Shown here one piece after another: positions 1 to 64,000 of a DNA stretch of 64,000 nucleotides. Numbering within the stretch: the first letter of the stretch is position 1; each line of letters opens with the position of its first letter. Location of the stretch: NCBI RefSeq assembly GCF_003991155.1, contig NZ_CP031293.1. One strand, given 5' to 3'. The translations under genes were made by a program, and so were the position numbers. The stretch is from Escherichia coli. GTDB lineage: Bacteria > Pseudomonadota > Gammaproteobacteria > Enterobacterales > Enterobacteriaceae. The notes beneath the pieces were generated by a model, which saw nothing but the letters and a program-made list of their open reading frames with translations, was not told the DNA's origin and did not search any database.

Positions 1-1272
1 CTTGCCGAGTCCGGAGAACGAAAAACCGCAGTGGACAAATTATTAATGAAGCCCCTGTACCAGCAGGAGATGCAGTTATATTCCAGATACAAAAGTGAAC
101 TGGCTGTCTGGAAAAACAAGGAAGAGCTTTTAAAGGCTCAGAAAAAAGCATTGTTGTCAAAACTGAATAAAGAACTCCGCAAAGGCGCGGATGAGTCAGA
201 AACCCTCAGACAACTGGAAGTACTTCAGAAAAACAGTGCGGAAGAACCTGTGAGGTATAAATTCATTTTTAATGATGCCACGACTGCGGCAATTAAGAAT
301 CAGCTTTGTGGTAAATGGCGTTCAGTGGGTATTATGTCAGATGAAGCCGGTATTATATTTGATGGATATACCCTGTCTGAGTTGCCTTTTATTAACAAAA
401 TGTGGGATGGCTCTGTATTGTCTGTGGACAGAAAGAATGAACCCGAACAGATGATTGAAAATGCCAGAATGACGTTATCCCTCATGGTGCAACCCGGTCT
501 TTTTGACCGATATATGGAGCGAAAAGGTTCTGTTGCCAGGGACAGTGGTTTTCTTGCCCGTTGTCTTATCAGTAAACCTGCAACCACGCAGGGGAAACGC
601 TTTATTAACGGAGCTGTGATTCCGGGAGGATCATTAACGGCATTTCATGAACGATTAATGGAACTGGCCAGAGGCAGTATTGAAAAATCCAGTGAGGATG
701 AACGGTATTGTCTGCATTTTTCGCCTGAAGCGCAAAAAATATTTATTGAGCACTATAATGTTCTGGAGCAGGATTTATCCCCTTCCGGACCCTTAAGCCC
801 GTTTCGGGGACATGTTTCAAAAAAAACAGAAAACATTGCAAGAATTGCAGCGTTATTTCAGTATTTCAGCTATGGTGAAGGGAAAATCTCTGCCGATATC
901 ATGACGTCTGCTGTCGTAATAAGTTCGTGGTACACAGATGAATATAAAAAATTATTTGCGTTACCTGATGAATCTGAACTGCAGCAGAAGGACGCCGAGG
1001 AGCTGTTCGACTGGCTCATTGAGGAGTGCCGCGGAGAATGCCCGCCCCGTGTCAGGAAAAATTATATTCTCCAGTGTGGCCCGGGCCGGTTCAGAAACAG
1101 GAAAAAACTGAACGCATTGCTGAACATTCTTGAATCTCAGTTCAGGCTTTCTGTCGTGCCGGAAGGAAAAACCATGTATGTTCTGCTTCCCCAGATAGCC
1201 AGTTTAAAGTTGTCTGATGTCTCTGGTATTTTTACCTCGGGTTATCACTACAATAAGCTGAGAGCGAAGTAA
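1..1272 (+). CDS. YfjI/DUF3987-like protein of P4-type integrative elements; 5' end lies outside the window
   Basis: Frame 1 is open from base 1 with no stop before the first ATG at 31, so the gene is truncated by the window edge. Conserved blocks SDEAGIIFDG, MVQPGLFDRY and GFLARCL fit the YfjI/DUF3987 family as I recall it. Confidence 0.55.
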   Translation, partial: LAESGERKTAVDKLLMKPLYQQEMQLYSRYKSELAVWKNKEELLKAQKKALLSKLNKELRKGADESETLRQLEVLQKNSAEEPVRYKFIFNDATTAAIKNQLCGKWRSVGIMSDEAGIIFDGYTLSELPFINKMWDGSVLSVDRKNEPEQMIENARMTLSLMVQPGLFDRYMERKGSVARDSGFLARCLISKPATTQGKRFINGAVIPGGSLTAFHERLMELARGSIEKSSEDERYCLHFSPEAQKIFIEHYNVLEQDLSPSGPLSPFRGHVSKKTENIARIAALFQYFSYGEGKISADIMTSAVVISSWYTDEYKKLFALPDESELQQKDAEELFDWLIEECRGECPPRVRKNYILQCGPGRFRNRKKLNALLNILESQFRLSVVPEGKTMYVLLPQIASLKLSDVSGIFTSGYHYNKLRAK

Positions 1273-1331
1273 CCGGTGAGCAGTTTTTCTCCATTATGCT
1301 TCAGACTTAGATGATTGATTATTATTGGGAT

Positions 1332-1371
1332 TTCATCACCGATATTCAGATGTATGAATATCGGTGATGAA
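1332..1371. terminator. Perfect 17-bp inverted repeat (TTCATCACCGATATTCA / TGAATATCGGTGATGAA, 6-nt loop) between convergent genes; possible bidirectional terminator or protein-binding palindrome
   Basis: Read directly from the sequence; it sits between the stop of the + strand gene (1272) and the stop of the - strand gene (1594). The stem is AT-rich, so a terminator role is uncertain. Confidence 0.35.
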
Positions 1372-1593
1372 CTAAAGCTCAGGAGCTGCGTGGTGGTGAT
1401 GAATCAACAGGCATATAACTGATACCCGCCGGTCAGAAGTTCCAGCCTGCGACTTTCCTGTCTGCGTGCCCGCAGTCCGGCGTTCAGGTGCAGCGTGTGA
1501 CAGAACGCACGGAGAGCGAAACGGCAGGCAGACAGGCCGTTCAGTCAGCCCTGGCACCCTGCCCGGATACCAGCTTCCCTGAAACAACTGGCA

Positions 1594-2202
1594 TCAGGTG
1601 CGCTTATCGTCAACCGTTGTGCGGTATGCCAGGAGCACGTACTGATCCATCAGATCCGTCAGTGCTGCGCTCTGCTTCTGACGGTTGATGATCCATTCCT
1701 CCAGCTCTTTTTCTGATTTCCGTTTCAGATTCTCCGTCCAGTCGTCAAGGCAGTTTCCGGTCATTAAATCAAGCCAGCAAAGCCAGACCAGTTTGAGGCG
1801 CAACTCCGTGCCACCAAACTGACGGAAGAGGCTGATCAGTTTATTTGCCAGCGAACGCTGCCTCAGACGTTCACATTCAGACAGGAGAATGCCTTCCAGC
1901 ATCGGATGATGAACCAGCAGATGTTCACTGGTGCATAAATTCACTATCAGATCATCATCCAGGGGCGGCGTGGTCCGTTTGTCCGGACCATAAATCAGCC
2001 GGTGCAGACTCTGGGGTACGATGGCAATCTCCGGTTTTTCACCATTGAATGACACCCACCCGGGCGTCAGATTATGGAAGTAGTAGATATTCGGATGACA
2101 CACGCCCCAGGATACGGCGTGCCGGGTGAAGCCGGTCAGCCATTTCTGGTAGCTTTCGTGGAGCAGCTCGTAACGGGTCTGATACTGTGGTTTCATTTTC
2201 AT
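1594..2202 (-). CDS. Hypothetical protein (202 aa), co-oriented downstream of the alpA-like gene
   Basis: ORF track 1594..2343; I place the start at the internal ATG (MKMKPQYQ...) at 2202, which has a GAGGAA ribosome-binding site upstream. I recognise no family. Confidence 0.5.
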   Translation of the reverse strand: MKMKPQYQTRYELLHESYQKWLTGFTRHAVSWGVCHPNIYYFHNLTPGWVSFNGEKPEIAIVPQSLHRLIYGPDKRTTPPLDDDLIVNLCTSEHLLVHHPMLEGILLSECERLRQRSLANKLISLFRQFGGTELRLKLVWLCWLDLMTGNCLDDWTENLKRKSEKELEEWIINRQKQSAALTDLMDQYVLLAYRTTVDDKRT

Positions 2203-2282
2203 ATTCCTCACGGGGGATAACAGGCAGCAGAACGCCGCCGGCAGGCCGGAGACTGCGTCTGCTGCAGATGAACGGTTAAGAA

Positions 2283-2489
2283 TTACGGACGGGACTGTGC
2301 AATACGCGCCTGCAGCCAGGCTTCCACTTCGCTTTTCAGCCATCGGGAGCTGCGGCCCATTTTGATGGGCGCAGGAAAGTCACCATCCTTGATGAGTTTG
2401 TAAAACCACTTATCGGTCAGGCCGGTCAGTTGAGTGATAAATGCCATGTCGACCATCTGGTCACCCATCAGTGAAACTGGGGTGATCAT
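2283..2489 (-). CDS. alpA: AlpA-family phage regulatory protein (short helix-turn-helix regulator of P4-like elements)
   Basis: C-terminal 68 aa (MITPVSLMGDQMVDMAFITQLTGLTDKWFYKLIKDGDFPAPIKMGRSSRWLKSEVEAWL...) match the AlpA family pattern; ATG at 2489 follows a GGAGG ribosome-binding site. The longer upstream extension in the ORF track is probably not translated. Confidence 0.75.
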   Translation of the reverse strand: MITPVSLMGDQMVDMAFITQLTGLTDKWFYKLIKDGDFPAPIKMGRSSRWLKSEVEAWLQARIAQSRP

Positions 2490-3192
2490 GAGAATGTTCC
2501 TCCGGATGTTGTTAAACCAGCCGGTGTGGTCATGAAAACAACGCACCACCTTCACCGGCATAACAACCGGGGAGAAACGTAAAAAATAATCGGGAATGTG
2601 ACCGCCAGGAGATAAACGGGGAGGTTACGGTGGCTGAGCCGTACCGGTATGCCGGGTGGTTGTTACGAAACGATGCTTCCGCACGCGCGCGCGATAAAGA
2701 AGGGATGATTTTCGTGAGGAAGAGGGGAAAACTGGCGTTCTGATAATTGCAGAGTTATTTACGGGGCGGTTACGATGGGGCAGACCGTGTCCGGTGGGCA
2801 GGCGACAGGTATCACCGATGGGATAAGACTGTCTGATTGGTATTATAAATATATAAGAGAGAGCAAACACATGAGATCAAATACATGAGTTCATATATGT
2901 GAAATAAACACGGTGAGTGTGATCAGTGGGCATGATGAGAACGCAGTAGCAACAGACTGCGCTATCCCTGATAGCTGGCGTATAACCTGCGTATATAAAA
3001 CGTACCAGCAACGCACGTGAACAGAGTGCATTAAGCATCCGTCGTTGACACCGACCTGGTGAGTGACAGTCTGAGAGACCGGTTAAGTGGTGGTACGGGA
3101 GTAATGAGTTTGGGGAGGGTACCAGAATGTCAGTCTGGTACGGTATGCTGACAGTATCACGTTAATTGCAGCATAAAGTGATGAGAGGCTAA

Positions 3193-3390
3193 TGGAAGTT
3201 AAAACCAGAGCAGTTCCGTCGTTGTTCATCCCGGGAGACACTGGAAAAAGTGATTTCCCACACGCGTTATAAGCTTACTCCAGCGGAGATGGAAGCCTTC
3301 AACTCTGCGGTCGATCACCGACTGGCAGAACTGACAATGAACAAGCTTTACGATCGTGTTCCCGCTTCAGTCTGGAAATATGTCATCTGA
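3193..3390 (+). pseudogene. 5'-truncated gene remnant; open frame with no start codon
   Basis: Frame open immediately after a TAA at about 3190, reading ...KLTPAEMEAFNSAVDHRLAELTMNKLYDRVPASVWKYVI*, with no plausible start and no ribosome-binding site. Consistent with a decayed gene of the integrative-element remnant. Confidence 0.3.
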
Positions 3391-3734
3391 GCGTTCGGTA
3401 ATCACAACTGCATCGCGCCAGGTGTTATCCGCTTTGTGATTCTTATTGGCTCTTCTCAGGTTATTAAAAGCTGAATATGTTCCTGTTGTCGGGAACCAGG
3501 ATAATACCGGGAACGTTAAGCGGTATAGCGACAACAAAGAATTCGAAATCAAAAGGGAATGGTGTACGGAGGTGTAGGCGGTAATGGGCCGATTTTCGGG
3601 CATTACCGACCTCTGCTGAGGTTTTCTCGTATTTATCGGGGAGCTGGTGCGTTACTGTCACTGTCTGGCACAGCAAACGCAGAGGTGGCGGGGCGCTCTG
3701 CTCCGCTGACTCCGGCTAATCTCTCCCCTTTTAC

Positions 3735-3932
3735 CTACTGCAACAGTACAAATACACTGACGCCTGAAACGACAGCCAGAATCAGCACAGGCAGTAACGT
3801 CAGTAGACAAAGCAGACGATCGGTATTTCGGTAATAATCGAAGGGATCTGCTGACACGTAGCCCGGGCAACATTCCGTATTATGAGGGATGGCGTTATCA
3901 CAATCCCTGCACACCGTTTTGCGTATCACCAT
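3735..3932 (-). CDS. Small Cys-rich predicted membrane protein (65 aa), hypothetical
   Basis: ATG at 3932 preceded by a strong GAGGAGG ribosome-binding site. The N-terminus has CxxC...CC cysteines, followed by one hydrophobic segment (LLCLLTLLPVLILAVVSGVSVFVLL). Confidence 0.35.
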   Translation of the reverse strand: MVIRKTVCRDCDNAIPHNTECCPGYVSADPFDYYRNTDRLLCLLTLLPVLILAVVSGVSVFVLLQ

Positions 3933-4135
3933 CACGTCCTCCTCACAATCTTATCCGTAACCGGCTTTTTGCATTAAAAAAACAACGCTGAAAATTCAGC
4001 CGTCAGTCCGGAGACGACAGTCGGGTTATCTCAGAGTGCCTGAGATATTGCCTGGTTGGAGATCACTTCAGGGACTCTGCGCATTTTTTACGGCGTGGTT
4101 AATCCGTATGAACGAAACCATACGGAGATTTAACC

Positions 4136-4705
4136 ATGACCTACAAATACAACCCCTTCTGGCAGCAACGTATTCGTGAGACGGTGCGGCACGCACTGGA
4201 TGTTCATCCCCGTCTGACGGCATTGCGGGTTGATCTGCGTCTCCCGGATGTACCGGCAGCAACGGACGCGGCTGTGATATCCCGCTTCATCAATGCCCTG
4301 AAAGCCCGAATCGACGCTTACCAGAAACGTAAGCATCGGGAAGGTAAACGCGTGCATTCCTCGACCCTGCATTACGCCTGGGCCCGGGAGTTCGGGGAGC
4401 TTAAAGGCAAAAAACACTATCACCTGCTGCTGCTGGTCAACCGGGATACCTGGTGTCGTGCCGGCGATTACCGCGCTCCGGGGTCACTGGCCGGAATGAT
4501 TAAACAGGCGTGGTGCAGTGCCCTGGGAGTGGATGTCGGGTGCCATGCCACGCTGGTGCATTTTCCGGCCTGGCCGGCGGTGTGGCTGGAACGCGATGAT
4601 GATGCTGGTTTACGGGATATGCTGAAGCGTGCTGACTATCTCGCGAAAGAGTACACCAAAGTCAACGGTACCGGTGAGCGCAATTTTGGCTGTAGCCGGA
4701 GTTGA
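4136..4705 (+). CDS. YagK/YfjJ (inovirus Gp2-like) family protein
   Basis: GGAGA ribosome-binding site before ATG 4136. Blocks ISRFI, KRKHREGKRV, KHYHLLLLVNRDTWC, GDYR, SLAG, AWCSALG, LVHF, YLAKE and the C-terminal RNFGCSRS match my recollection of the YfjJ/YagK family found in CP4-type and P4-like islands. Confidence 0.55.
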   Translation: MTYKYNPFWQQRIRETVRHALDVHPRLTALRVDLRLPDVPAATDAAVISRFINALKARIDAYQKRKHREGKRVHSSTLHYAWAREFGELKGKKHYHLLLLVNRDTWCRAGDYRAPGSLAGMIKQAWCSALGVDVGCHATLVHFPAWPAVWLERDDDAGLRDMLKRADYLAKEYTKVNGTGERNFGCSRS

Positions 4706-4964
4706 GCACGACTGGCGCGCCAATATCCGGCAAACCAAAAGTATGGGTTGTTGTCTGGCGGCAACGATGTATCCACTCGCCCACTGACTGTTTTTTACGT
4801 CAGTGTTCCATTGTGTGACAACCACAGTGCTGTAACAGCAACCAGCCTGCTTTACCCAAACTCCAGTCCAGATTTTAACTGAACCGCCATTCACACCCTG
4901 ACCACGCTGCCCGTACCGGGACGGCTGTTGCCTGCGTGTCGTCTGACGGTAAGGAACATATACT

Positions 4965-5366
4965 ATGTACGCAAAATCCTTTCTCGCTCTTGATAGCAAC
5001 GGACGTCTGACGGGCGCCCGTACTGCACAGGCCGCACCTTATGCTCACTACACCTGCCACTTGTGTGGCAGTGCACTCAGATACCATCCGCAATACGACA
5101 CTGAACTTCCCTGGTTTGAACACACTGACGACAGGCTGACAGAGCACGGTCAACAGTGCCCTTATGTCAGGCCGGAGCGCAGAGAAATACAGTTGATTAA
5201 ACGTCTGCAGCAATTCGTACCGGATGCCTTACCCGTGGTGCGTAAAGCCAGCTGGCACTGCAGACAATGTCACCACGATTATTATGGGGAGCAGTACTGC
5301 ACAAACTGCCAGACCGGAGGATTCAGTATTCCCCGGACAACTCAGGAGGAAATATGCGAATTCTGA
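4965..5366 (+). CDS. Zinc-ribbon protein with a CoiA-like N-terminal CxxC...PWFEH motif (paralog 1)
   Basis: AAGGAA ribosome-binding site before ATG 4965. Motifs CHLCGSAL...PWFEH and C-terminal CRQCHH...CTNCQTGG indicate two Cys4-type metal sites. Confidence 0.5.
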   Translation: MYAKSFLALDSNGRLTGARTAQAAPYAHYTCHLCGSALRYHPQYDTELPWFEHTDDRLTEHGQQCPYVRPERREIQLIKRLQQFVPDALPVVRKASWHCRQCHHDYYGEQYCTNCQTGGFSIPRTTQEEICEF

Positions 5367-5788
5367 ACTGTTATATGGCGAATGACAGCAAAGGCCATTT
5401 TGTTACGGCGAAAGAAGCTGCGAAGCACAACCGACAGGACGTTTTGTGCTGTGTGTCCTGTGGATGCCCGTTAACACTTCAGCGGGGCAATGACGGACAA
5501 CCACCGTGGTTTGAACATGACCAGATGACTGTCGCTGAAAAAATCCTGCTGCGATGTACCTGGCTTGACCCGGCAGAGAAAGAGGCCCGTCGTTTGCATC
5601 TGCAGGGCATGACGGTTCCGGATTATACGGTGAAGGTGAGAAAGTGGTTTTGTGTGATGTGTGACGAAGATTATGAGGGGGAAAAGTGCTGCCCACGCTG
5701 CGGTACCGGGGTATACAGCAGGGCGTGGGGGCGGCAGGAGGTGCCGTCGGAAGATGCCAGGGCTGATAATCCGTTACAGAGGCTGTAA
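5354..5788 (+). CDS. Zinc-ribbon protein with a CoiA-like N-terminal CxxC...PWFEH motif (paralog 2)
   Basis: I chose the internal ATG at 5354 because of the AGGAGG ribosome-binding site. Same architecture as the upstream gene (CVSCGCPL...PWFEH ... CVMCDEDY...CPRCGTG); overlaps the upstream gene by 13 bp, suggesting translational coupling. Confidence 0.5.
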   Translation: MRILNCYMANDSKGHFVTAKEAAKHNRQDVLCCVSCGCPLTLQRGNDGQPPWFEHDQMTVAEKILLRCTWLDPAEKEARRLHLQGMTVPDYTVKVRKWFCVMCDEDYEGEKCCPRCGTGVYSRAWGRQEVPSEDARADNPLQRL

Positions 5789-6790
5789 TGGTTGCCTCCG
5801 GAGCAGTTTGCGGTAATGCCGTTCCCGGGAATGGATTGCCAGTGCGGGGACTGTGGAGCTTAATTCCGGTGTTGGTGGCCTTTCCGTTGATTTTGAGCCA
5901 ACAGCCCTCCTGTGACTGACAGGCTGCCTCGTCATTCCATTCGTATCTCCAGTAACAGGGGGTTGTATTGTATTTTAATGTGCCGGTTCAGGCGTGCGTT
6001 TCCCGGCGCGTCTGCACCGGCTTAACCAAATTCAACAGGGATAAAATAGTGTAAATAACCGAAGTATTACTTGAAGAATCGGGGGAAGCATCCGGGGTTT
6101 TATTCAACAGGCATGGGAGGCTCCGGCTCTGACAGACATTGTACTGTGGAATGTTGTTACAGGTTGGGGCGGCAACCGTGCCAGGAGACCATGAGCCGTT
6201 CACGGCATTAAAGGCCACACTTCAGTCGTTTACATTCCCTGTGGTGGCAGGCATCTTCCGTTAAGGCGTCAGAGCGTTACCAACGTTATGTTGTCATGGC
6301 TCACCTTTCATAGTCGATGCTTATCTGGTGACTGAAACTAGCCGCAGATAAAGAGTGTGAAGTTGATACCATGGAGTGGAGTGACGTGCAGGCAGGAGAT
6401 TCGCTCTATGCAGGGTTGTGAGATGAATTCAAACCGGCTGTCAGCGCCAGTAATATTTGAAGATTCGTCCGGTTGTTATCCAGTGTGCATTAAAAACCCA
6501 GACATTATGGACAATACAACGGCTTCCATAACAGGGAGGAGCCTGTTTATTATCCGGGCGTAATGACTAACCTTTGTGGGCTTTTTCCCGTCGTGCTTTT
6601 AACGTTGAAGGCATTTTCTGCCTGCCGATTCAGGACAGCGACAAAAGCCATATCAGACTATTGGTCAATGATGACCAGCGTCTGGAGTAGATGATAAGCC
6701 AAATTGATAAACTGGAATATGTGATGAAAGTGCAACGTAATCAGTCCAATCCGACGATGTTTAACAAGAGTACGGTGTTTTTTCAGTAAG

Positions 6791-7573
6791 TCATTCGTCT
6801 TCTGAATCAGGTGTAATGATCTTTACAGAAGCATTCCGGCAGTGCGTAACATAATCTGCCGGTAACGGACGCTCGCTAATCAGAACATCAAATGCAGAGA
6901 GCGGTGCGAGGCTGGCAGAGGCTACTTCATCGAACAAGGCGTGGCGGGCGAGCAAAATTTTCCTTAGTCCACGGGCCATCGCTTTACGCTTAGTGGCAAG
7001 ATCTTCGGGATTAAACCAGCTGACGCCAAAGTGATCATGTACACCGCTGGCGGAAATAAATATTTTTCGCGGATTGAGAGAGTCTAATGGCGAAGAGTTA
7101 CTGGCATCGTAAAAAGCATCACTTCTGGCACGATACGTACCACCACAAAGTATTGCTGTCACATTAGGTTTTTCATTCAACGCAACAAAGACACGATGTG
7201 AGTAACAGATGCCAGTGAAGGTGATTGCATCCGGGATCATGCTTATAACGAGCGGTATCTCCTGGCCATTATCAAAGAAGATCAGATCATTTTCATTAAC
7301 CATTCCGGCGGCCAGAATTGCAATAGGTAAGTCATCACGATGATTTCTCGGAACGTCCTGGATTACTGGCATGGATGGTGCGGGTTTATGCACCATTACA
7401 ATATAGCCACCCAGTAGGGTCAGTGGCAGAGGTTCATCTTCCTGATGGAGATCGCGACGAATAGTCATTACAGAAACTTCCAGCATTCGTGCCGCGTCTT
7501 TCAAATGGATTCTGTCGGTTTTCTTAAGTATTTCAATCAAACGTCGGATACGCTCTTTTTGCTTCGTTTCCAT
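6791..7573 (-). CDS. deoQ: DeoR-family transcriptional repressor of the deoxyribose operon
   Basis: N-terminal helix-turn-helix (ERIRRLIEILKK...LKDAARMLEVSVMTIRRDL) plus DeoR-type sugar-binding domain, divergent from a deoK-deoP-deoX operon. ATG at 7573 has a GGAGAG ribosome-binding site; the ORF-track start at 7576 is a TTG. Confidence 0.8.
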   Translation of the reverse strand: METKQKERIRRLIEILKKTDRIHLKDAARMLEVSVMTIRRDLHQEDEPLPLTLLGGYIVMVHKPAPSMPVIQDVPRNHRDDLPIAILAAGMVNENDLIFFDNGQEIPLVISMIPDAITFTGICYSHRVFVALNEKPNVTAILCGGTYRARSDAFYDASNSSPLDSLNPRKIFISASGVHDHFGVSWFNPEDLATKRKAMARGLRKILLARHALFDEVASASLAPLSAFDVLISERPLPADYVTHCRNASVKIITPDSEDE

Positions 7574-7588
7574 CAACTCTCTCCGTAA

Positions 7589-7608
7589 AATGTTATAAAA
7601 ATAACATT
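7589..7608. promoter_or_regulatory. Inverted repeat AATGTTAT-AAAA-ATAACATT in the deoQ/deoK divergent control region; candidate operator
   Basis: 8-bp arms with a 4-bp spacer read directly from the sequence; TGTTAT-like motifs recur closer to deoK (about 7810-7850). Assigning it to DeoQ is inference. Confidence 0.3.
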
Positions 7609-7875
7609 ATGGCATTAGTAAACATTGTTTTAGTTACCATACTATACGACCGACCCTTTGAAATGAAAAGGGTATAGACTGCTGAATTTTCGGTATTAAT
7701 CCTGTTAGGTTGCTTATGATTAGATAGTGTTAGCCTGAGTGATAAGACTGGAAGTCTATTAAATAAACATCGGGTTGATGTGCTAATCGCGATCTCAGTC
7801 ACAAATGATGCAAAAGTAACATGCTAATGTTATTTAAATACCATTGTTATGCGAAAGTTTATAAGAGGTAGTGAA

Positions 7876-8796
7876 ATGGACATTGCAGTTATTGGTTCCA
7901 ATATGGTGGATCTCATTACTTACACTAATCAGATGCCTAAAGAAGGAGAAACTCTGGAAGCACCTGCCTTCAAAATCGGATGTGGTGGGAAAGGTGCTAA
8001 TCAAGCGGTGGCGGCGGCTAAATTGAATTCAAAAGTCCTGATGCTGACTAAAGTAGGTGATGATATTTTTGCGGATAATACTATTCGTAATCTCGAATCA
8101 TGGGGAATTAATACCACTTATGTTGAGAAAGTCCCCTGTACCAGCAGTGGTGTTGCACCGATCTTTGTTAATGCCAACTCGAGCAATAGTATATTAATAA
8201 TTAAGGGAGCGAATAAATTTCTTTCCCCGGAAGATATCGATCGAGCTGCAGAAGATCTGAAAAAATGCAAATTGATCGTTTTACAACTGGAAGTTCAACT
8301 GGAAACAGTTTACCACGCGATTGAGTTTGGTAAGAAAAATGGTATTGAAGTGTTATTAAATCCGGCTCCGGCATTGCGTGAGTTAGATATGTCTTATGCC
8401 TGCAAATGTGATTTCTTTATCCCGAATGAAACAGAACTGGAAATATTAACCGGTATGTCGGTTGATACTTATGATCATATTCGTTTGGCCGCACGTTCGT
8501 TAGTTGATAAAGGGCTGAACAATATTATTGTTACCATGAGCGAAAAAGGCGCATTATGGATGACCCGCGATCAGGAAGTCCATGTTCCTGCATTCAAAGT
8601 AAATGCTGTTGATACTAGTGGCGCTGGTGACGCATTTATTGGTTGCTTTTCCCATTATTATGTTCAAAGCGGTGATGTTGAAGCCGCTTTGAAAAAAGCC
8701 GCTCTCTTTGCCGCTTTCAGCGTCACAGGGAAAGGTACGCAATCATCTTATCCGAGTATTGAACAATTTAATGAATTTTTAACCTTAAACGAATAA
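7876..8796 (+). CDS. deoK: Deoxyribokinase (ribokinase/PfkB family)
   Basis: PfkB-family motifs (GGKGANQAVAAA; DTSGAGDAF). ATG at 7876 after an AGAGGTAG ribosome-binding site gives the 306-aa length I recall for DeoK; gene order deoQ / deoK-deoP-deoX. Confidence 0.85.
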   Translation: MDIAVIGSNMVDLITYTNQMPKEGETLEAPAFKIGCGGKGANQAVAAAKLNSKVLMLTKVGDDIFADNTIRNLESWGINTTYVEKVPCTSSGVAPIFVNANSSNSILIIKGANKFLSPEDIDRAAEDLKKCKLIVLQLEVQLETVYHAIEFGKKNGIEVLLNPAPALRELDMSYACKCDFFIPNETELEILTGMSVDTYDHIRLAARSLVDKGLNNIIVTMSEKGALWMTRDQEVHVPAFKVNAVDTSGAGDAFIGCFSHYYVQSGDVEAALKKAALFAAFSVTGKGTQSSYPSIEQFNEFLTLNE

Positions 8797-8823
8797 TCAT
8801 CCTGCACAGTTAAAGGTAGCACT

Positions 8824-10140
8824 ATGAACGATAAAAACATCATTCAGATGCCTGATGGGTATCTGAATAAGACTCCCTTGTTCCAGTTTATTTTGTTATC
8901 GTGTTTATTCCCGCTATGGGGATGCGCAGCTGCATTAAATGACATATTAATCACTCAATTCAAAAGTGTATTTTCGCTAAGTAACTTTGCTTCAGCATTG
9001 GTGCAGAGCGCATTTTATGGAGGTTATTTTTTAATTGCAATACCAGCATCCCTTGTGATTAAAAAGACCAGTTATAAGGTGGCAATTTTAATTGGCCTGA
9101 CGCTGTATATTGGTGGTTGTACACTTTTTTTCCCTGCCTCGCATATGGCAACCTACACTATGTTCCTTGCAGCTATTTTTGCGATTGCGATTGGCCTGAG
9201 TTTCCTTGAAACTGCAGCGAACACATACAGTTCAATGATCGGTCCAAAAGCCTATGCCACATTGCGGCTCAATATCAGCCAGACCTTTTATCCGATTGGT
9301 GCTGCGTCTGGTATTTTATTGGGCAAATATCTGGTTTTCTCCGAGGGGGAAAGCCTTGAAAAGCAGATGTCAGGAATGAACGCCGAGCAAATTCACAACT
9401 TTAAGGTGCTGATGTTAGAGAACACCCTTGAACCGTATAAGTATATGATTATGATTCTGGTTGTGGTCATGGTGTTGTTCCTTTTAACCCGCTTCCCAAC
9501 CTGTAAAGTGGCACAGACAAGTCACCATAAACGCCCGTCAGCAATGGATACGCTGCGCTATCTAGCTAGAAATCCGCGCTTTCGTCGCGGTATTGTGGCG
9601 CAGTTCCTTTATGTGGGTATGCAGGTCGCAGTATGGTCATTTACCATCCGTCTGGCGCTGGAGTTGGGCGATATCAACGAACGTGATGCTTCAAACTTCA
9701 TGGTCTATAGCTTTGCCTGCTTCTTTATTGGCAAGTTTATAGCCAATATCCTTATGACGCGTTTTAATCCGGAAAAAGTATTGATTCTCTATTCCGTTAT
9801 AGGGGCGCTGTTCCTGGCATATGTTGCACTGGCTCCAAGTTTCAGCGCGGTCTATGTCGCCGTCCTGGTAAGTGTTTTGTTTGGCCCTTGCTGGGCGACG
9901 ATCTATGCAGGAACACTGGATACAGTTGATAACGAACATACAGAAATGGCAGGAGCAGTCATTGTTATGGCTATTGTCGGTGCCGCGGTGGTTCCGGCAA
10001 TTCAGGGATATATTGCAGATATGTTCCACTCACTACAGCTTTCATTCCTGGTTTCTATGCTCTGCTTTGTCTATGTCGGAGTCTACTTCTGGCGTGAAAG
10101 CAAAGTACGTACCGCACTGGCTGAAGTCACAGCGTCCTGA
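8824..10140 (+). CDS. deoP: Deoxyribose permease (FucP-like MFS transporter)
   Basis: 438-aa polytopic membrane protein with fucose-permease-like features, immediately downstream of deoK. Confidence 0.85.
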   Translation: MNDKNIIQMPDGYLNKTPLFQFILLSCLFPLWGCAAALNDILITQFKSVFSLSNFASALVQSAFYGGYFLIAIPASLVIKKTSYKVAILIGLTLYIGGCTLFFPASHMATYTMFLAAIFAIAIGLSFLETAANTYSSMIGPKAYATLRLNISQTFYPIGAASGILLGKYLVFSEGESLEKQMSGMNAEQIHNFKVLMLENTLEPYKYMIMILVVVMVLFLLTRFPTCKVAQTSHHKRPSAMDTLRYLARNPRFRRGIVAQFLYVGMQVAVWSFTIRLALELGDINERDASNFMVYSFACFFIGKFIANILMTRFNPEKVLILYSVIGALFLAYVALAPSFSAVYVAVLVSVLFGPCWATIYAGTLDTVDNEHTEMAGAVIVMAIVGAAVVPAIQGYIADMFHSLQLSFLVSMLCFVYVGVYFWRESKVRTALAEVTAS

Positions 10141-10151
10141 GGAGAACCGTT

Positions 10152-11165
10152 ATGAGTACGCGTATTAATTTGTGGCGGGCGCTTTTTGGCGAGAAACCTC
10201 GTATCTTGCTGGAAAATAGTGATTTTACTGTCACGTCTTTTCGATATGACAGCGGTGTCGAGGGGCTTAAAATTGCAAACAGTCGTGGACATTTGATTAT
10301 TCTTCCCTGGATGGGGCAGATGATTTGGGATGCGCAATTTGATGGACACGGCCTCACCATGTGCAATATGTTTCGCCAGCCTAAACCGGCGACAGAGGTG
10401 ATAGAGACCTATGGCTGTTTTGCTTTTCATTCAGGTTTGCTGGCTAATGGCTGCCCATCTGCGGAAGATACTCATCTGCTACACGGTGAAATGGCCTGTG
10501 CCGCGATGGATGAAGCATGGCTGGAATTAGACGGAGATATGTTACGCCTTAACGGGCGTTACGAGTATGTAATGGGTTTCGGTCATCATTATCTGGCTCA
10601 GCCAACAGTGGTCCTTCACAAATCCTCTACACTGTTCGATATTAAGATGGCCGTAACCAATCTGGCTTCTGTAGATATGCCACTACAATATATGTGCCAC
10701 ATGAATTATGCATATATACCAAATGCTACATTCAGCCAGAATATCCCGGACGAAATATTAAGATTGCGTGAATCAGTGCCTTCGCATGTTAATCCCACCG
10801 CTCAGTGGCTGGCGTTTAATCAACGGATTATGCAGGGAGAAGCCTCTCTGTCGACGCTGAGTCAACCGGAATTTTATGATCCAGAAATTGTCTTCTTTGC
10901 AGACAAACTGGACGCTTATACAGATCAGCCAGAGTTTCGCATGATCTCTCCCGATGGCACCACGTTTGTTACTCGTTTCTACAGTGCTGAACTAAATTAT
11001 GTGACACGCTGGATCCTTTATAACGGAGAGCAACAGGTAGCCGCCTTTGCATTACCTGCAACCTGTCGGCCTGAGGGGTATCTTGCCGCGCAACGTAATG
11101 GCACGCTGATTCAGGTTGCACCGCAGCAAACGCGCACTTTTACAGTCACCACAGGAATTGAATAA
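10152..11165 (+). CDS. deoX: Aldose-1-epimerase-like protein of the deoxyribose operon
   Basis: 337 aa, GAGGAGAA ribosome-binding site, last gene of the deoK operon. Function inferred from operon context and my recollection of the described deoK operon. Confidence 0.7.
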   Translation: MSTRINLWRALFGEKPRILLENSDFTVTSFRYDSGVEGLKIANSRGHLIILPWMGQMIWDAQFDGHGLTMCNMFRQPKPATEVIETYGCFAFHSGLLANGCPSAEDTHLLHGEMACAAMDEAWLELDGDMLRLNGRYEYVMGFGHHYLAQPTVVLHKSSTLFDIKMAVTNLASVDMPLQYMCHMNYAYIPNATFSQNIPDEILRLRESVPSHVNPTAQWLAFNQRIMQGEASLSTLSQPEFYDPEIVFFADKLDAYTDQPEFRMISPDGTTFVTRFYSAELNYVTRWILYNGEQQVAAFALPATCRPEGYLAAQRNGTLIQVAPQQTRTFTVTTGIE

Positions 11166-11204
11166 CCACTCAAGGCCTGAACAGCGGCGCGCTTATCGTT
11201 AAGG

Positions 11205-11383
11205 TAAGCGCGTTTTTTACCCGCCAGGACAAGACTATGATAGCGTTGCCCTTATAGACGATCACATTATCGTCCACTCCAAATTTGCGCAACTACTGTA
11301 GAGTGGTGTACTCCACAGCTTCTTTGAGGAGCTTAACCTCCATTGTTTTCTTACCGAGCAAGCACTGCAACTCTTTTATTTAT
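11205..11383. repeat. About 180-bp segment, copy A of a direct repeat (second copy at 37163..37348, roughly 90% identity by eye); IS-associated
   Basis: Shared strings include GACAAGACTATGATAGCGTTGCCCTTATAGACGATCACATTATCGTCCACTCC and AACTACTGTAGAGTGGTGTACTCC. Copy B encodes, on the minus strand, the 3' end of an IS3/IS66-type OrfA-like gene. Confidence 0.6.
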
Positions 11384-11585
11384 TTGTAGTGGTCAACAAA
11401 AACTGGTCACAATTTCAGTTTTTTTCCAGTATCTATTTTCCGATTCGTTCGGCGGTAATCCACCGTTATATTCATGAGGCCGGAGTGCACTATAAAAGTG
11501 TATGCGTAAACCGACTGCTGTATGTAGCCATTAAGCCAGTATTGGTAACATAGGTACCCACCTTTTCAACTAGTGGACACCTGTT

Positions 11586-11870
11586 ATGGAACAAAAAACA
11601 TTATCAGCTGAACCCCGCAGGTTATTTTCAAATGAGTTTAAACTTCAAATGGTTAAACTGGCTTTACAACCAAGGGGTTCTGTTGCCCGTATTGCCCGGG
11701 AGCATGATATCAATGATAATCTTCTGTTCAAATGGCTCAGGCTCTCGCTGATCAAAGGGCGTATATCACGGCGTCTTCCGGTAACGAACTCTTCTGGCAT
11801 TGGCGTTGAATTATTACCTGTGGAGATGACGCTGGATGAGCGGCCTTACCCCGTTTTTTACGCGAGGTAA
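11586..11870 (+). mobile_element. IS66-family orf1 (TnpA-like accessory protein) fragment; downstream tnpB and tnpC absent
   Basis: EFKLQMVKLALQPRGSVARIAREHDINDNLLFKW parallels the intact IS66 orf1 later in the window (EFKIALVEQSLQPGACVAQIARENGINDNLLFNW). No tnpB/tnpC follow, so this is a remnant. Confidence 0.55.
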
Positions 11871-12085
11871 TTATGAAGATCAATGACTAGCCGTCGAACC
11901 GCGTGCATGAACTGCTGCACTGAAACTTCTCAGCTGTAAAATAATCCTTACGCTACGTACTTCTCGGAGCGCTTACGATTAATCGGATGCAGTCCTGACT
12001 GGAAGAAAGAAAAATGGAGAAAATAAGAGGAATTAATATCCTCCACGTTCCTGAAATCCTGGAGGATATTAATGTCATCAAAATA

Positions 12086-13342
12086 TTAGCGAACGATAAT
12101 CCCTAACAAAATACCCAGTGCGCCAAAGTCAGCATCACTGAAGGTGGTGTTAGCAAAACCAATATCACCCAGCACCGGCAATAAGAATACTGGCAGGAAG
12201 GTAATAAGCAAGCCCTGAGCGAAGGCACCCAAAATCGCACCACGACGTCCACCCGTTGCATTACCGAATACCCCTGCAGCTGCACCTACGAAGAAGTGCG
12301 GCACCACACCAGGAATAATCACGATCATGTTCAGCAGATACAACGTGAACATACCGATTAAACCTGCAGCAAAGCTACTCAGGAAACCAACCAGTACAGC
12401 GTTAGGTGCGTAAGGGAAGACGACCGGGCAATCGAGAGCAGGTCTGGCATTCGGAACCAGCTTGTCTGAAATACCTTTGAATGCCGGGACAATCTCCGCA
12501 ATCACCATGCGCACACCCTGCAGAATGATGTACACGCCAGCTGCGAAGGTAATGGATTGCATGATAGAGAACATGAACCAGTTTTTACCACCGCTAAGCT
12601 CTTTCACCGCATCTGCACCCGCAAACAGGCACGTCACCAGGAAAATTATGCTCATGGTAAAAGAGATAGCAACCGGCGTGTCGCGCAAGAACAGCAGACT
12701 TTTCGGCACATTCATGTCTTCAGTCGAGTGCTCTTTATTACCAAACTTGCTGCCGATGAAACCGGCCAATACATAAGATAATGTTGAGAAGTGGCCGATG
12801 GCAACGTCATCAGAACCGGTCACTTTCTTCATGTACGGATGCGCAATAGCCGGGAAAAAGACCATTGCCACGCCAACAACCAAAGAGCCAACGGCTATAA
12901 GCGTAACGCCGGTCATGCCTGCTGTTGCCAGAATTACCGCTACCATCATCGACATAAACAACGTGTGATGACCGGTCAGGAAGATAAATTTCCACGGTGT
13001 GAAACGGGCAATCATAATGTTGATAACCATCGCAAAGAACATAATCATCGCCATTTCTTTCCCGAAGCTTTTCTGCGCTACGGAAACAATGGCTTCATTG
13101 TTCGGCACGACACCCTGAATACCAAAGGCATGCTGGAAAATGTTTGCGAAGTCACCCAGTGACGACACAACTAAACCCGCCCCTGCGCCTAAAATCACAA
13201 ACCCCATAATGGTCTTGACGGTACCTTTAATGCATTCGGTTACCGGTTTTTTCTGTGCAATCAGGCCAATCAGGGCGATTAAACCGACCAGCACCGCGGG
13301 TTCGGAAAGTACATCGCTCATCAAAAAACGAAAGAAATCCAT
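12086..13342 (-). CDS. PTS ascorbate-family (SgaT/UlaA-type) transporter subunit IIC
   Basis: 418-aa polytopic membrane protein with SgaT/UlaA-type sequence character; co-oriented with IIB and IIA genes. Confidence 0.85.
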   Translation of the reverse strand: MDFFRFLMSDVLSEPAVLVGLIALIGLIAQKKPVTECIKGTVKTIMGFVILGAGAGLVVSSLGDFANIFQHAFGIQGVVPNNEAIVSVAQKSFGKEMAMIMFFAMVINIMIARFTPWKFIFLTGHHTLFMSMMVAVILATAGMTGVTLIAVGSLVVGVAMVFFPAIAHPYMKKVTGSDDVAIGHFSTLSYVLAGFIGSKFGNKEHSTEDMNVPKSLLFLRDTPVAISFTMSIIFLVTCLFAGADAVKELSGGKNWFMFSIMQSITFAAGVYIILQGVRMVIAEIVPAFKGISDKLVPNARPALDCPVVFPYAPNAVLVGFLSSFAAGLIGMFTLYLLNMIVIIPGVVPHFFVGAAAGVFGNATGGRRGAILGAFAQGLLITFLPVFLLPVLGDIGFANTTFSDADFGALGILLGIIVR

Positions 13343-13354
13343 ATCGCCCCCAGC

Positions 13355-13642
13355 TTACAGTGCGCCTAATTCGGTTAATGCCACGGACAAACGTTCTCTC
13401 ATGGCTTTCTTATCAATCATATTTTCCAGGGCGACGATTTTGCCTGCGACAGACTGCGCGACTAACTGCTCGGCAATATCTTTGGTGCCGACATAGATAT
13501 CACTCGGCGTCCCTTTCGCGGAGCCCAGGTCGACATGATCAACATCAGCGCTGATGGACAAATCCTTCAAAATGCTTTTAATGCTCATTTCCATCATCAG
13601 GCTGGTGCCTAAGCCGTTACCGCAAACCACTGTAATTTTCAT
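13355..13642 (-). CDS. PTS ascorbate-family subunit IIB
   Basis: 95 aa with N-terminal MKITVVCGNGLGTS (catalytic Cys motif of L-ascorbate-family IIB); GAGGAA ribosome-binding site. Confidence 0.8.
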   Translation of the reverse strand: MKITVVCGNGLGTSLMMEMSIKSILKDLSISADVDHVDLGSAKGTPSDIYVGTKDIAEQLVAQSVAGKIVALENMIDKKAMRERLSVALTELGAL

Positions 13643-13657
13643 AAATGTTCCTCAGAA

Positions 13658-14101
13658 TTAATAGCGCGCAATAACAGACAAAATGTCCTGCGTCGTTTTG
13701 GCCGTCAAAATAGCCTGTATGTCTTTTTCGTTATCGAATAACTTGGCGAGTTGAGAAATCGCTTCAATGTGGCTGGTACTGTCGGTTGCAGCCAGCACAA
13801 TCAGTAATTTCACTGGATCGTTTTCATCGGCATCAAAATTCACACCTGAAGGGATCAGGGTCAGTGCTAATGACAGCTTGTTAGCCCCCTCTTCCGGGCG
13901 CGCATGAGGCATCGCAATACCAGGGCCAACCACATAGTACGGACCGATAGTGTCGTGCGAGTGATAGATCGCATCAACATAACGCGGTTCGATAGAACCG
14001 TTTTCAATCAACGGTCGGCATGAAATCGCCACGGCTTCCCGCCAGTCTTTGACCTGTTCCACGACCTGAACGACCTCTGTATTTAATAGATTTTTTAACA
14101 T
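13658..14101 (-). CDS. PTS subunit IIA (mannitol/fructose-type IIA fold, as in UlaC/SgaA)
   Basis: 147 aa with the conserved histidine region (GIAMPHAR); GGGAG ribosome-binding site; first gene of the IIA-IIB-IIC operon. Confidence 0.8.
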   Translation of the reverse strand: MLKNLLNTEVVQVVEQVKDWREAVAISCRPLIENGSIEPRYVDAIYHSHDTIGPYYVVGPGIAMPHARPEEGANKLSLALTLIPSGVNFDADENDPVKLLIVLAATDSTSHIEAISQLAKLFDNEKDIQAILTAKTTQDILSVIARY

Positions 14102-14371
14102 ACGACTGATAACTCCCGATGATAATTAACAGGAGAGTAGATATTTTACGCATTAATTAATGTGATGATTGTCGCATTTGATAGCGCTATCTGATAACGC
14201 TACCAATCTTTGTGATAGCGCTATCATTTCTCTGCCGCCATGCTTTGGCTATATTCGGTTCCTGCATATACAATGCAACAGGATATTTGCTACCGTGGGC
14301 AAAAACTGGAAAGAGTAATGGTGAAATAAAAGTAATGAAAACAGCTGGTTGTAATTATCCATGGAGTCGAA

Positions 14372-15403
14372 ATGGAAAAAACACGTAAGCGCCGTGGTAC
14401 CGGACGGGTGACGCTGCAGGAGGTCGCTAACTTTGCAGGTGTCGGAACCATGACCGTTTCCCGCGCGCTGAGAACACCGGAACAGGTTTCTGACAAGCTG
14501 AGGGAAAAGATAGAACAGGCCGTAGAAGAGTTGGGTTATATTCCCAACAGAACTGCTGGCGCCCTTGCATCTGGTCACAGTCATACAGTCGCCGTACTGG
14601 TTCCTTCCCTGACAGATAAAGCCAGCTCCCGCTTTATGCAGTCATTACAGCAGGTGCTTAATAAAAATGAATTCCAGCTACTGCTTGGGTGTCATGAGTA
14701 TAATCAGCTCAAAGAAGCTGAAATTCTGATGACGCTTCTTCAAGGCAACCCGGCGGCGTTAGTTATTTTTGGTTCTCAGTTGGCTGATAAAACTCACCAG
14801 ATACTCGAGAAAACAAATATACCTACCATTAACGTTATCGGTTCCCCTTTCAGTCCGGCTCAAATTACCATCGAAACAGCATTTTTTGAAGCATCACATA
14901 AACTGACCGAACATCTGCTGGAGCAGGGTTATAAGAATATCGGATTTATCGGTGCGCATATGGACAACCGCCTGCAACGTCAGCAACTGAACGGCTGGCA
15001 TAAAGCAATGCTGAGCCATTACCAGAACACTGATCTTGTTATCACCATGCCGGATGCCGCAAGTCTGCAATTGGGGCGTTACGCATTAAACGAGATATTA
15101 CTGCGACAACCAGAGCTGGATGCTGTGATTTGCAGCCACGAAGAGATTGCGCTGGGTATAATGTTTGAGTGCCAGCGGCGTTTGTTAAAAATCCCTGGAA
15201 ATATCGCTGTAGCTTGTCTTGACGGTTCAGACAATTGCGATCAAACACACCCAACTTTGACATCCATCCGTATTGACTACAAAAAAATGGGGATAGAGAC
15301 AGGTAAGTTACTGATTGGACTATTGAATAATAATCATGATGAATCAGAAGAGTCGCGTATCGTGCAATTCAACTACCAGATAGAATTACGTCAGAGTACA
15401 TGA
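14372..15403 (+). CDS. LacI-family transcriptional regulator, divergent from the PTS operon
   Basis: N-terminal helix-turn-helix (VTLQEVANFAGVGTMTVSRALR) plus periplasmic-binding-protein-like sugar-binding domain. The true start may be the GTG at about 14410. Confidence 0.8.
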   Translation: MEKTRKRRGTGRVTLQEVANFAGVGTMTVSRALRTPEQVSDKLREKIEQAVEELGYIPNRTAGALASGHSHTVAVLVPSLTDKASSRFMQSLQQVLNKNEFQLLLGCHEYNQLKEAEILMTLLQGNPAALVIFGSQLADKTHQILEKTNIPTINVIGSPFSPAQITIETAFFEASHKLTEHLLEQGYKNIGFIGAHMDNRLQRQQLNGWHKAMLSHYQNTDLVITMPDAASLQLGRYALNEILLRQPELDAVICSHEEIALGIMFECQRRLLKIPGNIAVACLDGSDNCDQTHPTLTSIRIDYKKMGIETGKLLIGLLNNNHDESEESRIVQFNYQIELRQST

Positions 15404-16145
15404 GCCTAAAAGAGCGCTATTACAAAGTTAGCTATTGTGGTAGGGATAGCCGTTTCCGGCTATTCCCCGCGCAGTTCCGGATGTATGCTGCTAACGCATC
15501 CATTCCTACTTCAGGTATTTGGCGTAGAAGCGGATGCTAAAAACTTGTCGCAAAACCGCAATATCAGCCTGCAGTATCGCTCTCCAGATTATCCATTCCT
15601 ATATTGATGACAACGACAGGTAAGACTGTGACTCACCAAACTTGGATGTTTTTCTGAGCTTAAAGCTCGTTGCGTGAATAAGGCGAGAGTCAGCGAATCT
15701 CATTGAGGCCCGCAGCACCGGCTGCAATAAGGATATAGAGCAGCAATCTACCGTCAACGTCAAAAACACGGAAGCCTTGCAAACGGGATGCGTTCATATA
15801 AACAACATGGAGCAGCAACAGTACGATGCCTGTTGTTGCTCAGTCAGGACCTTTTCTGCCATGCGCGAGCCAGCGTCACGATTGATAAATAATGTTCGCA
15901 ACTGATTACTTTACTGCAACAGACGTGGCTGGTAATAAGCGCTGGCGGACAATGCAGGGTGAAAGGCTGTTTTCGGGTTGTCCGGCCTGATACATCAGAG
16001 CAATACGTTGCGTTAAAAACGGCTGTTCAGTCTCTGATGCCACGGGGTATTGCAACAATCATCCGGTGATGGACGGGAGAAATATCGACTCTTCCGTTAG
16101 TTTTTACAGACTGATAAAGTTTTGCCAGCTGAATCTTTATACGGA

Positions 16146-16781
16146 ATGCTCTTCAGTATGCATATACGAATTGACTATCTGGCGGATAAAAACTGCTTTA
16201 CAGAACTGAATGAATCTCCACGCCTTCGCCGGCAGTGGCAGGATGTTCTGGAGGAGTGCCGGCAGACAGAGGCCGGGCCAGAAGAACGGCTGCGTATTGC
16301 TCTGCTGAATGTGGATTACGTCACCAGTTTTGAACTGCCTTTTCGCTTGTTGCTTACTCGTACACCACAACTGATTGCCGCGCTGCGTGAAGAATGGGAC
16401 ATCAGCCAGAAAAATGTGGTGTTCAACGATAAACGCTTTGGCTGCGTGTACAACCTGAAGGCCAGCCTTTCGGGTGGGCCGGATACATTCCGGTATCATC
16501 TGTCTCACCGTATTCGGCGGGTGGTTGCGAATGAAAACACATCATCGCCATACCAACTGATTGCCCGGGAAGTGAAAGCGCCCCGTCAACGGCTGAAGTA
16601 TGCGCTGGAGACAGGATTGCAGGTGAGCGCACTGGACGGCCTGTTCTGGTTCGGCAGCCAGCGCATTGCGGCAGATATCCTGAGGCTGAGAAAGTACGGG
16701 ATGCGGATTGCGACGGCTTCTGTGGACGTGTATGACAACATAACCGGAACAACTCGTCATATCCCTGTATATTACTCCTGA
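16146..16781 (+). CDS. Hypothetical protein upstream of cdiB, possible C-terminal DNA-binding region
   Basis: The ORF-track start at 16122 is a TTG; the first ATG is at 16146, with weak ribosome-binding-site support. I recognise no family; a possible helix-turn-helix-like stretch is at the C-terminus (GSQRIAADILRLRKYGMRIAT). Confidence 0.4.
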   Translation: MLFSMHIRIDYLADKNCFTELNESPRLRRQWQDVLEECRQTEAGPEERLRIALLNVDYVTSFELPFRLLLTRTPQLIAALREEWDISQKNVVFNDKRFGCVYNLKASLSGGPDTFRYHLSHRIRRVVANENTSSPYQLIAREVKAPRQRLKYALETGLQVSALDGLFWFGSQRIAADILRLRKYGMRIATASVDVYDNITGTTRHIPVYYS

Positions 16782-17002
16782 CGCAAAATAGTCTGTGGGG
16801 GCCGGAGCATGACCGGTAACCGGAACAGGGTTTTGCCCTCGTCACAGCCAAAAATACGTCCTTTATCACATTTCTTCGATTTTTCCTGATATTTTACCGG
16901 GTTACTGTTCAAAAATGCTTCTCTTCTGATGTAAATTTCTTTACTGACACTTTTTGACATGAATTTACACTGGCATCACACAGGCCAGAATACGGGGAGA
17001 AC

Positions 17003-18775
17003 ATGCAGCACCGGCAGAAAAACATTCTGACGAAAACGTCCCTTTTATCCCGTGCGTTGTCTGTCCCCTGTTGTGATATGTTCCGGCGCGGCTCTCCGTG
17101 GATATGCTATCTCTCCCTCTCCGTTTTTTCTGGTTGTTTCATCCCCGCATTTTCGTCTCCGGCAGCCATGCTGTCTCCGGGTGACCGCAGTGCAATTCAG
17201 CAGCAACAGCAGCAGTTGCTGGATGAAAACCAGCGTCAGCGTGATGCGCTGGAGCGCAGTGCGCCGCTGACCATCACGCCGTCTCCGGAAACGTCTGCCG
17301 GTACTGAAGGTCCCTGCTTTACGGTGTCAAGCATTGTTGTCAGTGGGGCCACCCGACTGACGTCTGCAGAAACCGACAGACTGGTGGCACCGTGGGTGAA
17401 TCAGTGTCTGAATATCACGGGGCTGACCGCGGTCACGGATGCCGTGACGGACGGCTATATACGCCGGGGATATATCACCAGCCGGGCCTTTCTGACAGAG
17501 CAGGACCTTTCAGGGGGCGTACTGCACATAACGGTCATGGAAGGCAGGCTGCAGCAAATCCGGGCGGAAGGCGCTGACCTTCCTGCCCGCACCCTGAAGA
17601 TGGTTTTCCCGGGAATGGAGGGGAAGGTTCTGAACCTGCGGGATATTGAGCAGGGGATGGAGCAGATTAATCGTCTGCGTACGGAGCCGGTACAGATTGA
17701 AATATCGCCCGGTGACCGTGAGGGATGGTCGGTGGTGACACTGACGGCATTGCCGGAATGGCCTGTCACAGGGAGCGTGGGCATCGACAACAGCGGGCAG
17801 AAGAATACCGGTACGGGGCAGTTAAATGGTGTCCTTTCCTTTAATAATCCTCTGGGGCTGGCTGACAACTGGTTTGTCAGCGGGGGACGGAGCAGTGACT
17901 TTTCGGTGTCACATGATGCGAGGAATTTTGCCGCCGGTGTCAGTCTGCCGTATGGCTATACCCTGGTGGATTACACGTATTCATGGAGTGACTACCTCAG
18001 CACCATTGATAACCGGGGCTGGCGGTGGCGTTCCACGGGAGACCTGCAGACTCACCGGCTGGGACTGTCGCATGTCCTGTTCCGTAACGGGGACATGAAG
18101 ACAGCACTGACCGGAGGTCTGCAGCACCGCATTATTCACAATTATCTGGATGATGTTCTGCTTCAGGGCAGCAGCCGTAAACTCACTTCATTTTCTGTCG
18201 GGCTGAATCACACACACAAGTTTCTGGGTGGTGTCGGAACACTGAATCCGGTATTCACACGGGGGATGCCCTGGTTCGGCGCAGAAAGCGACCACGGGAA
18301 AAGGGGAGACCTGCCCGTAAATCAGTTCCGGAAATGGTCGGTGAGTGCCAGTTTTCAGCGCCCCGTCACGGACAGGGTGTGGTGGCTGACCAGCGCTTAT
18401 GCCCAGTGGTCACCGGACCGTCTTCATGGTGTGGAACAACTGAGCCTCGGGGGTGAGAGTTCAGTGCGTGGCTTTAAGGAGCAGTATATCTCCGGTAATA
18501 ACGGCGGTTATCTGCGGAATGAGCTGTCCTGGTCTCTGTTCTCCCTGCCATATGTGGGGACAGTCCGTGCAGTGACTGCACTGGACGGCGGCTGGCTGCA
18601 CTCTGACAGAGATGACCCGTACTCGTCCGGCACGCTGTGGGGTGCTGCTGCCGGGCTCAGCACCACCAGTGGTCATGTTTCCGGTTCGTTCACTGCCGGA
18701 CTGCCTCTGGTTTACCCGGACTGGCTTGCCCCTGACCATCTCACGGTTTACTGGCGCGTTGCCGTCGCGTTTTAA
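17003..18775 (+). CDS. cdiB: Two-partner secretion outer-membrane transporter (TpsB; ShlB/FhaC/HecB family)
   Basis: 590 aa with POTRA-containing TpsB character, GGGGAG ribosome-binding site, immediately upstream of a 3288-aa TpsA-type exoprotein with a VENN motif. Confidence 0.9.
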   Translation: MQHRQKNILTKTSLLSRALSVPCCDMFRRGSPWICYLSLSVFSGCFIPAFSSPAAMLSPGDRSAIQQQQQQLLDENQRQRDALERSAPLTITPSPETSAGTEGPCFTVSSIVVSGATRLTSAETDRLVAPWVNQCLNITGLTAVTDAVTDGYIRRGYITSRAFLTEQDLSGGVLHITVMEGRLQQIRAEGADLPARTLKMVFPGMEGKVLNLRDIEQGMEQINRLRTEPVQIEISPGDREGWSVVTLTALPEWPVTGSVGIDNSGQKNTGTGQLNGVLSFNNPLGLADNWFVSGGRSSDFSVSHDARNFAAGVSLPYGYTLVDYTYSWSDYLSTIDNRGWRWRSTGDLQTHRLGLSHVLFRNGDMKTALTGGLQHRIIHNYLDDVLLQGSSRKLTSFSVGLNHTHKFLGGVGTLNPVFTRGMPWFGAESDHGKRGDLPVNQFRKWSVSASFQRPVTDRVWWLTSAYAQWSPDRLHGVEQLSLGGESSVRGFKEQYISGNNGGYLRNELSWSLFSLPYVGTVRAVTALDGGWLHSDRDDPYSSGTLWGAAAGLSTTSGHVSGSFTAGLPLVYPDWLAPDHLTVYWRVAVAF

Positions 18776-18787
18776 GGGATTATTACC

Positions 18788-21700
18788 ATGCATCAGCCTC
18801 CCGTTCGCTTCACTTACCGCCTGCTGAGTTACCTTATCAGTACGATTATCGCCGGGCAGCCGTTGTTACCGGCTGTGGGGGCCGTCATCACCCCACAAAA
18901 CGGGGCTGGAATGGATAAAGCGGCAAATGGTGTGCCGGTCGTGAACATTGCCACGCCGAACGGGGCCGGGATTTCGCATAACCGGTTTACGGATTACAAC
19001 GTCGGGAAGGAAGGGCTGATTCTCAATAATGCCACCGGTAAGCTTAATCCGACGCAGCTTGGTGGACTGATACAGAATAACCCGAACCTGAAAGCGGGCG
19101 GGGAAGCGAAGGGTATCATCAACGAAGTGACCGGCGGTAAGCGCTCACTGCTGCAGGGCTATACGGAAGTGGCCGGCAAAGCGGCGAATGTGATGGTTGC
19201 CAACCCGTATGGTATCACCTGTGACGGCTGTGGTTTTATCAACACGCCGCACGCGACGCTCACCACAGGCAAACCTGTGATGAATGCCGACGGCAGCCTG
19301 CAGGCGCTGGAGGTGACTGAAGGCAGTATCACCATCAATGGCGCGGGCCTGGACGGCACCCGGAGCGATGCCGTATCCATTATTGCCCGTGCAACGGAAG
19401 TGAATGCCGCGCTTCATGCGAAGGATTTAACTGTCACTGCAGGCGCTAACCGGATAACTGCAGATGGTCGCGTCAGTGCCCTGAAGGGCGAAGGTGATGT
19501 GCCGAAAGTTGCCGTTGATACCGGCGCGCTCGGTGGAATGTACGCCAGGCGTATTCATCTGACCTCCACTGAAAGTGGTGTCGGGGTTAATCTGGGTAAC
19601 CTTTATGCCCGCGAGGGCGATATCACCCTGGATGCCAGCGGCAGACTGACTGTCAACAACAGTCTCGCCACGGGGGCCGTCACTGCAAAAGGTCAGGGCG
19701 TCACCTTAACCGGCGACCATAAAGCGGGAGGTAACCTGAGCGTCAGCAGCCGGAGCGATATCGTTCTCAGCAATGGAACGCTTAACAGCGACAAGGACCT
19801 CAGCCTGACCGCCGGCGGCAGAATCACTCAACAGAATGAAAAACTGACTGCCGGCCGGGATGTAACGCTTGCCGCGAAAAACATCACACAGGATACCGCC
19901 AGCCAGATTAACGCGGCCCGCGATATCGTGACTGTCGCCAGTGACACGCTGACAACACAGGGACAGATAACCGCCGGGCAGAATCTCACGGCCAGCGCCA
20001 CCACGCTGACACAGGACGGAATATTGCTGGCGAAAGGTCATGCGGGACTCGATGCCGGCACGCTGAATAACAGTGGTGCTGTTCAGGGGGCTTCCCTGAC
20101 GCTCGGCAGTACAACGCTCAGCAACAGTGGCTCCCTGCTCAGTGGCGGTCCCCTGACCGTGAATACCCGCGACTTTACCCAGAGCGGCCGCACTGGCGCG
20201 AAGGGCAAAGTGGATATCACGGCCAGTGGGAAACTGACCAGTACAGGTTCGCTGGTGAGCGATGATGTACTGGTGCTGAAGGCGCAGGATGTGACACAGA
20301 ACGGTGTGCTGTCCGGCGGCAAAGGGCTGACGGTCAGTGCGCAGGCGCTGAGCTCCGGTAAAAAATCGGTCACCCACAGCGATGCTGCGATGACGCTGAA
20401 TGTGACAACAGTGGCGCTGGACGGGGAAAACAGTGCCGGTGACACCCTCCGGGTTCAGGCAGACAAACTGAGTACCGCAGCGGGCGCACAGCTTCAGAGC
20501 GGTAAAAATCTCAGCATCAACGCCAGAGATGCACGTCTTGCAGGTACGCAGGCAGCACAACAGACCATGGCGGTGAACGCCAGTGAAAAGCTCACCCACA
20601 GCGGGAAAAGCAGCGCCCCGTCGCTCAGCCTCAGTGCGCCGGAACTGACCAGCAGCGGTGTGCTTGTTGGTTCCGCCCTGAATACACAGTCACAGACCCT
20701 GACCAACAGTGGTCTGTTGCAGGGGGAGGCCTCACTCACCGTTAACACACAGAGGCTTGATAATCAGCAGAACGGCACGCTGTACAGTGCTGCAGACCTG
20801 ACGCTGGATATACCGGACATCCGCAACAGCGGGCTTATCACCGGTGATAATGGTTTAACGTTAAACACTGCCTCCCTCAGCAATCCGGGAAAAATCATCG
20901 CTGACACGCTGAACGTCAGGGCGACCACGCTGGATGGTGATGGTCTGTTGCAGGGCGCCGGTGCACTGGCGCTTGCAGGCGACACCCTCTCACAGGGCCG
21001 TAACGGACGCTGGCTGACGGCGGGCGACCTCTCCCTCCGGGGTAAAACACTGCATACCGCAGGGACCACGCAGGGACAGAATCTCACCGTGCAGGCGGAC
21101 AGATGGGCGAACAGTGGTTCCGTGCTGGCAACCGGTAACCTTACTGCTTCGGCAACCGGTCAGTTGACCAGTACCGGCGATATCATGAGCCAGGGTGACA
21201 CCACGCTGAAAGCAGCCACCATGGACAACCGGGGCAGTCTGCTTTCGGCCGGCACGCTCTCCCTTGATGGAAACTCACTGGATAACAGCGGCACTGTCCA
21301 GGGTAACCATGTCACGATTCGCCAGAACAGTGTCACCAACAGTGGCACGCTCACCGGGATAGCCGCGCTGACGCTTGCCGCCCGTATGGCATCCCCTCAA
21401 CCTGCGCTGATGAATAACGGAGGTTCATTGCTGACCAGCGGCGATCTGACAATCACCGCAGGCAGTATTACCAGTTCCGGACACTGGCAGGGCAAACGGG
21501 TGCTGATCACCGCAGACAGTCTGGCAAACAGCGGGGCGATCCAGGCGGCTGACAGCCTGACTGCACGTCTGACGGGTGAGCTCGTCAGCACAGCGGGCAG
21601 CAAAGTCACCTCGAACGGTGAAATGGCGCTCAGTGCACTGAATTTAAGCAACAGCGGACAATGGATTGCAAAAAATCTGACCCTGAAGGCGAACTCACTG

Positions 21701-24700
21701 ACCAGTGCGGGTGACATCACCGGTGTGGATACTCTCACGCTCACGGTGAATCAGACGCTGAACAATCAGGCGAACGGAAAACTGCTCAGTGCAGGTGTGC
21801 TGACGCTGAAGGCAGACAGTGTCACAAACGACGGGCAATTACAGGGAAATGCCACCACCATCACGGCAGGACAACTCACAAACGGCGGGCATCTGCAGGG
21901 CGAAACGCTGACGCTGGCCGCCTCCGGTGGCGTGAACAACCGTTCCGGTGGTGTTCTGATGAGCCGGAATGCACTGAATGTCAGTACTGCGACCCTGAGT
22001 AACCAGGGCACGATACAGGGTGGTGGCGGGGTTTCCCTGAACGCCACAGACCGTCTGCAGAACGACGGCAAAATCCTTTCCGGCAGTAACCTCACGCTGA
22101 CGGCGCAGTTGCTGGCGAACACCGGCAGCGGACTGGTACAGGCTGCCACCCTGCTGCTGGATGTGGTGAATACTGTCAACGGCGGACGCGTACTTGCCAC
22201 CGGCAGTGCCGACGTTAAAGGAACCACGCTGAATAATACCGGTACGCTTCAGGGGGCGGACCTGCTGGTGAATTACCACACATTCAGCAACAGCGGTACC
22301 CTGCTGGGAACCTCCGGGCTTGGCGTCAAGGGCAGTTCACTGCTGCAAAATGGTACAGGGCGGCTGTACAGTGCAGGCAACCTGCTGCTTGACGCTCAGG
22401 ACTTCAGTGGTCAGGGGCAGGTGGTGGCCACCGGTGATGTCACACTGAAACTGATTGCTGCCCTCACGAATCATGGTACCCTGGCCGCAGGGAAAACCCT
22501 TTCCGTCACGTCGCAAAATGCCATCACCAACGGCGGTGTGATGCAGGGTGATGCCATGGTGCTCGGTGCCGGAGAGGCATTCACCAACAATGGAATGCTG
22601 ACTGCCGGTAAAGGCAACAGTGTTTTCAGCGCACAGCGTCTTTTCCTTAACGCACCGGGTTCACTTCAGGCCGGTGGCGATGTGAGTCTGAACAGCCGGA
22701 GTGATATCACCATCAGTGGTTTTACCGGCACGGCAGGCCGTCTGACAATGAATGTGGCCGGTACCCTGCTGAACAGTGCGCTGATTTATGCGGGGAATAA
22801 CCTGAAGCTGTTTACAGACCGTCTGCATAACCAGCATGGTGATATCCTGGCCGGCAACAGTCTGTGGGTACAGAAGGATGCTTCCGGCGGTGCAAACACA
22901 GAGATTATCAATACCTCCGGGAATATTGAGACGCATCAGGGCGATATTGTTGTAAGGACCGGGCATCTTCTGAACCAGCGGGAGGGATTTTCTGCCACAA
23001 CAACAACCCGGACTAACCCCTCATCCATTCAGGGAATGGGAAATGCTCTGGTTGATATTCCCCTTTCCCTTCTTCCTGACGGCAGCTATGGCTATTTCAC
23101 CCGTGAAGTTGAAAATCAGCACGGTACGCCCTGCAACGGGCACGGGGCATGCAATATCACAATGGATACGCTTTATTATTACGCTCCGTTTGCTGACAGT
23201 GCCACACAGCGCTTTCTCAGCAGCCAGAACATCACAACAGTAACCGGTGCTGATAATCCGGCAGGCCGCATTGCGTCAGGGCGTAATCTTTCTGCTGAGG
23301 CTGAACGACTGGAAAACCGGGCGTCATTTATCCTGGCGAATGGGGATATCGCACTTTCGGGCAGAGAGTTAAGCAATCAGAGCTGGCAGACGGGGACAGA
23401 GAATGAATATCTGGTATACCGCTACGACCCGAAAACGTTTTACGGTAGCTATGCCACAGGCTCTCTGGATAAACTGCCCCTGCTGTCACCGGAATTTGAA
23501 AACAATACCATCAGATTTTCACTGGATGGCCGGGAAAAAGATTACACGCCCGGTAAGACGTATTATTCCGTTATTCAGGCGGGCGGGGATGTTAAGACCC
23601 GTTTTACCAGCAGTATCAATAACGGAACAACCACTGCACATGCAGGTAGTGTCAGTCCGGTGGTCTCTGCACCGGTACTGAATACGTTAAGTCAGCAGAC
23701 CGGCGGAGACAGTCTGACACAGACAGCGCTGCAGCAGTATGAGCCGGTGGTGGTTGGCTCTCCGCAATGGCACGATGAACTGGCAGGTGCCCTGAAAAAT
23801 ATTGCCGGAGGTTCGCCACTGACCGGTCAGACCGGTATCAGTGATGACTGGCCACTGCCTTCCGGCAACAATGGATACCTGGTTCCGTCCACGGACCCGG
23901 ACAGTCCGTATCTGATTACGGTGAACCCGAAACTGGATGGTCTCGGACAGGTGGACAGCCATTTGTTTGCCGGACTGTATGAGCTTCTTGGAGCGAAACC
24001 GGGTCAGGCGCCACGTGAAACGGCTCCGTCGTATACCGATGAAAAACAGTTTCTGGGCTCATCGTATTTTCTTGACCGCCTCGGGCTGAAACCGGAAAAA
24101 GATTATCGTTTCCTGGGGGATGCGGTCTTTGATACCCGGTATGTCAGTAACGCGGTGCTGAGCCGGACGGGTTCACGTTATCTCAACGGACTGGGTTCAG
24201 ACACGGAACAGATGCGGTATCTGATGGATAACGCGGCCAGACAACAGAAAGGACTGGGATTAGAGTTTGGTGTGGCGCTGACAGCTGAACAGATTGCTCA
24301 GCTTGACGGCAGCATACTGTGGTGGGAGTCAGCCACCATCAACGGACAGACAGTCATGGTCCCGAAACTGTATCTGTCGCCGGAAGATATCACCCTGCAT
24401 AACGGCAGCGTTATCAGCGGGAACAACGTGCAACTTGCGGGCGGCAATATCACCAACAGCGGCGGCAGCATCAACGCACAGAACGACCTCTCGCTCGACA
24501 GTTCCGGCTATATCGACAACCTGAATGCGGGGCTGATAAGCGCGGGCGGTAGCCTGGACCTGAGCGCCATCGGGGATATCAGCAATATCAGCTCAGTCAT
24601 CAGCGGTAAAACCGTACAACTGGAAAGCGTGAGTGGCAACATCAGCAATATCACCCGGCGTCAGCAATGGAATGCGGGCAGTGACAGCCAATATGGTGGT

Positions 24701-27700
24701 GTGCATCTCAGCGGTACGGACACCGGTCCGGTTGCGACCATTAAAGGCACTGATTCACTTTCGCTGGATGCAGGGAAAAACATTGATATTACCGGGGCAA
24801 CGGTCTCGTCCGGTGGAGACCTTGGAATGTCTGCGGGTAATGATATCAACATTGCCGCAAACCTGATAAGTGGGAGCAAAAGTCAGTCCGGTTTCTGGCA
24901 CACTGATGACAACAGTTCATCATCCACCACCTCACAGGGCAGCAGCATCAGCGCCGGCGGTAACCTGGCGATGGCTGCAGGCCATAATCTGGATGTCACG
25001 GCATCCTCTGTTTCTGCCGGGCACAGCGCCCTGCTTTCTGCAGGTAACGACCTGAGTCTGAATGCAGTCAGGGAAAGCAAAAACAGTCGCAACGGCAGGT
25101 CAGAAAGTCATGAAAGCCACGCAGCTGTGTCCACGGTGACAGCGGGCGATAACTTCCTCCTTGTTGCCGGTCGTGATATTGCCAGTCAGGCTGCCGGTAT
25201 GGCTGCGGAAAATAACGTGGTCATCCGGGGCGGACGTGATGTGAACCTGGTGGCAGAGTCTGCCGGCGCAGGCGACAGCTATACGTCGAAGAAAAAGAAA
25301 GAGATTAACGAGACAGTCCGTCAGCAGGGAACGGAAATCGCCAGCGGTGGTGACACCACCGTCAACGCAGGACGGGATATCACCGCTGTTGCGTCATCCG
25401 TTACCGCAACCGGCAATATCAGCGTGAATGCCGGTCGTGATGTTGCCCTGACCACGGCGACAGAAAGTGACTATCACTATCTGGAAACGAAGAAAAAAAG
25501 CGGAGGTTTTCTCAGTAAGAAAACCACCCGCACCATCAGTGAGGACAGTGCCACCCGTGAAGCAGGCTCCCTGCTGTCGGGGAACCGCGTGACCGTTAAC
25601 GCCGGTGATAACCTGACGGTAGAGGGTTCGGATGTGGTGGCTGACCGGGATGTGTCACTGGCGGCGGGTAACCATGTTGATGTTCTTGCTGCCACCAGTA
25701 CAGATACGTCCTGGCGCTTTAAGGAAACGAAGAAATCCGGTCTGATGGGTACCGGCGGTATTGGTTTCACCATTGGCAGCAGTAAGACAACGCACGACCG
25801 GCGCGAGGCCGGGACAACGCAGAGTCAGAGTGCCAGCACCATCGGCTCCACTGCCGGTAATGTCAGTATTACCGCGGGCAAACAGGCTCATATCAGCGGT
25901 TCGGATGTGATTGCGAACCGGGATATCAGCATTACCGGTGACAGTGTGGTGGTTGACCCGGGGCATGACCGTCGTACTGTGGACGAAAAATTTGAGCAGA
26001 AGAAAAGCGGGCTGACGGTTGCCCTTTCCGGCACGGTGGGCAGTGCCATCAATAATGCGGTTACCAGTGCACAGGAGACGAAGGAGAGCAGTGACAGCCG
26101 TCTGAAAGCCCTGCAGGCCACAAAGACAGCGCTGTCTGGTGTGCAGGCCGGACAGGCTGCGACAATGGCCTCCGCAACCGGTGACCCGAATGCGATGGGA
26201 GTCAGCCTGTCGCTCACCACCCAGAAATCGAAATCACAACAACATTCTGAAAGTAACACAGTATCCGGCAGTACGCTGAATGCCGGGAATAATCTGTCTG
26301 TTGTCGCAACCGGTAAAAACAGGGGCGATAACCGCGGAGATATTGTGATTGCCGGAAGCCAGCTTAAGGCCGGTGGTAACACAAGCCTGGATGCCGCGAA
26401 TGATATTCTGTTGAGTGGCGCCGCAAACACACAAAAAACAACGGGCAGGAACAGCAGCAGTGGCGGTGGCGTGGGTGTCAGTATCGGTGCCGGTGGTAAC
26501 GGTGCCGGTATCAGCGTCTTTGCCGGCGTTAATGCGGCAAAAGGCAGCGAGAAAGGTAACGGTACTGAGTGGACTGAAACCACAACAGACAGCGGTAAAA
26601 CCGTCACCATCAACAGTGGTCGGGATACGGTACTGAACGGTGCTCAGGTCAACGGCAACAGGATTATCGCCGATGTGGGCCACGACCTGCTGATAAGCAG
26701 CCAGCAGGACACCAGTAAGTACGACAGTAAACAGACCAGCGTGGCTGCCGGCGGCAGTTTTACCTTTGGCTCCATGACCGGCTCAGGTTACATCGCTGCC
26801 TCCCGGGATAAGATGAAGAGCCGCTTTGACTCCGTTGCTGAACAAACCGGAATGTTTGCCGGTGATGGTGGCTTCGACATTACAGTGGGCAGACATACCC
26901 AACTGGATGGTGCGGTGATTGCCTCCACTGCCACACCGGATAAAAACCACCTGGATACCGGAACGCTGGGGTTCAGTGACCTTCACAACGAAGCGGATTA
27001 TAAAGTCAGTCACAGTGGAATCAGTCTGAGCGGTGGTGGCAGCTTCGGGGATAAATTTCAGGGTAACATGCCGGGTGGCATGATATCCGCCGGAGGTCAC
27101 AGCGGACATGCGGAAGGAACGACTCAGGCCGCAGTGGCAGAAGGCACTATCACCATCCGGGACAGGGACAATCAGAAGCAGAATCTGGCGAACCTGAGCC
27201 GTGACCCTGCGCACGCTAATGACAGTATCAGCCCGATATTTGACAAGGAGAAAGAGCAGAGGCGTCTGCAGACAGTGGGGCTTATCAGTGACATAGGCAG
27301 TCAGGTGGCGGATATTGCGCGTACACAGGGAGAACTGAATGCGTTGAAGGCCGCGAAGGAAGCAACCGGCGAAACACTTCCTGCTAATGCAACAGAGAAA
27401 CAACGTCAGGAATATCTTGCGAAACTGCGTGACACGCAGGCTTACAGGAATGAAATGGCGAAGTATGGTACCGGCAGTGAAATTCAGCGGGGTATCCAGG
27501 CCGCGACAGCCGCGCTTCAGGGACTGGCGGGTGGTAATTTAGCGGGTGCTCTGGCCGGAGCTTCTGCACCGGAACTGGCGCATCTGCTGAAATCAACAGA
27601 AAAAGACCCGGCAGTAAACGCCATTGCTCACGCCATTCTGGGCGGTACAGTAGCGGCAATGCAGGGTAATAATGTTGCTGCTGGTGCAGCAGGCGCAGCA

Positions 27701-28654
27701 ACGGGAGAGCTGGCAGCCAGAGCGATTGCCGGAATGCTGTATCCGGGAGTGAAGCAGTCAGACCTCAGTGAAGAGCAGAAGCAGACGATAAGTACGCTGG
27801 CAACTGTGTCAGCAGGGCTGGCCGGCGGTCTAACCGGAAACAGCACCGCATCAGCAGCAGTGGGAGCACAGAGCGGGAAGAATGCTGTTGAGAATAACTA
27901 CCTGAGCGTGTCTGAAAAGACAGAACTTGAGATAGCAAAACAGACGCTTAAAAACAGTAAAGATCCGGCAGAGCGTGAAAAGGCACAGCAGAAATATGAT
28001 GCATTGCTTGAAAAAGATATTGCCAGTGATAAGGAGGTTATTGCTGCCTGTAGTAATGGTAATGCGAGTAGTTCAGCGTGTGCCAGCGCAAGACTGAAAG
28101 TTATTGCGTCGAAAGAAGGGTACGAAGATGGCCCTTATAACTCGAAATACAGCCAGCAATACGCTGATGCGTATGGTCAGATAGTCAATCTCCTCGATAT
28201 CACCAGTGTTGATGCACAGAATCAGCAGCAGGTGAAAAACGCCATGATTAACTATTTCATGGTCACCAAAGGGGTGGATCGTCAGACCGCAGAAAGCTAC
28301 ACCGAAACAACGCAGGGCTTGGAGATCATTGCGGCTTCGGTAACGCCTCTTATAGGGCAAGCTGCATCAAATAAATTAAGCTACCTTGGTATTGGGAAAA
28401 AGATATCCTTTGATGGTGATTTTTATACTGTAGATGGAATGAAATTCAGCAAAAGTTATTATGAGAAATTATGGGAGCAAGGCAGACCTGCGCCATTCGT
28501 GCAAGCAAGAGAAGTGTTGAATAGCAATCCAAAAATTGAGCCGGATCCTAGAGGCGCACCTGGCTACTTAAGATATGAAGGTGCAGGTCTTGAAATGATC
28601 TATAACCCGAAAACGGGACAAGTTGGTCATATTCAACCAGTCAAGGTTAAATAA
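18788..28654 (+). CDS. cdiA: Contact-dependent growth inhibition exoprotein CdiA (3288 aa)
   Basis: N-terminal two-partner-secretion transport domain ([27 protein letters not shown]), long filamentous-haemagglutinin-type repeat tract, glycine-rich pre-toxin region and the VENN motif ([15 protein letters not shown]) about 255 aa from the C-terminus. Confidence 0.9.
27887..28654 (+). other. CdiA-CT toxin region (VENN to stop); enzymatic class unassigned
   Basis: VENN codons at 27887..27898, in frame with cdiA. The final domain (...[33 protein letters not shown]...GHIQPVKVK) matches no toxin I can name and does not end in GYGI. Confidence 0.7.
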
Positions 28655-28667
28655 AAAGAGGAAGTAA

Positions 28668-28988
28668 ATGGATATTTGGCCTGAATTTCAACGAGATCTT
28701 GAGATGTATCGAGATGTTGTTTTATCAATAAAACGTAACCTTCGGTTGTATGAGGAGTGTATTGAATCGTTAGTTCATCAGATCGGAAGCACCAATTTTG
28801 ATAATGCGCAGCCTCTATTTGATGACCTCTTTCGTATGCAATCTGAACTTGCTACTATGTTATACAAATATGAATATAAGCCAGGAAAAAGGATACAAGA
28901 TTTAATATATCATCTGGACAGGGATGATTTTTACTCAAGAAAATATTGGCATAAAAAATTCAGTGATGGATTGGCATGGCCTGAATAA
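28668..28988 (+). CDS. cdiI: Putative CdiI immunity protein cognate to the CdiA-CT
   Basis: 106-aa ORF starting 13 bp after the cdiA stop with an AGAGGAAG ribosome-binding site; visibly more AT-rich than cdiA, as expected for an exchangeable toxin/immunity cassette. The assignment is positional. Confidence 0.7.
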   Translation: MDIWPEFQRDLEMYRDVVLSIKRNLRLYEECIESLVHQIGSTNFDNAQPLFDDLFRMQSELATMLYKYEYKPGKRIQDLIYHLDRDDFYSRKYWHKKFSDGLAWPE

Positions 28989-29081
28989 TAGAAGTAGAAA
29001 TCCCGCCCTCAGTTAGCGCTGAGGAATCCCTAGTAATGGGCGGGTAAAAAAGACAGGCATAGAGTTTTGTGATCTACTGAT

Positions 29082-29642
29082 TTGTGCAACCAATTCAATG
29101 AGATCGCTTCTATGCCTGCTCGACAAGTATGTCAGAATTTTTTCCACGATGCGTTAGCACCGTTTCACAAATACCGACAAAATGCTTTGCTGGATGCCAC
29201 CATCGCTCTCATCAATGGCGCATCACTGACGTTGACCAGCATCGGGCGTTATTTACCCGGCTTGGCTCGGGTCAAAAATAAAATCAAACGCGTTGACCGA
29301 CTGCTCGGTAATGAATCTCTTCACCGCGATATCCCACTGATTTTCAATAATATTATTGCCATGCTGACTAGCCAGCTATCTCTTTGTGTCATCGCCGTTG
29401 ACTGGAGTGGATATTCATCTCAGGAGCATCATGTGCTCCGCGCCAGCCTGCTCTGCGATGGATGCTCGCTTCCCCTGTTAAGCTGGGTAGTCCCGTCAGA
29501 AAAACAGCAGAACTCGCAGATACAAAAAAACTTCCCAGATGCCCTTGCCGAGGCTGTAAACCCTGTGGCCAGAGTCATAATAGTTACCGATGCGGGTGTT
29601 CTTACCCCCTTATTTCCAGACAGGGGCTGTATCTTAAGTTAA
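29082..29642 (+). pseudogene. IS4-family (IS10-like) transposase, N-terminal fragment only
   Basis: RVKNKIKRVDRLLGNESLH ... VIAVDWSG ... VLRASLLCDG ... IIVTDAGV parallels the IS10 transposase N-terminus (KHNIKRIDRLLGN ... IVLVDWSD ... LRASVALHGR ... IVSDAGF). The frame ends after 186 aa where an IS3-family fragment begins. Confidence 0.6.
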
Positions 29643-29760
29643 CATTACCCGCTGACGTCGATATTCTCGCGGAGAGCGATAACCCAACGCACTATGCGGA
29701 TGGTTTTCATTGTAATGCTCGATCGCCACTGCAAGGTTTATATTGCCTGTTCATCGATCA
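29637..29760 (-). mobile_element. IS3-family transposase (OrfB) C-terminal fragment
   Basis: The minus strand encodes ...[35 protein letters not shown], the conserved C-terminal signature of IS3-family integrase-core transposases. Upstream frames are broken by stops. Confidence 0.55.
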
Positions 29761-30219
29761 TCAATCTCGTGAACTGTGAGACGAAACAGCGTACACTGTT
29801 TGAACGTATCTACTTTTCCCAATACTGGGCGAAGGGAGATGTTATTGCGAAGCGCGCTCCAATTAGTCAGTGGGAACCTTATTCGGAAGAGTCACTGCTT
29901 GTCATCATCGTCACCAGCGTCTGTCGTATTAAAGTCGCGATGCTAAAACCTGAACCTCCCAGAGATCCCCATATCCCGCTAATGGGGGATTTTAACTAAA
30001 ACTTAGCGCTATCGCTGCATATTGTAACTATCCCGCATCACGTATGCATAAATTATGACGCCATACGGGGAACAAATACACAGAGGAAGAAAAAGATTAG
30101 ATTGGTTTTAAGGGATTTTTTATCATAAATGGCGCTGCTAAAATTATGAGATTATCGAAGATAAAATTCTTGATCATACATAAAAGGCCTCCTGAATTAA
30201 ATCAAGAGGCGTATAGTTT

Positions 30220-31338
30220 TTATATTACTGATGTATGTTTAATGATCTCACTGATTTTCACTTTCCTGTCCTGCGATCTTGAAAGAGTGGCAGCATCAGC
30301 AGTAGCAATCGCCGACATGGCCGCCTCACCATTGAGAAGGTCAATATAATCTTCTTCAGGTTTTGCACCACTGAGGATATTATGGAGGAATAACGTCTCC
30401 TTTCTTATTAAACTGGCAAGCCATAATGGTGTTTTTTTTCCAGGATGACCATATGCTATAGCGCCATCCATTTCTGAGGTCATATTGCCTTTCCGACGAT
30501 CATCATCTTCTTCTTGTGTTTCATGGACCAAAAAATGCTTTGTCTGACCGCCAATCCTAAGTGACCCTGCTGTTTCTTGCATATCAATTTTAATAGAGCC
30601 TTTAGTTCCATTGATGATGACATAATGTTCTGGCCAGTTAAATGCACTCCCCCACTCTAAGGTTGCTAGTTTTCCTGACGGGAATTCCAAGGTCATAAAT
30701 AACATATCATCTTCATTGCCAAACCCTAGACCAGAATGAGCTAAATTTCCACCAATCATAGTAACCGTCTCTGGTATTTCTCCAAGTAAATGCTGAACAC
30801 AATCTAACTCATGTATATGATGATATAGATGTCCACCAGATTGTTCTTTCATCTTTTTCCAGGAAAGTCTCTCCTGTTTGTTTTCCCAGCCATTTCTCTT
30901 GGTATGACATGATAATATTTCGCCGATAACACCTTCTTTAATTAACTTCCGTGCATATTGAACTCCATTGAAAAAATTCATAATATGCCCAGCCATAAAG
31001 GTCACACCAGCTTCTTTACACGCTTTGACCATATCCACACAATCTTCATAACTTAATGCAATTGGTTTTTCACAAAAAACATGCTTCTTATTCTTTGCTG
31101 CTTTAATTACTGGATCTTTATGCAGATAATTTGGGGTGGCTACGATCACACAATCGACTAATTTACTTGAAACTAAAGCATCCAAGCTTGACATATTGAT
31201 ACATTGCAATTCACGGGCAATAGTTTCTCCATTTTCAGGATCGTATACACATGTAATTTTTGCATTATCATGCATATTCATAAAACGAGCTAATTCAGCG
31301 CCAAAGTATCCAACACCAACAACGCCATAATTAATCAT
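30220..31338 (-). CDS. yjhC: Gfo/Idh/MocA-family NAD(P)-dependent oxidoreductase, YjhC (NanY)-like
   Basis: 372 aa with N-terminal Rossmann motif (GVVGVGYFG); GGAGG ribosome-binding site; immediately downstream of a 405-aa NanT-like MFS gene. Both lengths match my recollection of YjhB/YjhC. Confidence 0.7.
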   Translation of the reverse strand: MINYGVVGVGYFGAELARFMNMHDNAKITCVYDPENGETIARELQCINMSSLDALVSSKLVDCVIVATPNYLHKDPVIKAAKNKKHVFCEKPIALSYEDCVDMVKACKEAGVTFMAGHIMNFFNGVQYARKLIKEGVIGEILSCHTKRNGWENKQERLSWKKMKEQSGGHLYHHIHELDCVQHLLGEIPETVTMIGGNLAHSGLGFGNEDDMLFMTLEFPSGKLATLEWGSAFNWPEHYVIINGTKGSIKIDMQETAGSLRIGGQTKHFLVHETQEEDDDRRKGNMTSEMDGAIAYGHPGKKTPLWLASLIRKETLFLHNILSGAKPEEDYIDLLNGEAAMSAIATADAATLSRSQDRKVKISEIIKHTSVI

Positions 31339-31349
31339 AAAGCCTCCAA

Positions 31350-32567
31350 TTATTTAGCCACGGATAGTTTATAAATTTTACCTGGAATATCAAAACCAAC
31401 TAACAAAATTAATAAGGCAGAGAATGCAACCGTAACAATGAATAATGAAACACCTAAGCCATAATATCTAGAAATGTATGTAGCTAATACAGGTGCGGCC
31501 ATTCCTCCAGTTGCCCCTAAGTTATAAATAAGACCGGTCCCTAATCCTCTTAATTTTGTTGGAAAGTAATCATATATAAATTTTGGAACCAACCCTGCAA
31601 TACCTAAATTTGTAAACATTAATCCAAAGAGACATAATCCTATAAGAAAAGAGTTTTTCACAGAAATAAAAAAAAGAGGACAAAGGAAAATAAATGAAGT
31701 TATTAGACCAACTACAAATGTTTTTTTTACACCAATCTTATCACCAACAAAACCAAAAAATATTGTACCTGTCAGTGTACCTAAACCTGCTATTGTCATC
31801 AGAGTTGAAATAACCACTGTATTAACTCCATTATCTGCTAGGTAGGAAGGAAGTAGTCCGTTTATCGGCCAGTTTGCACCAAATAGACAAAAACAGACGA
31901 GGAAAACGATCATAGAGATTGAAAGATGTGGTTTTCTGAAGACAGACAAAAATGTTGATTTATCCTTATATTTATCTTCAATCCACTCCTGACTTTCTGG
32001 AGCACTTTTTCTGATCCAAAGAACTAGTAAAACTGGTAACAGGCCTATAAAAAAAGAGTTTCTCCATCCATATACTTCAGCAAACTGAGGGATTATTTGT
32101 GCCGCAATAATATTTCCAACAGAAAAACCACTTACCAAAAAAGCACTAGCTTTAGATTGAAGATTTTTAGGCCAACTTTCTACTGCATAAGTTGAAGCAC
32201 ATGCATATTCACCAGACATCCCTAAGCCAACAATAAAACGGCAAACTGCGAGCATATATAAGTTTGTAGCAATACCGCTAAGGCCTGTTCCGACTGAGTA
32301 AATGATAATTGCCCACATCATCATTGGCTTACGCCCATATTTATCAGCCATGGCACCAAAAAAACCGCCCCCAATAGGTCTGGCTATGAAGGCCACTGTC
32401 CCTATTAAAGTGGCCTGAATATCCGTAATGCCAAGATCTGCTTTTATAATATGAAGAATGTAAAATATCATCATAAAATCAAAGCCATCAAATACATATC
32501 CAAGCCATGCAGAAAAAAGAGCTTTCCGTTGTGGTGGATTAACTTGTTTATACCATACTGTTGCCAT
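31350..32567 (-). CDS. yjhB: MFS transporter of the sialic acid (NanT) family, YjhB (NanX)-like
   Basis: Start placed at ATG 32567 (MATVWYKQ...) with an AGGAAA ribosome-binding site, giving 405 aa. Major-facilitator-superfamily signature; a NanR-type operator lies upstream. Confidence 0.7.
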   Translation of the reverse strand: MATVWYKQVNPPQRKALFSAWLGYVFDGFDFMMIFYILHIIKADLGITDIQATLIGTVAFIARPIGGGFFGAMADKYGRKPMMMWAIIIYSVGTGLSGIATNLYMLAVCRFIVGLGMSGEYACASTYAVESWPKNLQSKASAFLVSGFSVGNIIAAQIIPQFAEVYGWRNSFFIGLLPVLLVLWIRKSAPESQEWIEDKYKDKSTFLSVFRKPHLSISMIVFLVCFCLFGANWPINGLLPSYLADNGVNTVVISTLMTIAGLGTLTGTIFFGFVGDKIGVKKTFVVGLITSFIFLCPLFFISVKNSFLIGLCLFGLMFTNLGIAGLVPKFIYDYFPTKLRGLGTGLIYNLGATGGMAAPVLATYISRYYGLGVSLFIVTVAFSALLILLVGFDIPGKIYKLSVAK

Positions 32568-32976
32568 ATTTGTTTCCTGTGTTATTCTAATACAGCCCTT
32601 AAAGTAAATATTAGGGAGCCTCAACAATATCCAGCAATAATTATATTGTCTTCAAATACGCCAGTACTATTAATTGTTATCAATACCTAATCAGTACAAT
32701 CTTTTTCTCCATTTCTTCTTAACATATTTCACGCTATGAAAGATAAAACTGATACCCACCTTCAGTTTTGGGTCACCATCAAAAAAAATGTTCGCCAGAT
32801 ATTCCACCACTGGCACAGTTCAACCCTGCTTCAAAAATTGACTTATTCATTGTGCTCATTTTCGTAGTCCGTTCAGGTTGAATAAAACTCCCTTAGTCAA
32901 ATGAGGAAAGACTGAGAGGTTATTACTTTAGCTTACGTTATAGCTGTTTTCCTTTGCAGTATTTCTTTGCTTTTCT

Positions 32977-33000
32977 GTATACCTTTATACCTGTTATACC
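32977..33000. promoter_or_regulatory. NanR-type operator: three GGTATA hexamers (minus strand reads GGTATAACAGGTATAAAGGTATAC)
   Basis: Read directly from the sequence, about 410 bp upstream of the yjhB-like start. The tri-repeat GGTATA arrangement is the known NanR binding architecture. Confidence 0.5.
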
Positions 33001-33597
33001 AGATCAAAAAACAAGCAATCCACATAACAAAACGCGTTTTGTTACTGATGTCACAAATTGAGCATATTTTTGTATCTGATAGTTTGTTACAAACACCACA
33101 ACCAAGATGCCTATTTCGTTTCAGCATCAACTGTTAAATTATCTGGTTGCCAACGAGAATACTGAGCTTTTTTGTCCCTAAGACTGACCGTCAACGCAAC
33201 AATCTTTGACTGTTTGACATTGTCATGCCCGCAGGCCAGCGGATCTAAAGACATCAGACTGCTTGCATCAGCCAGTTGCGTATCTGGCTATGTCCCTTAA
33301 TTGGTAAGGGTTCGAGGAACTCAACATTAACGCATTTTTCAGCGCATCACCGACAGTGTATATGAACGATTGCACTCTGACGATGGTTGATTTATTTGGT
33401 TGCATAGGGGCTAGCTAGTCTGGTACCGGAGGCTGGATCTGAAGTACTGACCCTAGGAATAACGCCGGGCTGACTCATATTCTGACCCATTGTCAGCCCG
33501 CGTGTTTACTGCTCTAGCTCATTTCCTGTTGTCAGGCATTCAATTCCCAACTGCAGGTTATGGCCCGGTGAGCGAACACCTGACGGCAGGTATCACT

Positions 33598-33775
33598 CAC
33601 CCGGAGAAGGTAAATCCCTCAAGGGGCAGCAACTCTGCCAGTCGCTCCTCCGGCCACTCCGGCAGACGTGTCAGGACGTCTGTCAGCCAGGCATGTGGCT
33701 CCAGACCGTTGCGTTTCGCGGTTTCCAGCAAGCTCATTATTTGCGCAGCGCGTTCTCCCGCCATACGACAGCCGT
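33598..33775 (-). mobile_element. IS66-family transposase (TnpC) C-terminal fragment
   Basis: The minus strand encodes ...GERAAQIMSLLETAKRNGLEPHAWLTDVLTRLPEWPEERLAELLPLEGFTFSG*, paralleling the C-terminus of the intact IS66 TnpC in this window (...[40 protein letters not shown]...). Confidence 0.5.
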
Positions 33776-33797
33776 CAGAGCAGTGCGTCAGCGGGCG

Positions 33798-35642
33798 GCA
33801 GTTTTACCTGGGGTGCTGGCAGAGGTGGTTATGGCAGCGCCAGCCGCGATAATATCCACAGCAACTATGATTCCGTTAATGAGCAGAGCGGTATTTTCGC
33901 AGGCCGGGGTTATTTTGATATCACTGTGGGGAATCACACTCAGCTCGATGGTGCGGTGATTGCTTCGACAGCACCTGCCGACAGGAACTCGCTGGACACC
34001 GGTACTCTGGGCTGGTCGGATATCCATAACCAGGCAGACTATAAAGCCAGCTATACCGGAATCAGTTTATCGGGTGGCTCAGGGATGTCAGCCAGCCAGA
34101 TGGTGGCCTCAAATGCAATAGCCGGTGCGGCGAACGCACTTACCGGTATGTCCGGCAGCAGTGGACATGCTGAAGGTACCACGTCATCCGCCATCAGCGG
34201 CGGAAATCTCATTATCCGTGATAAGGAGAGTCAGAAGCAGGATATTGCCGGGCTCAGCCGGGACCCGGAAAACGCCAACGGCAGCATTGCACCGATATTT
34301 GACAAGGAGAAAGAACAGAAGCGTCTGCAGGAAGCGCAGGTTATCAGCCAGATTAGCGGTCAGATGAGTAATATCGTAATGACGTATGGCGAAACTGAAG
34401 CGATGAAAGCAGCCTGGAAAGAGCATCCTGGCATGAGCGATGCACAGTTGCGGGAGACTCCGGAATACAGAGAGGTCATGAAAGGCTACGGTACGGGCAG
34501 TTCGCCGCAGATGGTGGTACAGGCCATCACGGGCGTGCTGGGCGGACTGAATGCAGGGAACCCGGGGCAGGTATTGGCGGGCGGTCTGAATCCGGCAGTG
34601 GCACAGCTTATAAAACAGTCCACCGGCGATAACCGGGAAGCAAACCTGATGGCTCACGCAGTCTGGGGTGCACTTGCCGCACAACTGGGCGGAAACAATG
34701 CGGCTTCCGGTGCTGCTGGGGCATTCAGTGGTGAACTTGCAGCCTGGTATATCATTGATAACTACTACGGTGGTCGTACCGATAACCTGAGTGAACAGGA
34801 ACGTCAGCAAATCAGCATGCTGGCCACCATTGCCTCTGGTATTGCGGGGGGACTTGCAGGCAACAGTACGGCGTCTGCCGGTACGGGTGCACAGGCAGGA
34901 ACTCGGCTGAAAACAATATGCTGAACGTGATAGCCACTGAAACAGCAGCTAATACGGCAGCAGCAATAGCTGGTGCTACAGGTAATGCCAGTAAGGATAC
35001 CGGGAATGATAATAGCTGGGATACCGGTGGTGTTACGCTGGCTACGGGAACAGTGTGCTGTACGTGATCCGAGTCGCGATGGCACCCGAGGACCGGGGCA
35101 TGTGCTGAATGGCGACAATACAGACGGAAACAAACAGCCGAATCTGGGCAAAGACGTAGCGAGCGCAACGGATAAGGATAAAGCTGAGCTTGGTGGTGCA
35201 GGTGCTGGAATACCGGGGGGGATGGGGACCGGATAATGAAGAAAAAGCCCGTCATCAGGAGGTTCAGCAACAACGATTTGATGAACTGAGTAAAATATAT
35301 GATAAAAGTCACCCGGCCGGAGAGTTAACGGTGGATGGGCAGACTATCAGGCAGAGTTCGGTAAGTAACCGTTATGGTACGACGAAAGTGTTTGAAAGCC
35401 AGACTTTGACGGATAAACAGATCCACAATTACGCACAGCAACTGGCAGGCGATACACCGCTGAAAGAGGTAAAATCGGGAATCTACACGTCTAAACTATC
35501 AGATGGTTCGGTAATAACACTTAGAAACATATCTACATCAGAAGGTCAGACAGGCGCTCGTTGGACTATAGATATTCGTAATAACCAAAAGCTTACTGAA
35601 CTGGGGAATAAATATTCACGTGTGGAGATTAAGTTCAAATGA
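33798..35642 (+). pseudogene. Orphan cdiA-CT module 1: displaced 3' fragment of a cdiA gene with frameshifts
   Basis: DNA and protein homology to the pre-toxin region of the main cdiA begins at about 33798 ([51 protein letters not shown]). The VENN-equivalent (AENN, 34906..34917) lies in a different frame from the upstream ORF, and the toxin part is split over at least three frames. Confidence 0.6.
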
Positions 35643-35995
35643 TTACTGAGTTAAGTGAAAGAGAATACAAGGAGTTGACAGACGCTGCAGAGGGACAGAC
35701 TCTTGATGCTATTTTGTGTTATTCAGTTCCTGATATTCACCCTGCAGAGTTTAGTTTTGCAGATAGAAGAGAAATCTTTTTTTGGGCATTAACCCGTCTT
35801 CTGAAAGAAGGGCGTATCAAACTCGCCAAGCACGGTAAGTTTTTGGAAGGAAGTGTTGACGAGCAGGTTGAGCGTTTTCGACAGGCATTTCCGAAAACAG
35901 AAGAAGAGATGGAAGACGGTATCTGGTTTTTTGATGAGAGTTGTCCGGGGGGGGCTGTTTGGGTGCTTGAAGATGGCTCTCTCGAATGGACCTGA
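35639..35995 (+). CDS. Putative orphan CdiI immunity protein (module 1)
   Basis: Intact 118-aa ORF whose ATG overlaps the stop of the orphan toxin frame (ATGA overlap), the arrangement typical of toxin/immunity pairs. Acidic small protein; no family recognised. Confidence 0.55.
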
Positions 35996-37112
35996 TAACC
36001 CCTTCACAGCGCAGGATGCGGCGCAGCGAGCGTATAACAACGATATGGCGGCCTCAGTTTTTGGTACCGGAGGGAACGATACAGGCTACAACGGCAGCGG
36101 TACAGGGACTGGCCGGCGGTAATCTGAGTGCAGCCCTGGCAGGTGGTGCAGCACCGTATCTGGCCGAAGTGGTGAAAACCATGACCACAGACCCGGTTAC
36201 CGGTGAGGTGAATAAGGCTGCAAATGTGGCTGCTCATGCCGTGGTGAATGCCGCACTGGCTGTGGCACAGGGAAATAACGCTCTTGCCGGTGCTGTAGGT
36301 GCAGCCACCGGCGAGGTGGTGGGAATGATAGCCACACAGATGTACGGTAAGCCGGTGAGTGAACTGAGCGAGACAGAGAAGCAGACGGTCTCGACACTGG
36401 CAACGGTTGCTGCTGGCCTGGCCGGTGGTCTGGTGGGCGACTCGGGGCTTCAGCGGTAGCCGGCGCACAGTCAGGTAAGACGACTGTTGAGAATAATTTA
36501 CTTGGCGGTAGTGAAGATGCTCAGGCTGCGTGGATACGCCAGCATGGTATCGACATGGCAACATGTGCAGAAAACCCTTCTGGTGCCGCCTGCCAGAAAG
36601 CAATGAATGAGAGGGATGCTGTAGGGCTGGCTCTGGCAACAGGTACAGTGGCACTACTCCCCGGTAGTGCTCAGGCTGTGTGGGGACTGGGAGCAAGTGC
36701 GAATGCTGGTATCAGTTATCTGGCTGATGGTACTGTAGATCCGACAAACGCAGCCATTGCAGGCTGGGTGAATGTGTTCAGCATGGGTAATGGCCTGGCG
36801 GGGACTGTGGGCTGGAATGCGGCAGGTGGTGCGCTGGGTAACTGGATTGACAACAAAGATCCTCTGTCTGGTGCAATTTCAAATGGTATCGGTTCTGCTG
36901 CCGGGTATGGTATCGGTAAAGGTATTACTTGGGGGACAGATAATATTACGAATGCTGTAGGAAAATGGGTGACAAATGGCTGGGATCCTAAGTACGATCC
37001 AACATGGATAAAATATGCTGAAGTAAATCGTAACGATATCATTCGAGAAGGCATGAAACCGAGCAATGTTCTTGGAACTGCTGGAGATATTGGCGGTTCT
37101 ATAGGATCCTAG
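35996..37112 (+). pseudogene. Orphan cdiA-CT module 2: cdiA 3' fragment with a frameshift; glycine-rich predicted membrane-active C-terminal domain; no immunity gene follows
   Basis: Homology to the main cdiA pre-toxin region ([28 protein letters not shown] ... [20 protein letters not shown]) runs up to a VENN motif (TTVENNLLGG) reached only after a frameshift near 36455. The C-terminal roughly 185 aa are Gly/Ala-rich with GxxxG-like spacing. Confidence 0.5.
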
Positions 37113-37162
37113 CTAGGTGGAAAAGTAACTTAGTCTGCAAGGATCAGGAGTTACAGACGGCA

Positions 37163-37348
37163 TTGGCTTTACGCTTACCGTTTTTTTACGCGCCAGAACA
37201 AGACTATGATAGCGTTGCCCTTATAGACGATCACATTATCGTCCACTCCGACTTTGCGCAACTACTGTAGAGTGGTGTACTCCGCGGCTTCTTTGAGGAT
37301 CTCAACTTCCATGTTTTTTTACCCAGCAAGGGCTGTAACTCTTTTATT
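37163..37348. repeat. About 180-bp segment, copy B of the direct repeat (copy A at 11205..11383)
   Basis: See copy A. Here it overlaps the 3' end of the minus-strand OrfA-like gene 37231..37644. Confidence 0.6.
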
Positions 37349-37644
37349 TTTATAGCGGCAGCCAGTTCTGAGGCAGGAACAACATCCTCTCCGGTAGTAA
37401 CAGCAGCGAGACTTCCTTCCAGGTATTGTTTTTTCCACTTAAACAACAGACTGGGCTGAATACCATGCAAATGCGCCACATGGGACACCCTCATGCCAGG
37501 CTCCGTTGTCTGCTGAATAATGGCAATTTTTTCCTGAGGAGTTTTACGTTTACGAAGCTCCTGCCCCAGCAAAGTTCCAGTTATCTCAAAATTAGAACTA
37601 GTGTTAGACATATATCCAAGCCTATCTCTTATTTTAAGATACAT
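37231..37644 (-). mobile_element. IS3/IS66-type helix-turn-helix transposase accessory gene (OrfA-like), probably remnant
   Basis: HTH_Tnp-type region ([44 protein letters not shown]). A run of seven A (GGTAAAAAAACATGG) near the 3' end resembles a -1 frameshift slippery site, but the -1 frame ([16 protein letters not shown]) stops after 16 codons, so no transposase catalytic ORF follows. Confidence 0.5.
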
Positions 37645-37671
37645 CCACTGTCTGGCGTTTCAAGGGGCGCT

Positions 37672-38037
37672 TCAAGTTTTTTCAGACAGTTGAACTAGTA
37701 TACCAATACATTCTTGTTCAGCATCAATGATACATGCTTGGTATGTCGGGAAAAAAACAGAGGTTTCTTTTACAATATATCCACAATCATAACATTGATA
37801 CCATTTCCAGCCTTTTTCCTGAATATAGGAAATATGTAGAAAAAGTGGCAAGACCGATTCGTCTGAGTATCCCTGTTTTTTAGCATTTTCAATGCATAAC
37901 AATTGCGAATTATATGCGTTATCTGATTGAGACAAAAGATATCCATTTTTCTCATGACAATACCATCTCCATTTATTGTCATCAGTCTTATAAAATTTCC
38001 ATATTAATCTCTGATTTCCAGATATCTTATAAATCAT
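37672..38037 (-). CDS. YegP/DUF1508-like small protein (tandem repeat fold), hypothetical function
   Basis: ATG at 38037; the ORF-track start at 38049 is a GTG. Two repeats of the pattern W(K/R)W...NG...(S/A)...Y (RLIWKFYKTDDNKWRWYCHEKNGYLLSQSDNAY and KGWKWYQCYDCGYIVKETSVFFPTY). AT-rich gene. Confidence 0.45.
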   Translation of the reverse strand: MIYKISGNQRLIWKFYKTDDNKWRWYCHEKNGYLLSQSDNAYNSQLLCIENAKKQGYSDESVLPLFLHISYIQEKGWKWYQCYDCGYIVKETSVFFPTYQACIIDAEQECIGILVQLSEKT

Positions 38038-38079
38038 AATATACTCCACTCCCCAAGGAGACGGCCCTGGGGAAGGTAA

Positions 38080-39444
38080 TCAGTGTTCTTTTATATATGC
38101 GGCTCTGTGACGTTCAAGTTCAATTGCACCACGATGTGATAACCAGCAGAAAATGATGCAACAAATAATACCGCAGCCAAGAAGATAAAATCCGCCATGC
38201 CAGCCAATATGATCGACCATAATACCAAACAGGCTGGTGCCCAGAGACGCACCGAAGATATAGCTCATAAAACCGCGTAAGCCTACTGCAGAACCAACAG
38301 CAAAGCTGGGAACGATCTCCATAGTCTGAACGGAAGCCAGAAATTGTGGAACGTAAATCAGGCAACCAACAATGGCAGCAAAAATTGTCACCATAAACAG
38401 CGATTCACTTTTCCAGTAGCCAATCAGGCAAATGAAAATCAGCGCCATACAAATCATCGCCAATGGCATACGACGCCCTTTAAACAGTTTGTCTGACAAC
38501 CAACCGGCAAGTAGCGTGGAAGGGATTGCGGCCCATTCAAAAAATAAAAACGCGACGCTCATTTGTTCTTTAGAAAAATGTTTCACCGTCAGCAGATAAA
38601 TAGGCAACCAGCTAATCATCCCGAAGCGTACCATGTATACAAATACGTCAACCAGTGAGACATACCAGGCATTTTTATTGCGTAATACATAAGTGCAGAA
38701 AATCTGAAAGGCACTCATGTTTTCTGGTGCTTTTACCGTCTGTCGGGTATTCAGGACGACTTTTTCTTCCGGCATCATCTCTTCCAGAGAGGGTAGACCT
38801 TCCTGACGTGGGGAACCTTTACCGAGAATCAGCACAATTACCGCAAAAACGATGGCCACGCAGGCCGGAACGATATAGCTCGCACTTTGCCAGTGCTCGC
38901 TGCCGAGTAGGGCAAAAGCGGCACCAACAATGGGTGCAACAATACCACCACCGACGTTATGAGAGATATTCCAGAAAGCACCAACCCGACCACGCTCCCG
39001 GCGAGGGAACCAGTTAGCAATAGTGATGAAAGAAGGACCAACGCCCATTCCCTGGAAAAGACCATTCAGAATAACCAATACCGCAAAAATCCAGAATGCG
39101 GTGCTGAATCCCAGGCCAACGTTAACGATGGCACATAACACCAGCCCACACGCCATAAAGACTTTCGGACTGGCTTTATCGGCAAGGCTACTCATCACTC
39201 CTTTGCTGATACCATAGGCGATAAGCATACAGCTACTCAGTACGCCAATTTGTGTGGCGCTGAGATCTAATTGCTCTTTAAGATAAGGCGTCGATAAGGT
39301 GAAATTATTACGCACGATATAGTATGCAAGATACCCCAGAAATACACTAAGTAACGCCTGCATACGATAGCGACGATATGTCACCTGAATTTTCTCCGCC
39401 GGAACACTATCCGCCGCTTGCCCCGTTTTAAATATTGATAACAT
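38080..39444 (-). CDS. pgtP: Phosphoglycerate transporter (organophosphate:phosphate antiporter, UhpT/GlpT family)
   Basis: 454-aa MFS of the UhpT/GlpT type, divergent from a pgtC-pgtB-pgtA-like three-gene regulatory operon; AGGTGA ribosome-binding site. Confidence 0.85.
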   Translation of the reverse strand: MLSIFKTGQAADSVPAEKIQVTYRRYRMQALLSVFLGYLAYYIVRNNFTLSTPYLKEQLDLSATQIGVLSSCMLIAYGISKGVMSSLADKASPKVFMACGLVLCAIVNVGLGFSTAFWIFAVLVILNGLFQGMGVGPSFITIANWFPRRERGRVGAFWNISHNVGGGIVAPIVGAAFALLGSEHWQSASYIVPACVAIVFAVIVLILGKGSPRQEGLPSLEEMMPEEKVVLNTRQTVKAPENMSAFQIFCTYVLRNKNAWYVSLVDVFVYMVRFGMISWLPIYLLTVKHFSKEQMSVAFLFFEWAAIPSTLLAGWLSDKLFKGRRMPLAMICMALIFICLIGYWKSESLFMVTIFAAIVGCLIYVPQFLASVQTMEIVPSFAVGSAVGLRGFMSYIFGASLGTSLFGIMVDHIGWHGGFYLLGCGIICCIIFCWLSHRGAIELERHRAAYIKEH

Positions 39445-39788
39445 GTCTTCACCTGTATTTTATATTGATATGAACACTTGGAGTATTCTGACAATGAGAG
39501 TTATATAATTGAGATGAAACATCAAACTGAAAAAATGTGTCACAATTGACACAAATTAATAAAATCAAAGCCTGTTTTTGACCCATTTTATTGATGCATA
39601 GACAGGGTAGATTTATGCTTTATCTGTTTTATTGTTAGCATGTGCGGATATTAACAAATCTCATGCTGATTATCGGGTAATCACTGATTAATATATTAAC
39701 GCTCTCTTTGAGCAGATGTGTTATCAGACGAAGTGTCTGAAACGGGTAATTTTTGTCTCAATGCGATTTTTGCGGTGTATTAATATTT

Positions 39789-41060
39789 ATGACCTGGATC
39801 ACAAACCGATTTTTTAGCTGGTGCGAAATCGGCATCAAAACCATGATTCTTTTACTGTTGTTGATGGATACCGGGGCCGTCAGGGCTCAACGAAATGAAC
39901 TGGTGATGGCCACCACATTCTCACCCGGAGCTACCGCGTGGATAATACAGCGCTGGCAAACAGAGCCTGAGTCGGTAATGATCCGTACGCTTAACCGCAC
40001 CAGTGCCTCACTGGAACAGTTGCTTGATACGGCCAACGTAGAAAACGTCGATCTGATCCTGACTTCATCACCAATGCTGCTCCAGCACCTTCAGGAGCAC
40101 CAGAAACTTGCCCCGTTTGATGATGCACCCGCAGAAAGCCAAAATCTGGTGCCGGAGTCGATCCGTGCAACCTCCGTTGCAGTAGCAATATCAGGTTTTG
40201 GTCTGCTCATTAATCGTCCGGCGCTTTCTGTAAAACACCTTCCTGCCCCTGCTGACTGGGACGATCTTGCTTTGCCGATCTATCAGGACGCTTTATTGAT
40301 GAGTAGTCCGTCGCGTTCAGATACTAACCATTTAATGGTTGAGTCATTACTACAGCAAAAAGGCTGGGTGAAAGGATGGGAAACGTTGCTGACAAGTGCA
40401 GGAAACCTGGTGACAATCTCCTCCCGCAGTTTTGGCGTAGCCGATAAAATAAAAAGCGGACTCGGCGTTGCCGGCCCCGTTATCGATAACTATGCTAATT
40501 TACTGTTAAATGACCCCCATCTCTCTTTTACCTATTTCCCCCGGTCTGCGGTATCTCCCACCTACGTTGCAATTCTCAAGAAAAGCCCACACGCCGATGC
40601 AGCCCGTCGCTTTATTCACTACCTGTTAAGTCCGAAAGGACAGCGTATTCTGGCCGATGCCAATACAGGAAAATATCCGGTGACACCACTTGCCGCAGAC
40701 AACCCGCGGGCAACGCAACAACAGCTCCTGATGAATCAACCCCCGCTGAATTATCACCTTATCCTGAAACGTCAGCGTCTGGTGCAGCGCTTGTTTGATA
40801 CGGCAATTAGCTTTCGGTTAGCACAGCTAAAAGATGCCTGGCGAGCGCTGCACAGTACCGAGGCACGCCTGAAGAAACCATTACCAGAAATACGTGCACT
40901 GTTAACACAAGTGCCCGTTGCAGCGGCCAGCAGTGAAGATCCCTTCTGGCTGGCACAGTTCGATAACAAAAGCTTTGCCGAGCAGCAAATGATGGAATGG
41001 CAACTCTGGTTTCTGAATAACCAGCGCCTGGCGATAAAAAAACTGGAAGAGCTGAAATGA
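39789..41060 (+). CDS. pgtC: PgtC-like periplasmic modulator of the phosphoglycerate transport regulatory system
   Basis: Position and size (first of three co-oriented genes; stop overlaps the pgtB start) match pgtC. Start is uncertain: the ORF-track start at 39753 is a TTG; ATG 39789 gives a plausible signal peptide, and ATG 39843 is the alternative. Confidence 0.65.
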   Translation: MTWITNRFFSWCEIGIKTMILLLLLMDTGAVRAQRNELVMATTFSPGATAWIIQRWQTEPESVMIRTLNRTSASLEQLLDTANVENVDLILTSSPMLLQHLQEHQKLAPFDDAPAESQNLVPESIRATSVAVAISGFGLLINRPALSVKHLPAPADWDDLALPIYQDALLMSSPSRSDTNHLMVESLLQQKGWVKGWETLLTSAGNLVTISSRSFGVADKIKSGLGVAGPVIDNYANLLLNDPHLSFTYFPRSAVSPTYVAILKKSPHADAARRFIHYLLSPKGQRILADANTGKYPVTPLAADNPRATQQQLLMNQPPLNYHLILKRQRLVQRLFDTAISFRLAQLKDAWRALHSTEARLKKPLPEIRALLTQVPVAAASSEDPFWLAQFDNKSFAEQQMMEWQLWFLNNQRLAIKKLEELK

Positions 41061-43066
41061 AAAACATAACGCTGTGGCAGCGTTTAAGACAGGTCAGTAT
41101 CAGTACCAGCTTACGTTGCGCATTTCTGATGGGGGCACTACTGACCCTGATTGTCAGTAGTGTCAGTCTGTATTCATGGCATGAACAAAGCTCACAAATT
41201 CGTTACTCGCTGGATGAGTATTTTCCCCGTATTCACTCTGCTTTCCTTATTGAAGGGAACCTGAATCTGGTGGTAGACCAGCTAAATGAATTTTTGCAGG
41301 CTCCCAACACCACGGTGCGATTGCAACTTCGTACCCAGATTATTCAGCATCTCGACACCATAGAACGGCTTAGTCGGGGGCTGTCATCCCGGGAACGCCA
41401 ACAACTGACGGTCATTTTGCAGGACAGTCGATCACTGTTATCCGAGTTGGATCGTGCGCTTTACAACATGTTTTTACTACGGGAAAAGGTGAGTGAGCTA
41501 TCAGCGAGGATTGACTGGTTACACGATGATTTTACTACCGAGCTTAATTCTTTAGTGCAGGATTTCACCTGGCAGCAGGGAACGCTGCTGGATCAAATCG
41601 CCTCCCGACAGGGCGATACGGCGCAATACCTGAAGCGATCTCGTGAAGTGCAAAATGAACAGCAGCAGGTTTATACCCTGGCACGCATTGAAAATCAGAT
41701 TGTTGACGATCTGCGTGACAGACTCAATGAACTCAAATCAGGACGTGATGACGACACACAGGTGGAAACTCATCTCCGTTATTTTGAAAATCTGAAAAAA
41801 ACGGCAGATGAAAATATACGTATGCTGGATGACTGGCCTGGCACCATTACCCTGAGGCAGACTATCGATGAATTGCTGGATATGGGAATCGTAAAAAACA
41901 AAATGCCGGATACGATGCGTGAATATGTCGCCGCCCAAAAAGCCTTAGAGGATGCCAGTCGCACCAGGGAAGCGACACTGGGTCTCTTCAGAACGTTACT
42001 GGAAGCGCAGCTTGGCAGTACTCATCAACAAATGCAGATGTTTAATCAACGAATGGAACAAATTGTTCGCGTTAGCGGTGGGCTGATCCTAGTGGCGACA
42101 GCACTGGCGTTACTGCTGGCATGGGTATTCAACCATTATTTTATCCGCTCACGGTTGGTGAAACGCTTTACCCTACTGAATCAGGCCGTTGTGCAAATTG
42201 GTCTGGGAGGCACGGAAACGACTATTCCTGTTTATGGGAATGATGAACTGGGGAGAATTGCAGGATTATTACGCCATACTCTCGGGCAGCTCAATGTGCA
42301 AAAACAGCAACTTGAACAAGAAATTACCGATCGAAAGGTGATAGAAGCCGATCTGCGTGCCGCCCAGGACGAACTGATTCAGACAGCGAAGTTGGCGGTA
42401 GTCGGGCAAACGATGACCACGCTGGCCCACGAGATCAATCAGCCGCTAAATGCGCTGTCGATGTATCTGTTTACAGCCCGCAGGGCCATTGAACAGACCC
42501 AGATAGAACAGGCCTGCATGATGCTTGGTAAAGCCGAAGGGGTGATTAGTCGCATTGACGCCATTATCCGTTCACTACGGCAGTTTACCCGGCGCGCCGA
42601 ACTGGAAATATCACTCCATGCCATTGATTTAGCAAAGATGTTCAGTGCGGCCTGGGAACTTCTGGCCATGCGTCATCGCCCTTTGCAAGCTACGCTTGTT
42701 CTGCCACAAGGTACAGCCACAGTTTCAGGCGATGAGGTCAGAACCCAGCAGGTACTGGTTAACGTACTGGCGAATGCGCTTGATGTTTGTGGGCAAGGCG
42801 CTGTCATTACCGTTAACTGGCAAATGCAGGGTAAAACGCTGAACGTATTCATTGGCGATAATGGCCCGGGCTGGCCTGAGGCATTGTTGCCTTCGTTATT
42901 GAAGCCGTTTACCACCAGTAAAGAAATAGGACTGGGTATTGGTCTTTCAATTTGTGTGTCGTTAATGGAGCAAATGAAAGGGGAATTACGGCTGGCATCA
43001 ACGATGACCAGGAATGCCTGTGTGGTACTGCAATTCAGACTAACGGATGTGGAAGATGCTAAGTAG
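41057..43066 (+). CDS. pgtB: Sensor histidine kinase of the phosphoglycerate transport system
   Basis: 669 aa with N-terminal membrane/periplasmic sensor region, H-box (TMTTLAHEINQPLNAL) and C-terminal ATPase domain; 4-bp start overlap with pgtC. Confidence 0.85.
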   Translation: MKNITLWQRLRQVSISTSLRCAFLMGALLTLIVSSVSLYSWHEQSSQIRYSLDEYFPRIHSAFLIEGNLNLVVDQLNEFLQAPNTTVRLQLRTQIIQHLDTIERLSRGLSSRERQQLTVILQDSRSLLSELDRALYNMFLLREKVSELSARIDWLHDDFTTELNSLVQDFTWQQGTLLDQIASRQGDTAQYLKRSREVQNEQQQVYTLARIENQIVDDLRDRLNELKSGRDDDTQVETHLRYFENLKKTADENIRMLDDWPGTITLRQTIDELLDMGIVKNKMPDTMREYVAAQKALEDASRTREATLGLFRTLLEAQLGSTHQQMQMFNQRMEQIVRVSGGLILVATALALLLAWVFNHYFIRSRLVKRFTLLNQAVVQIGLGGTETTIPVYGNDELGRIAGLLRHTLGQLNVQKQQLEQEITDRKVIEADLRAAQDELIQTAKLAVVGQTMTTLAHEINQPLNALSMYLFTARRAIEQTQIEQACMMLGKAEGVISRIDAIIRSLRQFTRRAELEISLHAIDLAKMFSAAWELLAMRHRPLQATLVLPQGTATVSGDEVRTQQVLVNVLANALDVCGQGAVITVNWQMQGKTLNVFIGDNGPGWPEALLPSLLKPFTTSKEIGLGIGLSICVSLMEQMKGELRLASTMTRNACVVLQFRLTDVEDAK

Positions 43067-44303
43067 TGAATATTCGATTCTGCTGATTGATGATGATGCA
43101 GATGTGCTGGACGCCTACACACAGTTACTTGAACAGTCAGGCTATCGGGTTTTTGCCTGTAACAATCCTTTTGAGGCGCAGGCGTGGATACAACCAGACT
43201 GGCCAGGCATTGTGCTAAGTGATGTGTGTATGCCTGGCTGCTCTGGTATCGATTTGATGATGTTATTCCACCAGGATGATCAACAGATCCCCATTCTGCT
43301 TATCACCGGGCACGGCGACGTGCCAATGGCAGTTGATGCGGTAAAAAAAGGCGCGTGGGATTTTTTGCAAAAACCGGTTGATCCCGGCAAATTGCTTTCT
43401 CTGGTTGAAGAGGCGCTACGCCAGCGTCAATCAATCATTGCGCGTCGTCAGTATTGCCAACAGACATTGCAGGTGGAGTTGATAGGGAGAAGTGAATGGA
43501 TAAATCAGTATCGGCGACGTTTACAGCAGTTGTCTGAGACAGATATTGCCGTCTGGCTCTACGGTGCCCCTGGCACAGGACGGATGACCGGTGCACGTTA
43601 TCTGCACCAATTTGGACGTAATGCACAAGGCGAATTTGTCTACCGCGAGCTGACACCAGACAATGCACCACAGCTTAATGATTTCATTGCGCTGGCTCAG
43701 GGGGGAACATTAGTGCTCAGCCATCCTGAACACCTGACGCGTGAACAGCAGTACCATCTGGTTCAGTTACAAAGCCAGGAACACAGACCTTTTCGCCTGA
43801 TTGGTATTGGAGACACCTCGCTGGTCGAGCTGGCCGCCAGCAACCATATCATCGCGGAGCTCTATTACTGCTTTGCAATGACACAAATCGCTTGCCTGCC
43901 ATTAACTCAACGCCCCGACGATATTGAACCACTGTTTCGCCACTACCTTTGTAAGGCATGTCAACGGCTTAACCATCCTGTTCCGGAAGTGGGAAAAGAG
44001 ATGCTCAAAGAGATGATGCGCCGCATGTGGCCAAATAATGTGCGAGAGCTGGCCAATGCAGCAGAACTGTTTACTGTAGGAATATTACCGCTGGCAGAAA
44101 CAGCAAACCCGTTGATGCACGTCGGAACCCCGGCACCGCTTGACAGGCGAGTGGAGGACGCTGAGCGACAGATAATCACAGAGGCGCTTAATATCCATCA
44201 GGGGCGTATCAATGAGGTTGCTGAATATTTACAAATCCCACGGAAAAAACTCTATCTCAGAATGAAAAAATACGGTCTTAGTAAGGAGCATTATAAAATT
44301 TAA
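43056..44303 (+). CDS. pgtA: NtrC-family (sigma-54-dependent) response regulator of the phosphoglycerate transport system
   Basis: Receiver domain (ILLIDDDADVLDAY ... VLSDVCMPGCSGIDL), AAA+ sigma-54 activator core (GAPGTGR) and C-terminal helix-turn-helix. ATG 43056 gives 415 aa, matching my recollection of Salmonella PgtA; the ORF-track start 43047 is also an ATG. Confidence 0.85.
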   Translation: MLSSEYSILLIDDDADVLDAYTQLLEQSGYRVFACNNPFEAQAWIQPDWPGIVLSDVCMPGCSGIDLMMLFHQDDQQIPILLITGHGDVPMAVDAVKKGAWDFLQKPVDPGKLLSLVEEALRQRQSIIARRQYCQQTLQVELIGRSEWINQYRRRLQQLSETDIAVWLYGAPGTGRMTGARYLHQFGRNAQGEFVYRELTPDNAPQLNDFIALAQGGTLVLSHPEHLTREQQYHLVQLQSQEHRPFRLIGIGDTSLVELAASNHIIAELYYCFAMTQIACLPLTQRPDDIEPLFRHYLCKACQRLNHPVPEVGKEMLKEMMRRMWPNNVRELANAAELFTVGILPLAETANPLMHVGTPAPLDRRVEDAERQIITEALNIHQGRINEVAEYLQIPRKKLYLRMKKYGLSKEHYKI

Positions 44304-44324
44304 CCATCAGACTTGTGAGCTTGT

Positions 44325-44552
44325 TCATAATGTTATGTCATTTGTGTGATTCATAGACATCGTTTCAATTTTCTCAGCAAGTTCAAAGTAGTGTTCCATC
44401 GGAGTTTTACCGTTGTGAGCGCTATGAGGACGTTCCCAGTTATAGTAATGCTGCCATTCTGCCAGCAGTTCCTTCAGGTCATCAGCAGAAAGATCTACGG
44501 TAGCGTAAAACTCAGCTTTGTTCACGATCACCAACATCGTAAATGGCTCCAC
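44325..44552 (-). mobile_element. IS3-family transposase C-terminal fragment
   Basis: ...LAEWQHYYNWERPHSAHNGKTPMEHY... is the conserved integrase-core C-terminal signature (YN-x-ERPHS) of IS3-family transposases; only about 75 codons remain. Confidence 0.6.
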
Positions 44553-44854
44553 CTCGATACCTGCCAGTTCATGAGATTAGTCGAATCCGATGTTCCCCGC
44601 GTTATGTGCCCGAAGCGTTGTTGCCAGCCCCTGCCTGTAGCATGGACTGGTCCGGCAGCCGGTACTCGCTGCTGTTCGAATTGTTCGTGCTCTCATGGCT
44701 AAAAATCAGCACCGTTGATGCCGTCAGGAAACAACTTAAAATTAGCTGGAATGCCGTTGACGGCATTATGACTCGTGTGGTTAAGCGCGGTCTGTCCCGG
44801 ATGAAAAAGCCTTTATTAGCACGTCATATGAATGTAGACGAAGTCGCCTTTAAA
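44543..44854 (+). pseudogene. ISL3-like transposase N-terminal remnant, interrupted by the IS66 insertion
   Basis: ...LKISWNAVDGIMTRVVKRGLSR...ARHMNVDEVAFK, continuing after the IS66 element (47554 onward) as ...YRYITVISDRNGRTLELTDD in another frame. This resembles the ISL3-family pattern (GIDEFAFRKGH-Y-TVV-D) as I recall it. Confidence 0.4.
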
Positions 44855-44907
44855 GTAAGCGCCTCATCTGAACCGTCTGGTCTGTTTCCTCCGGCTCCAC
44901 AAAAATA

Positions 44908-45585
44908 ATGTCCATCATTTTTAATGGACACTATCGTATGGAATACCGGACCTGGATCACCGAAGCTTTACGTCTTCACTTTGAAGAACATTTACCACGG
45001 ATTGTGGCCGGACGTCGCCTGGGCGTACCAAAATCAACAGTTTGTGGTATGTTCGTGCGCTTCCGCAAAGCTGGCCTTTCATGGCCTCTGCCCGCAGGTA
45101 TGTCGGAGCGGGAACTTGATGCCCGTCTTTACGGGAGTGCCTCCACAGTACCTGTCGTACTTACTGAAAACACCGTTATGTCCGAAGTCCCGGTGGTAAA
45201 AAAACGTCCCCGGCGGCCTAATTTTCCTTATGAGTTTAAAATCGCCTTAGTGGAGCAGTCACTGCAGCCCGGAGCCTGTGTGGCGCAGATCGCCCGTGAA
45301 AACGGAATCAACGATAACCTGCTCTTCAACTGGCGCCATCAATACCGGAAAGGTGGCCTGCTGCCTTCCGGAAAAAATATGCCTGCACTGCTTCCCGTGA
45401 CGTTAACGCCGGAGCCGGATAATAAAATCCCGGCTCCGGCACAGGAACCAGAGCAGATAAATACACCGTCCGACAGTCTGTGCTGTGAGCTGGTTCTGCC
45501 GGCCGGAACTCTCAGGCTGAAAGGTGAACTGACACCGGCGTTATTACAGACACTTATCCGCGAAATGAAAGGGAGCAGCCACTGA
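44908..45585 (+). CDS. IS66-family orf1 (TnpA-like accessory protein)
   Basis: First ORF of the IS66 element; helix-turn-helix region ...FKIALVEQSLQPGACVAQIARENGINDNLLFNWRHQYRKGG. Confidence 0.8.
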   Translation: MSIIFNGHYRMEYRTWITEALRLHFEEHLPRIVAGRRLGVPKSTVCGMFVRFRKAGLSWPLPAGMSERELDARLYGSASTVPVVLTENTVMSEVPVVKKRPRRPNFPYEFKIALVEQSLQPGACVAQIARENGINDNLLFNWRHQYRKGGLLPSGKNMPALLPVTLTPEPDNKIPAPAQEPEQINTPSDSLCCELVLPAGTLRLKGELTPALLQTLIREMKGSSH

Positions 45586-45932
45586 TGATATCTCTCCCTG
45601 CAGGTTCGCGTATCTGGCTGGTTGCCGGTATCACCGACATGCGAAATGGCTTTAACGGCCTGGCCTCAAAAGTTCAGAACGTCCTGAAGGATGACCCGTT
45701 CTCCGGACACCTGTTCATCTTCCGCGGACGCCGGGGTGACCAGATAAAAGTGTTGTGGGCTGACAGCGACGGACTGTGCCTCTTCACCAAACGCCTGGAG
45801 CGGGGCCGCTTCGTCTGGCCGGTCACCCGTGACGGCAAGGTGCACCTTACTCCGGCCCAGTTATCCATGCTTCTTGAGGGCATCGACTGGAAACATCCAA
45901 AACGAACGGAACGCACTGGCATCCGCATATAA
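45585..45932 (+). CDS. IS66-family TnpB (orf2)
   Basis: 115 aa; MISLPAGSRIWLVAGITDMRNGFNGLA...HLFIFRGRRGDQIKVLWADSDGLCLFTKRLERGRFVWP matches the conserved IS66 orf2 as I recall it; ATGA start overlap with orf1. Confidence 0.85.
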   Translation: MISLPAGSRIWLVAGITDMRNGFNGLASKVQNVLKDDPFSGHLFIFRGRRGDQIKVLWADSDGLCLFTKRLERGRFVWPVTRDGKVHLTPAQLSMLLEGIDWKHPKRTERTGIRI

Positions 45933-45951
45933 CCCGTTGTAAAGTGAGGAT

Positions 45952-47523
45952 ATGGACACCTCACTTGCTCATGAGAACGCCCGCCTGCGGGCACTGTTGC
46001 AGGCGCAACAGGACACCATCCGCCAGATGGCCGAATACAATTGCCTGCTCTCACAGCGGGTGGCGGCTTATGCTTCTGAAATCAACCGGCTGAAGGCGCT
46101 GGTTGCAAAACTGCAGCGCATGCAGTTCGGTAAAAGCTCAGAAAAACTTCGCGCAAAAACCGAACGACAGATACAGGAAGCACAGGAGCGAATCAGCGCA
46201 CTTCAGGAAGAAATGGCGGAAACACTGGGTGAGCAATATGACCCGGCACTGCCATCTTCCCTGCGCCAGTCTTCAGCCCGTAAACCGTTACCGGCTGCAC
46301 TTCCCCGTGAATCCCGGGTTATCCGGCCGGAAGAGGAATGCTGCCCGGCTTGTGGTGGCGAACTCAGTTCTCTGGGATGTGATGTGTCAGAGCAACTGGA
46401 GCTTATCAGCAGCGCCTTTAAGGTTATCGAAACACAACGTCCGAAACTGGCCTGTTGCCGGTGCGACCATATCGTGCAGGCACCAGTACCTTCAAAACCC
46501 ATTGCACGCAGTTATGCCGGAGCGGGGCTTCTGGCTCATATCGTCACCGGGAAGTATGCAGACCATCTGCCGTTATACCGCCAGTCAGAAATATACCGTC
46601 GTCAGGGCGTGGAACTGAGCCGCGCCACGCTGGGGCGCTGGACCAGTGCCGTTGCTGAACTGCTGGAGCCGCTGTATGACGTGCTGCGCCAGTATGTGCT
46701 GATGCCCGGTAAAGTCCATGCGGATGATATCCCCGTTCCGGTCCAGGAGCCGGGCAGTGGTAAAACAAGAACTGCCCGGCTGTGGGTTTACGTCCGTGAT
46801 GACCGTAACGCCGGTTCACAGATGCCCCCGGCGGTCTGGTTCGCGTACAGCCCGGACCGGAAAGGTATCCATCCACAGAATCACCTGGCCGGTTACAGCG
46901 GTGTGCTTCAGGCCGATGCTTACGGTGGTTACCGGGCGTTATACGAATCCGGCAGAATAACGGAAGCCGCGTGTATGGCCCATGCCCGGAGAAAAATCCA
47001 CGATGTGCATGCAAGAGCGCCTACCGATATCACCACGGAAGCCCTGCAGCGTATCGGTGAACTGTATGCAATCGAGGCAGAGGTCCGGGGATGTTCAGCA
47101 GAACAGCGTCTGGCGGCAAGAAAAGCCAGAGCTGCGCCACTGATGCAGTCGTTGTACGACTGGATACAGACTCAGATGAAAACACTGTCGCGTCACTCGG
47201 ATACGGCAAAAGCGTTCGCATACCTGCTGAAACAGTGGGGTGGCCTGAACGTGTACTGCAGTAATGGCTGGGTGGAAATCGACAACAACATCGCAGAGAA
47301 CGCCTTACGGGGAGTAGCCGTAGGCCGGAAAAACTGGCTGTTCGCAGGTTCCGACAGCGGTGGTGAACATGCGGCGGTGTTGTACTCGCTGATCGGCACA
47401 TGTCGTCTGAACAATGTGGAGCTAGAAAAGTGGCTGCGCTACGTCATTGAGCATATCCAGGACTGGCCGGCAAACCGGGTACGCGATCTGTTGCCCTGGA
47501 AAGTTGATCTGAGCTCTCAGTAA
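45952..47523 (+). CDS. IS66-family transposase TnpC
   Basis: 523 aa with N-terminal coiled-coil/leucine-zipper region, CxxC...CxxC zinc motif (CPACGG...CCRCDH) and DDE core; conserved C-terminal ...[23 protein letters not shown]... Confidence 0.85.
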
Positions 47524-48101
47524 ATATCAATACGGTTCTGACGAGCCGCTTACCCTTTAAAAAGGTATAGGTATATAACAGTAATATCTGATCGTAACGG
47601 ACGGACGCTGGAATTAACCGATGACCGCAGCACAGAGAGTAGGGGATGCGGACGGTCAAAGATCGCGGCGTTGGATTTTATAAATCTGTCTCCAGTAGTA
47701 GATGAACTGAATACAAAGTTGCCAGAGAGTGGTCTGTCAGGCAGGGAATCAGAAACTGGATATTATTGACTGGTACATTGTGTCGGGCTGTGTACGTTCT
47801 CCCCGGACAGACAGTCTCAGTTCGTAGAATCTATAAATTACTGCTACTGATGCTGCCGGGGAAAGGCGTAACGAAAAAACAGCCTCCGTTACCGGACAGC
47901 AAGGAGGCTGAATGGAGTTTACAGGATTTGCTTTTTTATAATGTCTGGCCATGCAGTAAAACCGGACAGGTTTTATTATCATGTGAGGTATTCTGACATA
48001 AAATGCTGGATTTTTATTTTGTGACGAATGCTGCAAAATTGAATCTGCACTCTGATGTAACTTTTATCTGTTTCAGTGAAGCATGCCCACAAATTGAGTT
48101 A

Positions 48102-48335
48102 TTAAGTTGTGGAAGAACAGTTTTGTCCCGCCTGCATCTCTCCTTTCAAAAACCAGTATGTTGCCATGCCTCGCCTTAATGGAGAGCGCTGAACCACACC
48201 TTCTTTTTCCAGTAATAACAGGTAATAGCGTGCCTGATAATCCGTTACCGCCAGCGCCTCCGCAATTTCTGCGGTTTTCCCTCCATTATGCCTGTTCAGA
48301 AATTCCAGTATTTCATTCTTCATATATTCACTCAT
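48102..48335 (-). CDS. papI: P-fimbrial phase-variation regulator PapI
   Basis: 77-aa protein [66 protein letters not shown]... matches PapI as I recall it; divergent from papB across the regulatory region. Confidence 0.9.
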
Positions 48336-48528
48336 CTCACTGTAACAAAGTTTCTTCGAATAATAAAAATCATGCTCTCTGTTATCAACGGAAAGGTATT
48401 TTTATTCTCTATGTTTGCTTTATTTGTGAAATTTAGTGAATTTGCTTTTTGTTGGCTTTATTTGATGTGTATCACATTTTGTGTGTTATTTTTCTGTGAA
48501 AAGAAAGTCCGTAAAAATGCATTTAGAC

Positions 48529-48634
48529 GATCTTTTATGCTGTAAATTCAATTCACCATGATGTTTTTATCTGAGTGTATTCTTGTTGTTGGTGTTTTAT
48601 TCTGGTTTGATTTTGTTTTGTGGGTTAAAAGATC
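48529..48634. promoter_or_regulatory. pap phase-variation control region: two Dam GATC sites 102 bp apart (Lrp/PapI switch)
   Basis: GATC at 48529..48532 (ACGATCTTTTA) and 48631..48634 (AAGATCGTTTAAA), centre-to-centre 102 bp, in the 404-bp papI-papB intergenic region. A CRP-like TGTG...CACA element at about 48461..48485 is only tentative. Confidence 0.7.
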
Positions 48635-48739
48635 GTTTAAATCAATATTTACAACATAAAAAACTAAATTTAACTTATTGCGTGAAGAGTATTTCAGGGC
48701 CGGAAGCATATATCCAGGGGCCCGACAGAAGGGGGAAAC

Positions 48740-49054
48740 ATGGCGCATCATGAAGTCATCAGTCGGTCAGGAAATGCGTTTTTGCTGAATATACGCGAGA
48801 GCGTACTGTTGCCCGGCTCTATGTCTGAAATGCATTTTTTTTTACTGATAGGTATTTCTTCTATTCACAGTGACAGGGTCATTCTGGCTATGAAGGACTA
48901 TCTGGTAGGTGGGCACTCCCGTAAGGAGGTCTGCGAGAAATACCAGATGAATAATGGGTATTTCAGTACAACACTGGGGAGACTTATACGGCTGAATGCT
49001 CTTGCAGCAAGGCTTGCACCTTATTATACAGATGAGTCGTCGGCATTTGACTAA
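48740..49054 (+). CDS. papB: P-fimbrial transcriptional regulator PapB
   Basis: 104-aa protein MAHHEVISRSGNAFLLNIRESVLLPGSMSEMHFFLLIGISSIHSDRVILAMKDYLVGGHSRKEVCEKYQMNNGYF... matches PapB-family regulators as I recall them. Confidence 0.9.
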   Translation: MAHHEVISRSGNAFLLNIRESVLLPGSMSEMHFFLLIGISSIHSDRVILAMKDYLVGGHSRKEVCEKYQMNNGYFSTTLGRLIRLNALAARLAPYYTDESSAFD

Positions 49055-49261
49055 ATTATGGCATTCCGGAGTTTCTGGAAGATAAAAAAAGAAGTCCTTA
49101 TCAGAAAGCAGACAGGTTATATCAGTATTCTGTCGATAAATAACCTGCCCTGAAAATACGAGAATATTATTTGTATTGATCTGGTTATTAAAGGTAATCG
49201 GGTCATTTTAAATTGCCAGATATCTCTGGTGTGTTCAGTAATGAAAAAGAGGTTGTTATTT

Positions 49262-49810
49262 ATGATTAAGTCGGTTATTGCCGGTGCGGTAGCTATGGCA
49301 GTGGTGTCTTTTGGTGTAAATGCTGCTCCAACTACTCCACAGGGGCAGGGTAGAGTAACCTTTAACGGAACTGTTGTTGATGCTCCATGCAGCATTTCTC
49401 AGAAATCAGCTGATCAGTCTATTGATTTTGGACAGCTTTCAAAAAGCTTCCTTGAGGCAGGAGGTACATCCAAGCCAATGGATTTAGATATTGAGTTAGT
49501 AAATTGCGATATTACAGCTTTTAAACAAGGTCAACCAGCTAAAAACGGTAAGGTTCAATTATCTTTTACTGGGCCACAAGTAACGGGGCAGACTGAAGAA
49601 TTAGCAACTAACGGCGGTACGGGCACAGCTATTGTAGTTCAGGCTGCAGGCAAAAACGTTTCTTTCGATGGGACTGCAGGTGACGCTTATCCCCTGAAAG
49701 ATGGTGATAATGTTCTTCATTATACAGCTCTTGTGAAAAAAGCGAATGGCGGTACTGTTTCTGAAGGTGCTTTTTCTGCAGTTGCAACCTTTAATTTAAG
49801 TTACCAGTAA
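49262..49810 (+). CDS. papA: P-fimbrial major pilin PapA
   Basis: Start placed at ATG 49262 (MIKSVIAGAVAMAVVSFGVNA signal peptide) after an AAGAGG ribosome-binding site; pilin with conserved Cys pair and C-terminal ...ATFNLSYQ beta-strand motif. Confidence 0.85.
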   Translation: MIKSVIAGAVAMAVVSFGVNAAPTTPQGQGRVTFNGTVVDAPCSISQKSADQSIDFGQLSKSFLEAGGTSKPMDLDIELVNCDITAFKQGQPAKNGKVQLSFTGPQVTGQTEELATNGGTGTAIVVQAAGKNVSFDGTAGDAYPLKDGDNVLHYTALVKKANGGTVSEGAFSAVATFNLSYQ

Positions 49811-49872
49811 TTCATCTGATTTTTACAGGGTGAGGCAAGACCCACCCTGTGTCTGACAACGACATTTAAGGT

Positions 49873-50460
49873 ATGAAGAATTTTTGTGTTCTGTTTGTGA
49901 TGTATTTCTGGAGTACATTACTTCATGCTGTATCTTCAGAGCCATTTCCTCCGCCCGGCATGTCCCTTCCTGAATACTGGGGAGAAGAACACGTATGGTG
50001 GGATGGCAGGGCTACTTTTCATGGTGAGGTTGTCAGACCTGCCTGTACTCTGGCGATGGAAGACGCCTGGCAGATTATTGATATGGGGGAAACCCCGGTA
50101 CGGGATTTACAGAATGGTTTCTCCGGACCTGAAAGAAAATTCAGCCTCCGGCTCAGGAATTGTGAATTTAACAGTCAGGGTGGGAACCTTTTCTCTGATT
50201 CCCGGATAAGGGTGACTTTCGATGGCGTCCGGGGTGAAACGCCGGATAAGTTTAATTTATCCGGTCAGGCAAAAGGAATTAATCTGCAGATAGCTGATGC
50301 CAGGGGAAATATTGCCCGGGCAGGGAAAGTAATGCCTGCAATACCATTGACGGGTAATGAAGAAGCGCTGGATTACACCCTCAGAATTGTGAGAAACGGA
50401 AAAAAACTTGAAGCCGGAAATTATTTTGCTGTGCTGGGATTCCGGGTCGATTATGAGTGA
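49873..50460 (+). CDS. papH: P-fimbrial minor subunit PapH (pilus terminator/anchor)
   Basis: 195 aa, position after papA and before the usher gene; pilin-like C-terminus (...LGFRVDYE). Confidence 0.85.
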   Translation: MKNFCVLFVMYFWSTLLHAVSSEPFPPPGMSLPEYWGEEHVWWDGRATFHGEVVRPACTLAMEDAWQIIDMGETPVRDLQNGFSGPERKFSLRLRNCEFNSQGGNLFSDSRIRVTFDGVRGETPDKFNLSGQAKGINLQIADARGNIARAGKVMPAIPLTGNEEALDYTLRIVRNGKKLEAGNYFAVLGFRVDYE

Positions 50461-50518
50461 GTCACTCCGGTGAGATGTCCGGTTATTTATCTTTTTTGTG
50501 AATCTGGTGATGCGTGGA

Positions 50519-64000: not shown

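Follow-up and report, generated by a model that had tools for sequence, protein, structure and literature searches.

What does a perfect 17-bp inverted repeat do between two units that are transcribed toward each other in an Escherichia coli genomic island? The window, by which we mean the whole 64,000-nucleotide stretch of DNA that was analysed, carries such a repeat at 1332-1371, just downstream of a YfjI-family gene. A sequence-only reading had offered two possibilities for it, a bidirectional transcription terminator or a binding site for a dimeric protein.

The palindrome and its folding

The palindrome is composed of TTCATCACCGATATTCA, the spacer GATGTA and TGAATATCGGTGATGAA. A repeat finder reports 17-nt arms that are 100% complementary around a 6-nt loop, so the earlier description of an exact palindrome was correct. 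The features of the locus are listed below.

1-1272, + strand: 3' part of a YfjI-family gene (DUF3987, Pfam E = 3e-75; PHROG 'DNA helicase')
1332-1348, no strand assigned: left arm of the hairpin, TTCATCACCGATATTCA
1332-1340: basal stem part of the left arm, with the core CATCACC that is common to the alleles
1341-1348: apical stem part of the left arm, which differs by allele
1349-1354, no strand assigned: hairpin loop GATGTA, 6 nt
1355-1371, no strand assigned: right arm of the hairpin, TGAATATCGGTGATGAA
1395-1403, no strand assigned: third copy of the 9-mer GGTGATGAA, equal to the outer end of the right arm (1363-1371)
1404-1502, - strand: in-frame relic of the 3' end of the 200-aa protein gene, comprising the last 32 codons and stop of an older L002/X-type allele
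1594-2196, - strand: gene of the 200-aa protein, the conserved partner of alpA and the last gene of the unit heading to the hairpin
2283-2489, - strand: AlpA-like gene (Phage_AlpA / excisionase-type HTH), the first gene of the - strand unit

The repeat is the longest perfect short-range inverted repeat of the whole 64-kb window, where the longest perfect arms in 20 mononucleotide shuffles measured 8-12 nt versus the 17 nt of the real sequence. Its folding free energy, which the sequence-only reading had named as a check, is -25.6 kcal/mol when the 40-mer is folded as + strand RNA and -24.7 kcal/mol as - strand RNA (z = -7.6 and -8.8, respectively), and none of 200 shuffles was equally stable. 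As single-stranded DNA, the same 40-mer folds with a dG of -16.8 kcal/mol. The arms have a G+C content of 35% and no T run comes after the stem on the two strands, which bears out the remark that the stem is AT-rich and without a clear U-tract; the stretch upstream of the hairpin is AT-rich as well. An Rfam scan of window positions 1-6000 at E<=1 gave no match, the hairpin included. Within the 68 nt around the hairpin, the sole common variant is a T/G polymorphism at 1326, six nt 5' of the left arm, with T (as in this window) in ~67 complete genomes and G in ~1105.

The third copy of GGTGATGAA lies 23 nt 3' of the right arm, abuts the stop codon of the relic and is found in this allele only; its relevance is uncertain. 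The reverse complement of this 9-mer, TTCATCACCACC, is similar to TTCGTCACCACC, the left arm of allele L002, and a 22-nt deletion in one metagenome variant (L047) takes out the third copy. The degenerate half-site TYCRTCAYC occurs nine times in the 64 kb, where 4.4 occurrences are expected, and three of the nine form the local cluster at the hairpin. None of the copies in the 64-kb window is near a promoter, no further half-site copies were found within the 9-kb module including its promoter regions, and no promoter-like site was found near the hairpin.

Genes around the hairpin and a relic gene end

The YfjI-family gene starts upstream of the window and ends with a stop codon at 1270-1272, which leaves 59 nt between the stop and the start of the hairpin. 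The RefSeq annotation contains the same genes as found here. The allele-variable segment described below comprises the last ~25 yfjI codons together with the downstream region. In outline, the placement of the palindrome between two convergent genes held up, with yfjI on the + strand and the operon of the alpA-like gene and the hypothetical 200-aa protein gene on the - strand. In detail it did not, because 222 nt separate the hairpin from 1594, where the - strand gene now ends, and the stop codon of the relic, 1404-1406, lies in between at 32 nt from the hairpin.

The relic is recognisable at both the nucleotide and the protein level. Positions 1396-1500 match, with ~75% identity, the 3' coding end that the 200-aa gene has in other variants of the island, and the - strand of 1404-1502 translates in frame to CHTLHLNAGLRARRQESRRLELLTGGYQLYAC, the L002 counterpart being KSHAELERWAVARKREKRELELMIDEYLLYAC. 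This in-frame match to the L002 gene end indicates that the hairpin was originally located 32 nt past a convergent stop codon, and the 32-nt spacing is thus the ancestral convergent arrangement. The relic shows that recombination has since replaced most of the 200-aa gene in this allele, which left the 33-codon relic behind and moved the stop to 1594.

Several other observations concern the same spacer. In allele L003, most of the relic is gone. The window contains a second long, imperfect stem at 1457-1536, with outer arms CCTGTCTGCGTGCC / GGCAGGCAGACAGG plus inner pairs; it is present in the centroid folds of both strands and straddles the junction of the relic and the spacer specific to W and L003. 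In its place, L003 has a local 9-bp hairpin, GGCAGACAG...CTGTCTGCC. Three potential coding signals were rejected: a 71-aa ORF on the - strand (1372-1587) abuts the hairpin but is not in the ancestral frame of the relic and has no family match, a 61-aa + strand ORF in L002 is a Ser/Arg-rich antisense sequence, and an SD-like GGAGG with GTG after the hairpin of L003 is not conserved in X. A structure prediction and fold search for the 200-aa protein, as a candidate hairpin-binding protein, gave no informative match.

Five alleles of the intergenic region

From 78 metagenome loci anchored on a conserved yfjI 26-mer, plus E. coli loci, we distinguished five alleles of the segment made up of the 3' end of yfjI and the adjoining intergenic region.

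W (this window): TTCATCACCGATATTCA / TGAATATCGGTGATGAA, perfect 17 bp
W' (L077): TTTATCAACGATATTCA / TGAATATCGATGATGAA
X (23 loci): CCGTCACCCcC...GaGGGTGACGG
L002: TTCGTCACCaCCA...TGaTGGTGACGgAA
L003: TCCGTCATCCTC...GAGGGTGACGGA

In all five alleles, the most stable local structure is located at one common offset. Scanning windows of 60 nt gave -16 to -30 kcal/mol on both strands, and the excised 38-40-nt hairpins gave -16.5 to -26.1 kcal/mol. In L002 and X, where the gap between the convergent stops is 114 nt, the stem is placed ~40 nt from either stop, and the hairpin is the sole strong structure in this gap with no other terminator-like site. The left arm of X has a C run whose length varies (C5/C6) among metagenome contigs.

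The conservation of the structure is accompanied by extensive sequence divergence. Between W and X, the flanks are ~50% identical (36/67 upstream and 15/31 downstream), the basal stem is identical at 13/18 positions and the apical stem at only 10/25 (40%), and pairing is kept throughout in both. In the pair table of the five alleles, four stem positions are double-changed yet Watson-Crick: T-A/C-G (with a T.G intermediate in L002), A-T/G-C, G-C/C-G/A-T and T-A/C-G; with five alleles in all, this covariation has little statistical power. A palindrome that matters at the level of DNA would account for the double changes just as well. Non-pairs of the G.U type and of the C.A type are both present across the alleles, the latter as mismatches in the stem of X, indicating that neither RNA strand is favoured. 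The half-sites CRTCAYC and GRTGAYG are 22, 22, 16, 17 and 17 nt apart in the five alleles.

The closest relative of W gives a different view of the perfect arms. W' differs from W at 3/40 hairpin positions, a rate similar to that of the surrounding 750 nt (5.5%). The C-G pair 1339/1364 has become A.A, with both partners changed in a way that is not compensatory, and another pair has become G.U. Since these uncompensated changes occur at the background rate, perfect pairing is not under visible constraint. Taken together, the alleles suggest that pairing has been maintained over the long term, while the perfect 17 bp of W is not visibly constrained. The perfect arms of W probably arose recently, when a shorter ancestral stem was extended in this lineage, and are probably not a functional requirement, and 'quasipalindrome correction' by template switching is a possible origin for them.

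Terminator signals at the hairpin

With respect to the stem-loop, the hairpin resembles an intrinsic terminator in that it lies a few tens of nt past a stop codon. Intrinsic terminator stems are usually 5-14 bp long, and in contrast the stem in the window has 17 bp, is AT-rich and lacks a U-tract. Taking about five or more U in the 8 nt directly after the stem as the mark of a canonical intrinsic terminator, we found that all five alleles lack a U-tract, whichever strand is read; in the window, the stem is followed by CUAAAGCU / CTAAAGCT on the + strand and by AUCCCAAU / ATCCCAAT on the - strand. The hairpin is therefore not a canonical intrinsic terminator. A consensus terminator scan found nothing at the hairpin in the window or in allele L002, and no convincing C-rich, G-poor Rho-loading tract was seen.

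The terminator proposal thus fails in its canonical intrinsic form, and in a non-canonical form it is supported, as the hairpin is kept with compensatory changes at the same position in five alleles. The hairpin is located between convergent units and is predicted to form in the RNA read from either strand, both of which are properties of collision-type terminators; a terminator of this type would also give the two transcripts sharp 3' ends that overlap at the hairpin, independently of Rho.

The island module and its distribution

The region belongs to a UPEC-type genomic island with kps capsule genes, agn43, cbtA/yeeU, a GTPase gene, hha, a Gp2-family gene and cdiBA. Of 5426 complete E. coli genomes, 1178 contain the identical palindrome with the 68-nt stretch around it, in each case on the chromosome and in a single context, and the flanks are the same in all 1178 carriers without alternative junctions. 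The two 'places' found per genome are the two strands of one palindrome, indicating a single-copy and not a dispersed element. Allele W is near clonal, with at least 98.5% identity across 1170 genomes.

Elsewhere, the usual order of the module is alpA > yfjI > gp2/yfjJ with all genes co-directional, as in K-12 CP4-57, pNDM-CIT and the E. coli EC93 plasmid pCP127. In the island type of the window (1-4705), the alpA(-hyp) unit is inverted and placed between yfjI and hha/gp2, and this inversion created the convergent junction that holds the hairpin. The plasmid pCP127 contains a 13-bp hairpin, TAGTCTCCTCTGC/GCGGAGGAGACTA, 25 nt past the stop codon of its yfjI homologue (positions 3959-3989 of locus L115). 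That homologue is 39% identical, and its hairpin is unrelated in sequence and also has no U-tract. In 27 Enterobacterales loci with distant homologues of the 200-aa gene, the alpA-hyp pair is kept, with no yfjI downstream and no conserved hairpin, which indicates that the hairpin belongs to the yfjI-convergent arrangement of E. coli. An IMG/VR scan with the C-terminal half of YfjI returned one identical locus and nothing else. Two metagenome-assembled genomes labelled 'Bacillota bacterium' and 'Collinsella sp.' carry alpA-hyp proteins that are 62-90% identical to enterobacterial ones; these contigs are probably mis-binned enterobacterial DNA. A literature search with the arm sequence found no paper.

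Alternative explanations

The second possibility raised by the sequence-only reading was a duplex-DNA site for a dimeric protein of the island, for example the AlpA-like HTH protein, the 200-aa protein or YfjI. The perfect two-fold symmetry is that of operators bound by HTH dimers, the core half-site CRTCAYC/GRTGAYG is present in all alleles, this allele has the 9-mer a third time at a distance of 23 nt, and genes of DNA-binding proteins are next door. However, the spacing of the half-sites changes from allele to allele, as is expected of a hairpin and not of a dimer site, and the element is located at 3' ends while the module has no half-site in its promoter regions. In addition, the apical stem is wholly different in sequence between alleles and still pairs. 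We therefore do not find the dimeric site supported and regard it as improbable. An entirely different proposal is that the hairpin has no selected function, being an old inverted repeat that was perfected by intrastrand template switching or by a small inverted duplication. This would agree with the confinement of the perfect 17 bp to one very recent, nearly clonal allele, with the background rate of uncompensated changes in W', with the mismatches in other alleles, with the missing U-tract and with the rearranged surroundings, which contain a relic gene end and the imperfect stem at 1457-1536. It does not explain why five alleles have all kept a hairpin (-16 to -30 kcal/mol) at one common position, although their flanks are ~50% identical and their apical sequences wholly different, and the four pairs kept through double changes are hard to obtain without selection for pairing. 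A functionless by-product is thus unlikely in our view, but it deserves to be taken seriously.

The position of the palindrome also invites a reading as a cis-acting DNA site of a mobile element, either an origin or crr-like site for YfjI, a hairpin target of the Gp2-family protein, or a recombinase core. The P4 alpha and SaPI/PICI origins are analogues for the origin-like version, and SaPI/PICI origins are located 3' of rep; here, the hairpin directly follows a helicase-type replication gene and is preceded by an AT-rich stretch. Presumably the half-site is also loosely like the P4 type I iteron, TGTTCACC. In contrast to an iteron origin or a P4 crr-like region, which we rejected on this ground, the locus has no iteron array: there is one inverted pair, and the 9-mer has three copies here and two in the other alleles. 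The analogy with P4 alpha was also discarded, since YfjI has no sequence match to any solved structure, origin-binding domains included, and no comparable repeat follows yfjI in the co-directional alpA>yfjI>gp2 modules of K-12 CP4-57 and pNDM-CIT. The 17-6-17 layout of W resembles the cores of tyrosine recombinases, but it exists in W only, other alleles having 10-14 unpaired or irregular nt between imperfect arms, and the identical flanks of the carriers show no recombinant junctions; the recombinase core was rejected accordingly. We give a cis-acting site of these kinds very little credence. Hardly more probable is a structured cis site, in which a cruciform or single-strand hairpin would be read by the YfjI helicase or the Gp2-family protein to initiate replication or mobilisation. 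If it were true, the allele-specific stems would co-vary with the allele-specific C-terminal tail of YfjI.

Discussion

We lean toward the palindrome being a non-canonical 3'-end hairpin that is shared by the yfjI mRNA and the alpA-like/200-aa operon, and hold this with somewhat better than even confidence. The unrelated hairpin that follows the yfjI homologue of pCP127 is a further point in favour of this view. The palindrome would be present as a stable stem-loop in the 3' UTR of the yfjI-family mRNA (+ strand) and, read in the opposite direction, in the transcript of the alpA-like/200-aa operon (- strand). We infer that transcription of the two units reaches the hairpin, with polymerase pausing, termination or mRNA stabilisation as the result. 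In a first step, RNA polymerases coming from both directions would be paused by the nascent hairpin, and the convergent enzymes would therefore meet and be removed at a defined place, which amounts to a collision-type bidirectional termination. In a second step, the hairpin would block 3'->5' exonucleases as REP hairpins do, and the 3' ends of both mRNAs would thereby be fixed and stabilised.

Both steps have counterparts in E. coli. Bidirectional terminators have been described between hundreds of pairs of convergent E. coli genes, and these terminators are unlike intrinsic terminators (Ju et al. 2019 SEnd-seq; Wang, Watters, Ju and Liu, bioRxiv 10.1101/2022.10.23.513370). At such sites, a hairpin-induced pause is needed for head-on and trailing RNA polymerases to collide at a defined position (Ju et al. 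2019; bioRxiv 10.1101/2022.10.23.513370). The hairpin in the window shares with them its place in a short convergent gap, its stability on both strands and the lack of a proper U-tract. It differs in its stem, which is longer and more AT-rich than usual (17 bp, 35% G+C), and in the 222-nt relic-containing spacer that separates it from the present - strand gene. REP hairpins in 3' UTRs have been reported to combine the roles of terminator and stabiliser, and have been associated with a higher expression of convergent pairs (Harris et al., bioRxiv 10.64898/2026.03.23.713779). Like REP/BIME elements, the hairpin is a palindrome that lies outside genes, at their 3' ends, and lacks a U-tract, and by analogy it may be expected to block exonucleases and to limit read-through partially. 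Unlike them, it has no REP consensus and no Rfam match, is single-copy and is tied to one island module.

Several considerations weigh against the shared 3'-end hairpin. Without a U-tract, the hairpin by itself should be a weak intrinsic terminator. Transcription of such island genes may be low, in which case collisions would be rare, and in this allele the hairpin is far from the end of the present - strand gene. The lack of a clear Rho-loading tract, the changes in W', the C.A mismatches of X and the low statistical power of the covariation count against it as well.

In summary, the hairpin is a real, conserved but ordinary intergenic element, and the sequence in the window is one allele of it in a common E. 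coli island module. Little is at stake and the hairpin raises no new question. If the shared 3'-end function is confirmed, it would add one more U-tract-less hairpin that serves two convergent transcription units, in a module that forms a genomic-island core in about a fifth of sequenced E. coli. The five natural alleles, which differ in stems, mismatches and loop sizes, constitute a natural mutant series that is suited to examining what influence the length and perfection of the stem have on collision-type termination or on the protection of 3' ends.

Follow-up and report, generated by a model that had tools for sequence, protein, structure and literature searches.

A small gene in a fixed slot of Escherichia coli genomic islands, predicted to encode a zinc ribbon with a membrane tail

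Microproteins that join an N-terminal zinc ribbon (CxxCG...CPxCG) to one transmembrane (TM) helix lying ~10 residues further on are represented by the Pfam models PF13240, PF13248 and PF12773 and by PHROGs families 38187, 10292 and 14275, and three generic examples considered here, P0114, P0116 and P0119, have 60–80 amino acids. ZAS/zf-HC2 anti-sigma factors such as RsrA, ChrR and RslA hold a cytoplasmic partner through a cytoplasmic zinc module that in many members is fixed to the membrane through one TM helix. Type I toxins (Hok/Gef, Ldr, TisB, Ibs, ShoB, ZorO and DinQ) are encoded in mobile or accessory elements by small open reading frames (ORFs) with one TM helix, a strong Shine-Dalgarno (SD) sequence and a hairpin leader. 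A further zinc module, Zn_ribbon_11 (PF11682), reads [IV]RK-x2-C-x2-C-D ... C-C-P-x-C-G and occurs in DUF7828 proteins. We compared with these systems a 65-codon ORF in the window, a stretch of 64,000 nucleotides of an E. coli chromosome (contig NZ_CP031293.1), whose product is probably an uncharacterised member of a familiar kind, the zinc-ribbon microprotein with a single TM helix. It differs from the generic members in that the E. coli family is marked by an invariant signature of its own (MVIR, HNT, CCP and YYR.TDR) and by a fixed slot beside a yfjJ-like gene; the distant look-alike P0119 lies in an unrelated Dot/Icm-type ICE context and was rejected as a counterpart.

Genomic setting, start codon and annotation

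The window represents a genomic island of B2-type E. coli, in which a deoxyribose-type operon, an aryl-polyene cluster, cdiBA and nanXY are found as well. The features at and around the ORF are as follows.

3735..3932, minus strand: small-protein coding sequence of 65 codons (ATG 3932–3930, TAG 3737–3735), identical to RefSeq WP_000236763.1, with frame-specific purifying selection across 16 alleles
3938..3944, minus strand: SD sequence GAGGAGG, 5 nt 5' of the ATG
3858..3911, minus strand: degenerate zinc-ribbon motif, codons 8–25, C-R-D-C-D...C-C-P-G-Y (family consensus CxxCG...CCPxCG)
3816–3836, minus strand: basic linker YYRNTDR, codons 33–39, preceding the TM helix
3741..3815, minus strand: predicted C-terminal TM helix, codons 40–64, from hydropathy, an AlphaFold2 (AF2) helix of pLDDT 85–93 and retained hydrophobicity
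3933..4135, minus strand: conserved divergent control region or leader of 203 nt, common to the yfjJ-like gene
4136..4705, plus strand: YagK/YfjJ-family ('inovirus Gp2 family') gene, 189 amino acids, divergent neighbour (PF11726, E 4.6e-45)
3241..3390, plus strand: short Hha/YmoA-family gene, 49 amino acids, convergent neighbour (PF05321, E 2.4e-22, profile positions 12–57 of 57)
4965–5366 and 5354–5788: two genes for DUF7828 plus Zn_ribbon_11 (PF11682) proteins, beyond the yfjJ-like gene

The 65-amino-acid product of the window ORF is MVIRKTVCRDCDNAIPHNTECCPGYVSADPFDYYRNTDRLLCLLTLLPVLILAVVSGVSVFVLLQ, and both the minus-strand ORF and the well-spaced GAGGAGG described in the earlier note on this DNA are present. 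A GTG in frame at 3935, one codon 5' of the ATG, would give an alternative of 66 amino acids; because GAGGAGG lies 5 nt from the ATG but would leave only 2 nt, too short a spacing, before the GTG, ATG 3932–3930 rather than GTG 3935 is the likely start of the small protein. Sixteen distinct intact alleles were collected and fell into five classes, A to E. The window allele represents class A, CCPSC marks class B, CCPYC marks class C, to which strains CFT073 and Nissle belong, and D and E differ greatly from the rest in their C-terminal tail. In CFT073 and Nissle the ATG is changed to ATC, and the adjacent GTG codon presumably serves as the start. The window contains the pattern GGAGG-N4–8-ATG 13 times, and shuffled sequences contain it 9.8 ± 3.3 times, so that the weight of the SD–ATG motif, which alone is no more than chance would give, rests on its conservation across other island classes. 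The SD sequence is kept as GAGGAGG(A/G) in classes A–E, and as GGAGAGGGAG or GGCGAGGGAG in the CFT073/Nissle class. A comparison of related islands, a check suggested in the earlier note, showed that frame, SD sequence and position are all retained; the loss of the frame in related islands that would have refuted the gene was not seen.

The earlier note had called the gene unannotated and regarded proteins of this size as easily missed by automated annotation, and neither statement holds. RefSeq places a coding sequence at exactly 3735–3932 (WP_000236763.1, 'hypothetical protein', in the strain NC101 record), the identical protein is present on at least 1000 public contigs, a UniRef entry exists, and PGAP calls the intact copies in every complete genome inspected and flags broken copies as frameshifted pseudogenes. 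In the older manual annotation of the SRL PAI, no gene is listed between orf39 (YfjJ-like) and orf40 (Hha-like), indicating that the gene was formerly overlooked and is now captured. The practical gap is thus one of function and not of detection. In the searchable literature, including the Sakai RIBOseq and Enterobacteriaceae smORF supplements, searches by accession and peptide found no mention of the protein and no expression data.

Many complete E. coli chromosomes match the 901 bp around the ORF at 100% identity, and homologous DNA was found in ~3500 of 5426 complete E. coli genomes, at a median of two places per genome; the window itself contains no second copy of the small gene. In K-12, neither CP4-57 (yfjI–yfjJ) nor CP4-6 (yagK) has a copy, and no named counterpart stands beside yfjJ or yagK. 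Essentially no family members came from phage and plasmid collections, where the matches were fragments or chromosomes binned wrongly. When 1.84 billion representative proteins were searched with a profile, 44 matched, consisting of the E. coli family, its frameshift variants and generic zinc-ribbon proteins, and a degenerate pattern run against 100,044 species, each represented by one genome, gave a sole match in a contig of a Paenibacillus assembly. That contig (683 bp, 0.59x coverage, 100% identical to the window) was rejected as contamination. Taken together, the K-12, phage and plasmid, protein-profile and one-per-species searches indicate that the small-protein family is narrow and effectively restricted to E. 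coli genomic islands.

The small gene is separated from an intact yfjJ-like gene by a spacer of 203 nt and from the downstream hha-like gene by a spacer of 344 nt; an AlpA-type helix–turn–helix gene lies beyond the latter. Between island classes the 344-nt spacer is variable (20–82%), in agreement with the earlier description of the surroundings as non-coding and decayed. That description fails on the other side, where the gene is flanked by the intact yfjJ-like gene and the 203-nt spacer is conserved at 81–98% between island classes and is thus not decayed. A YfjJ-family gene adjoins the small gene in 22 of the 22 homologous loci with the upstream flank present, a count that leaves aside locus L026, whose 660-bp contig ends short of that gene. 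Gene order was identical in every class fetched, hha alone being sometimes absent or truncated, and in the slot of the family one or two DUF7828/zinc-ribbon genes come after the YagK/YfjJ-family gene. By these comparisons of gene order, the small gene occupies a set position in the backbone conserved among tRNA-associated E. coli islands. Such backbones occur at pheV-, pheU- and leuX-type sites in strains such as NC101, CFT073 and Nissle, and apart from Hha and AlpA we know of no backbone gene with a defined role.

Within the 203-nt leader, terminator-like hairpins with a T-run lie at 3977–4018 on the strand of the ORF, the number of such hairpins (two, against 1.2 expected) being within chance; a terminator-like hairpin falls between the SD sequence and any promoter further upstream. 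No consensus sigma-70 promoter was found upstream of the ORF. Folding of a 171-nt leader gave z -1.0 relative to shuffled sequences, that is, no unusual structure, and Rfam at E<=1 gave no match over 2400–5000, antitoxin RNAs included. On the antisense (plus) strand, a consensus-signal scan of 3200–4300, in which absence is not proof, found no promoter-like or terminator-like site.

Selection on the reading frame

Taken over the whole ORF, pairwise dN/dS gave no clear answer (omega 0.4–0.55, with similar off-frame values). The two domains were therefore split and changes were counted on a tree, and the test became informative only then. In codons 1–39, pairwise pN/pS was 0.09–0.34 in the annotated frame versus 1.4–2.7 and 0.5–1.6 in the other sense frames, and variable sites in this half were distributed 9/11/23 over the three codon positions. 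On an NJ/Fitch tree of the 16 alleles, the same codons showed 43.5 synonymous changes on 25 sites and 46.5 nonsynonymous changes on 92 sites, giving omega 0.29 in the annotated frame (P=4.6e-9), versus 1.21 and 0.73, neither significant, in the other sense frames. The annotated frame is open in every allele, and none of the other five is. A signal in an antisense frame (omega 0.40) was set aside as an echo of common third positions; that frame has ~3 stops per allele. The parsimony counts ignore recombination between classes, which is evident at the locus and inflates such counts, yet recombination leaves the frame-specific bias unexplained.

Codons 40–64 behave differently from the N-terminal half: residue identity is not conserved there (pN/pS 0.55–1.9), and the DNA of the TM half is only 50–53% identical to that of classes D and E (~47% nucleotide divergence). 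Despite this divergence, an ORF length of 64–66 codons and a hydropathy of 2.45–2.8 are retained, and when random mutation was simulated from one class, the observed openness and hydropathy were reached in 0.015–1% of trials (P 1.5e-4 to 1e-2). The synonymous bias across 16 alleles, confined to the annotated frame, supports the earlier reading of the ORF as a genuine small gene, and, as judged from sequence comparison, the window ORF belongs to a real protein-coding gene family.

The reverse possibility, that the ORF is not a gene and that its open frame is a by-product of conservation acting at the level of DNA or RNA on regulatory sites or an untranslated RNA in the yfjJ–hha intergenic region, is highly improbable. 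The adjacent leader is better conserved in nucleotides than the ORF, the SD–ATG motif alone is within chance, and evidence of expression was not found in the literature, all of which would fit such a view. The frame-specific synonymous excess and the 9/11/23 distribution argue against it, however, as do the persistence of ORF length and hydrophobic tail at ~50% DNA identity next to unalignable downstream DNA and the lack of an Rfam family match.

A predicted zinc ribbon and its membrane tail

The family consensus reads MVIRKKKC-RD-CGNAITHNTVC-CP-x-CG, followed by YYRNTDR and the TM helix, with cysteines in the pattern C8-x2-C11-G ... C21-C22-P-x-C25-G. Residues C8, C21, C22, P23, H17-N18-T19 and Y33-Y34-R35 are invariant across the family, and canonical members (classes B–E) have C8-x2-C11 ... 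C22-P-x-C25. The window protein has 39 hydrophilic N-terminal residues with cysteines at 8, 11, 21 and 22. The N-terminal cysteine cluster noticed earlier is therefore real; it corresponds to three of the four ligands of the canonical zinc ribbon, the position of the fourth, residue 25, being occupied by Tyr.

Canonical alleles scored 11–16 bits (E 0.009–0.05) against about 12 Pfam zinc-ribbon models with cut-offs of 23–29, all over residues 5–28, and no allele reached the curated Pfam gathering threshold of any zinc-ribbon model. They also matched three PHROG families of unassigned function over the ribbon and the TM helix, the best match being that of a class D allele to phrog_38187 (E 1.5e-5). 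The window allele matched none of the PHROGs and, in Pfam, only UPF0547 (12.3 bits against a cut-off of 29), so that Pfam, NCBIfam, PADLOC and PHROGs gave nothing usable for it. With a broader alignment, AF2 modelled a canonical member at a mean pLDDT of 78 with two short beta-hairpins and a helix at 37–65; strands at 5–7 and 14–16 and bridges at 21 and 28 had pLDDT 70–78. For the window allele, with a shallow alignment, the N-terminus had pLDDT ~50, a model too poor for a fold search, and Foldseek was run with the canonical member as query. Among the top PDB matches listed, nearly all were C4 zinc ribbons or knuckles at 1–2 Å rmsd, the best E of 0.69 not being significant; in a viral library the top matches were phage 'zinc-ribbon domain' proteins of 60–70 amino acids, the best E of 0.02 likewise not being significant. 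A sequence search of the PDB returned spurious Cys-motif matches only. The motif, the models and these structural likenesses suggest that the N-terminus of the family is a C4 zinc ribbon of ~30 residues, with zinc binding predicted.

A weakly similar ribbon, with the same unusual pattern [IV]RK-x2-C-x2-C-D ... C-C-P-x-C-G, is encoded in the same island module. The ribbon of the small protein and the Zn_ribbon_11 of the neighbouring DUF7828 proteins were aligned by hhalign with a probability of 47% (E 1.9e-4) and by BLASTP with E 0.004, in both cases over a 25-residue Cys-rich motif only, and hmmscan of the small protein against PF11682 gave no match. The DUF7828 proteins differ in being soluble and 133–144 amino acids long, with an N-terminal DUF7828 domain and no TM helix. 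Possible kinship between the two ribbons is no more than a lead.

In the window allele, the substitutions C25Y, G12D and G26V remove the fourth ligand and both knuckle glycines, and its predicted zinc site may consequently be weakened. In clade A/B, which contains the window allele, codons 1–39 have accumulated 15 synonymous and 33 nonsynonymous changes (omega 0.60, P=0.07, not distinguishable from neutral), versus 28.5 and 13.5, respectively, in the canonical clades (omega 0.13, P=3.6e-10), and the difference is significant (Fisher P=0.0014). The ribbon of the window's clade thus appears, from these counts, to be under relaxed, or possibly diversifying, selection. Neither the ligand loss nor the relaxed-selection clade had been remarked on in the earlier note. 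Other alleles show independent losses of Cys25 (to Phe) or Cys11 (to Ser), and frameshift, deletion or truncation affects at least six of the copies sampled; the gene is thus dispensable and often decays.

The single TM helix that had been claimed was recovered at residues 40–64. The tail of the window protein (residues 40–65) averages 2.58 on the Kyte–Doolittle scale, with 2.82 for its best 19-residue window, and AlphaFold gives a helix at 32–64 with pLDDT ~85 for the window allele. A hydrophobic C-terminal helix is conserved in all classes and ends 1–3 residues before the stop codon across the family (one residue in the window allele). Arg35 and Arg39 stand just before the helix, the remainder of the chain beyond it being uncharged, which fits the positive-inside rule; the N-terminal domain of canonical alleles has a net charge of +5. 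Cys–Zn sites require a reducing compartment. Considering this requirement together with the position of the arginines and the uncharged end, we infer that the family protein is probably a tail-anchored inner-membrane protein of N-in/C-out topology.

Proposed role and competing explanations

We propose, with a probability of roughly 0.6, that the gene is a real part of the island backbone and that its product, a cytoplasmic C4 zinc ribbon on a TM tail, is a membrane-tethered adaptor. The tethered ribbon would bind a protein or nucleic acid in the cytoplasm that belongs to the same island module, candidate partners being the YfjJ-like Rep-type protein, the DUF7828 ribbons, Hha/H-NS and AlpA, and the small protein would not act as a pore-forming toxin. 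A tethered binding module is favoured because the ribbon is conserved and selected while the sequence of the anchor is free, whereas a pore-forming peptide would constrain the sequence of the helix. An adaptor function in the island backbone is nonetheless a guess. The ZAS/zf-HC2 anti-sigma factors offer a functional analogy to this mechanism and not a family to which the protein belongs: it is without H-x3-C-x2-C (the segment reads R4-K-T-V-C8-R-D-C11, residue 4 being Arg) and without an extracytoplasmic sensor domain, and no sigma-factor (ECF) gene was found in the flanking 12 kb or in ~46 kb on the downstream side (window 1–49980).

The family could be real and the window copy nevertheless a relic, in which frame and SD sequence have survived only through the shortness of time and the product is no longer zinc-folded or useful. 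We regard this as rather unlikely, though a good deal of the evidence from clade A/B would fit it, namely the contrast in omega with the canonical clades, the substitutions C25Y, G12D and G26V, the weaker or missing matches of the window allele in Pfam, NCBIfam and PHROGs relative to canonical alleles, and the N-terminus that AF2 leaves unmodelled; the neighbouring hha is short and frameshifted sister copies exist. Decay is harder to reconcile with an intact ORF, ATG and perfect GAGGAGG in an allele found unchanged on at least 1000 contigs, or with a TM half that is 91–98% identical to those of classes B and C. Moreover, C8, C11, C21, C22 and H17 remain, so that Cys21 or His17 could replace the fourth ligand, and an omega of 0.6 with changes clustered at residues 24–33 could also mean diversifying selection.

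That same clustering could signal an arms race if the protein were a small membrane toxin or exclusion factor, inserting into the inner membrane and depolarising or blocking it, and thereby aiding island persistence or phage exclusion. Small size, a single TM helix, a strong SD sequence and location on a mobile island all suit such a role, which the earlier note had implied; the conserved leader with its terminator-like hairpin could hold expression low, and inactivation recurs in many genomes, as is often the case for costly genes. Yet the protein, at 65 amino acids, is unlike the type I toxins in that 39 of its residues form a hydrophilic, conserved zinc-ribbon domain on which purifying selection acts, and we know of no such domain in toxins of the Hok, Ldr, TisB, Ibs, Sho, Zor or DinQ type. 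It matched no toxin family in Pfam or NCBIfam and no antitoxin RNA in Rfam, and PADLOC-DB 2.0 gave zero families for either allele, for the yfjJ-like protein or for DUF7828 protein 1, and only 10 bits (E 0.06) for DUF7828 protein 2. The antisense strand is without a promoter-like or terminator-like site that might point to an antisense RNA, the structure of the leader is ordinary (z -1.0), and phage and plasmid records contain next to no members of the family. A toxic or depolarising role is thus doubtful.

Within the preferred reading, that of a tethered adaptor, a more specific scenario may be sketched, which we consider a long shot. The protein could be an E. coli-only membrane tether working with the Rep-like YfjJ and the DUF7828/zinc-ribbon proteins, for example in localising or gating, at the membrane, the replication, excision or transfer of the excised island, or in sensing or blocking an incoming phage. 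If so, the hyper-variable loop (residues 24–33) and recombination at the domain boundary at codon 39/40 would reflect an arms race with a variable partner, and the pathogenicity islands of E. coli would prove to have a new functional module in their conserved backbone. More generally, if the protein is made, it would be another conserved part of the poorly understood backbone of pathogenicity and fitness islands, along with AlpA, Hha, the YfjJ-like protein and the zinc-ribbon genes, and a membrane-anchored zinc ribbon beside a Rep-like gene would offer a concrete handle on the regulation or maintenance of these islands.

Class-to-class differences in the small gene

Alignment of the window, whose allele belongs to island class A, with the homologous loci L010–L015 places a recombination breakpoint between island classes at the boundary of codons 39 and 40 of the small gene (window 3816–3818), where, in the encoded protein, the zinc ribbon gives way to the TM helix. 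Upstream of the breakpoint, DNA identity was 76–93%; from codon 40 it fell to 50–60%, after which the sequences could not be aligned. In the class of CFT073, AR_0162 and Nissle 1917 (loci L005–L007), the small gene has ATC in place of its ATG start codon, at approximately positions 1556–1558 of these loci, and the PGAP annotation of this ATC-start class still gives the same 65-aa protein (WP_001547002.1). Codon 2, a GTG that immediately follows and is spaced 8 nt from a GGGAG motif, is the more plausible start codon in these three loci.

The N-terminus of the same small-gene allele as in the window is also encoded in a 683-bp contig (locus L020, NZ_WACP01000054.1) of a Paenibacillus tengchongensis assembly, with 327 nt 100% identical to the window. 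The contig has 0.59x coverage and almost certainly stems from E. coli DNA contaminating the Paenibacillus assembly.

Neighbouring loci

The following features were located around the small gene and further along the window.

3241–3390, plus strand: short island hha copy, 49 aa, matching positions 12–57 of 57 of the Pfam HHA profile
4965–5366 and 5354–5788, plus strand: downstream of the yfjJ-like gene, two paralogous genes in tandem whose products are DUF7828 + Zn_ribbon_11 proteins
6563–6789, plus strand: acetolactate synthase small-subunit pseudogene fragment, abutting the DeoR-family regulator gene
6791–7576: DeoR-family regulator of a deoxyribose-type operon
about 16243–31264: aryl-polyene-type biosynthesis cluster
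about 31780–43434: cdiB/cdiA locus
about 45000–47347: nanXY

The hha copies in other island classes encode 70 aa; hha is frameshifted or truncated in several islands, and in loci L010 and L011 it is missing downstream of the small gene. The second DUF7828 protein (5354–5788) carries a CCPxCG ribbon with weak similarity to the ribbon of the small protein. The deoxyribose-type operon includes a ribokinase-like kinase, a FucP-like permease and an aldose epimerase. The assignments of the aryl-polyene-type cluster, the cdiB/cdiA locus and nanXY were obtained by mapping the window to the annotation of E. coli strain NC101; the aryl-polyene-type cluster comprises ApeI/ApeP dehydratases, KS, ACP, MMPL and LolA-like members, and the cdiB/cdiA contact-dependent inhibition locus is accompanied by an orphan VENN-toxin fragment.

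Hairpins upstream of the divergent genes

Two elements were found between the small gene and the divergent yfjJ-like gene, the second reaching the start of the latter.

3977–4018, minus strand (that of the small gene): terminator-like hairpin(s) followed by a T-run
4092–4141, plus strand: very strong hairpin, GGUUAAUCCGUAUG ... CAUACGGAGAUUUAACC, evaluated by folding against shuffled sequences

The minus-strand element lies approximately 35 nt upstream of the Shine–Dalgarno sequence of the small gene, on a strand without an upstream gene. The CFT073/Nissle class has the same T-run, but preceded by a different GC stem (CGCCGG...CCGGCG). This arrangement hints that an attenuator may be conserved here, or that a short leader RNA ends at this point; the number of terminator-like hairpins in the small-gene region (two found versus 1.2 expected) is within chance.

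The plus-strand hairpin had a dG of −24.4 kcal/mol (z = −7.46), with none of 200 shuffles equally stable. Its stem is kept across all island classes, the loop varying by a 5-nt indel, and the Shine–Dalgarno sequence of the yfjJ-like gene (inovirus Gp2 family) sits inside it, with the AUG abutted or included. Possible roles of the hairpin are as an operator, as a lock on translation or as an origin hairpin of Rep type.

Follow-up and report, generated by a model that had tools for sequence, protein, structure and literature searches.

A conserved gene trio of Enterobacterales integrative islands encoding a predicted rolling-circle-type nicking enzyme and two related, predicted zinc-binding proteins

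In HUH enzymes of the Rep class the HUH motif precedes the catalytic tyrosine, whereas in relaxases the tyrosine lies N-terminal to the histidine triad. Ff gpII and the plasmid Reps carry no helicase domain and borrow a host helicase, and the IS91-family transposases and the Helitron Rep are HUH enzymes with a zinc-binding domain of their own. The zinc-finger proteins P2 Ogr and P4 Delta are activators of late genes, Delta being a tandem duplication of Ogr. No characterised Rep system is, to our knowledge, accompanied by a pair of zinc-binding paralogs and an inactive copy of the Rep protein.

In the Pf4 prophage, an AlpA-like excisionase excises the element and also turns on the rolling-circle initiator (PMC7379572). 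The DNA-nicking enzyme CoiA, a competence D-loop resolvase of Bacillota, has been described with a small putative zinc finger preceding the nuclease domain (bioRxiv 10.1101/2024.02.06.579203). Core genes of the tmRNA islands of Pseudomonas include intY, alpA, RadC and a Gp2-like gene, and the word 'zinc' is absent from the paper that describes them (PMC12595487).

The window analysed here, a stretch of 64,000 nucleotides of Escherichia coli DNA (NZ_CP031293.1), contains a trio of intact genes, all on the + strand:

gp2, 4136-4705, + strand: 189 residues, YagK/YfjJ ('inovirus Gp2') protein
ZnA, 4965-5366, + strand: 133 residues, DUF7828 and Zn_ribbon_11, the conserved paralog ('MYAKSF..' group)
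ZnB, 5354-5788, + strand: 144 residues, DUF7828 and Zn_ribbon_11, AGGAGG Shine-Dalgarno, the fast-diversifying paralog

The trio comprises a small, predicted nicking enzyme of rolling-circle type and two related proteins predicted to bind zinc. A YagK/YfjJ-like gene followed by two zinc-ribbon genes had been read from the bare sequence at 4136-5788 (the original prediction); these coordinates proved exact and the Pfam matches agree with the assignments. Purifying selection acts on each of the three (dN/dS of 0.11-0.29 for gp2, 0.14-0.25 for ZnA and 0.10-0.35 for ZnB). The accompanying remark that no function has been characterised was borne out by literature searches on the domain names: DUF7828, DUF3279, PF11682 and Zn_ribbon_11 are mentioned in no paper found, and YfjJ, YagK and 'inovirus Gp2' appear in gene lists only. 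NCBIfam contains no family for gp2, ZnA or ZnB, and PDB sequence searches gave no solved structure for gp2, the Gp2 profile or the Zn profile.

A predicted Rep-class HUH protein

The gp2 product matches the Pfam family YagK_YfjJ_C (E=5.4e-45; residues 23-187 against positions 3-170 of a 170-position model) and is 38-40% identical to YfjJ and YagK of K-12. It contains an HUH motif, H94-Y-H96, followed by LLL, and, further C-terminal, a YxxK motif (Y168-L-A-K171). Among 13 diverse homologs (19-67% identity), residues E85, H94, H96, G110, W126, Y168, K171 and R182 are invariant and Y95 is nearly so. The Pfam family REP_ORF2-G2P is matched at E<=1e-3 by 12 of the 13 homologs, with a best value of 7.2e-7; for the protein in the window the match is weak and local (E=8.4e-5, residues 59-107 only). 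An HUH fold is predicted from the motifs together with this weak match. Since the HUH motif precedes the tyrosine, the arrangement is that of Rep proteins and not that of relaxases. Gp2 is therefore likely to be a stand-alone Rep-class HUH endonuclease-like domain, kin to the replication initiators of inoviruses and plectroviruses. No relaxase (MOB) family was found among the Pfam matches of Gp2 and its homologs, although a relaxase-like role is still compatible with these results.

The resemblance to the inovirus and plectrovirus G2P proteins extends beyond the order of the HUH and YxxK motifs: Gp2 is likewise basic (pI of 9.8 in the window, generally 9-10 in the family) and lacks a helicase domain. 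It differs from them in its length of only ∼190 residues, in having its gene on islands with an integrase and not on a phage or plasmid, and in the company of the two Zn proteins and, often, of a dead Gp2 paralog. In PHROGs, gp2 matches only phrog_25019, a family of unknown function, and in 50,697 phage records it matches just one unverified 4.5 kb low-coverage contig, with no close phage homolog. The islands also encode YfjI (DUF3987), possibly a separate replication function.

Two predicted zinc-binding paralogs

ZnA and ZnB are paralogs, as originally suggested: they share 32% identity across 125 residues (BLASTP E=3e-16) and the same architecture, an N-terminal DUF7828 domain with a predicted CCHC zinc site and a C-terminal Zn_ribbon_11 Cys4 ribbon. 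The Pfam E values are 3.5e-31 and 3e-9 for ZnA and 9e-31 and 2e-18 for ZnB, and all 34 aligned relatives match both families. The two zinc clusters per protein noticed at the outset are reflected in the CCHC/Cys4 ligands of this 34-member alignment, in which C33, C36, F53, H55, C100, C103, C113 and C116 are invariant and C68 (conserved in at least 90%), E54 and W98 are nearly invariant. An AF2 model of ZnB has a mean pLDDT of 87.9. Across genera the two proteins fall into separate ortholog groups, with identities of 51-98% among ZnA orthologs and only 23-91% among those of ZnB, which include several subtypes. We regard them, from these sequence comparisons, as ancient paralogs that have been selectively maintained. 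The Zn proteins have no significant match in PHROGs, and ZnB has none in the 50,697 phage records.

The longest open reading frame for ZnB begins at 5267, but the start at 5354 is preferred because of the AGGAGG located 6 nt upstream, the conserved N-terminus of the orthologs (MRILxCY...) and the RefSeq start. As the stop codon of ZnA (TGA) occupies 5364-5366 and the ATG of ZnB lies at 5354, the genes overlap by 13 nt, exactly as first described, and this overlap with its internal Shine-Dalgarno fits translational coupling. The 13 nt overlap is shared with loci L004, L023 and L010-L012; it measures 10 nt in L009 and 4 nt in L005 and L006, and is replaced by a 51 nt gap in L020. Compared with strain M15, the sequence has a recombination breakpoint at ∼5327.

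Decaying relics, either frameshifted fragments or functionless remnants, would be consistent with the many truncated and frameshifted copies in databases and with the rearranged state of the window island, from which a dead Gp2 paralog has been lost and in which alpA has been relocated. This reading is scarcely credible, as both open reading frames encode complete two-domain proteins with a strong Shine-Dalgarno, the ortholog groups have been kept across genera with dN/dS of 0.10-0.29 and intact copies occur in thousands of genomes. The specific case in which ZnA and ZnB are pieces of one frameshifted longer gene, which the original prediction had raised against itself, is ruled out by the full two-domain architecture, the separate ortholog groups and the purifying selection.

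The N-terminal motif had been likened to the zinc finger of CoiA, and this comparison is weakly supported. The Zn proteins share with CoiA the pattern CxxC...aromatic-x-H...C and its occurrence alongside a DNA-nicking enzyme (predicted here), and CoiA_N matches are found below threshold: ZnB gives E=0.39, and nine of the 34 family members reach E<=0.1, with a best value of 1.3e-3 and none at or below 1e-3, which is weak statistical evidence of homology. Sub-threshold matches to DUF7830 recur beside those to CoiA_N (9/34). The Zn proteins differ from CoiA in having only 130-145 residues and a second Cys4 ribbon, and the nuclease partner belongs to another superfamily (HUH) and is supplied in trans, except in the Serratia fusions described below. 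No PD-(D/E)XK core is matched in ZnA or ZnB, both of which terminate after their second zinc ribbon, with total lengths of 133 and 144 residues, respectively; as the CoiA nuclease domain is absent, they are not CoiA-family proteins.

The Zn proteins have a near-neutral pI (5-8), which is unusual in dedicated DNA binders and favours a role as protein adaptor or regulator over origin binding.

Island backbone, neighbours and distribution

Integrative islands of the CP4-57/CP4-44 type in Enterobacterales have a conserved core, and the trio is part of it. The core order is gp2-alpA-ZnA-ZnB, to which fuller versions add the dead Gp2 paralog and DUF2913. At all 16 loci with adequate flanking sequence (from Escherichia, Klebsiella, Hafnia, Yokenella, Serratia and others), the Zn gene or genes have both alpA and a Gp2 gene within ∼2 kb, in three gene orders. 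A scan of genome contigs with a narrow alignment returned only six loci. The proposal that the trio is island cargo is not supported by this linkage, which was found on checking neighbourhood conservation across genera: the variable cargo starts after ZnB, and the invariant position and partners indicate the behaviour of a backbone and not cargo turnover. Three further features of the window bear on this arrangement:

alpA, 2283-2489, - strand: AlpA-family HTH gene (excisionase/activator), 'helix-turn-helix transcriptional regulator' in RefSeq
gp2-ZnA spacer, 4706-4964, + strand: 259 bp, the position of alpA in other genera
ECs1377-family gene, 16122-16781, + strand: NCBIfam NF052300 (1.9e-95), 95% identical to the gene in L005

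The corresponding gp2-Zn interval is occupied by alpA in L010-L014, L017, L020, L023 and L031, and in other genera alpA shares an operon with gp2 and the Zn genes. The window copy (66% identical to Klebsiella AlpA by tblastn; E=3e-26, 2289-2483) has been relocated ∼1.7 kb upstream and onto the opposite strand, and gp2, ZnA and ZnB are nevertheless still together in E. coli. The vacated spacer has an ordinary fold (z=-0.76), its + strand contains neither a terminator-like nor a promoter-like site, and a promoter scan of 3300-6800 gave no sigma-70-like site. In E. coli M15 and Serratia oryzae, an ECs1377-family backbone gene is located directly 3' of ZnB; in the window the two are separated by ∼10.2 kb of cargo (deoQKPX, PTS, LacI), with collinearity with L005 regained at 16038.

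The association with alpA raises the possibility that ZnA and ZnB are zinc-finger regulators working with AlpA, as transcription factors or as directionality co-factors for the integrase, for excision or for island expression, with Gp2 a mere neighbour. Their small size, predicted zinc binding and co-operonic placement with alpA in most genera suit such a role, and the paralog pair recalls the tandem duplication in Delta, another small zinc-binding protein of P4-like elements. Unlike Ogr and Delta, each Zn protein has two distinct zinc sites and lies beside a Rep-like gene and not in a late operon, and there is no sequence or profile similarity: Ogr_Delta is absent from the Pfam matches of ZnA and ZnB at E<=10 and from the families matched by the 34 relatives, and no other DNA-binding family is among the Pfam matches. 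A Hha-like gene lies near the trio, and Hha has been reported to control alpA in K-12 (PMC7379572). The neutral pI, the retention of the gp2-ZnA-ZnB linkage where alpA has moved away and a recurrent fusion partner with the Gp2 fold rather than AlpA or an HTH domain nevertheless make a regulatory pair of this kind unlikely.

The original prediction placed the trio among defence or element-maintenance modules. Of these, element maintenance is compatible with the findings, while defence is supported neither by the backbone position nor by PADLOC-DB 2.0, which gave zero matches for gp2 and ZnA and, for ZnB, only PDC-S64 at E=0.063 over 31 ribbon residues, which is not a credible match. In its broader form this proposal would make the Zn pair a defence, anti-defence or exclusion module, sensing or blocking, for example, an incoming phage or rival element. 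The pair does sit at the border of the cargo region, antirestriction genes occur in the adjoining backbone, and ZnB diversifies quickly and is swapped by recombination, as are many arms-race genes. Moreover, the slot immediately after yfjJ (the gp2 gene) in the CP4-57 island of K-12 is taken by the AbpAB defence system (YfjL/YfjK; PMC10732053). AbpAB, however, is true cargo, on the opposite strand and unrelated in sequence, whereas across genera the Zn pair shares both orientation and conservation with gp2 and alpA. The invariant position and partners, the fusion of a Zn domain with a Gp2 domain, the lack of any effector-like domain and a dN/dS well under 1 lead us to consider a defence-type function very unlikely.

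The Zn pair is found at 8315 places in 3814 of 5426 complete E. coli genomes (∼70%), with a median of two copies, and gp2 at a near-equal 8985 places in 3852 genomes; few uncharacterised gene sets in E. coli are as widespread as this one. Islands of the host type (CP4-44/CP4-57-like) occur in most E. coli genomes, frequently as several copies, and include many pathogenicity islands with Ag43, CDI, fimbriae and sugar-utilisation cargo. The Zn genes are missing from the three K-12 islands examined, which is probably why they have no gene name and no experimental record. As some Gp2-type islands have no Zn gene at all (in K-12, CP4-57 and the part of CP4-6 that was searched), the Zn proteins are not obligatory cofactors of the Gp2 family.

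Dead Gp2 paralog, Serratia fusions and a proposed mechanism

In Klebsiella, Hafnia, Superficieibacter and Yokenella, ZnB is followed by a second Gp2 paralog in which the HUH and YxxK motifs have both been lost; loss of the HUH motif is confined to these 'dead' paralogs, and the window has none. Six proteins of 454-468 residues from Serratia (mutual identity 45-52%) are fusions of a Zn protein to a Gp2-like domain, and a further one, from S. oryzae, is found in AFDB. In one of them (P0185), the Zn region spans residues 1-137, and the domain after it shows homology to the adjacent long-form Gp2 protein (BLASTP E=5e-23); an hhalign comparison of the C-terminus of this type of fusion with a four-sequence Gp2 alignment was not significant. 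The fusions may echo the joining of a zinc module to an HUH domain in IS91 and Helitron, from which they differ in that no Zn_Tnp_IS91 or transposase family is matched in Pfam and the catalytic motifs are gone from the fused Gp2 domain.

We tentatively favour a mechanism, which we hold possible though short of probable, in which Gp2 would nick the excised island circle for rolling-circle replication or transfer, with ZnA and ZnB as its adaptor or regulator. AlpA and the integrase would excise the island as a circle; Gp2 would then nick the circle at a specific site and either prime rolling-circle replication or yield a strand for transfer. ZnA and ZnB might form a heteromer that binds Gp2-fold proteins, ZnA being the constant partner and ZnB a variable, specificity-setting subunit that reads a DNA site or another partner. 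In favour of this mechanism are the Rep-type motifs of Gp2, the linkage of the Zn genes to gp2 and alpA, the Serratia fusions, the dead paralog and the signs that the Zn genes are functional. Points against it are the near-neutral pI of the Zn proteins, the Gp2-type islands that lack Zn genes, the possible separate replication function of YfjI and the absence from the window of the dead Gp2 paralog to which the Zn domain is fused in Serratia. The Pf4/Pf5 prophages (XisF and the initiator PA0727) are likewise integrated elements that pair an AlpA-type excisionase/activator with a rolling-circle initiator, the latter being predicted here; the islands differ in lacking virion genes, and Pf phages contain no counterpart of the Zn proteins. 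If Gp2 is an active nickase with zinc partners, then island mobility becomes directly testable, and a new type of accessory factor would be added to the HUH enzymes, which are in use as DNA-protein conjugation tools.

A bolder extension, which we think improbable, is that Gp2 and ZnA/ZnB (with the dead paralog where present) constitute an unrecognised nicking machine, a minimal Rep or relaxase-like enzyme steered by adaptors of a new, two-zinc class, which would replicate or mobilise excised pathogenicity and fitness islands in E. coli and its relatives. This would explain the spread of islands that lack conjugation and capsid genes, and the ZnB subtypes would set origin or partner specificity.

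Dead copies are also typical of dominant-negative or regulatory subunits, and the Zn proteins and the dead Gp2 paralog, encoded together or fused, could instead be inhibitors or decoys that silence the nickase in the integrated island and so spare the chromosome from nicks. The neutral pI of the Zn proteins and their optional occurrence across the wider Gp2 family would be in keeping with this; their location 3' of gp2, predicted to be co-transcribed and with no separate expression, argues against it, and we judge it quite unlikely. It differs from the favoured adaptor or regulator mechanism only in the sign of the effect, and Zn proteins acting as regulators or inhibitors would still provide a handle on island excision and stability.

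Within the favoured mechanism, the sequence just 5' of gp2 offers a candidate control or nick site:

imperfect 15 bp hairpin, 4096-4133, + strand: ends 3 nt short of the gp2 start codon, the Shine-Dalgarno forming part of its 3' arm

The hairpin is a candidate translational operator or Rep nick/origin hairpin. Apart from the ∼50 nt nearest the start codon, alignment of the gp2 upstream regions across genera revealed no conserved origin-like sequence, and no equivalent hairpin is present upstream of yfjJ. DNA folding around the gp2 start gave z=-4.7 for 4066-4138 and z=-3.75 for 3936-4135, and hairpins of other sequence occupy the equivalent position upstream of the gp2 homologs in L023, L010 and L011, L013, L017 and L007 and upstream of yagK.

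The trio and its two-zinc paralogs

The three genes share one orientation and lie exactly where the original prediction had placed them.

Genes of the trio
4136-4705, + strand: gp2, 189 aa, YagK_YfjJ_C protein
4965-5366, + strand: ZnA, 133 aa, DUF7828 and Zn_ribbon_11
5354-5788, + strand: ZnB, 144 aa, DUF7828 and Zn_ribbon_11

The longest mechanical ORF for ZnB starts at 5267, but the alternative ATG at 5354 appears the better start given its AGGAGG Shine-Dalgarno sequence, the ortholog-conserved N-terminus that it yields and its agreement with RefSeq. ZnA terminates in a TGA at 5364-5366 and the two genes therefore overlap by 13 nt. This overlap and the paralogy of the two products had both been proposed from the sequence and are borne out: ZnA and ZnB are 32% identical over 125 residues (E=3e-16) and in Pfam each comprises DUF7828 (~1e-31) followed by Zn_ribbon_11. 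This two-domain paralogy and the purifying selection acting on gp2, ZnA and ZnB (dN/dS 0.10-0.29 in informative comparisons) rule out chance ORFs or pieces of a single broken gene; that the genes are relics is extremely improbable. The trio is 100% identical in E. coli strain 95-3322, with whose chromosome the window is collinear only as far as 16161. RefSeq names the products 'inovirus Gp2 family protein', 'putative zinc ribbon protein' and 'zinc-ribbon domain-containing protein'. The G+C content of gp2 is 57.7%, compared with 44-53% in the surrounding DNA, and window 3300-6800 contains no sigma-70-like promoter match (3.0 +/- 1.9 expected from shuffles).

In a 34-member alignment of the Zn family, C33, C36, F53 and H55 are invariant and C68 nearly so; C33, C36, H55 and C68 thus mark a CCHC site, while C100, C103, C113 and C116 form a Cys4 ribbon. 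Structure prediction, suggested at the outset as a check, gave a confident AlphaFold2 model of ZnB from this 34-sequence alignment (mean pLDDT 87.9, pTM 0.58). The predicted N-terminal domain is β-rich, its CCHC site surrounded by short helices, and is followed in the model by a helix (73-85); a linker of lower confidence then leads to a C-terminal zinc ribbon of three strands. The N-terminal motif had been likened to the zinc finger of CoiA, a structure-specific nicking endonuclease with a small zinc finger at its N-terminus (bioRxiv 10.1101/2024.02.06.579203). This likeness persists faintly, as sub-threshold matches to CoiA_N and DUF7830 in nine of the 34 family members, whereas membership of the CoiA family does not hold: the CoiA nuclease domain is missing, so at most one small zinc module is shared. 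A legacy label, 'DNA-directed RNA polymerase, beta subunit/140 kD subunit', is attached to many ZnB-family proteins in AFDB and UniProt (e.g. B7MMF4), with 'Ybl85' or 'Competence protein' given to others; domain content backs none of these names.

ZnA orthologs retain 51-98% identity across genera, while the identity of ZnB orthologs falls to 23-43%, with several subtypes. Recombination swaps ZnB within E. coli, and both proteins are still under purifying selection. The simplest reading is that ZnA may be a constant subunit and ZnB a variable, specificity-bearing one. The existence of P0073, a fusion joining two DUF7828 units, and of islands with a single Zn gene would fit a homodimeric ancestor, with duplication then giving rise to a heterodimer.

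Gp2 and the island backbone

The gp2 product matches YagK_YfjJ_C (5e-45) and, more weakly and locally, the inovirus/plectrovirus Rep family REP_ORF2-G2P (8e-5), which 12 of 13 Gp2 homologs match at E<=1e-3. Across the 13 homologs (19-67% identity), E85, H94, H96, G110, W126, Y168, K171 and R182 are invariant. Gp2 has a canonical HUH motif, H94-Y-H96 with LLL after it, and a YxxK tyrosine motif, Y168-L-A-K171. The HUH motif precedes the tyrosine, which is the order of Rep proteins and not of relaxases. Together with the basic character of Gp2 proteins (pI 9-10), these features make a minimal Rep-class HUH nicking enzyme, lacking a helicase, the best reading of Gp2.

A conserved second Gp2-like gene, in which both HUH and YxxK are lost, lies directly 3' of ZnB in the Klebsiella plasmid island, Hafnia, Superficieibacter and Yokenella, and is missing from the window; RefSeq calls it 'inovirus-type Gp2 protein'.

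Gp2-like genes without HUH and YxxK, after ZnB (comparison loci)
L023, 9493-10059
L010, 8426-9061
L012, 8336-9040
L006, 13519-14085

In Serratia, the 454-residue protein P0185 has DUF7828 and Zn_ribbon_11 ahead of ~300 residues matching the neighbouring long-form Gp2 protein (E=5e-23); the HUH of this fused region is degenerate (FLH). Serratia isolates hold six such fusions (454-468 aa, mutually only 45-52% identical) and a seventh, from S. oryzae, is in AFDB, which rules out an assembly artefact. One isolate has the order AlpA, Gp2, Gp2-like gene, fusion, cargo. Beyond adjacency, the catalytically degenerate paralog and the fusion point to a physical or functional Zn/Gp2 partnership. That ZnA and ZnB are inhibitors or decoys of Gp2 is rather improbable.

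Gene-neighbourhood conservation, also suggested initially, was assessed in 16 loci with enough flanking sequence (E. coli strains, the plasmid-borne Klebsiella island, Hafnia, Superficieibacter, Yokenella, Lelliottia, Serratia and metagenomes). In all 16, a Gp2-family gene and alpA, encoding an AlpA-family HTH protein, lie within ~2 kb of the Zn gene(s). The commonest layout is a leftward block (GTPase, DUF932, antirestriction, RadC, CbeA/CbtA), a rightward operon of gp2, alpA and one or two Zn genes, variable cargo (e.g. ars operon, T6SS, SMEK/CTD10-type genes, RND efflux) and then an integrase. The association survives every gene order observed, including AlpA-Gp2-Zn (L007, L024, L029) and ZnA-ZnB-Gp2-AlpA (E. 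coli I3), and in the E. coli type to which the window belongs gp2, ZnA and ZnB remain together despite relocation of alpA. That ZnA and ZnB are regulators working with AlpA is unlikely. Reportedly under Hha control in K-12 (PMC7379572), alpA is separated from gp2 in the window by an Hha-like gene.

Probable backbone genes and neighbours in the window
2283-2489, - strand: alpA, inverted and moved ~1.7 kb upstream relative to the gp2-alpA-Zn order of other genera
3211-3384, + strand: Hha-like gene between alpA and gp2, N-terminally short, 57% identity to Hha residues 14-71
16122-16781, + strand: ECs1377-family protein (NF052300, 1.9e-95; RefSeq 'DNA-binding protein'); equivalents at 1557-2183 in Serratia oryzae (L009) and 14129-14788 in E. 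coli M15 (L005)

The window is collinear with E. coli M15 across gp2 and ZnA to ~5327, with one breakpoint within the 3' end of ZnA. Opposite L005 13429-14048, window 5328-16037 has a different ZnB subtype and ~10.2 kb of cargo: genes for a DeoR-family regulator, a ribokinase-family kinase, a FucP-like permease and an aldose-1-epimerase-family protein, which we take to be deoQKPX, then a transposase fragment, an ascorbate-type PTS and LacI. The M15 backbone resumes at 16038 with the ECs1377-family gene and the cdiBA locus. Since it directly follows ZnB in M15 and Serratia oryzae, the ECs1377-family gene is probably a further backbone gene; in Klebsiella, Hafnia and Serratia, DUF2913 follows. 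The M15 comparison thus places the trio at the edge of the conserved core, with cargo beginning past ZnB. The trio had been taken for island cargo, perhaps serving defence or element maintenance. Cargo status is not supported, given the constant company of Gp2 and alpA and the position of the cargo; element maintenance is a possible role, and a defence or exclusion function for the Zn pair is decidedly improbable, PADLOC giving no credible defence match for the trio. The pair is likely a backbone partner of Gp2 and AlpA rather than cargo.

Candidate mechanism and distribution

ZnA and ZnB are selectively maintained, co-translated two-zinc proteins, invariably encoded with Gp2 and AlpA. A tentative mechanism, somewhat short of an even chance, is that AlpA and the integrase would excise the island as a circle, which Gp2 would nick to start rolling-circle replication or produce a transferable strand; ZnA and ZnB, with the degenerate Gp2 paralog where present, would join Gp2 in a complex, serving as its adaptor, specificity or control subunits. 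In the integrated element Pf4, an AlpA-like excisionase, XisF4, is similarly paired with a rolling-circle initiator, PA0727, which it activates (PMC7379572). Pseudomonas tmRNA islands, moved by a jumbo phage, are reported to have intY, alpA, RadC and a Gp2-like gene in common, probably as core functions (PMC12595487). Against Gp2/Zn nicking, several Gp2-bearing islands have no Zn genes, so the Zn proteins cannot be obligatory, and YfjI, also present, may be a replication protein in its own right. The near-neutral pI of the Zn proteins (5-8) also counts against it, weakening them as primary DNA binders and favouring an adaptor or regulatory role.

The sequences themselves are already known, belonging to two DUF-type Pfam families and the YagK/YfjJ family, and are routinely annotated. 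What is new is the reading of the trio as part of a putative conserved core module of the island, with a Rep-like HUH enzyme at its centre, the two-zinc pair as apparently dedicated partners, the degenerate Gp2 paralog in fuller versions and the natural Zn::Gp2 fusion. It resembles an HUH nickase with accessory factors, and the mechanism may prove conventional.

Among 5426 complete E. coli genomes, 3814 have the Zn pair, with 8315 occurrences in all (median two copies per genome, maximum seven), and 3852 have gp2, with 8985. ZnB has no match among 50,697 phage records and is present on only 32 plasmid records, mostly in an island borne by large Klebsiella plasmids. Overall the Zn family is small (251 clusters, at 50% identity, among 1.84 billion representatives) and is enterobacterial wherever the source names an organism (Escherichia, Salmonella, Klebsiella, Citrobacter, Serratia, Hafnia, Yokenella, Lelliottia and Pectobacterium, among others). 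The K-12 islands CP4-44, CP4-57 and the int-proximal part of CP4-6 include the gp2 homologs yfjJ and yagK and no Zn gene, which probably explains the absence of a gene name and of experiments; a literature search found no paper mentioning the Zn domains. The module is very widespread, wholly unstudied and directly testable.

Upstream hairpin and other features of the window

The 200 nt upstream of gp2 (3936-4135) have an unusually strong single-stranded DNA fold (z=-3.75).

Hairpin upstream of gp2
4096-4133, + strand: imperfect 15-bp hairpin ending 3 nt before the gp2 start (z=-4.7)

The gp2 Shine-Dalgarno sequence is buried in its 3' arm. Hairpins of different sequence occupy the same position ahead of the gp2 homologs in Klebsiella/Hafnia, Lelliottia, L017 and L007 and ahead of yagK; none was found upstream of K-12 yfjJ, and cross-genus alignment of gp2 upstream DNA revealed no other conserved non-coding element. 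Possible roles for the hairpin are as a translational operator or as a nick site for Rep. Divergent from gp2 is a 66-aa ORF (3735-3935, - strand; RefSeq hypothetical). Its N-terminus is rich in Cys (CRDCDNAIPHNTECCPGY) and its C-terminal segment is hydrophobic; it is conserved, with 52-56% identity to counterparts in other E. coli islands (L004, L005), and has no NCBIfam match.

As in M15, a contact-dependent inhibition locus (17003-28654) follows the ECs1377-family gene. A phosphoglycerate transport system lies at 38080-44303, and the window's only Rfam match, the antisense RNA AS-pc02 first described on plasmid pHK01, follows an IS66-family transposase.

Further features of the window
17003-18775: cdiB-like ShlB/FhaC
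18788-28654: CdiA, 3288 aa
38080-39444, - strand: pgtP
39753-41060: binding-protein-like gene (phosphoglycerate transport)
41057-43066: pgtB
43047-44303: pgtA
45952-47523: IS66-family transposase
47773-47949, - strand: AS-pc02 antisense RNA (RF02876, 53 bits)

Follow-up and report, generated by a model that had tools for sequence, protein, structure and literature searches.

The stretch of E. coli DNA analysed here (64 kb in length, hereafter the window) carries at positions 6791-11165 a DeoR-type repressor gene divergent from genes for a kinase, a permease and an epimerase-like protein. This raises the question of whether the cluster is the accessory deoK operon of Salmonella and pathogenic E. 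coli, as the initial annotation had proposed, and whether the palindrome in its divergent control region serves as a repressor site. The region corresponds to deoQKPX, an accessory E. coli regulon for deoxyribose utilisation that has already been described, and we put the probability of the whole explanation, deoQKPX together with repression by DeoQ via three ATGTT-N8-AACAT sites, at roughly 0.85. The region runs from the end of the deoQ open reading frame (6791) to that of deoX (11165), and contains the following genes:

6791..7573, minus strand: deoQ, DeoR-family repressor of 260 aa, ATG at 7573 (refined start)
7876..8796, plus strand: deoK, PfkB/ribokinase-family deoxyribokinase of 306 aa
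8824..10140, plus strand: deoP, FucP-type MFS permease of 438 aa
10152..11165, plus strand: deoX, DUF4432 protein of 337 aa with a galactose-mutarotase-like fold

This arrangement, deoQ on the minus strand divergent from deoK-deoP-deoX on the plus strand, was borne out by the open reading frames, by the RefSeq gene models and by the order kept in 42/42 loci from other Enterobacterales species. The RefSeq models, which lie on 100% identical DNA, have the same deoQ and deoK starts; deoK begins at ATG 7876 and not at 7849, the upstream ATG at 7849 not being conserved in other species. Pfam and NCBIfam matches for all four genes agree with the protein families first named, and both gene identity and synteny are direct observations. 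The cluster is present in approximately 1,595 of 5,426 complete E. coli genomes.

DeoQ carries an N-terminal helix-turn-helix (Pfam PF08220 HTH_DeoR, 35.4 bits, cut-off 21) and a C-terminal sensor domain (PF00455 DeoRC, 101.2 bits, cut-off 31.8), both above the gathering score, and is a member of the DeoR family of transcriptional regulators. Its score to the NCBIfam DeoR equivalog NF007961 is 230.4 bits, under the curated cut-off of 244, and no other family model exceeds 83 bits. It is 38% identical to DeoR over its length and near-identical in the HTH region, including MTIRRDL; the comparison sequence, which we take to be DeoR, scores 516.6 bits to the equivalog model. Because the score falls below the NF007961 cut-off and overall identity is only 38%, DeoQ is to be read, on these comparisons, as the closest paralogue of DeoR and not as DeoR itself. 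The sequence is identical to UniRef Q67FX4_ECOLX, named DeoQ (E. coli). When E. coli genomes were searched with deoQ DNA by distant-mode blastn, deoR was not among the hits. According to the literature, DeoR and DeoQ differ in inducer and target genes. Palindromic sequences are given as the recognition target of Salmonella DeoQ in a published review on regulators of the DeoR type.

The automatic PGAP names of the locus genes, rbsK and fucP, would instead make the cluster a ribose or fucose utilisation locus, a reading that we regard as extremely improbable. The names have some basis, since DeoK (PF00294 PfkB, 213.6 bits) passes the cut-off of the ribokinase model TIGR02152 (369 bits, cut-off 299.65), and DeoP, which has a Pfam MFS_1 match and is by sequence a candidate sugar:H+ symporter, passes that of TIGR00885 for FucP (324.4 bits, cut-off 280.4); moreover, a published pangenome-model paper holds that annotation cannot separate DeoK/DeoP from RbsK/FucP. 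However, both proteins fail the narrower models, DeoK that for enterobacterial (E. coli) RbsK (NF008353, 251.6 bits vs a cut-off of 341) and DeoP that for E. coli FucP (NF007524, 285.5 bits vs 427), and DeoK is therefore ribokinase-like but not an RbsK orthologue. Database entries submitted under the name of the E. coli deo cluster are, furthermore, identical in sequence to these proteins, the exact DeoP sequence being represented by UniRef Q67FX2_ECOLX, and members of the UniRef cluster of DeoK are named Deoxyribokinase. Synteny extends to the Salmonella/Citrobacter deoK locus, with which the cluster shares 94-97% identity, the same range being found for DeoK and the syntenic gene of these genera. 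Finally, published statements have it that E. coli strains bearing deoQKPX (EAEC 042, Nissle 1917) use deoxyribose, whereas K-12 does not. Automatic annotation still mislabels deoK and deoP as rbsK and fucP.

DeoX matches Pfam PF14486 (DUF4432; 55.4 bits, cut-off 32.5), and a phmmer search against PDB sequences gave no match, so that a fold search was used instead. The best PDB fold match of its AlphaFold model (pLDDT 84.5, pTM 0.87) is 3ty1, a putative aldose 1-epimerase (TM 0.73, E 2e-14), and the further top matches, 3mwx, 4bze and 1nsx, are aldose 1-epimerases or galactose mutarotases. A 60%-identical homologue is named 'deoxyribose mutarotase' by one database source, and DeoX is, with support at the level of the fold, a predicted mutarotase-type enzyme. 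In the pathway proposed from established knowledge of these families, DeoP would import 2-deoxy-D-ribose, DeoX, through its mutarotase fold, probably interconverts ring or anomeric forms of the sugar, DeoK would phosphorylate it to deoxyribose-5-phosphate, and the core-genome aldolase DeoC would cleave the product. The rbsDACBK-rbsR system is similar in having a PfkB kinase, a transporter and a ring- or anomer-converting enzyme (the RbsD pyranase there and presumably DeoX here), but it differs in the RbsD fold vs the galactose-mutarotase fold, in an ABC transporter vs an MFS symporter and in a LacI-type vs a DeoR-type repressor.

The equation with the accessory deoK operon holds on UniRef identities, synteny and literature. 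Gene content and order are shared, for all four genes, with the deoQKPX cluster of Salmonella enterica serovar Typhimurium (Christensen et al. 2003, J Bacteriol 185:6042), and the orthologues of S. enterica subsp. arizonae/diarizonae are 82-96% identical to the proteins of the window. No difference was detected from the deoK operon that pathogenic E. coli carry (PAI of strain AL862; Bernier-Febreau et al. 2004; Martinez-Jehanne et al. 2009). The neighbours, a vpe-type PTS locus and cdiA, are the same, DeoQ and DeoP of the window are identical to Q67FX4 and Q67FX2, and the two are one system.

Turning to the control region, the deoQ-deoK spacer is 302 bp long (33% G+C) in E. coli and 324 bp in Salmonella, the length also reported in 2003. 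The palindrome was found exactly where it had been placed, with AATGTTAT at 7589-7596, AAAA at 7597-7600 and ATAACATT at 7601-7608, and a repeat search returned three related 20-mers, at 7589, 7804 and 7826. They correspond to three sites, none assigned a strand:

7589..7608: Site 1, AATGTTAT-AAAA-ATAACATT, with the core ATGTT-N8-AACAT at 7590-7607
7805..7822: Site 2, ATGAT-GCAAAAGT-AACAT, half-sites 97% conserved, ending 53 nt before the deoK ATG
7827..7844: Site 3, ATGTT-ATTTAAAT-ACCAT, half-sites 99.5% conserved, ending 31 nt before the deoK ATG

Taken alone the palindrome is weak evidence, because 6.3% of 5,000 dinucleotide shuffles of the 302-bp spacer produce an inverted repeat whose 8-bp arms, 0-8 bp apart, match perfectly, as would suit a functionless chance feature of AT-rich DNA. 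We nevertheless consider chance origin very improbable, and already disfavoured, since ATGTT and AACAT are essentially invariant at this place in 43 sequences (site 1 half-sites 99.5% conserved) while the surrounding spacer diverges, and the motif occurs twice more, at distances of 215 and 237 bp from site 1. Allowing at most one mismatch, ATGTT-N8-AACAT has four matches in the 64-kb window, three of them inside the spacer, where approximately 0.016 are expected. The three sites hold fixed positions in all 43 sequences compared, and their core is 97-99.5% conserved vs 53% for the rest of the spacer; these, too, are observations. The conserved unit consists of two half-sites of 5 bp set 8 bp apart; arms of the full 8 bp are confined to E. 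coli and a few other species. Site 1 is identical in the second E. coli allele, which is the commoner one, is 95.8% identical over 7500-7950 and keeps all three sites unchanged. The palindrome is therefore real, being both repeated and conserved, and its reading as a plausible repressor site is supported in that it has the look of a conserved operator-type site across the 43 sequences. The initial view of the control region stood as regards the operator-type palindrome, but fell short in that this is one of three such sites and the two on the deoK side had been missed.

A different use for the repeat would be at the RNA level, where a hairpin in the 5' leader of deoQ would act on translation or mRNA stability. 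Site 1 precedes the deoQ start codon by 16 bp and probably belongs to the leader (about +27 to +44), near the Shine-Dalgarno sequence, and the predicted free energy of the hairpin is -4.9 kcal/mol. However, the stem is weak and AU-rich, most species pair only the 5-6 outer bases and leave the inner arms unpaired (e.g., ATGTTCCTTCAGTAACAT), there are no compensatory changes, and Rfam gave no family match in the deo region. Since the inner arms are not conserved and there is no covariation, the hairpin reading was rejected and now has next to no probability.

The operator reading gains detail from the promoters that can be proposed around the sites:

7641..7669, minus strand: putative deoQ promoter from a consensus scan, -35 TTTTCA at 7669-7664 and -10 TATAGT at 7646-7641
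7785..7806, no strand assigned: CRP-like site AATCGCGATCTCAGTCACAAAT, putative, centred at 7795.5
7822..7830, plus strand: putative extended -10 of the deoK promoter, TGcTAATGT

The ACTATAC block that would hold the deoQ -10 is conserved in 38/43 sequences and missing in five species with short spacers, which leaves this promoter assignment uncertain. The CRP-like site, identified at the sequence level only, agrees with the consensus at 14/22 positions, has a perfect TCACA half and is 93% conserved in the 43 sequences, and the block CATG(A/C)TAATGTTA at the deoK -10 is conserved as well. We infer a deoK transcription start near 7837, which would place the CRP-like site at -41.5; for deoQ the predicted start is near 7634 on the minus strand. 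A simple sigma-70 consensus scan of the spacer found no plus-strand promoter and no -35, and the deoK promoter model therefore draws on conservation and CRP geometry only; a missing -35 is as expected for an activator-dependent promoter. The promoter positions, the CRP site, the binding protein and the role of each site should be taken as the putative parts of the explanation.

In the proposed mechanism DeoQ would repress the operon via these 18-bp sites of consensus ATGTT-N8-AACAT. The deoK promoter is probably CRP-dependent and of class II; sites 2 and 3 would span about -32 to +8 on it, so that a repressor there would keep RNA polymerase out. Because of this overlap with the likely promoter they are better candidates for repression of deoKPX than site 1, and probably its main operators. 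Site 1, which adjoins deoQ, is for that reason more likely to mediate autoregulation of deoQ or to act as an auxiliary operator. A DNA loop joining site 1 to sites 2/3 as an obligatory part of the mechanism is unsupported, since sites 1 and 2 are anywhere from 81 to 251 bp apart across species, without conserved helical phase. Salmonella and E. coli align at all three operator-type sites, at the CRP-like site and at the Shine-Dalgarno sequences. Three DeoQ operators were reportedly established by experiment in the deoQ-deoK spacer of Salmonella in 2003; the three sites found here may correspond to them, and with operators already reported for the Salmonella orthologue there is nothing new in the finding. 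Among the papers open to text search, none that mentions DeoQ gives the operator sequences.

The repressor bound at site 1 could also be the chromosomal DeoR, in which case the palindrome would be mainly a DeoR operator and would tie the acquired operon to the core, deoxyribose-5-phosphate-responsive deoCABD regulon. DeoR with its deoCABD operators (TGTTAGAA-TTCTAACA) belongs to the same repressor family as DeoQ, the HTH being near-identical, and each of the two systems has several palindromic operators, with outer TGTTA/TAACA half-sites in common. Site 1 matches the DeoR operator (TGTTAGAA-T(T/A)CTAACA, sharing TGTTA...TAACA) at 13/16 positions, the best match in the 64-kb window and closer than that of Salmonella site 1 (10/16, manual count). 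DeoR is also reported, in the 2003 work on Salmonella, to repress deoKPX, which speaks for this reading. On the other hand, the positions conserved across 43 species are ATGTT/AACAT, including flanking A and T that lie outside the 16-bp DeoR site, whereas the inner DeoR positions (AGAA/TTCT) are not conserved, the inner 6-8 bp of the DeoQ sites being variable, and the same motif recurs at both deoK-side sites. We therefore hold a mainly DeoR-directed palindrome to be quite unlikely and retain DeoQ as the probable ligand of all three sites. Binding of both DeoQ and DeoR at site 1 is possible and is compatible with this main explanation, so that site 1 may also bind DeoR.

Site 1 of E. coli differs from that of Salmonella in lying 11 bp closer to the deoQ start and in its extended 8-bp arms, and a possible fourth, weaker site beside site 1, found in many species including Salmonella and Citrobacter, is missing in E. 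coli. It is conceivable, though unlikely, that E. coli site 1 was remodelled after horizontal transfer (by the 11-bp shift towards the deoQ start, the 8-bp arms, the gain of the 13/16 DeoR match and the loss of the half-conserved fourth site), so that resident DeoR, rather than DeoQ autoregulation, mainly controls deoQ and, through deoQ, the island-borne operon. If true, a repressor of the host would here have captured a regulator gene that came in by transfer.

That the cluster was acquired is reflected in its flanks, which differ from those of Salmonella. There it is bordered by ilvN and uhpA, both intact, whereas in E. coli it is part of a genomic island, its ilvN and uhpA-side flanks being truncated:

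6563..6789, plus strand: degenerate remnant of the 3' end of ilvN (acetolactate synthase small subunit), running towards deoQ (convergent), a RefSeq pseudogene
11166..11298, plus strand: spacer downstream of deoX, co-transferred with the cluster and homologous to the deoX-uhpA spacer of other species

The ilvN fragment has in-frame stops in its translation and matches the intact ilvN beside deoQ in more than 30 species, and the downstream spacer has 78-85% identity (blastn) to Salmonella, Raoultella and other loci. Given these scars, the island copy of E. coli derives from a chromosome with the cluster between ilvN and uhpA. According to published statements the deoK operon sits in pheV-type islands beside vpe; no tRNA gene was found in the 64-kb window.

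Because the operon has already been described and the palindrome is one of three conserved sites of repressor-binding type, the finding is correct but ordinary. Its additions are modest: a cross-species consensus for the presumed DeoQ operator, the placing of two of its copies on a putative CRP-dependent deoK promoter, a fold that supports a mutarotase-type activity of DeoX, and scars in the flanks that show the origin of the island copy. It also has value as a positive control, in that a reading made without tools caught a real published operon and one real control element. For the organism, the cluster opens up deoxyribose set free from DNA as a substrate for pathogenic E. coli, both intestinal and extraintestinal, and in the cited literature it has been tied to competitiveness and gut colonisation.

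ORF calling returned the following ORFs in the deo cluster:

6791-7576, minus strand, ORF of 260/261 aa (regulator, deoQ)
7849-8796, plus strand, ORF (kinase, deoK)
8824-10140, plus strand, ORF (permease, deoP)
10152-11165, plus strand, ORF (deoX)

Many E. coli chromosomes are 100% identical to this DNA, and on the identical DNA RefSeq starts the regulator at the ATG at 7573 and the kinase at 7876. Since ATG 7849 is not conserved across other species and AAGAGG precedes 7876, the divergent spacer was set at 7574-7875 (302 bp, 33% G+C). The regulator carries the HTH_DeoR and DeoRC domains and matches the NCBIfam DeoR equivalog over its full length with 230 bits, slightly under the 244-bit cut-off and far above its score to any other family member. 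The kinase is PfkB/ribokinase-like (TIGR02152, 369 bits) and failed the enterobacterial RbsK model, while the FucP-like permease passed TIGR00885 and failed the E. coli FucP model. In UniRef, the exact-sequence match of the regulator is named ‘DeoQ’ (Q67FX4_ECOLX), the permease is represented by Q67FX2_ECOLX, and near relatives of the kinase are named deoxyribokinase. PGAP names the plus-strand genes rbsK, fucP and ‘aldose 1-epimerase family protein’, an ambiguity of annotation remarked on in a published pangenome-model paper. A ribose or fucose locus instead of a deoxyribose one was rejected, because the cluster is identical to and syntenic with the characterised deo cluster. DeoK and DeoP (7876-10140) were given one shared 90% cluster number in the protein collection. 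This is apparently an artefact, produced by the look-up or by fused gene calls, rather than biology.

E. coli strains with deoQKPX, such as EAEC 042 and Nissle 1917, use 2-deoxy-D-ribose and K-12 does not, and in the literature the deoK operon belongs to pheV-type islands, with the vpe PTS locus and cdiA as its neighbours. The neighbours in the window match those published:

12086-15403, ascorbate-type PTS locus with IIC, IIB and IIA on the minus strand, beside a divergent LacI/GntR-like regulator; corresponds to the vpe locus
17003-28654, contact-dependent inhibition system, cdiB (ShlB/FhaC family, 590 aa) and cdiA (3,288 aa, annotated as a tRNA nuclease effector)

Families, gene order, exact DeoQ sequence and published neighbours thus agree with the deoQ/deoKPX operon proposed in the initial annotation, and the system is already known. 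Of 5,426 complete E. coli genomes, 1,598 matched a query spanning the spacer and adjacent gene ends (7500-7950), and 1,595 contained deoQ at a coverage of at least 80%. For comparison, 42 loci were fetched from other Enterobacterales species, including Salmonella arizonae and diarizonae, Citrobacter, Raoultella, Klebsiella indica, Leclercia, Trabulsiella and Edwardsiella, and deoQ is divergent from deoK-deoP-deoX in all of them.

The palindrome that had been proposed as a repressor site in the divergent region, AATGTTAT-AAAA-ATAACATT, lies exactly at 7589-7608. By itself it is weak evidence, since shuffling the spacer 5,000 times gave an inverted repeat as good in 6.3% of cases. A repeat search, however, recovered three related 20-mers, at 7589, 7804 and 7826, corresponding to these putative DeoQ operators:

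7590-7607, site 1, core of the palindrome
7805-7822, site 2
7827-7844, site 3

With at most one mismatch, their consensus ATGTT-N8-AACAT has four matches in the 64 kb, three of them inside the 302-bp spacer, where approximately 0.016 would be expected. In the spacer alignment the half-sites are 97-99.5% conserved, against 72-81% for the inner spacers and only 53% for the central intergenic part; those of site 1 are perfect in 41/43 sequences, and every sequence has 53-54 nt between the end of site 2 and the deoK ATG, and 31-32 nt between the end of site 3 and that codon. In the more frequent E. coli allele, which shares 95.8% identity over 7500-7950, none of the three sites is altered, even though it differs right beside site 1. 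This conservation speaks against a chance palindrome, which was rejected. As judged from the alignment, the conserved unit is the pair of 5-bp half-sites, the 8-bp arms first described being found only in E. coli and a few others, e.g., Klebsiella indica. An RNA hairpin was likewise rejected, given its weak stem (-4.9 kcal/mol), its non-conserved inner arms and the lack of an Rfam match; the sole Rfam match within the window lies elsewhere:

47773-47949, minus strand, AS-pc02, antisense to pHK01_099 (53 bits, gathering score 40)

The site first flagged is therefore a conserved, operator-type candidate, although two promoter-proximal sites had been missed and site 1 is probably not the main deoKPX operator. 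Salmonella, Citrobacter and several other genera (L003, L004, L009, L011 and others among the fetched loci) have a fourth, weaker site (e.g., ATGTGTTTCTGAGAACAT) directly beside site 1, about 20 bp from it; the E. coli window has apparently lost it, since at the equivalent stretch (7609-7625) the left half is poor and the spacer measures 7 bp. The whole window has a general excess of short palindromes: counting 8-bp arms and spacers of 0-8 bp, it contains 21 perfect inverted repeats where dinucleotide shuffles give 8.5 +/- 3.1, and none of the others falls in 6000-12000.

Site 1 (TGTTATAAAAATAACA) agrees with the published DeoR operator, TGTTAGAA-T(T/A)CTAACA, at 13/16 positions, more than any other stretch of the window; sites 2 and 3 agree at 11 and 10. 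A DeoR-only site was considered, but the conserved positions better fit the motif shared by the three sites; DeoR binding may be an additional role of this putative DeoQ operator. According to a published review of DeoR-type regulators, DeoQ recognises palindromes. DeoQ is 38% identical overall to a DeoR sequence that itself reaches 516.6 bits with the DeoR equivalog model, with a nearly identical HTH including MTIRRDL. In Salmonella, cross-repression by DeoR has reportedly been observed; the operator match and the nearly identical HTH make similar operators, and the same cross-repression here, plausible.

Further conserved blocks suggest a promoter model. The block TAATCGCGATCnnAGTCACAAAT (7785-7806) is 93% conserved and resembles a CRP site, its TCACA half being perfect and the other half keeping G5, G7 and A8. 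A putative extended -10 of deoK (TGnTAATGT, 7822-7830) lies within the block CATG(A/C)TAATGTTA and would place the start near 7837 and the CRP-like site at -41.5, in class II geometry. The promoter scan found no -35 match on the plus strand of the spacer, which fits an activator-dependent deoK promoter. Site 2 would cover approximately -32 to -15 and site 3 approximately -10 to +8, as in classical promoter occlusion. On the opposite strand the scan gave:

7669-7641, minus strand, putative deoQ promoter TTTTCA-17-TATAGT

Its -10 is conserved in 38/43 sequences. With a deoQ start near 7634, the leader would contain site 1 at approximately +27 to +44, leaving 16 bp to the start codon, and this position suggests autoregulation or an auxiliary operator. 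In five species (L024, L026, L029, L040 and L043) deoQ and deoK are much closer together, with 185-216 bp between them; these spacers keep all three sites without the conserved ACTATAC block, so the deoQ promoter of these species must be elsewhere. Obligatory looping between sites 1 and 2 is not supported, because their spacing varies from 81 to 251 bp without constant helical phase, in agreement with the ‘independent’ binding to three operators (Kd 54, 2.4 and 20 nM) that Christensen et al. (2003) reportedly found for Salmonella DeoQ.

DeoX matched only DUF4432, and a sequence-only search of the PDB gave no match. Its AlphaFold model, built from a 47-sequence alignment (mean pLDDT 84.5, pTM 0.87), had aldose 1-epimerases and galactose mutarotases as top Foldseek matches in the PDB (3ty1, TM 0.73, E 2e-14; 3mwx, 4bze, 3nre and 1nsx), so that the earlier ‘epimerase-like’ label is right at the fold level. 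A Vibrio homologue, 60% identical, is named ‘deoxyribose mutarotase’ by one database source. Like RbsD of the ribose operon, DeoX may offer the kinase deoxyribose in the appropriate ring or anomeric form.

The flanks bear on the origin of the cluster. Both of them, 238 bp past the deoQ stop (6553-6790) and 133 bp past deoX (11166-11298), align with the flanks of other species at 73-85% identity. In S. arizonae (L003, 1-2400 and 6788-8770), the native order is uhpB-uhpA, deoX-deoP-deoK divergent from deoQ, and ilvN-ilvB, with uhpBA and ilvNB intact. The ilvN piece in the window is a degenerate 3' fragment, a pseudogene with in-frame stops, and its similarity to native ilvN accounts for the 80-90% identity matches in approximately 1,800 E. 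coli genomes that lack the operon. On the other side, the spacer 11166-11298 has its homologue between deoX and uhpA in other species, and between deoX and the PTS locus lies an IS66-type fragment, probably an IS remnant at the module boundary:

11586-11870, short ORF, IS66-family TnpA accessory-like, under the curated cut-off (RefSeq ‘transposase’)

Judging from this homology to the native uhpA/ilvN context, the island copy keeps scars of its donor chromosome, in line with published work that sees the cluster as horizontally acquired.

Follow-up and report, generated by a model that had tools for sequence, protein, structure and literature searches.

A Direct Repeat Around a PTS and CDI Gene Block in Escherichia coli as a Probable Relic of Island Assembly

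Introduction

In a 64,000-nucleotide stretch of Escherichia coli DNA (hereafter, the window), two direct repeats of about 180 bp bracket roughly 26 kb of PTS and contact-dependent inhibition (CDI) genes. The original prediction proposed that such a pair can mediate excision or amplification of the intervening DNA. If the repeats recombined at a measurable rate, they would control the loss of a CDI toxin system, although the present evidence points otherwise. The question raised by this locus is whether the repeats act on the island or record how it was put together. The analysis makes it highly probable that both are old, by now diverged copies of a single dead scar, a uhpA-like start fused to a broken insertion sequence (IS), left by the modular assembly of an E. 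coli pathogenicity island. They look like an outcome of that assembly rather than its driving force.

Extent and Identity of the Repeat Pair

Pairwise and local alignment place copy A at 11213-11392 and copy B at 37182-37358, with a copy-to-copy spacing of 25,969 bp and an overall identity of 91% (161 matches, 16 mismatches, and 2 indels). Once the copies are compared with parental sequences, their left edges shift to 11211 and 37179, respectively, and the IS homology common to both stops at 11385 in copy A and about 37352 in copy B. A repeat scan of the whole window detected a single direct family, consisting of this pair, and no other repeat of at least 60 nt. A match of such length and identity within 64 kb is far beyond chance.

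The predicted same-orientation pair is borne out by the pairwise alignment that had been proposed as a check, by the repeat scan, and by local alignment, and ORFs and RefSeq names agree that it brackets a PTS operon, cdiBAI, nanXY (yjhBC), and orphan CDI modules. A repeat of the predicted size exists, but the description of the copies as near-identical does not hold, as the uhpA' halves are about 95% identical and the IS halves about 87%. The longest perfect blocks in the alignment are 52 and 31 bp. Helix-turn-helix transposase-accessory fragments had been described beside both copies; they are present, and more precisely each right half corresponds to the 3′ portion of a remnant IS2-group ORF-A. 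To the right of copy A, beyond this remnant, lies an IS66 tnpA fragment. The features of the locus are collected in Table 1.

Table 1. Features of the two repeat copies, their flanks, and the interval (window coordinates).
Feature	Position	Strand	Basis or remark
ilvN' pseudogene fragment, left end of captured ilvN...uhpA slab	6552..6790	+	89.5% identity over 239 nt to K-12-type ilvN
Left module L: deoR (-), rbsK, fucP, aldose-1-epimerase-family genes	6791..11165		ORFs and RefSeq names
Intact ilvN-type intrinsic terminator hairpin and T-run	11186..11218	+	Directly upstream of copy A, runs into copy A
Copy A left half: terminator tail, uhpA upstream region, first 21 codons of uhpA-like gene	11211..11297	+	86% identical to K-12 ilvN-uhpA
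11-bp filler TAGAGTGGTGT at uhpA'/IS breakpoint	11298..11308		Between end of uhpA homology and start of IS homology
Copy A right half: 77-bp internal piece of IS2-group (IS3-family) ORF-A, encodes 'IKELQCLLGKKTMEVKLLKEAVEY'	11309..11385	-	88.3% identical to L006 2001-2077
About 120 bp between IS2-group piece and IS66-type end	11386..11505		No homology to IS or uhpA
IS66-family left end (GTAAACCG...) with truncated tnpA (94 aa)	11506..11870	+	NCBIfam IS66 TnpA, 1e-17
Intervening patchwork	11871..37125		ORFs, RefSeq names, GC steps, population distributions
PTS IIC/IIB/IIA and lacI	12086-15403
cdiB/cdiA/cdiI	17003 to ~29000
nanY/nanX	30220-32627
Orphan cdiA-CT/cdiI modules	~33500-37112
Terminal 53 bp (left inverted-repeat end) of ISEc43-like IS66-family element	37126..37178	-	Terminus abuts copy B
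Copy B left half: last two bases of terminator stem and T-run, then same uhpA' remnant as copy A	37179..37266	+	Copies of other genomes align from 37179
Same 11-bp filler as copy A	37267..37277		Identical between copies
Copy B right half with its continuation: IS2-group remnant of 419 bp that extends from ORF-A codon ~103 to the IS left end	37278..37696	-	92.2% identical to L006 2001-2423
Right arm R: hypothetical gene (-), pgtP (-), pgtC, pgtB, pgtA	37672..44303		ORFs and RefSeq names

A Captured Piece of the ilvBN-uhp Locus

The left half of copy A aligns with the intact uhpA of Salmonella and Citrobacter. Instead of the response-regulator ORF of about 196 aa upstream of uhpB that defines full-length uhpA, the repeat holds 21 frameshifted codons followed by filler and IS, and the reading frame stops after 'FAQLL'. 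It is a pseudogene fragment riding in the island, not the chromosomal locus.

This fragment is the right end of a larger slab, which begins with an ilvN' remnant annotated by RefSeq in NC101, 536, and A37 as an acetolactate synthase small subunit pseudogene. In Citrobacter, Salmonella arizonae/diarizonae, Enterobacter, Raoultella, and Leclercia, the same four genes that follow it (deoR, rbsK, fucP, and the epimerase) have an intact ilvN on one side and an intact uhpA on the other, and the native order ilvBN-deoR-rbsK-fucP-epimerase-uhpAB is found in many Enterobacteriaceae. The arrangement is widespread, and a donor scan of one genome per species gave no representative above about 84% nucleotide identity. 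Islands of this kind carry a captured piece of the enterobacterial ilvBN-uhp core locus.

The terminator that runs into copy A is homologous to the K-12 ilvN-uhpA intergenic terminator and folds at -18.5 kcal/mol (z = -3.8); it was folded directly, as the promoter/terminator scan missed it through a loop-length limit. It probably still ends the rbsK-fucP-epimerase operon, and it is the only part of the repeat region with a plausible working role. An Rfam scan found no structured RNA within the repeat. The stretch of about 120 bp at 11386-11505 is conserved in every A-type genome examined, and a sub-threshold AfaR match (33 bits vs. a gathering score of 100) overlaps it.

The IS2-Group Half and the Shared Breakpoint

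In both copies, IS2-group homology begins at the same internal IS position, inside the transposase CDS of a full-length IS at a plasmid locus (L006), and the 11-bp filler TAGAGTGGTGT that precedes it is identical. Because the breakpoint is the same, copies A and B descend from one deletion event. An IS terminus at this point, which would permit independent insertions, is ruled out by its location inside the transposase gene of the full-length relative and by the filler common to both copies. A simple IS fragment is also ruled out as the identity of the repeat, half of which is uhpA/terminator sequence.

An intact IS3-family (IS2-group) element features two terminal inverted repeats around ORF-A and ORF-B with a programmed frameshift. 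Copy B keeps the equivalent of L006 2001-2423 and copy A that of 2001-2077, and ORF-B and the right end are absent. The remnant is 92% identical to the plasmid IS of L006 and 86-87% identical to copies annotated ISEc48. Its ORF-A belongs to the IS2 TnpA subfamily: the copy B remnant matches NCBIfam 'IS2 repressor TnpA' (NF006928) at 1e-34 over profile positions 4-93 of 121, with a score of 119.6 bits that is kept under the curated cutoff of 229 bits by the truncation and frameshift of the protein. RefSeq labels it an incomplete, frameshifted transposase pseudogene. Of the 419 bp of this remnant, the shared repeat takes in only 37278 to about 37352.

The outer edges of the shared stretch differ between the copies. 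On the right, copy A has undergone a further truncation, next to another IS66-family end that is 88% identical to an IS66-like element of strain SK0189. On the left, copy B is bounded by an IS66-family terminus inserted in the terminator. The 53 bp abutting copy B match, at 94-100%, the ends of annotated ISEc43 copies on one plasmid and one chromosome, whose flanks diverge exactly after ...CGCTTAC, and folding indicates that the terminator hairpin is lost in copy B. The last bases of this terminus mimic the terminator arm, and the left edge first given for copy B (37163) has to be moved: 37163-37178 is IS66-family terminus with a chance likeness to the left arm of the terminator.

The Interval and Its Island

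The window represents an E. coli genomic island, and a tRNA scan of its 64 kb found no tRNA. The interval between the copies is a patchwork of at least four modules, not one unit. GC content changes in steps along it (45-48, 55-59, 34-38, and 47-56%), IS remnants are also present among the modules, its content varies between strains, and the modules differ in their population distribution.

Population Distribution and Alleles of the Scar

A survey of 5,426 complete genomes found the context of copy A in about 1,192, and copy A with the PTS arm only in about 1,050. The proposed comparison with genomes lacking the interval is provided by 85 genomes, including UPEC 536 in GI-pheV, in which a single copy is joined to the pgt arm. 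Both copies occur in 55 genomes, with copy B in its orphan-CDI flank, and the right arm in 146. Examples of each class were inspected: 536 and A37 (single), cS100a and ETEC1738 (A-only), and NC101 and Combat2C1 (double). Right arm R also follows the single copy in UPEC 536 and A37.

Copy A is 96.8-100% identical to the allele of A-only genomes, and the IS half of copy B is 96.8% identical to single copies. The left half of copy B is 100% identical over 87 bp to the single copy of UPEC 536. Single copies are of the copy B allele type, all of them share private SNPs absent from A and B, and the right arm of single-copy genomes is about 1.3-1.8% diverged from that of the window. The UPEC 536 copy has the intact terminator that is absent in copy B, yet shows the derived SNPs of B from 9 bp further on. 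In 11 genomes the single copy is A37-like, with A-type states at SNPs 1 and 2 and B-type states from there on; the left flank of A37 is 99.6% identical to that of the window. Outgroup comparison places derived changes on both allele lineages, with an intermediate allele in cS100a. Between allele types, divergence is 13-16% in the IS half but only 0.4-1.7% over the 4.4-kb left flank. If the copies are relics of assembly, this gap needs an extra assumption, either that the flank was homogenized by recombination or that the IS half was converted by another IS copy.

Origin of the Two Copies

The anatomy, shared breakpoint, IS termini, population classes, and allele relationships are demonstrated; we infer the joining mechanism and the order of events, the latter from a handful of inspected genomes and the class counts rather than from a full phylogeny. 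An enterobacterial slab (ilvN'-deoR-rbsK-fucP-epimerase-terminator-uhpA) would have been captured in a tRNA-Phe genomic island, where an IS2-group element inserted nearby and one deletion then joined uhpA codon 21, via the 11-bp filler, to the inside of the IS ORF-A. The scar would have persisted in two alternative island architectures with a common left module. In the single type, represented by GI-pheV of UPEC 536, a long IS remnant is followed by the pgtPCBA arm, and in the A-only type, which is the commonest, the IS remnant would have been cut to 77 bp, followed by an IS66-family end and a PTS-lacI-(ape)-cdiBAI arm. The two-copy form would then have arisen by attachment of the right-hand portion of a single-type island downstream of an A-type arm, at a joint marked by the ISEc43-like IS66-family terminus within the terminator. 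The likeliest mechanism would be recombination between IS66-family copies or homology-anchored illegitimate recombination, after which the IS decayed to 53 bp. The 180-bp repeat would be the stretch that survived both truncations, copy B having been cut on the left and copy A on the right.

It is considerably less probable that the repeats are active and that the pair recombines homologously to remove the 26-kb PTS/CDI block, with the 85 single-copy genomes as the products. These genomes do have exactly the predicted architecture, and the left flanks of A37 and the window are nearly identical. The A37-like alleles pass from A-like to B-like across the 52-bp perfect block, as an A-by-B crossover there would give. 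RecBCD/RecA recombination in E. coli needs a processing segment of at least roughly 25 bp, a length that both the 52- and 31-bp blocks exceed. However, the A-like states at the first two SNPs are ancestral and hence require no crossover, 536-like single copies would require one within about 9 bp, and the private SNPs shared by all single copies, together with the divergence of their right arm, show that they are not A-by-B products of the sampled two-copy lineage. The joint expected of a recent deletion, at 98.7% identity or more, is absent from the 5,426 complete genomes, in which the best match reaches 97.5%, and so are the joints of a reciprocal circle or a tandem amplification, in a sample that is blind to rare excision events within a culture. 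The idea of repeat-mediated excision or amplification finds no backing at the population level. The copies are 91% identical, share no perfect block longer than 52 bp, and lie 26 kb apart, which makes the repeat a poor substrate for RecA-dependent deletion, and at most a weak recombination substrate. A related reading, also unlikely, treats the left module and scar (ilvN'...epimerase-terminator-uhpA'-IS2') as a shared anchor by which PTS/ape/CDI and pgt/fimbrial arms are swapped or stacked among pheV/pheU islands, with occasional A-by-B exchange in two-copy strains shedding the CDI/PTS block and leaving the A37-like copies. If so, the repeat would genuinely, though modestly, switch the carriage of a CDI system.

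Two further explanations carry very little weight. Campbell-type integration, in which a circle bearing the 26-kb block and one scar copy recombined with a resident single copy and so duplicated the homology on either side, would yield direct repeats around the insert, and single-copy "empty" sites exist. Yet copy A is no hybrid made by integration, because its allele and left flank occur in roughly 1,050 genomes without copy B. Copy B is single-type-like over its whole length, which would force the crossover to its extreme left edge, where the boundary is an IS66-family terminus and not one of homology, and the survey found no circle joint. Still harder to credit is a recent in situ duplication, or a composite transposon that had two inward-facing IS66-family left ends as its boundaries and left this footprint. 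Such ends do face into the interval on both sides, but they differ in sequence, and the left one lies 120 bp away from copy A. IS66-family transposition yields 8-bp target duplications, not 180-bp ones. A recent duplication is excluded by the 9% divergence and the lineage-specific alleles.

The reading as a fossil scar amounts to a clean negative, in that a repeat pair resembling an excision device is a fossil breakpoint in two island modules of common descent. The shared uhpA'/IS2' junction is useful as a lineage marker, and together with the bounding IS66-family termini it offers exact breakpoints for reconstructing how PTS/ape/CDI and pgt arms were combined in B2-type E. coli islands.

Relation to Known Systems

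The right half of each copy is homologous to ORF-A of IS2-group (IS3-family) elements, and the IS left end is kept in copy B. Unlike an intact IS, however, the remnant cannot transpose, because it lacks ORF-B and the right inverted repeat, its ORF-A carries a frameshift, and it is broken off inside the element. A composite transposon would feature the same IS at both ends and short target-site duplications outside; here the IS66-family ends are differing remnants and the 180-bp repeat is not IS-terminal. The left half matches the ilvBN terminator and the first 21 codons of uhpA, the response-regulator gene of the uhpABCT sugar-phosphate system, in K-12, Salmonella, and Citrobacter, but differs from the chromosomal gene: it breaks off after 21 codons, has lost 1 bp behind the ATG, and is about 86% identical to the E. 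coli gene.

Long direct repeats that support RecA-dependent deletion or amplification, such as IS- or rrn-flanked segments, share the geometry of direct repeats around a dispensable block. Compared with typical active repeats, the 180-bp pair is much shorter and more diverged, and neither reaction product occurs among the 5,426 genomes. The published att repeats of GI-pheV (attL/attR) are 19-23 bp of the 3′ end of the tRNA gene pheV and serve as substrates for a P4-type integrase (PMC11537424). Whereas att repeats derive from a tRNA 3′ end and flank the island beside a tyrosine integrase, the 180-bp repeat lies inside the island, goes back to uhpA and an IS, has no relation to the att sites, and is not an integrase substrate.

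A close likeness is to the modular tRNA-Phe islands (GI-pheV/PAI V536 and related pheU islands). GI-pheV of 536 holds the pgtABCP locus and evolves modularly by insertion, deletion, and recombination (PMC11537424), and the single-copy locus of 536 lies inside the published GI-pheV coordinates, adjoining pgtABCP. The window has cargo of the same type (Ag43, pgt, pap, and CDI) and many IS remnants, and it agrees with the published model, in which modules are gained, lost, and recombined (PMC11537424). In this company, the repeat is an ordinary relic of IS-driven modular island assembly.

Structure of the Repeat and Its Edges

Local alignment of copy A (11213-11392) with copy B (37182-37358) gives 161 matches, 16 mismatches and two small indels, a similarity (91% identity) far beyond chance; the longest perfect blocks are 52 and 31 bp, and the copies start 25,969 bp apart. 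The pairwise alignment confirms the direct repeat of about 180 bp proposed in the original prediction, with both segments in the same orientation, although "near-identical" was generous at this identity and the edges shift slightly. In a window-wide scan the pair is the only repeat family of at least 60 nt, and an Rfam search returned no match to it.

Features of the repeat and its surroundings (window coordinates)
Feature	Position	Strand	Remarks
ilvN' pseudogene	6552-6790		Left of copy A; 89.5% identical to K-12 ilvN
Left ~87 bp of repeat			ilvBN terminator tail, uhpA upstream region and first 21 codons of uhpA-like gene; aligned to K-12-type ilvN-uhpA locus
11-bp filler TAGAGTGGTGT	11298-11308 (copy A); 37267-37277 (copy B)		Same in both; at uhpA'/IS2' breakpoint
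IS2-group remnant, copy A	11309-11385	-	77 bp, aligned to L006
IS2-group remnant, copy B	37278-37696	-	419 bp, reaches IS left end, aligned to L006
IS66-family left end, truncated tnpA	~11506-11870		Different from that at copy B
ISEc43-like (IS66-family) element end	37126-37178		Terminal 53 bp; found at ends of annotated ISEc43 elements, plasmid and chromosome

In a large-scale search, a portion of copy A matched the K-12-type E. coli ilvN-uhpA junction at ~86%. The uhpA-like gene is dead because of a 1-bp deletion immediately past its ATG, and in both copies uhpA homology ends at ...CAACTACTG. Beyond the filler lies an IS ORF-A on the minus strand (copy A translation 'IKELQCLLGKKTMEVKLLKEAVEY'). 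The ORF running on from copy B (37231-37644, minus strand) scores 1e-34 against the NCBIfam 'IS2 repressor TnpA' subfamily, covering profile positions 4-93 of 121, and a full-length IS relative on a plasmid (locus L006) is 92% identical to the remnant. The uhpA stump is a pseudogene, as is the ORF-A remnant, which RefSeq also marks as frameshifted and incomplete.

The IS remnant begins at L006 position 2001, within the transposase CDS, in both copies. Because the breakpoint lies inside the IS, and breakpoint and filler are common to both copies, the sequences indicate that the two must descend from one deletion event. Two separate IS insertions as the source of the copies are excluded by the same shared features. 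Just ahead of its breakpoint the IS reads TTTCGCGACTG, which bears a loose resemblance to TTTGCGCAACTACTG, the uhpA sequence at the breakpoint there, a hint that the deletion was microhomology-assisted.

Copy B can be aligned to the copies of other genomes from 37179 only, and the orphan CDI module only to ~37129. Since the intervening 53 bp recur at the ends of annotated ISEc43 elements, whose flanks diverge exactly past ...CGCTTAC, the left edge of copy B is the end of an IS66-family element that inserted into the terminator. This end also truncates the orphan cdiA-CT/cdiI array of the window; in strain 25DN (L092) the array runs on, with further modules, beyond that point. At the right edge of copy A, the IS2-group piece is followed by ~120 bp homologous to neither the IS nor uhpA, and then by the other IS66-family end. 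What remains as the 180-bp repeat is the overlap between two copies of one module that were truncated differently. Overlapping the ~120-bp stretch and the IS66-type left end is a full-length but sub-threshold Rfam match to the AfaR sRNA (RF02515; 11399-11603, minus strand; 33 bits vs a gathering threshold of 100, E = 0.0012), which probably reflects shared sequence from islands or an IS and not a genuine AfaR gene.

A Captured Enterobacterial Locus

Between ilvN' and copy A lie deoR, rbsK, fucP and an aldose-1-epimerase-family gene. Relatives of the epimerase were sought in one genome per species, with IlvB, IlvN, UhpA and UhpB placed in the flanks by tblastn. The order ilvB-ilvN-deoR-rbsK-fucP-epimerase-uhpA-uhpB is native to the chromosomes of Citrobacter braakii, C. 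werkmanii, C. portucalensis and C. amalonaticus, to Salmonella enterica subsp. arizonae and diarizonae, and to Enterobacter, Raoultella, Leclercia and others. Therefore, part of an enterobacterial core locus has been captured by the island, and the repeat starts within the epimerase-to-uhpA intergenic region of this slab. Among the species sampled, each by one genome, none was closer than ~77-84% nucleotide identity. Folding shows an intact terminator hairpin beside copy A (-18.5 kcal/mol, z = -3.8) and its loss at copy B; the one that runs into copy A probably still serves as the terminator of the rbsK-fucP-epimerase operon.

From the stop codon onward, the K-12 ilvN-to-uhpA intergenic region has its homologue in the island's region between epimerase and uhpA (window 6552-11240; compared loci L012-L018, L021 and L061). 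K-12-type E. coli looks like the product of a precise loss of the four-gene deoR-rbsK-fucP-epimerase module, with a diverged copy surviving in pheV/pheU islands.

Population Classes and Interval Content

The population survey covered 5,426 complete E. coli genomes, about 1,192 of which carry copy A's context in some class. A single copy, with the order epimerase, one repeat, long ORF-A remnant, hypothetical gene and pgtP, occurs in 85 genomes (UPEC 536, F11 and A37 were inspected); its joint is contiguous and 96.5-97.5% identical to the predicted sequence. Two copies, copy B having its orphan-CDI flank, occur in 55, and the right arm in 146, consistent with 85 plus 55. Subtraction leaves about 1,050 with copy A and the PTS arm only, such as cS100a and ETEC1738, the latter having a PTS-lacI-ape-truncated cdiBA arm in its pheU island and neither copy B nor pgt.

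Interval content differs between strains, and only 21 genomes match at least 80% of it in one place. NC101 has everything found in the window and, in addition, a ~14.5-kb aryl-polyene (ape) cluster, which sits between lacI and cdiB there and in ETEC1738 and is absent from the window (15403-17003; compared loci L001 and L093, NC101); it seems to have been lost by the window lineage or gained by the others. MS 200-1 has an extra IS21, and GC content changes stepwise between modules.

For the 3,288-aa cdiA (within 18788-28654), the annotation in relatives is that of a tRNA-nuclease CDI effector; a small ORF, putatively for immunity, comes next. The nanY/nanX (yjhC/yjhB) block (~29750-33700) has a very low GC content (34-38%). 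The segment also occurs elsewhere in E. coli, making this a second copy; it shares 97.7% identity with the one beside IS4 insG on the K-12 chromosome, and in the window it is flanked by IS4/IS5 and integrase-core remnants. Past it lie several orphan toxin/immunity modules with VENN motifs (33668-37112). Downstream of pgtA is an apparently complete IS66-family element (44543-47523; tnpA, tnpB and tnpC ORFs of 121, 225/115 and 523 aa), where the otherwise identical Combat2C1 has only IS remnants.

Recombination Between the Copies

The interpretation given in the original prediction, that direct repeats of this size can mediate excision or amplification, is only partly supported. Both predicted joints, deletion and reciprocal circle/tandem, were built and searched for in the 5,426 genomes. 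Single-copy genomes exist, but the best match to the deletion joint is 97.5%, vs the 98.7% or more expected of a recent recombinant, and the circle/tandem joint was found in none. RecA/RecBCD exchange in E. coli needs a minimum of ~25 bp; despite perfect blocks above this length, only rare RecA-dependent events are expected because of the 9% mismatch and 26-kb separation.

Copy A is identical to the NC101 and ETEC1738 alleles and 96.8% identical to that of cS100a. The uhpA' half of copy B is 100% identical to the UPEC 536 copy, and its IS half 96.8% identical to single copies, which carry private SNPs found in neither copy A nor copy B and a right arm 1.3-1.8% different from the window's. The UPEC 536 copy has an intact terminator yet carries copy B's derived SNPs from 9 bp further on, so an A-by-B crossover would have to lie within those 9 bp. 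In A37-like copies the first two SNPs are A-like and those after them B-like, the pattern that a crossover in the 52-bp block would give; this is a caveat, but both A-like states are ancestral and no crossover is required. Polarized with intact uhpA genes and an intact IS, derived changes fall on both lineages and the cS100a allele is intermediate, which indicates old vertical divergence.

Divergence between the A-type and single-type alleles is 0.4-1.7% over the 4.4-kb left flank, 2-5% across the uhpA' half and 13-16% across the IS half. We read this gradient as an old split in which recombination would have homogenized the long shared flank while the 77-bp edge escaped, though this leaves part of the pattern unexplained, and alternatively another IS2-group copy may have acted as a conversion donor.

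Proposed Assembly of the Island

In the most likely history, a single deletion would have made the uhpA'/IS2' scar in an island with the captured ilvN...uhpA slab, and the scar would then have existed in two alternative architectures with a common left module. An ISEc43-like element may have landed in the terminator of a single-type island, whose right part would have been joined downstream of the A-type arm's orphan-CDI end, likely by recombination between IS66-family copies or by homology-anchored illegitimate recombination; the element would later have decayed to 53 bp. Such a history would make the repeats a by-product of island assembly, useful as a breakpoint marker. The UPEC 536 single-copy locus falls within the published coordinates of GI-pheV, which the same study describes as a modular island evolving via insertion, deletion and recombination (PMC11537424). 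Ultimately, the repeat is an ordinary leftover of modular island evolution driven by IS elements and not a new kind of element.

Follow-up and report, generated by a model that had tools for sequence, protein, structure and literature searches.

Within a 64,000-nucleotide stretch of Escherichia coli DNA (the window), a LacI-regulated PTS operon of the L-ascorbate family encodes transporter components only, and a fragment of an IS66 orf1 lies about 200 bp past the IIC gene. The original prediction listed these elements, all of which were found to be present, and offered two explanations for them: the 3′ part of the operon, carrying genes for sugar-phosphate-processing enzymes, may have been lost, or the transporter feeds enzymes encoded elsewhere. 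The question raised by this locus is whether it is a truncated operon or a complete unit. With a probability of roughly 0.88, it is a complete vpe cassette (vpeR, a triple-operator region and vpeA-vpeB-vpeC) whose 3′ end has suffered no loss, and the IS66 remnant is a scar left by the joining of modules.

Gene organization and identification of the locus

The vpeR gene (positions 14372–15403, + strand) encodes a LacI-family repressor (PF00356 plus PF13377/PF00532) and is divergent from three genes located on the − strand. These are vpeA (13658–14101), encoding a PTS enzyme IIA with a mannitol/fructose-type fold (PF00359, E 2e-36), vpeB (13355–13642), encoding an enzyme IIB (PF02302, E 2e-12), and vpeC (12086–13342), encoding a 418-aa enzyme IIC of the L-ascorbate (UlaA/SgaT) family, which matches EIIC-GAT over its full length (PF03611, E 4e-150). 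The combination of a UlaA/SgaT-fold IIC with separate IIB and IIA proteins is the enzyme II architecture of TC 4.A.7. Spacers of 15 nt (vpeA/vpeB) and 12 nt (vpeB/vpeC) separate the transporter genes, and the locus has no enzyme gene attached to them.

A vpe operon (vpeR, vpeABC) was reportedly described by Martinez-Jehanne et al. in 2012 in the extraintestinal pathogenic E. coli (ExPEC) strain AL511. The locus analyzed here is the same one: the order vpeR ↔ vpeA-vpeB-vpeC and the VpeR and VpeA proteins are identical to those published, and VpeB and VpeC are near-identical. ExPEC chromosomes match the window at 100% identity. In a strain showing such a match, the VpeR and VpeA products bear the accession nos. 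WP_000416157.1 and WP_000916811.1, which are those given for VpeR and VpeA in supplement file 17 of PMC6455142; the VpeB and VpeC proteins are allelic variants (WP_000705927.1 and WP_000345349.1, vs. the published WP_000705928.1 and WP_000345347.1). Since the accessions match for VpeR and VpeA, and those of deoM, deoP, deoK and deoQ adjoin, the locus was identified as vpe.

According to the table in PMC6455142, the published ORF34–37 (vpe), ORF38 (transposase) and ORF39–42 (deoK) correspond to window positions 15403 back to 6791. The LAC island listed there has the same neighbours as the window (a transposase fragment, deoM/P/K/Q and the cdiA island), with no substantive difference. The locus is the already published vpe operon of an ExPEC/STEC island, adjoining the deoK deoxyribose cluster, and there is nothing unusual about it. 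Papers citing the original description (PMC5382810 and PMC6455142) present vpe as a PTS enzyme II operon acting on capsule, virulence and gut colonisation. It is a named fitness/virulence operon that has been studied experimentally, the IS fragment beside it is part of an ordinary island mosaic, and the locus opens no new question in this respect. The module is kept whole in 935 of 5426 complete E. coli genomes.

The IS66 remnant and the 3′ end of the cassette

The IS66-family element (11500–11976, + strand) is internally deleted. Besides its left and right ends (the latter ...CGCTTAC), it retains a 5′ portion of tnpA and a 3′ portion of tnpC (about 11858–11979), and a complete tnpA-tnpB-tnpC set is absent between the recognisable ends at 11500 and 11976. 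Alignment placed position 11500 at the terminal base of intact ISEc23, and in a second island context the homology begins exactly at this position. The tnpA and tnpC matches show 87–89% identity. The 94-aa ORF (11586–11870, + strand; PF01527) is a tnpA fragment, since its match to the IS66 accessory protein TnpA covers only the first ~60 residues and its score is below the cut-off (NF038385, 64 bits vs. 150). The distance from the vpeC stop codon is 215 bp to the end of this ORF and 109 bp to the end of the element. The element, flanked by ATAAAAGT and GATTAATC, has no 8-bp target duplication and is a dead remnant.

Next to the remnant are a fragment of an IS3-family (IS911-like) transposase gene (11383–11495; 81–85% identity to annotated IS3/IS911 transposase genes) and a uhpA-like fragment (11163–11298; 86–87% identity to the core uhpA-ilvN region of E. 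coli), the latter delimiting the imported deoK module on its right side. The next real genes (7876–11165, + strand) are convergent to vpe and comprise deoX/deoM (10152–11165; mutarotase-like), deoP (8824–10140; permease) and deoK (7876–8796; kinase); beyond them lies deoQ (6791–7573, − strand), which encodes a DeoR-type regulator. All four were named from the annotation of the identical strain and the supplement accessions of PMC6455142. This deoK deoxyribose cluster (6791–11165) is a neighbour of vpe, yet separate and separately regulated. In E. coli islands, the IS66 remnant most likely represents the scar joining the four-gene vpe module to other modules, either the deoK cluster or IS debris.

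The genes following IIC were compared in 80 species-level loci outside E. coli (VpeC 83–99% identical), found in Buttiauxella, Yersinia, Proteus, Providencia, Photorhabdus, Vibrio, Aeromonas and others. Genes for IIA-IIB-IIC are present in 79 of the 80 loci and a divergent LacI gene in 72. In the surveyed species the cassette occurs on its own, in numerous unrelated chromosomal settings that contain no IS, and at the DNA level homology with the window goes no further than positions 12079 and 15411, at most 8 bp from the stop codons of vpeC and vpeR. The unit can therefore be defined more cleanly, as a four-gene cassette bounded exactly by two stop codons. In Yersinia, Proteus, Photorhabdus and Vibrio this cassette is a vertical resident; in E. 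coli it is mobile. None of the sampled genomes represents the direct donor of the vpe copy in E. coli, the closest having a dS of 0.41. As this comparison, proposed in the original prediction, yielded loci consisting solely of the regulator and IIABC genes, or of IIABC alone, intact in 80 other species, which is the outcome that the prediction itself had named as a refutation, the suggested loss of the 3′ part is refuted.

The first ORF downstream of vpeC is convergent in 55 of 78 loci, and clustering of the nearest ORFs in the 80-locus survey placed the downstream neighbours in 37 unrelated clusters. Because the downstream neighbours differ to this extent, it is very unlikely that a conserved downstream gene was lost. 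A Pfam scan of ten same-strand downstream ORFs detected no sugar-phosphate enzymes; these ORFs encode an alanine racemase, GGDEF, SelD-like, thioesterase, VC2046, DUF2501, DUF4955 and IspA-like proteins (the last a weak match, below Pfam's cut-off) and two proteins without a Pfam match. Fragments of the 311 neighbour proteins were not detectable in the flanks of vpe in E. coli, and neither ulaG/ulaDEF-type enzymes nor UlaR are linked to vpe in the window or among the called genes of six outside loci. HAD-hydrolase genes adjacent to vpeR in Dryocola and V. parahaemolyticus were considered as linked phosphatases and rejected. Their gene order suggests the resident yieH-like gene and phnX, respectively.

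Directly past vpeC, starting 13 nt beyond its stop codon, lies a probable transcription terminator (12032–12073, − strand), in which a perfect inverted repeat of 14 bp encloses a loop of 14 nt ahead of a T-rich run. Its predicted fold (−23 kcal/mol) has a z-score of only −1.6 and the hairpin is AT-rich, so that this function is plausible rather than proven.

If the operon were 3′-truncated, insertion of the IS66 element or an IS-mediated deletion would have removed sugar-phosphate genes once located after IIC. The lack of a target-site duplication at a remnant this close to the vpeC stop is compatible with such an event, as is the content of sister L-Asc-family PTS clusters (IIC 49–53% identical): these have IIB-IIC (and IIA) modules like those of vpe and mostly PRD-type regulators, and transketolase, transaldolase, SIS or DeoC genes lie beside IIC in three of the four that were sampled, but never in the Vpe clade. 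The generalization that sugar-phosphate enzymes are the rule in operons of this family thus holds for the nearest sister clades and for ula, but not for the Vpe clade itself. Genes of this kind were found downstream of vpeC in none of the 78 orthologous loci with downstream sequence. Together with the abrupt end of homology at the stop codon in every lineage, the unrelated and mostly convergent neighbours, the lack of gene remnants in the E. coli flank and the hairpin with its T-rich tail, this makes truncation highly improbable. There is likewise very little chance that the deoK cluster, with its kinase, permease and mutarotase-like protein, supplies the catabolic enzymes and forms one functional unit with vpe, even though the two modules adjoin in most of the E. 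coli islands that carry them and both are linked to host colonisation in PMC6455142. They are convergent and separated by the uhpA fragment and by IS3 and IS66 debris; each has its own regulator (DeoR-type deoQ vs. LacI-type vpeR) and the deoK cluster its own permease. Moreover, one E. coli island context contains vpe with no adjoining deoK, a deoK-type kinase/permease/mutarotase cluster is absent from the called genes of six loci outside E. coli, and no neighbour family is common across lineages in the 80-locus survey.

VpeR and the operator region

An array of three 14-bp palindromes (14179–14226) with the consensus TGATAGCGCTATCA and a central CG is located in the regulated promoter region: O1 (14213–14226), O2 (14192–14205) and O3 (14179–14192), with centres 21 and 13 bp apart. 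All three matches to the consensus within the 64-kb window fall in this array, compared to 0.17 expected, and a scan of the window plus 1.16 Mb of flanking DNA identified one match outside vpe promoters, probably occurring by chance. Every orthologous locus with a LacI gene, from E. coli to Vibrio and Aeromonas, shows the same predicted sites, spacing and distance to the IIA start; loci without the LacI gene lack the operators as well, the array having been lost together with the regulator gene. Immediately promoter-proximal to O3, a candidate CRP site (TGCGA-N6-TCACA, 14161–14176) was read from the sequence, and its half-site positions are invariant in a six-genus alignment. Matches to Rfam families below threshold (AfaR, Moco) were set aside.

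VpeR contains a LacI helix-turn-helix motif and a periplasmic-binding-protein-like effector domain. Its best NCBIfam match is the Pseudomonas-type GntR (NF052440), at 279 bits vs. a cut-off of 400. VpeR and its orthologues score 255–295 bits with this model, the order of the named families being Pseudomonas GntR, IdnR and E. coli GntR, and VpeR is below the cut-off of every GntR/IdnR equivalog model. The operators of Pseudomonas GntR, also a LacI-family protein, have an AGCGCT core, and the palindrome (T/C)AGCGCT(A/G) is common to them and to those of vpe; the effectors are gluconate and 6-phosphogluconate (PMC5902321, PMC12195362). Unlike this regulator, of which it is not an equivalog, VpeR would control a PTS permease rather than gntP/gntK, through three tandem operators. 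That a LacI subfamily has an operator core in common does not establish which effector VpeR recognizes.

Relationship of VpeABC to UlaABC and the putative substrate

VpeABC resembles UlaABC (SgaTBA) of E. coli in its three-protein enzyme II architecture and in the fold family of IIC, with VpeC matching the UlaA structures 4RP8/5ZOV at E 2e-50. The two systems differ in gene order (IIA-IIB-IIC in vpe, IIC-IIB-IIA in ula), in regulator type (LacI vs. the DeoR-type UlaR) and in that vpe, unlike ula with its ulaDEF and ulaG genes, has no linked lactonase, decarboxylase or epimerases. VpeC (TCDB 4.A.7.1.2) is also shorter than UlaA (418 vs. 465 aa) and has no TM11 (PMC6048161).

The hinge glycines of UlaA and the equivalents of its Arg288, His135, His194 and Asp314 are retained in VpeC (G54, G276, R278, H125, H184 and D304) and all are invariant, i.e. 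the UlaA transport architecture is preserved. Ten ascorbate contacts of UlaA could be mapped in VpeC. H135, H194, D314 and F362 are kept and I358V is conservative, whereas five (T86N, Y87E, I136H, Q139F and Q195F) are replaced non-conservatively, and these replacements are fixed in 81 of 81 VpeC sequences. In this set no variation occurs at any of the 14 positions mapped to the pocket and hinge. The dN/dS values of vpeC (0.008–0.021) show that purifying selection is very strong over the entire gene. The predicted phosphorylatable residues are His66 of VpeA (in GIAMPH) and Cys7 of VpeB (in VVCGNGLGTS).

In the proposed working of the system, VpeR would bind the three TGATAGCGCTATCA operators until released by a sugar-derived effector, and transcription would run from vpeA to the hairpin just past vpeC. 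By analogy with the family, phosphate would pass from core EI/HPr to VpeA His66, then to VpeB Cys7 and finally to the substrate held by VpeC. The phosphorylated product would be handled by enzymes encoded elsewhere, the simplest reason being that it may already be a central metabolite or lie one step away from one. The alternative put forward in the original prediction, that the transporter feeds such enzymes, stays the best reading and agrees with the in vivo phenotypes published for vpe mutants.

A rival reading takes VpeABC to be a second L-ascorbate PTS, with the core ulaG/ulaDEF or yiaK-S enzymes processing its product. In E. coli the ula enzymes are encoded elsewhere, VpeC passes the cut-off of NF006919, “PTS ascorbate transporter subunit IIC” (629 vs. 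380 bits), and the RefSeq label of vpeC is sometimes ulaA. However, VpeC fails the UlaA equivalog model NF009549 (593 bits, cut-off 890), the regulator is of the LacI/GntR type, and the nearest non-Vpe IIC representatives are at most 53% identical. Since half of the mapped ascorbate contacts are replaced, the Vpe substrate is probably not ascorbate, and the chance of a second ascorbate system is slim. A mainly sensory or regulatory PTS branch, in which the phosphorylation state rather than carbon supply controls e.g. the capsule, would need no linked enzymes, and the cassette indeed has no dedicated ones in any lineage; according to the citing papers PMC5382810 and PMC6455142, vpe mutants are attenuated and have much less group 2 capsule material. 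Carbon supply could equally cause the capsule effect, and the intact transport architecture, the extreme purifying selection over the full length of VpeC, as for a working permease, and the pairing of a presumably substrate-responsive LacI repressor and a candidate CRP site, as is customary in catabolic operons, all argue for a transporter, so that a mainly signalling role appears unlikely.

For the complete cassette acting with enzymes encoded elsewhere, our preferred guess is an aldonic acid or a sugar lactone other than ascorbate. This is weakly supported by the resemblance of VpeR and its operator to Pseudomonas GntR and by the replacement of half of the UlaA contacts in VpeC. In a more specific and rather doubtful form, VpeABC might be a PTS permease for a gluconate/gluconolactone-type aldonic acid or lactone, yielding 6-phosphogluconate or 6-phosphogluconolactone, with VpeR as a GntR-like sensor. 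If so, a central-metabolite product would explain a cassette without enzymes in about 80 species, and pathogenic E. coli would gain high-affinity, PEP-driven uptake of a sugar acid from gut or urine. The sister clades were dropped as a clue to the substrate, being no more than 53% identical and differing in regulators and enzymes. The conserved triple operator and strongly constrained IIC revealed by the comparison narrow the substrate question, and practical handles are provided by the binding of VpeR to its operators, by structure 3D8U, which shows the effector domain of the Vibrio orthologue, and by the pocket residues in which VpeC departs from UlaA.

Gene content and identity of the vpe operon

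Analysis of the window confirmed the predicted LacI regulator, the IIA-IIB-IIC components and the IS66 orf1 fragment past IIC. The IIA (vpeA, 13658–14101; PF00359), IIB (vpeB, 13355–13642; PF02302) and IIC (vpeC, 12086–13342; PF03611, E 4e-150) genes are located on the minus strand, separated by spacers of 15 nt and then 12 nt, and are divergent from vpeR (14372–15403), assigned to the LacI family by its family match. No co-directional enzyme gene was found beside this PTS operon in the window.

Several human ExPEC chromosomes match the window with 100% identity over 25 kb. The annotated products of one such strain include a LacI regulator (WP_000416157.1), a IIA protein (WP_000916811.1) and the neighboring WP_000107474.1, WP_000998349.1, WP_000350265.1 and WP_001315616.1. 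Exactly these accessions appear in supplementary file 17 of PMC6455142 under the names VpeR, VpeA, DeoM, DeoP, DeoK and DeoQ; they belong to a pheV island in which vpe (ORFs 34–37) is followed by a transposase fragment (ORF 38) and deoK (ORFs 39–42). Both PMC5382810 and PMC6455142 attribute vpe to Martinez-Jehanne et al. 2012 (pmid 22615242) and describe a PTS EII operon whose mutants show reduced group 2 capsule and poorer colonisation. VpeC is also entry TC 4.A.7.1.2 (PMC6048161). The matching accessions, published descriptions and TC entry therefore identify a named, studied operon. The locus is thus not new, and the puzzle of an enzyme-less operon ending in an IS remnant is resolved as ordinary.

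The vpe cassette in other species

The original prediction held that the 3′ part of the operon may have been lost. All six loci looked up (Klebsiella sp., Brenneria, Dryocola, Citrobacter sp., Photorhabdus and V. parahaemolyticus) consist of a LacI gene divergent from IIA-IIB-IIC alone, in varied neighborhoods and without IS. A survey of one genome per species yielded 80 loci with VpeC 83–99% identical to that of the window (Buttiauxella 98–99%; Yersinia 95–98%; Providencia, Proteus and Edwardsiella about 90%; Photorhabdus, Xenorhabdus, Vibrio, Photobacterium and Aeromonas 83–90%). IIA-IIB-IIC was present in 79 of these loci and a divergent LacI gene in 72. DNA homology to the window in other species never extended beyond 12079 on one side and 15411 on the other, and the neighbors formed 37 (downstream) and 32 (upstream) unrelated clusters. 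The first downstream ORF was convergent in 55/78 loci; ten same-strand ORFs scanned by Pfam matched alanine racemase, GGDEF, SelD-like, thioesterase, VC2046, DUF2501 and DUF4955, with one weak, sub-cut-off IspA-like match and two ORFs without any Pfam match. No pieces of 311 neighbor proteins were detectable in the E. coli flanks of vpe. Since the surveyed cassette stands alone among varied neighbors and without remnants, the four genes constitute the full unit, and truncation is refuted.

The expectation that operons of this family usually carry sugar-phosphate enzymes often holds for the nearest other IIC clades (≤53% identical), where transketolase, transaldolase, SIS or DeoC genes often lie beside IIC, but not for the Vpe clade itself. 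VpeC orthologues are 83–100% identical over three orders of Gammaproteobacteria; the next protein representatives (P0121–P0124) reach at most 53%, which leaves a sharp gap.

Yersinia pestis NCTC5923 (locus L037) retains just vpeC and the end of vpeB, with vpeA and vpeR absent within 7 kb; in other Yersinia species the cassette is intact and lies between pta and a NUDIX gene.

The junction with the deoK cluster

The region between the deoX (11165) and vpeC (12086) stops is a patchwork of fragments: uhpA-like (11163–11298, bordering the imported deoK module), IS3/IS911-like (about 11383–11495) and IS66-family (11500–11976). In a plus-strand ORF of 94 aa (11586–11870), only the first ~60 residues match the IS66 accessory protein TnpA, with a score under the family cut-offs; the ORF is therefore a fragment, and 215 bp separate its end from the IIC stop, in agreement with the predicted distance of about 200 bp. 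Position 11500 aligns to the terminal base of intact ISEc23, and the 5′ part of tnpA is joined directly to the 3′ end of tnpC (about 11858–11979). No 8-bp duplication was found in the flanks of the remnant. The spacer between the remnant and the vpeC stop (109 bp) contains a perfect 14-bp inverted repeat with a T-rich tail (12032–12073), 13 nt past this stop.

Among 5426 complete E. coli genomes, 1349 contain some vpe DNA, 935 the whole module and 1337 the same remnant-vpeC junction as the window. Homology to the window in another E. coli island context starts exactly at 11500. It follows that this junction formed a single time and that the remnant moves with vpe within E. coli.

Some 400 E. 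coli genomes, JJ1887 and EC958 among them (loci L011 of GN04530 and L012 of PS_131_S11; comparison matches H79–H81), retain only the 3′ 878 bp of vpeC beside the same remnant and deoK; vpeA, vpeB and vpeR are lost and a different sugar-acid-type cluster (UxaA, PdxA, DapA-like, MFS) follows. The K. pneumoniae IncY plasmid pINF102.6 (locus L093) carries the E. coli-type remnant, vpe (with vpeC interrupted by ISEc22) and vpeR between two IS26 copies, and in Citrobacter plasmids (C. portucalensis, locus L094) only the remnant is left between IS26 copies.

An Rfam match to the AfaR sRNA (11399–11603, minus strand) was rejected as a gene: it scores 33 bits where the gathering score is 100, and its well-aligned half is antisense to the IS66 left end and tnpA start, so part of the AfaR model itself appears to stem from an IS66-type end. 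An ilvN pseudogene fragment and the uhpA-like fragment flank the deoK deoxyribose cluster (deoQ, deoK, deoP, deoX/deoM; 6563–11298 with both fragments), which fits the literature proposal of an imported uhpA-ilvN intergenic insert of another enterobacterium. On the other side, about 1.6 kb past vpeR, lies a contact-dependent inhibition locus (17003–28654; cdiB, 590 aa; cdiA, 3288 aa) with a G+C content of 0.57–0.60 versus 0.45–0.49, preceded by an ECs1377-family gene (16122–16781).

Regulation, transporter and possible function

The 270-bp vpeR-vpeA intergenic region contains three copies of TGATAGCGCTATCA (14213–14226, 14192–14205 and 14179–14192), its only matches in the 64 kb (0.17 expected). 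This predicted operator array recurs in every LacI-containing orthologous locus, with the spacing of the window (21 + 13 bp) or as two sites 34 bp apart, in most loci about 65–120 nt ahead of the IIA start, a distance that reaches about 230 nt in some Photorhabdus; scanning of 1.16 Mb of flanks revealed one occurrence outside vpe promoters. TGCGA-N6-TCACA (14161–14176) adjoins the operator at 14179–14192; its half-sites do not vary in an alignment of six genera, making it a candidate CRP site. Xenorhabdus species, Candidatus Fukatsuia and Serratia microhaemolytica (loci L080, L082, L085, L086, L088, L090 and L092) contain vpeABC without a LacI gene, and the operator sought in these loci was absent, which implies constitutive or differently controlled expression.

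VpeC was aligned with E. coli UlaA (4RP8; E 2e-50), using the ascorbate contacts listed in PMC6048161. Equivalents of the hinge glycines, Arg288, His135, His194, Asp314 and Phe362 are kept, whereas Thr86, Tyr87, Ile136, Gln139 and Gln195 are replaced by Asn, Glu, His, Phe and Phe; none of these positions varies among 81 VpeC sequences. The dN/dS of vpeC is 0.008–0.021, with dS to the closest relative already 0.41, and median identity is 90% for IIC, 82% for IIB and 67% for both IIA and LacI. Judged from these sequences, VpeC works as a permease under strong constraint, and its predicted pocket differs from the ascorbate pocket.

The best-supported reading is that Vpe would act as a self-contained, substrate-inducible PTS permease, whose product would be processed by enzymes encoded elsewhere. 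Both the pocket and the regulator argue against a second ascorbate system, and functional coupling to the adjacent deoK cluster is unsupported outside E. coli. The permease-like constraint makes a mainly regulatory role less likely, though possible. With regard to the substrate of such a permease, VpeR and its orthologues score best with Pseudomonas-type GntR, followed by IdnR and the GntR of E. coli (all below cut-off), and Pseudomonas GntR, with gluconate and 6-phosphogluconate as effectors, binds operators with the same AGCGCT core as in vpe (PMC5902321, PMC12195362). These similarities weakly suggest a sugar acid or lactone with a phosphorylated form that belongs to central metabolism, which would explain the universal absence of linked enzymes.

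A weak Moco-riboswitch-like match just past the vpeR stop (15414–15555, minus strand; 24.8 bits versus 36, E 0.025) is probably due to chance. For ligand docking, a structure of a VpeR orthologue already exists: the structural-genomics PDB entry 3D8U, which bears the label “PurR transcriptional regulator”, is the effector-binding domain of the V. parahaemolyticus protein (locus L010, 5915–6943), nearly identical over 274 residues.
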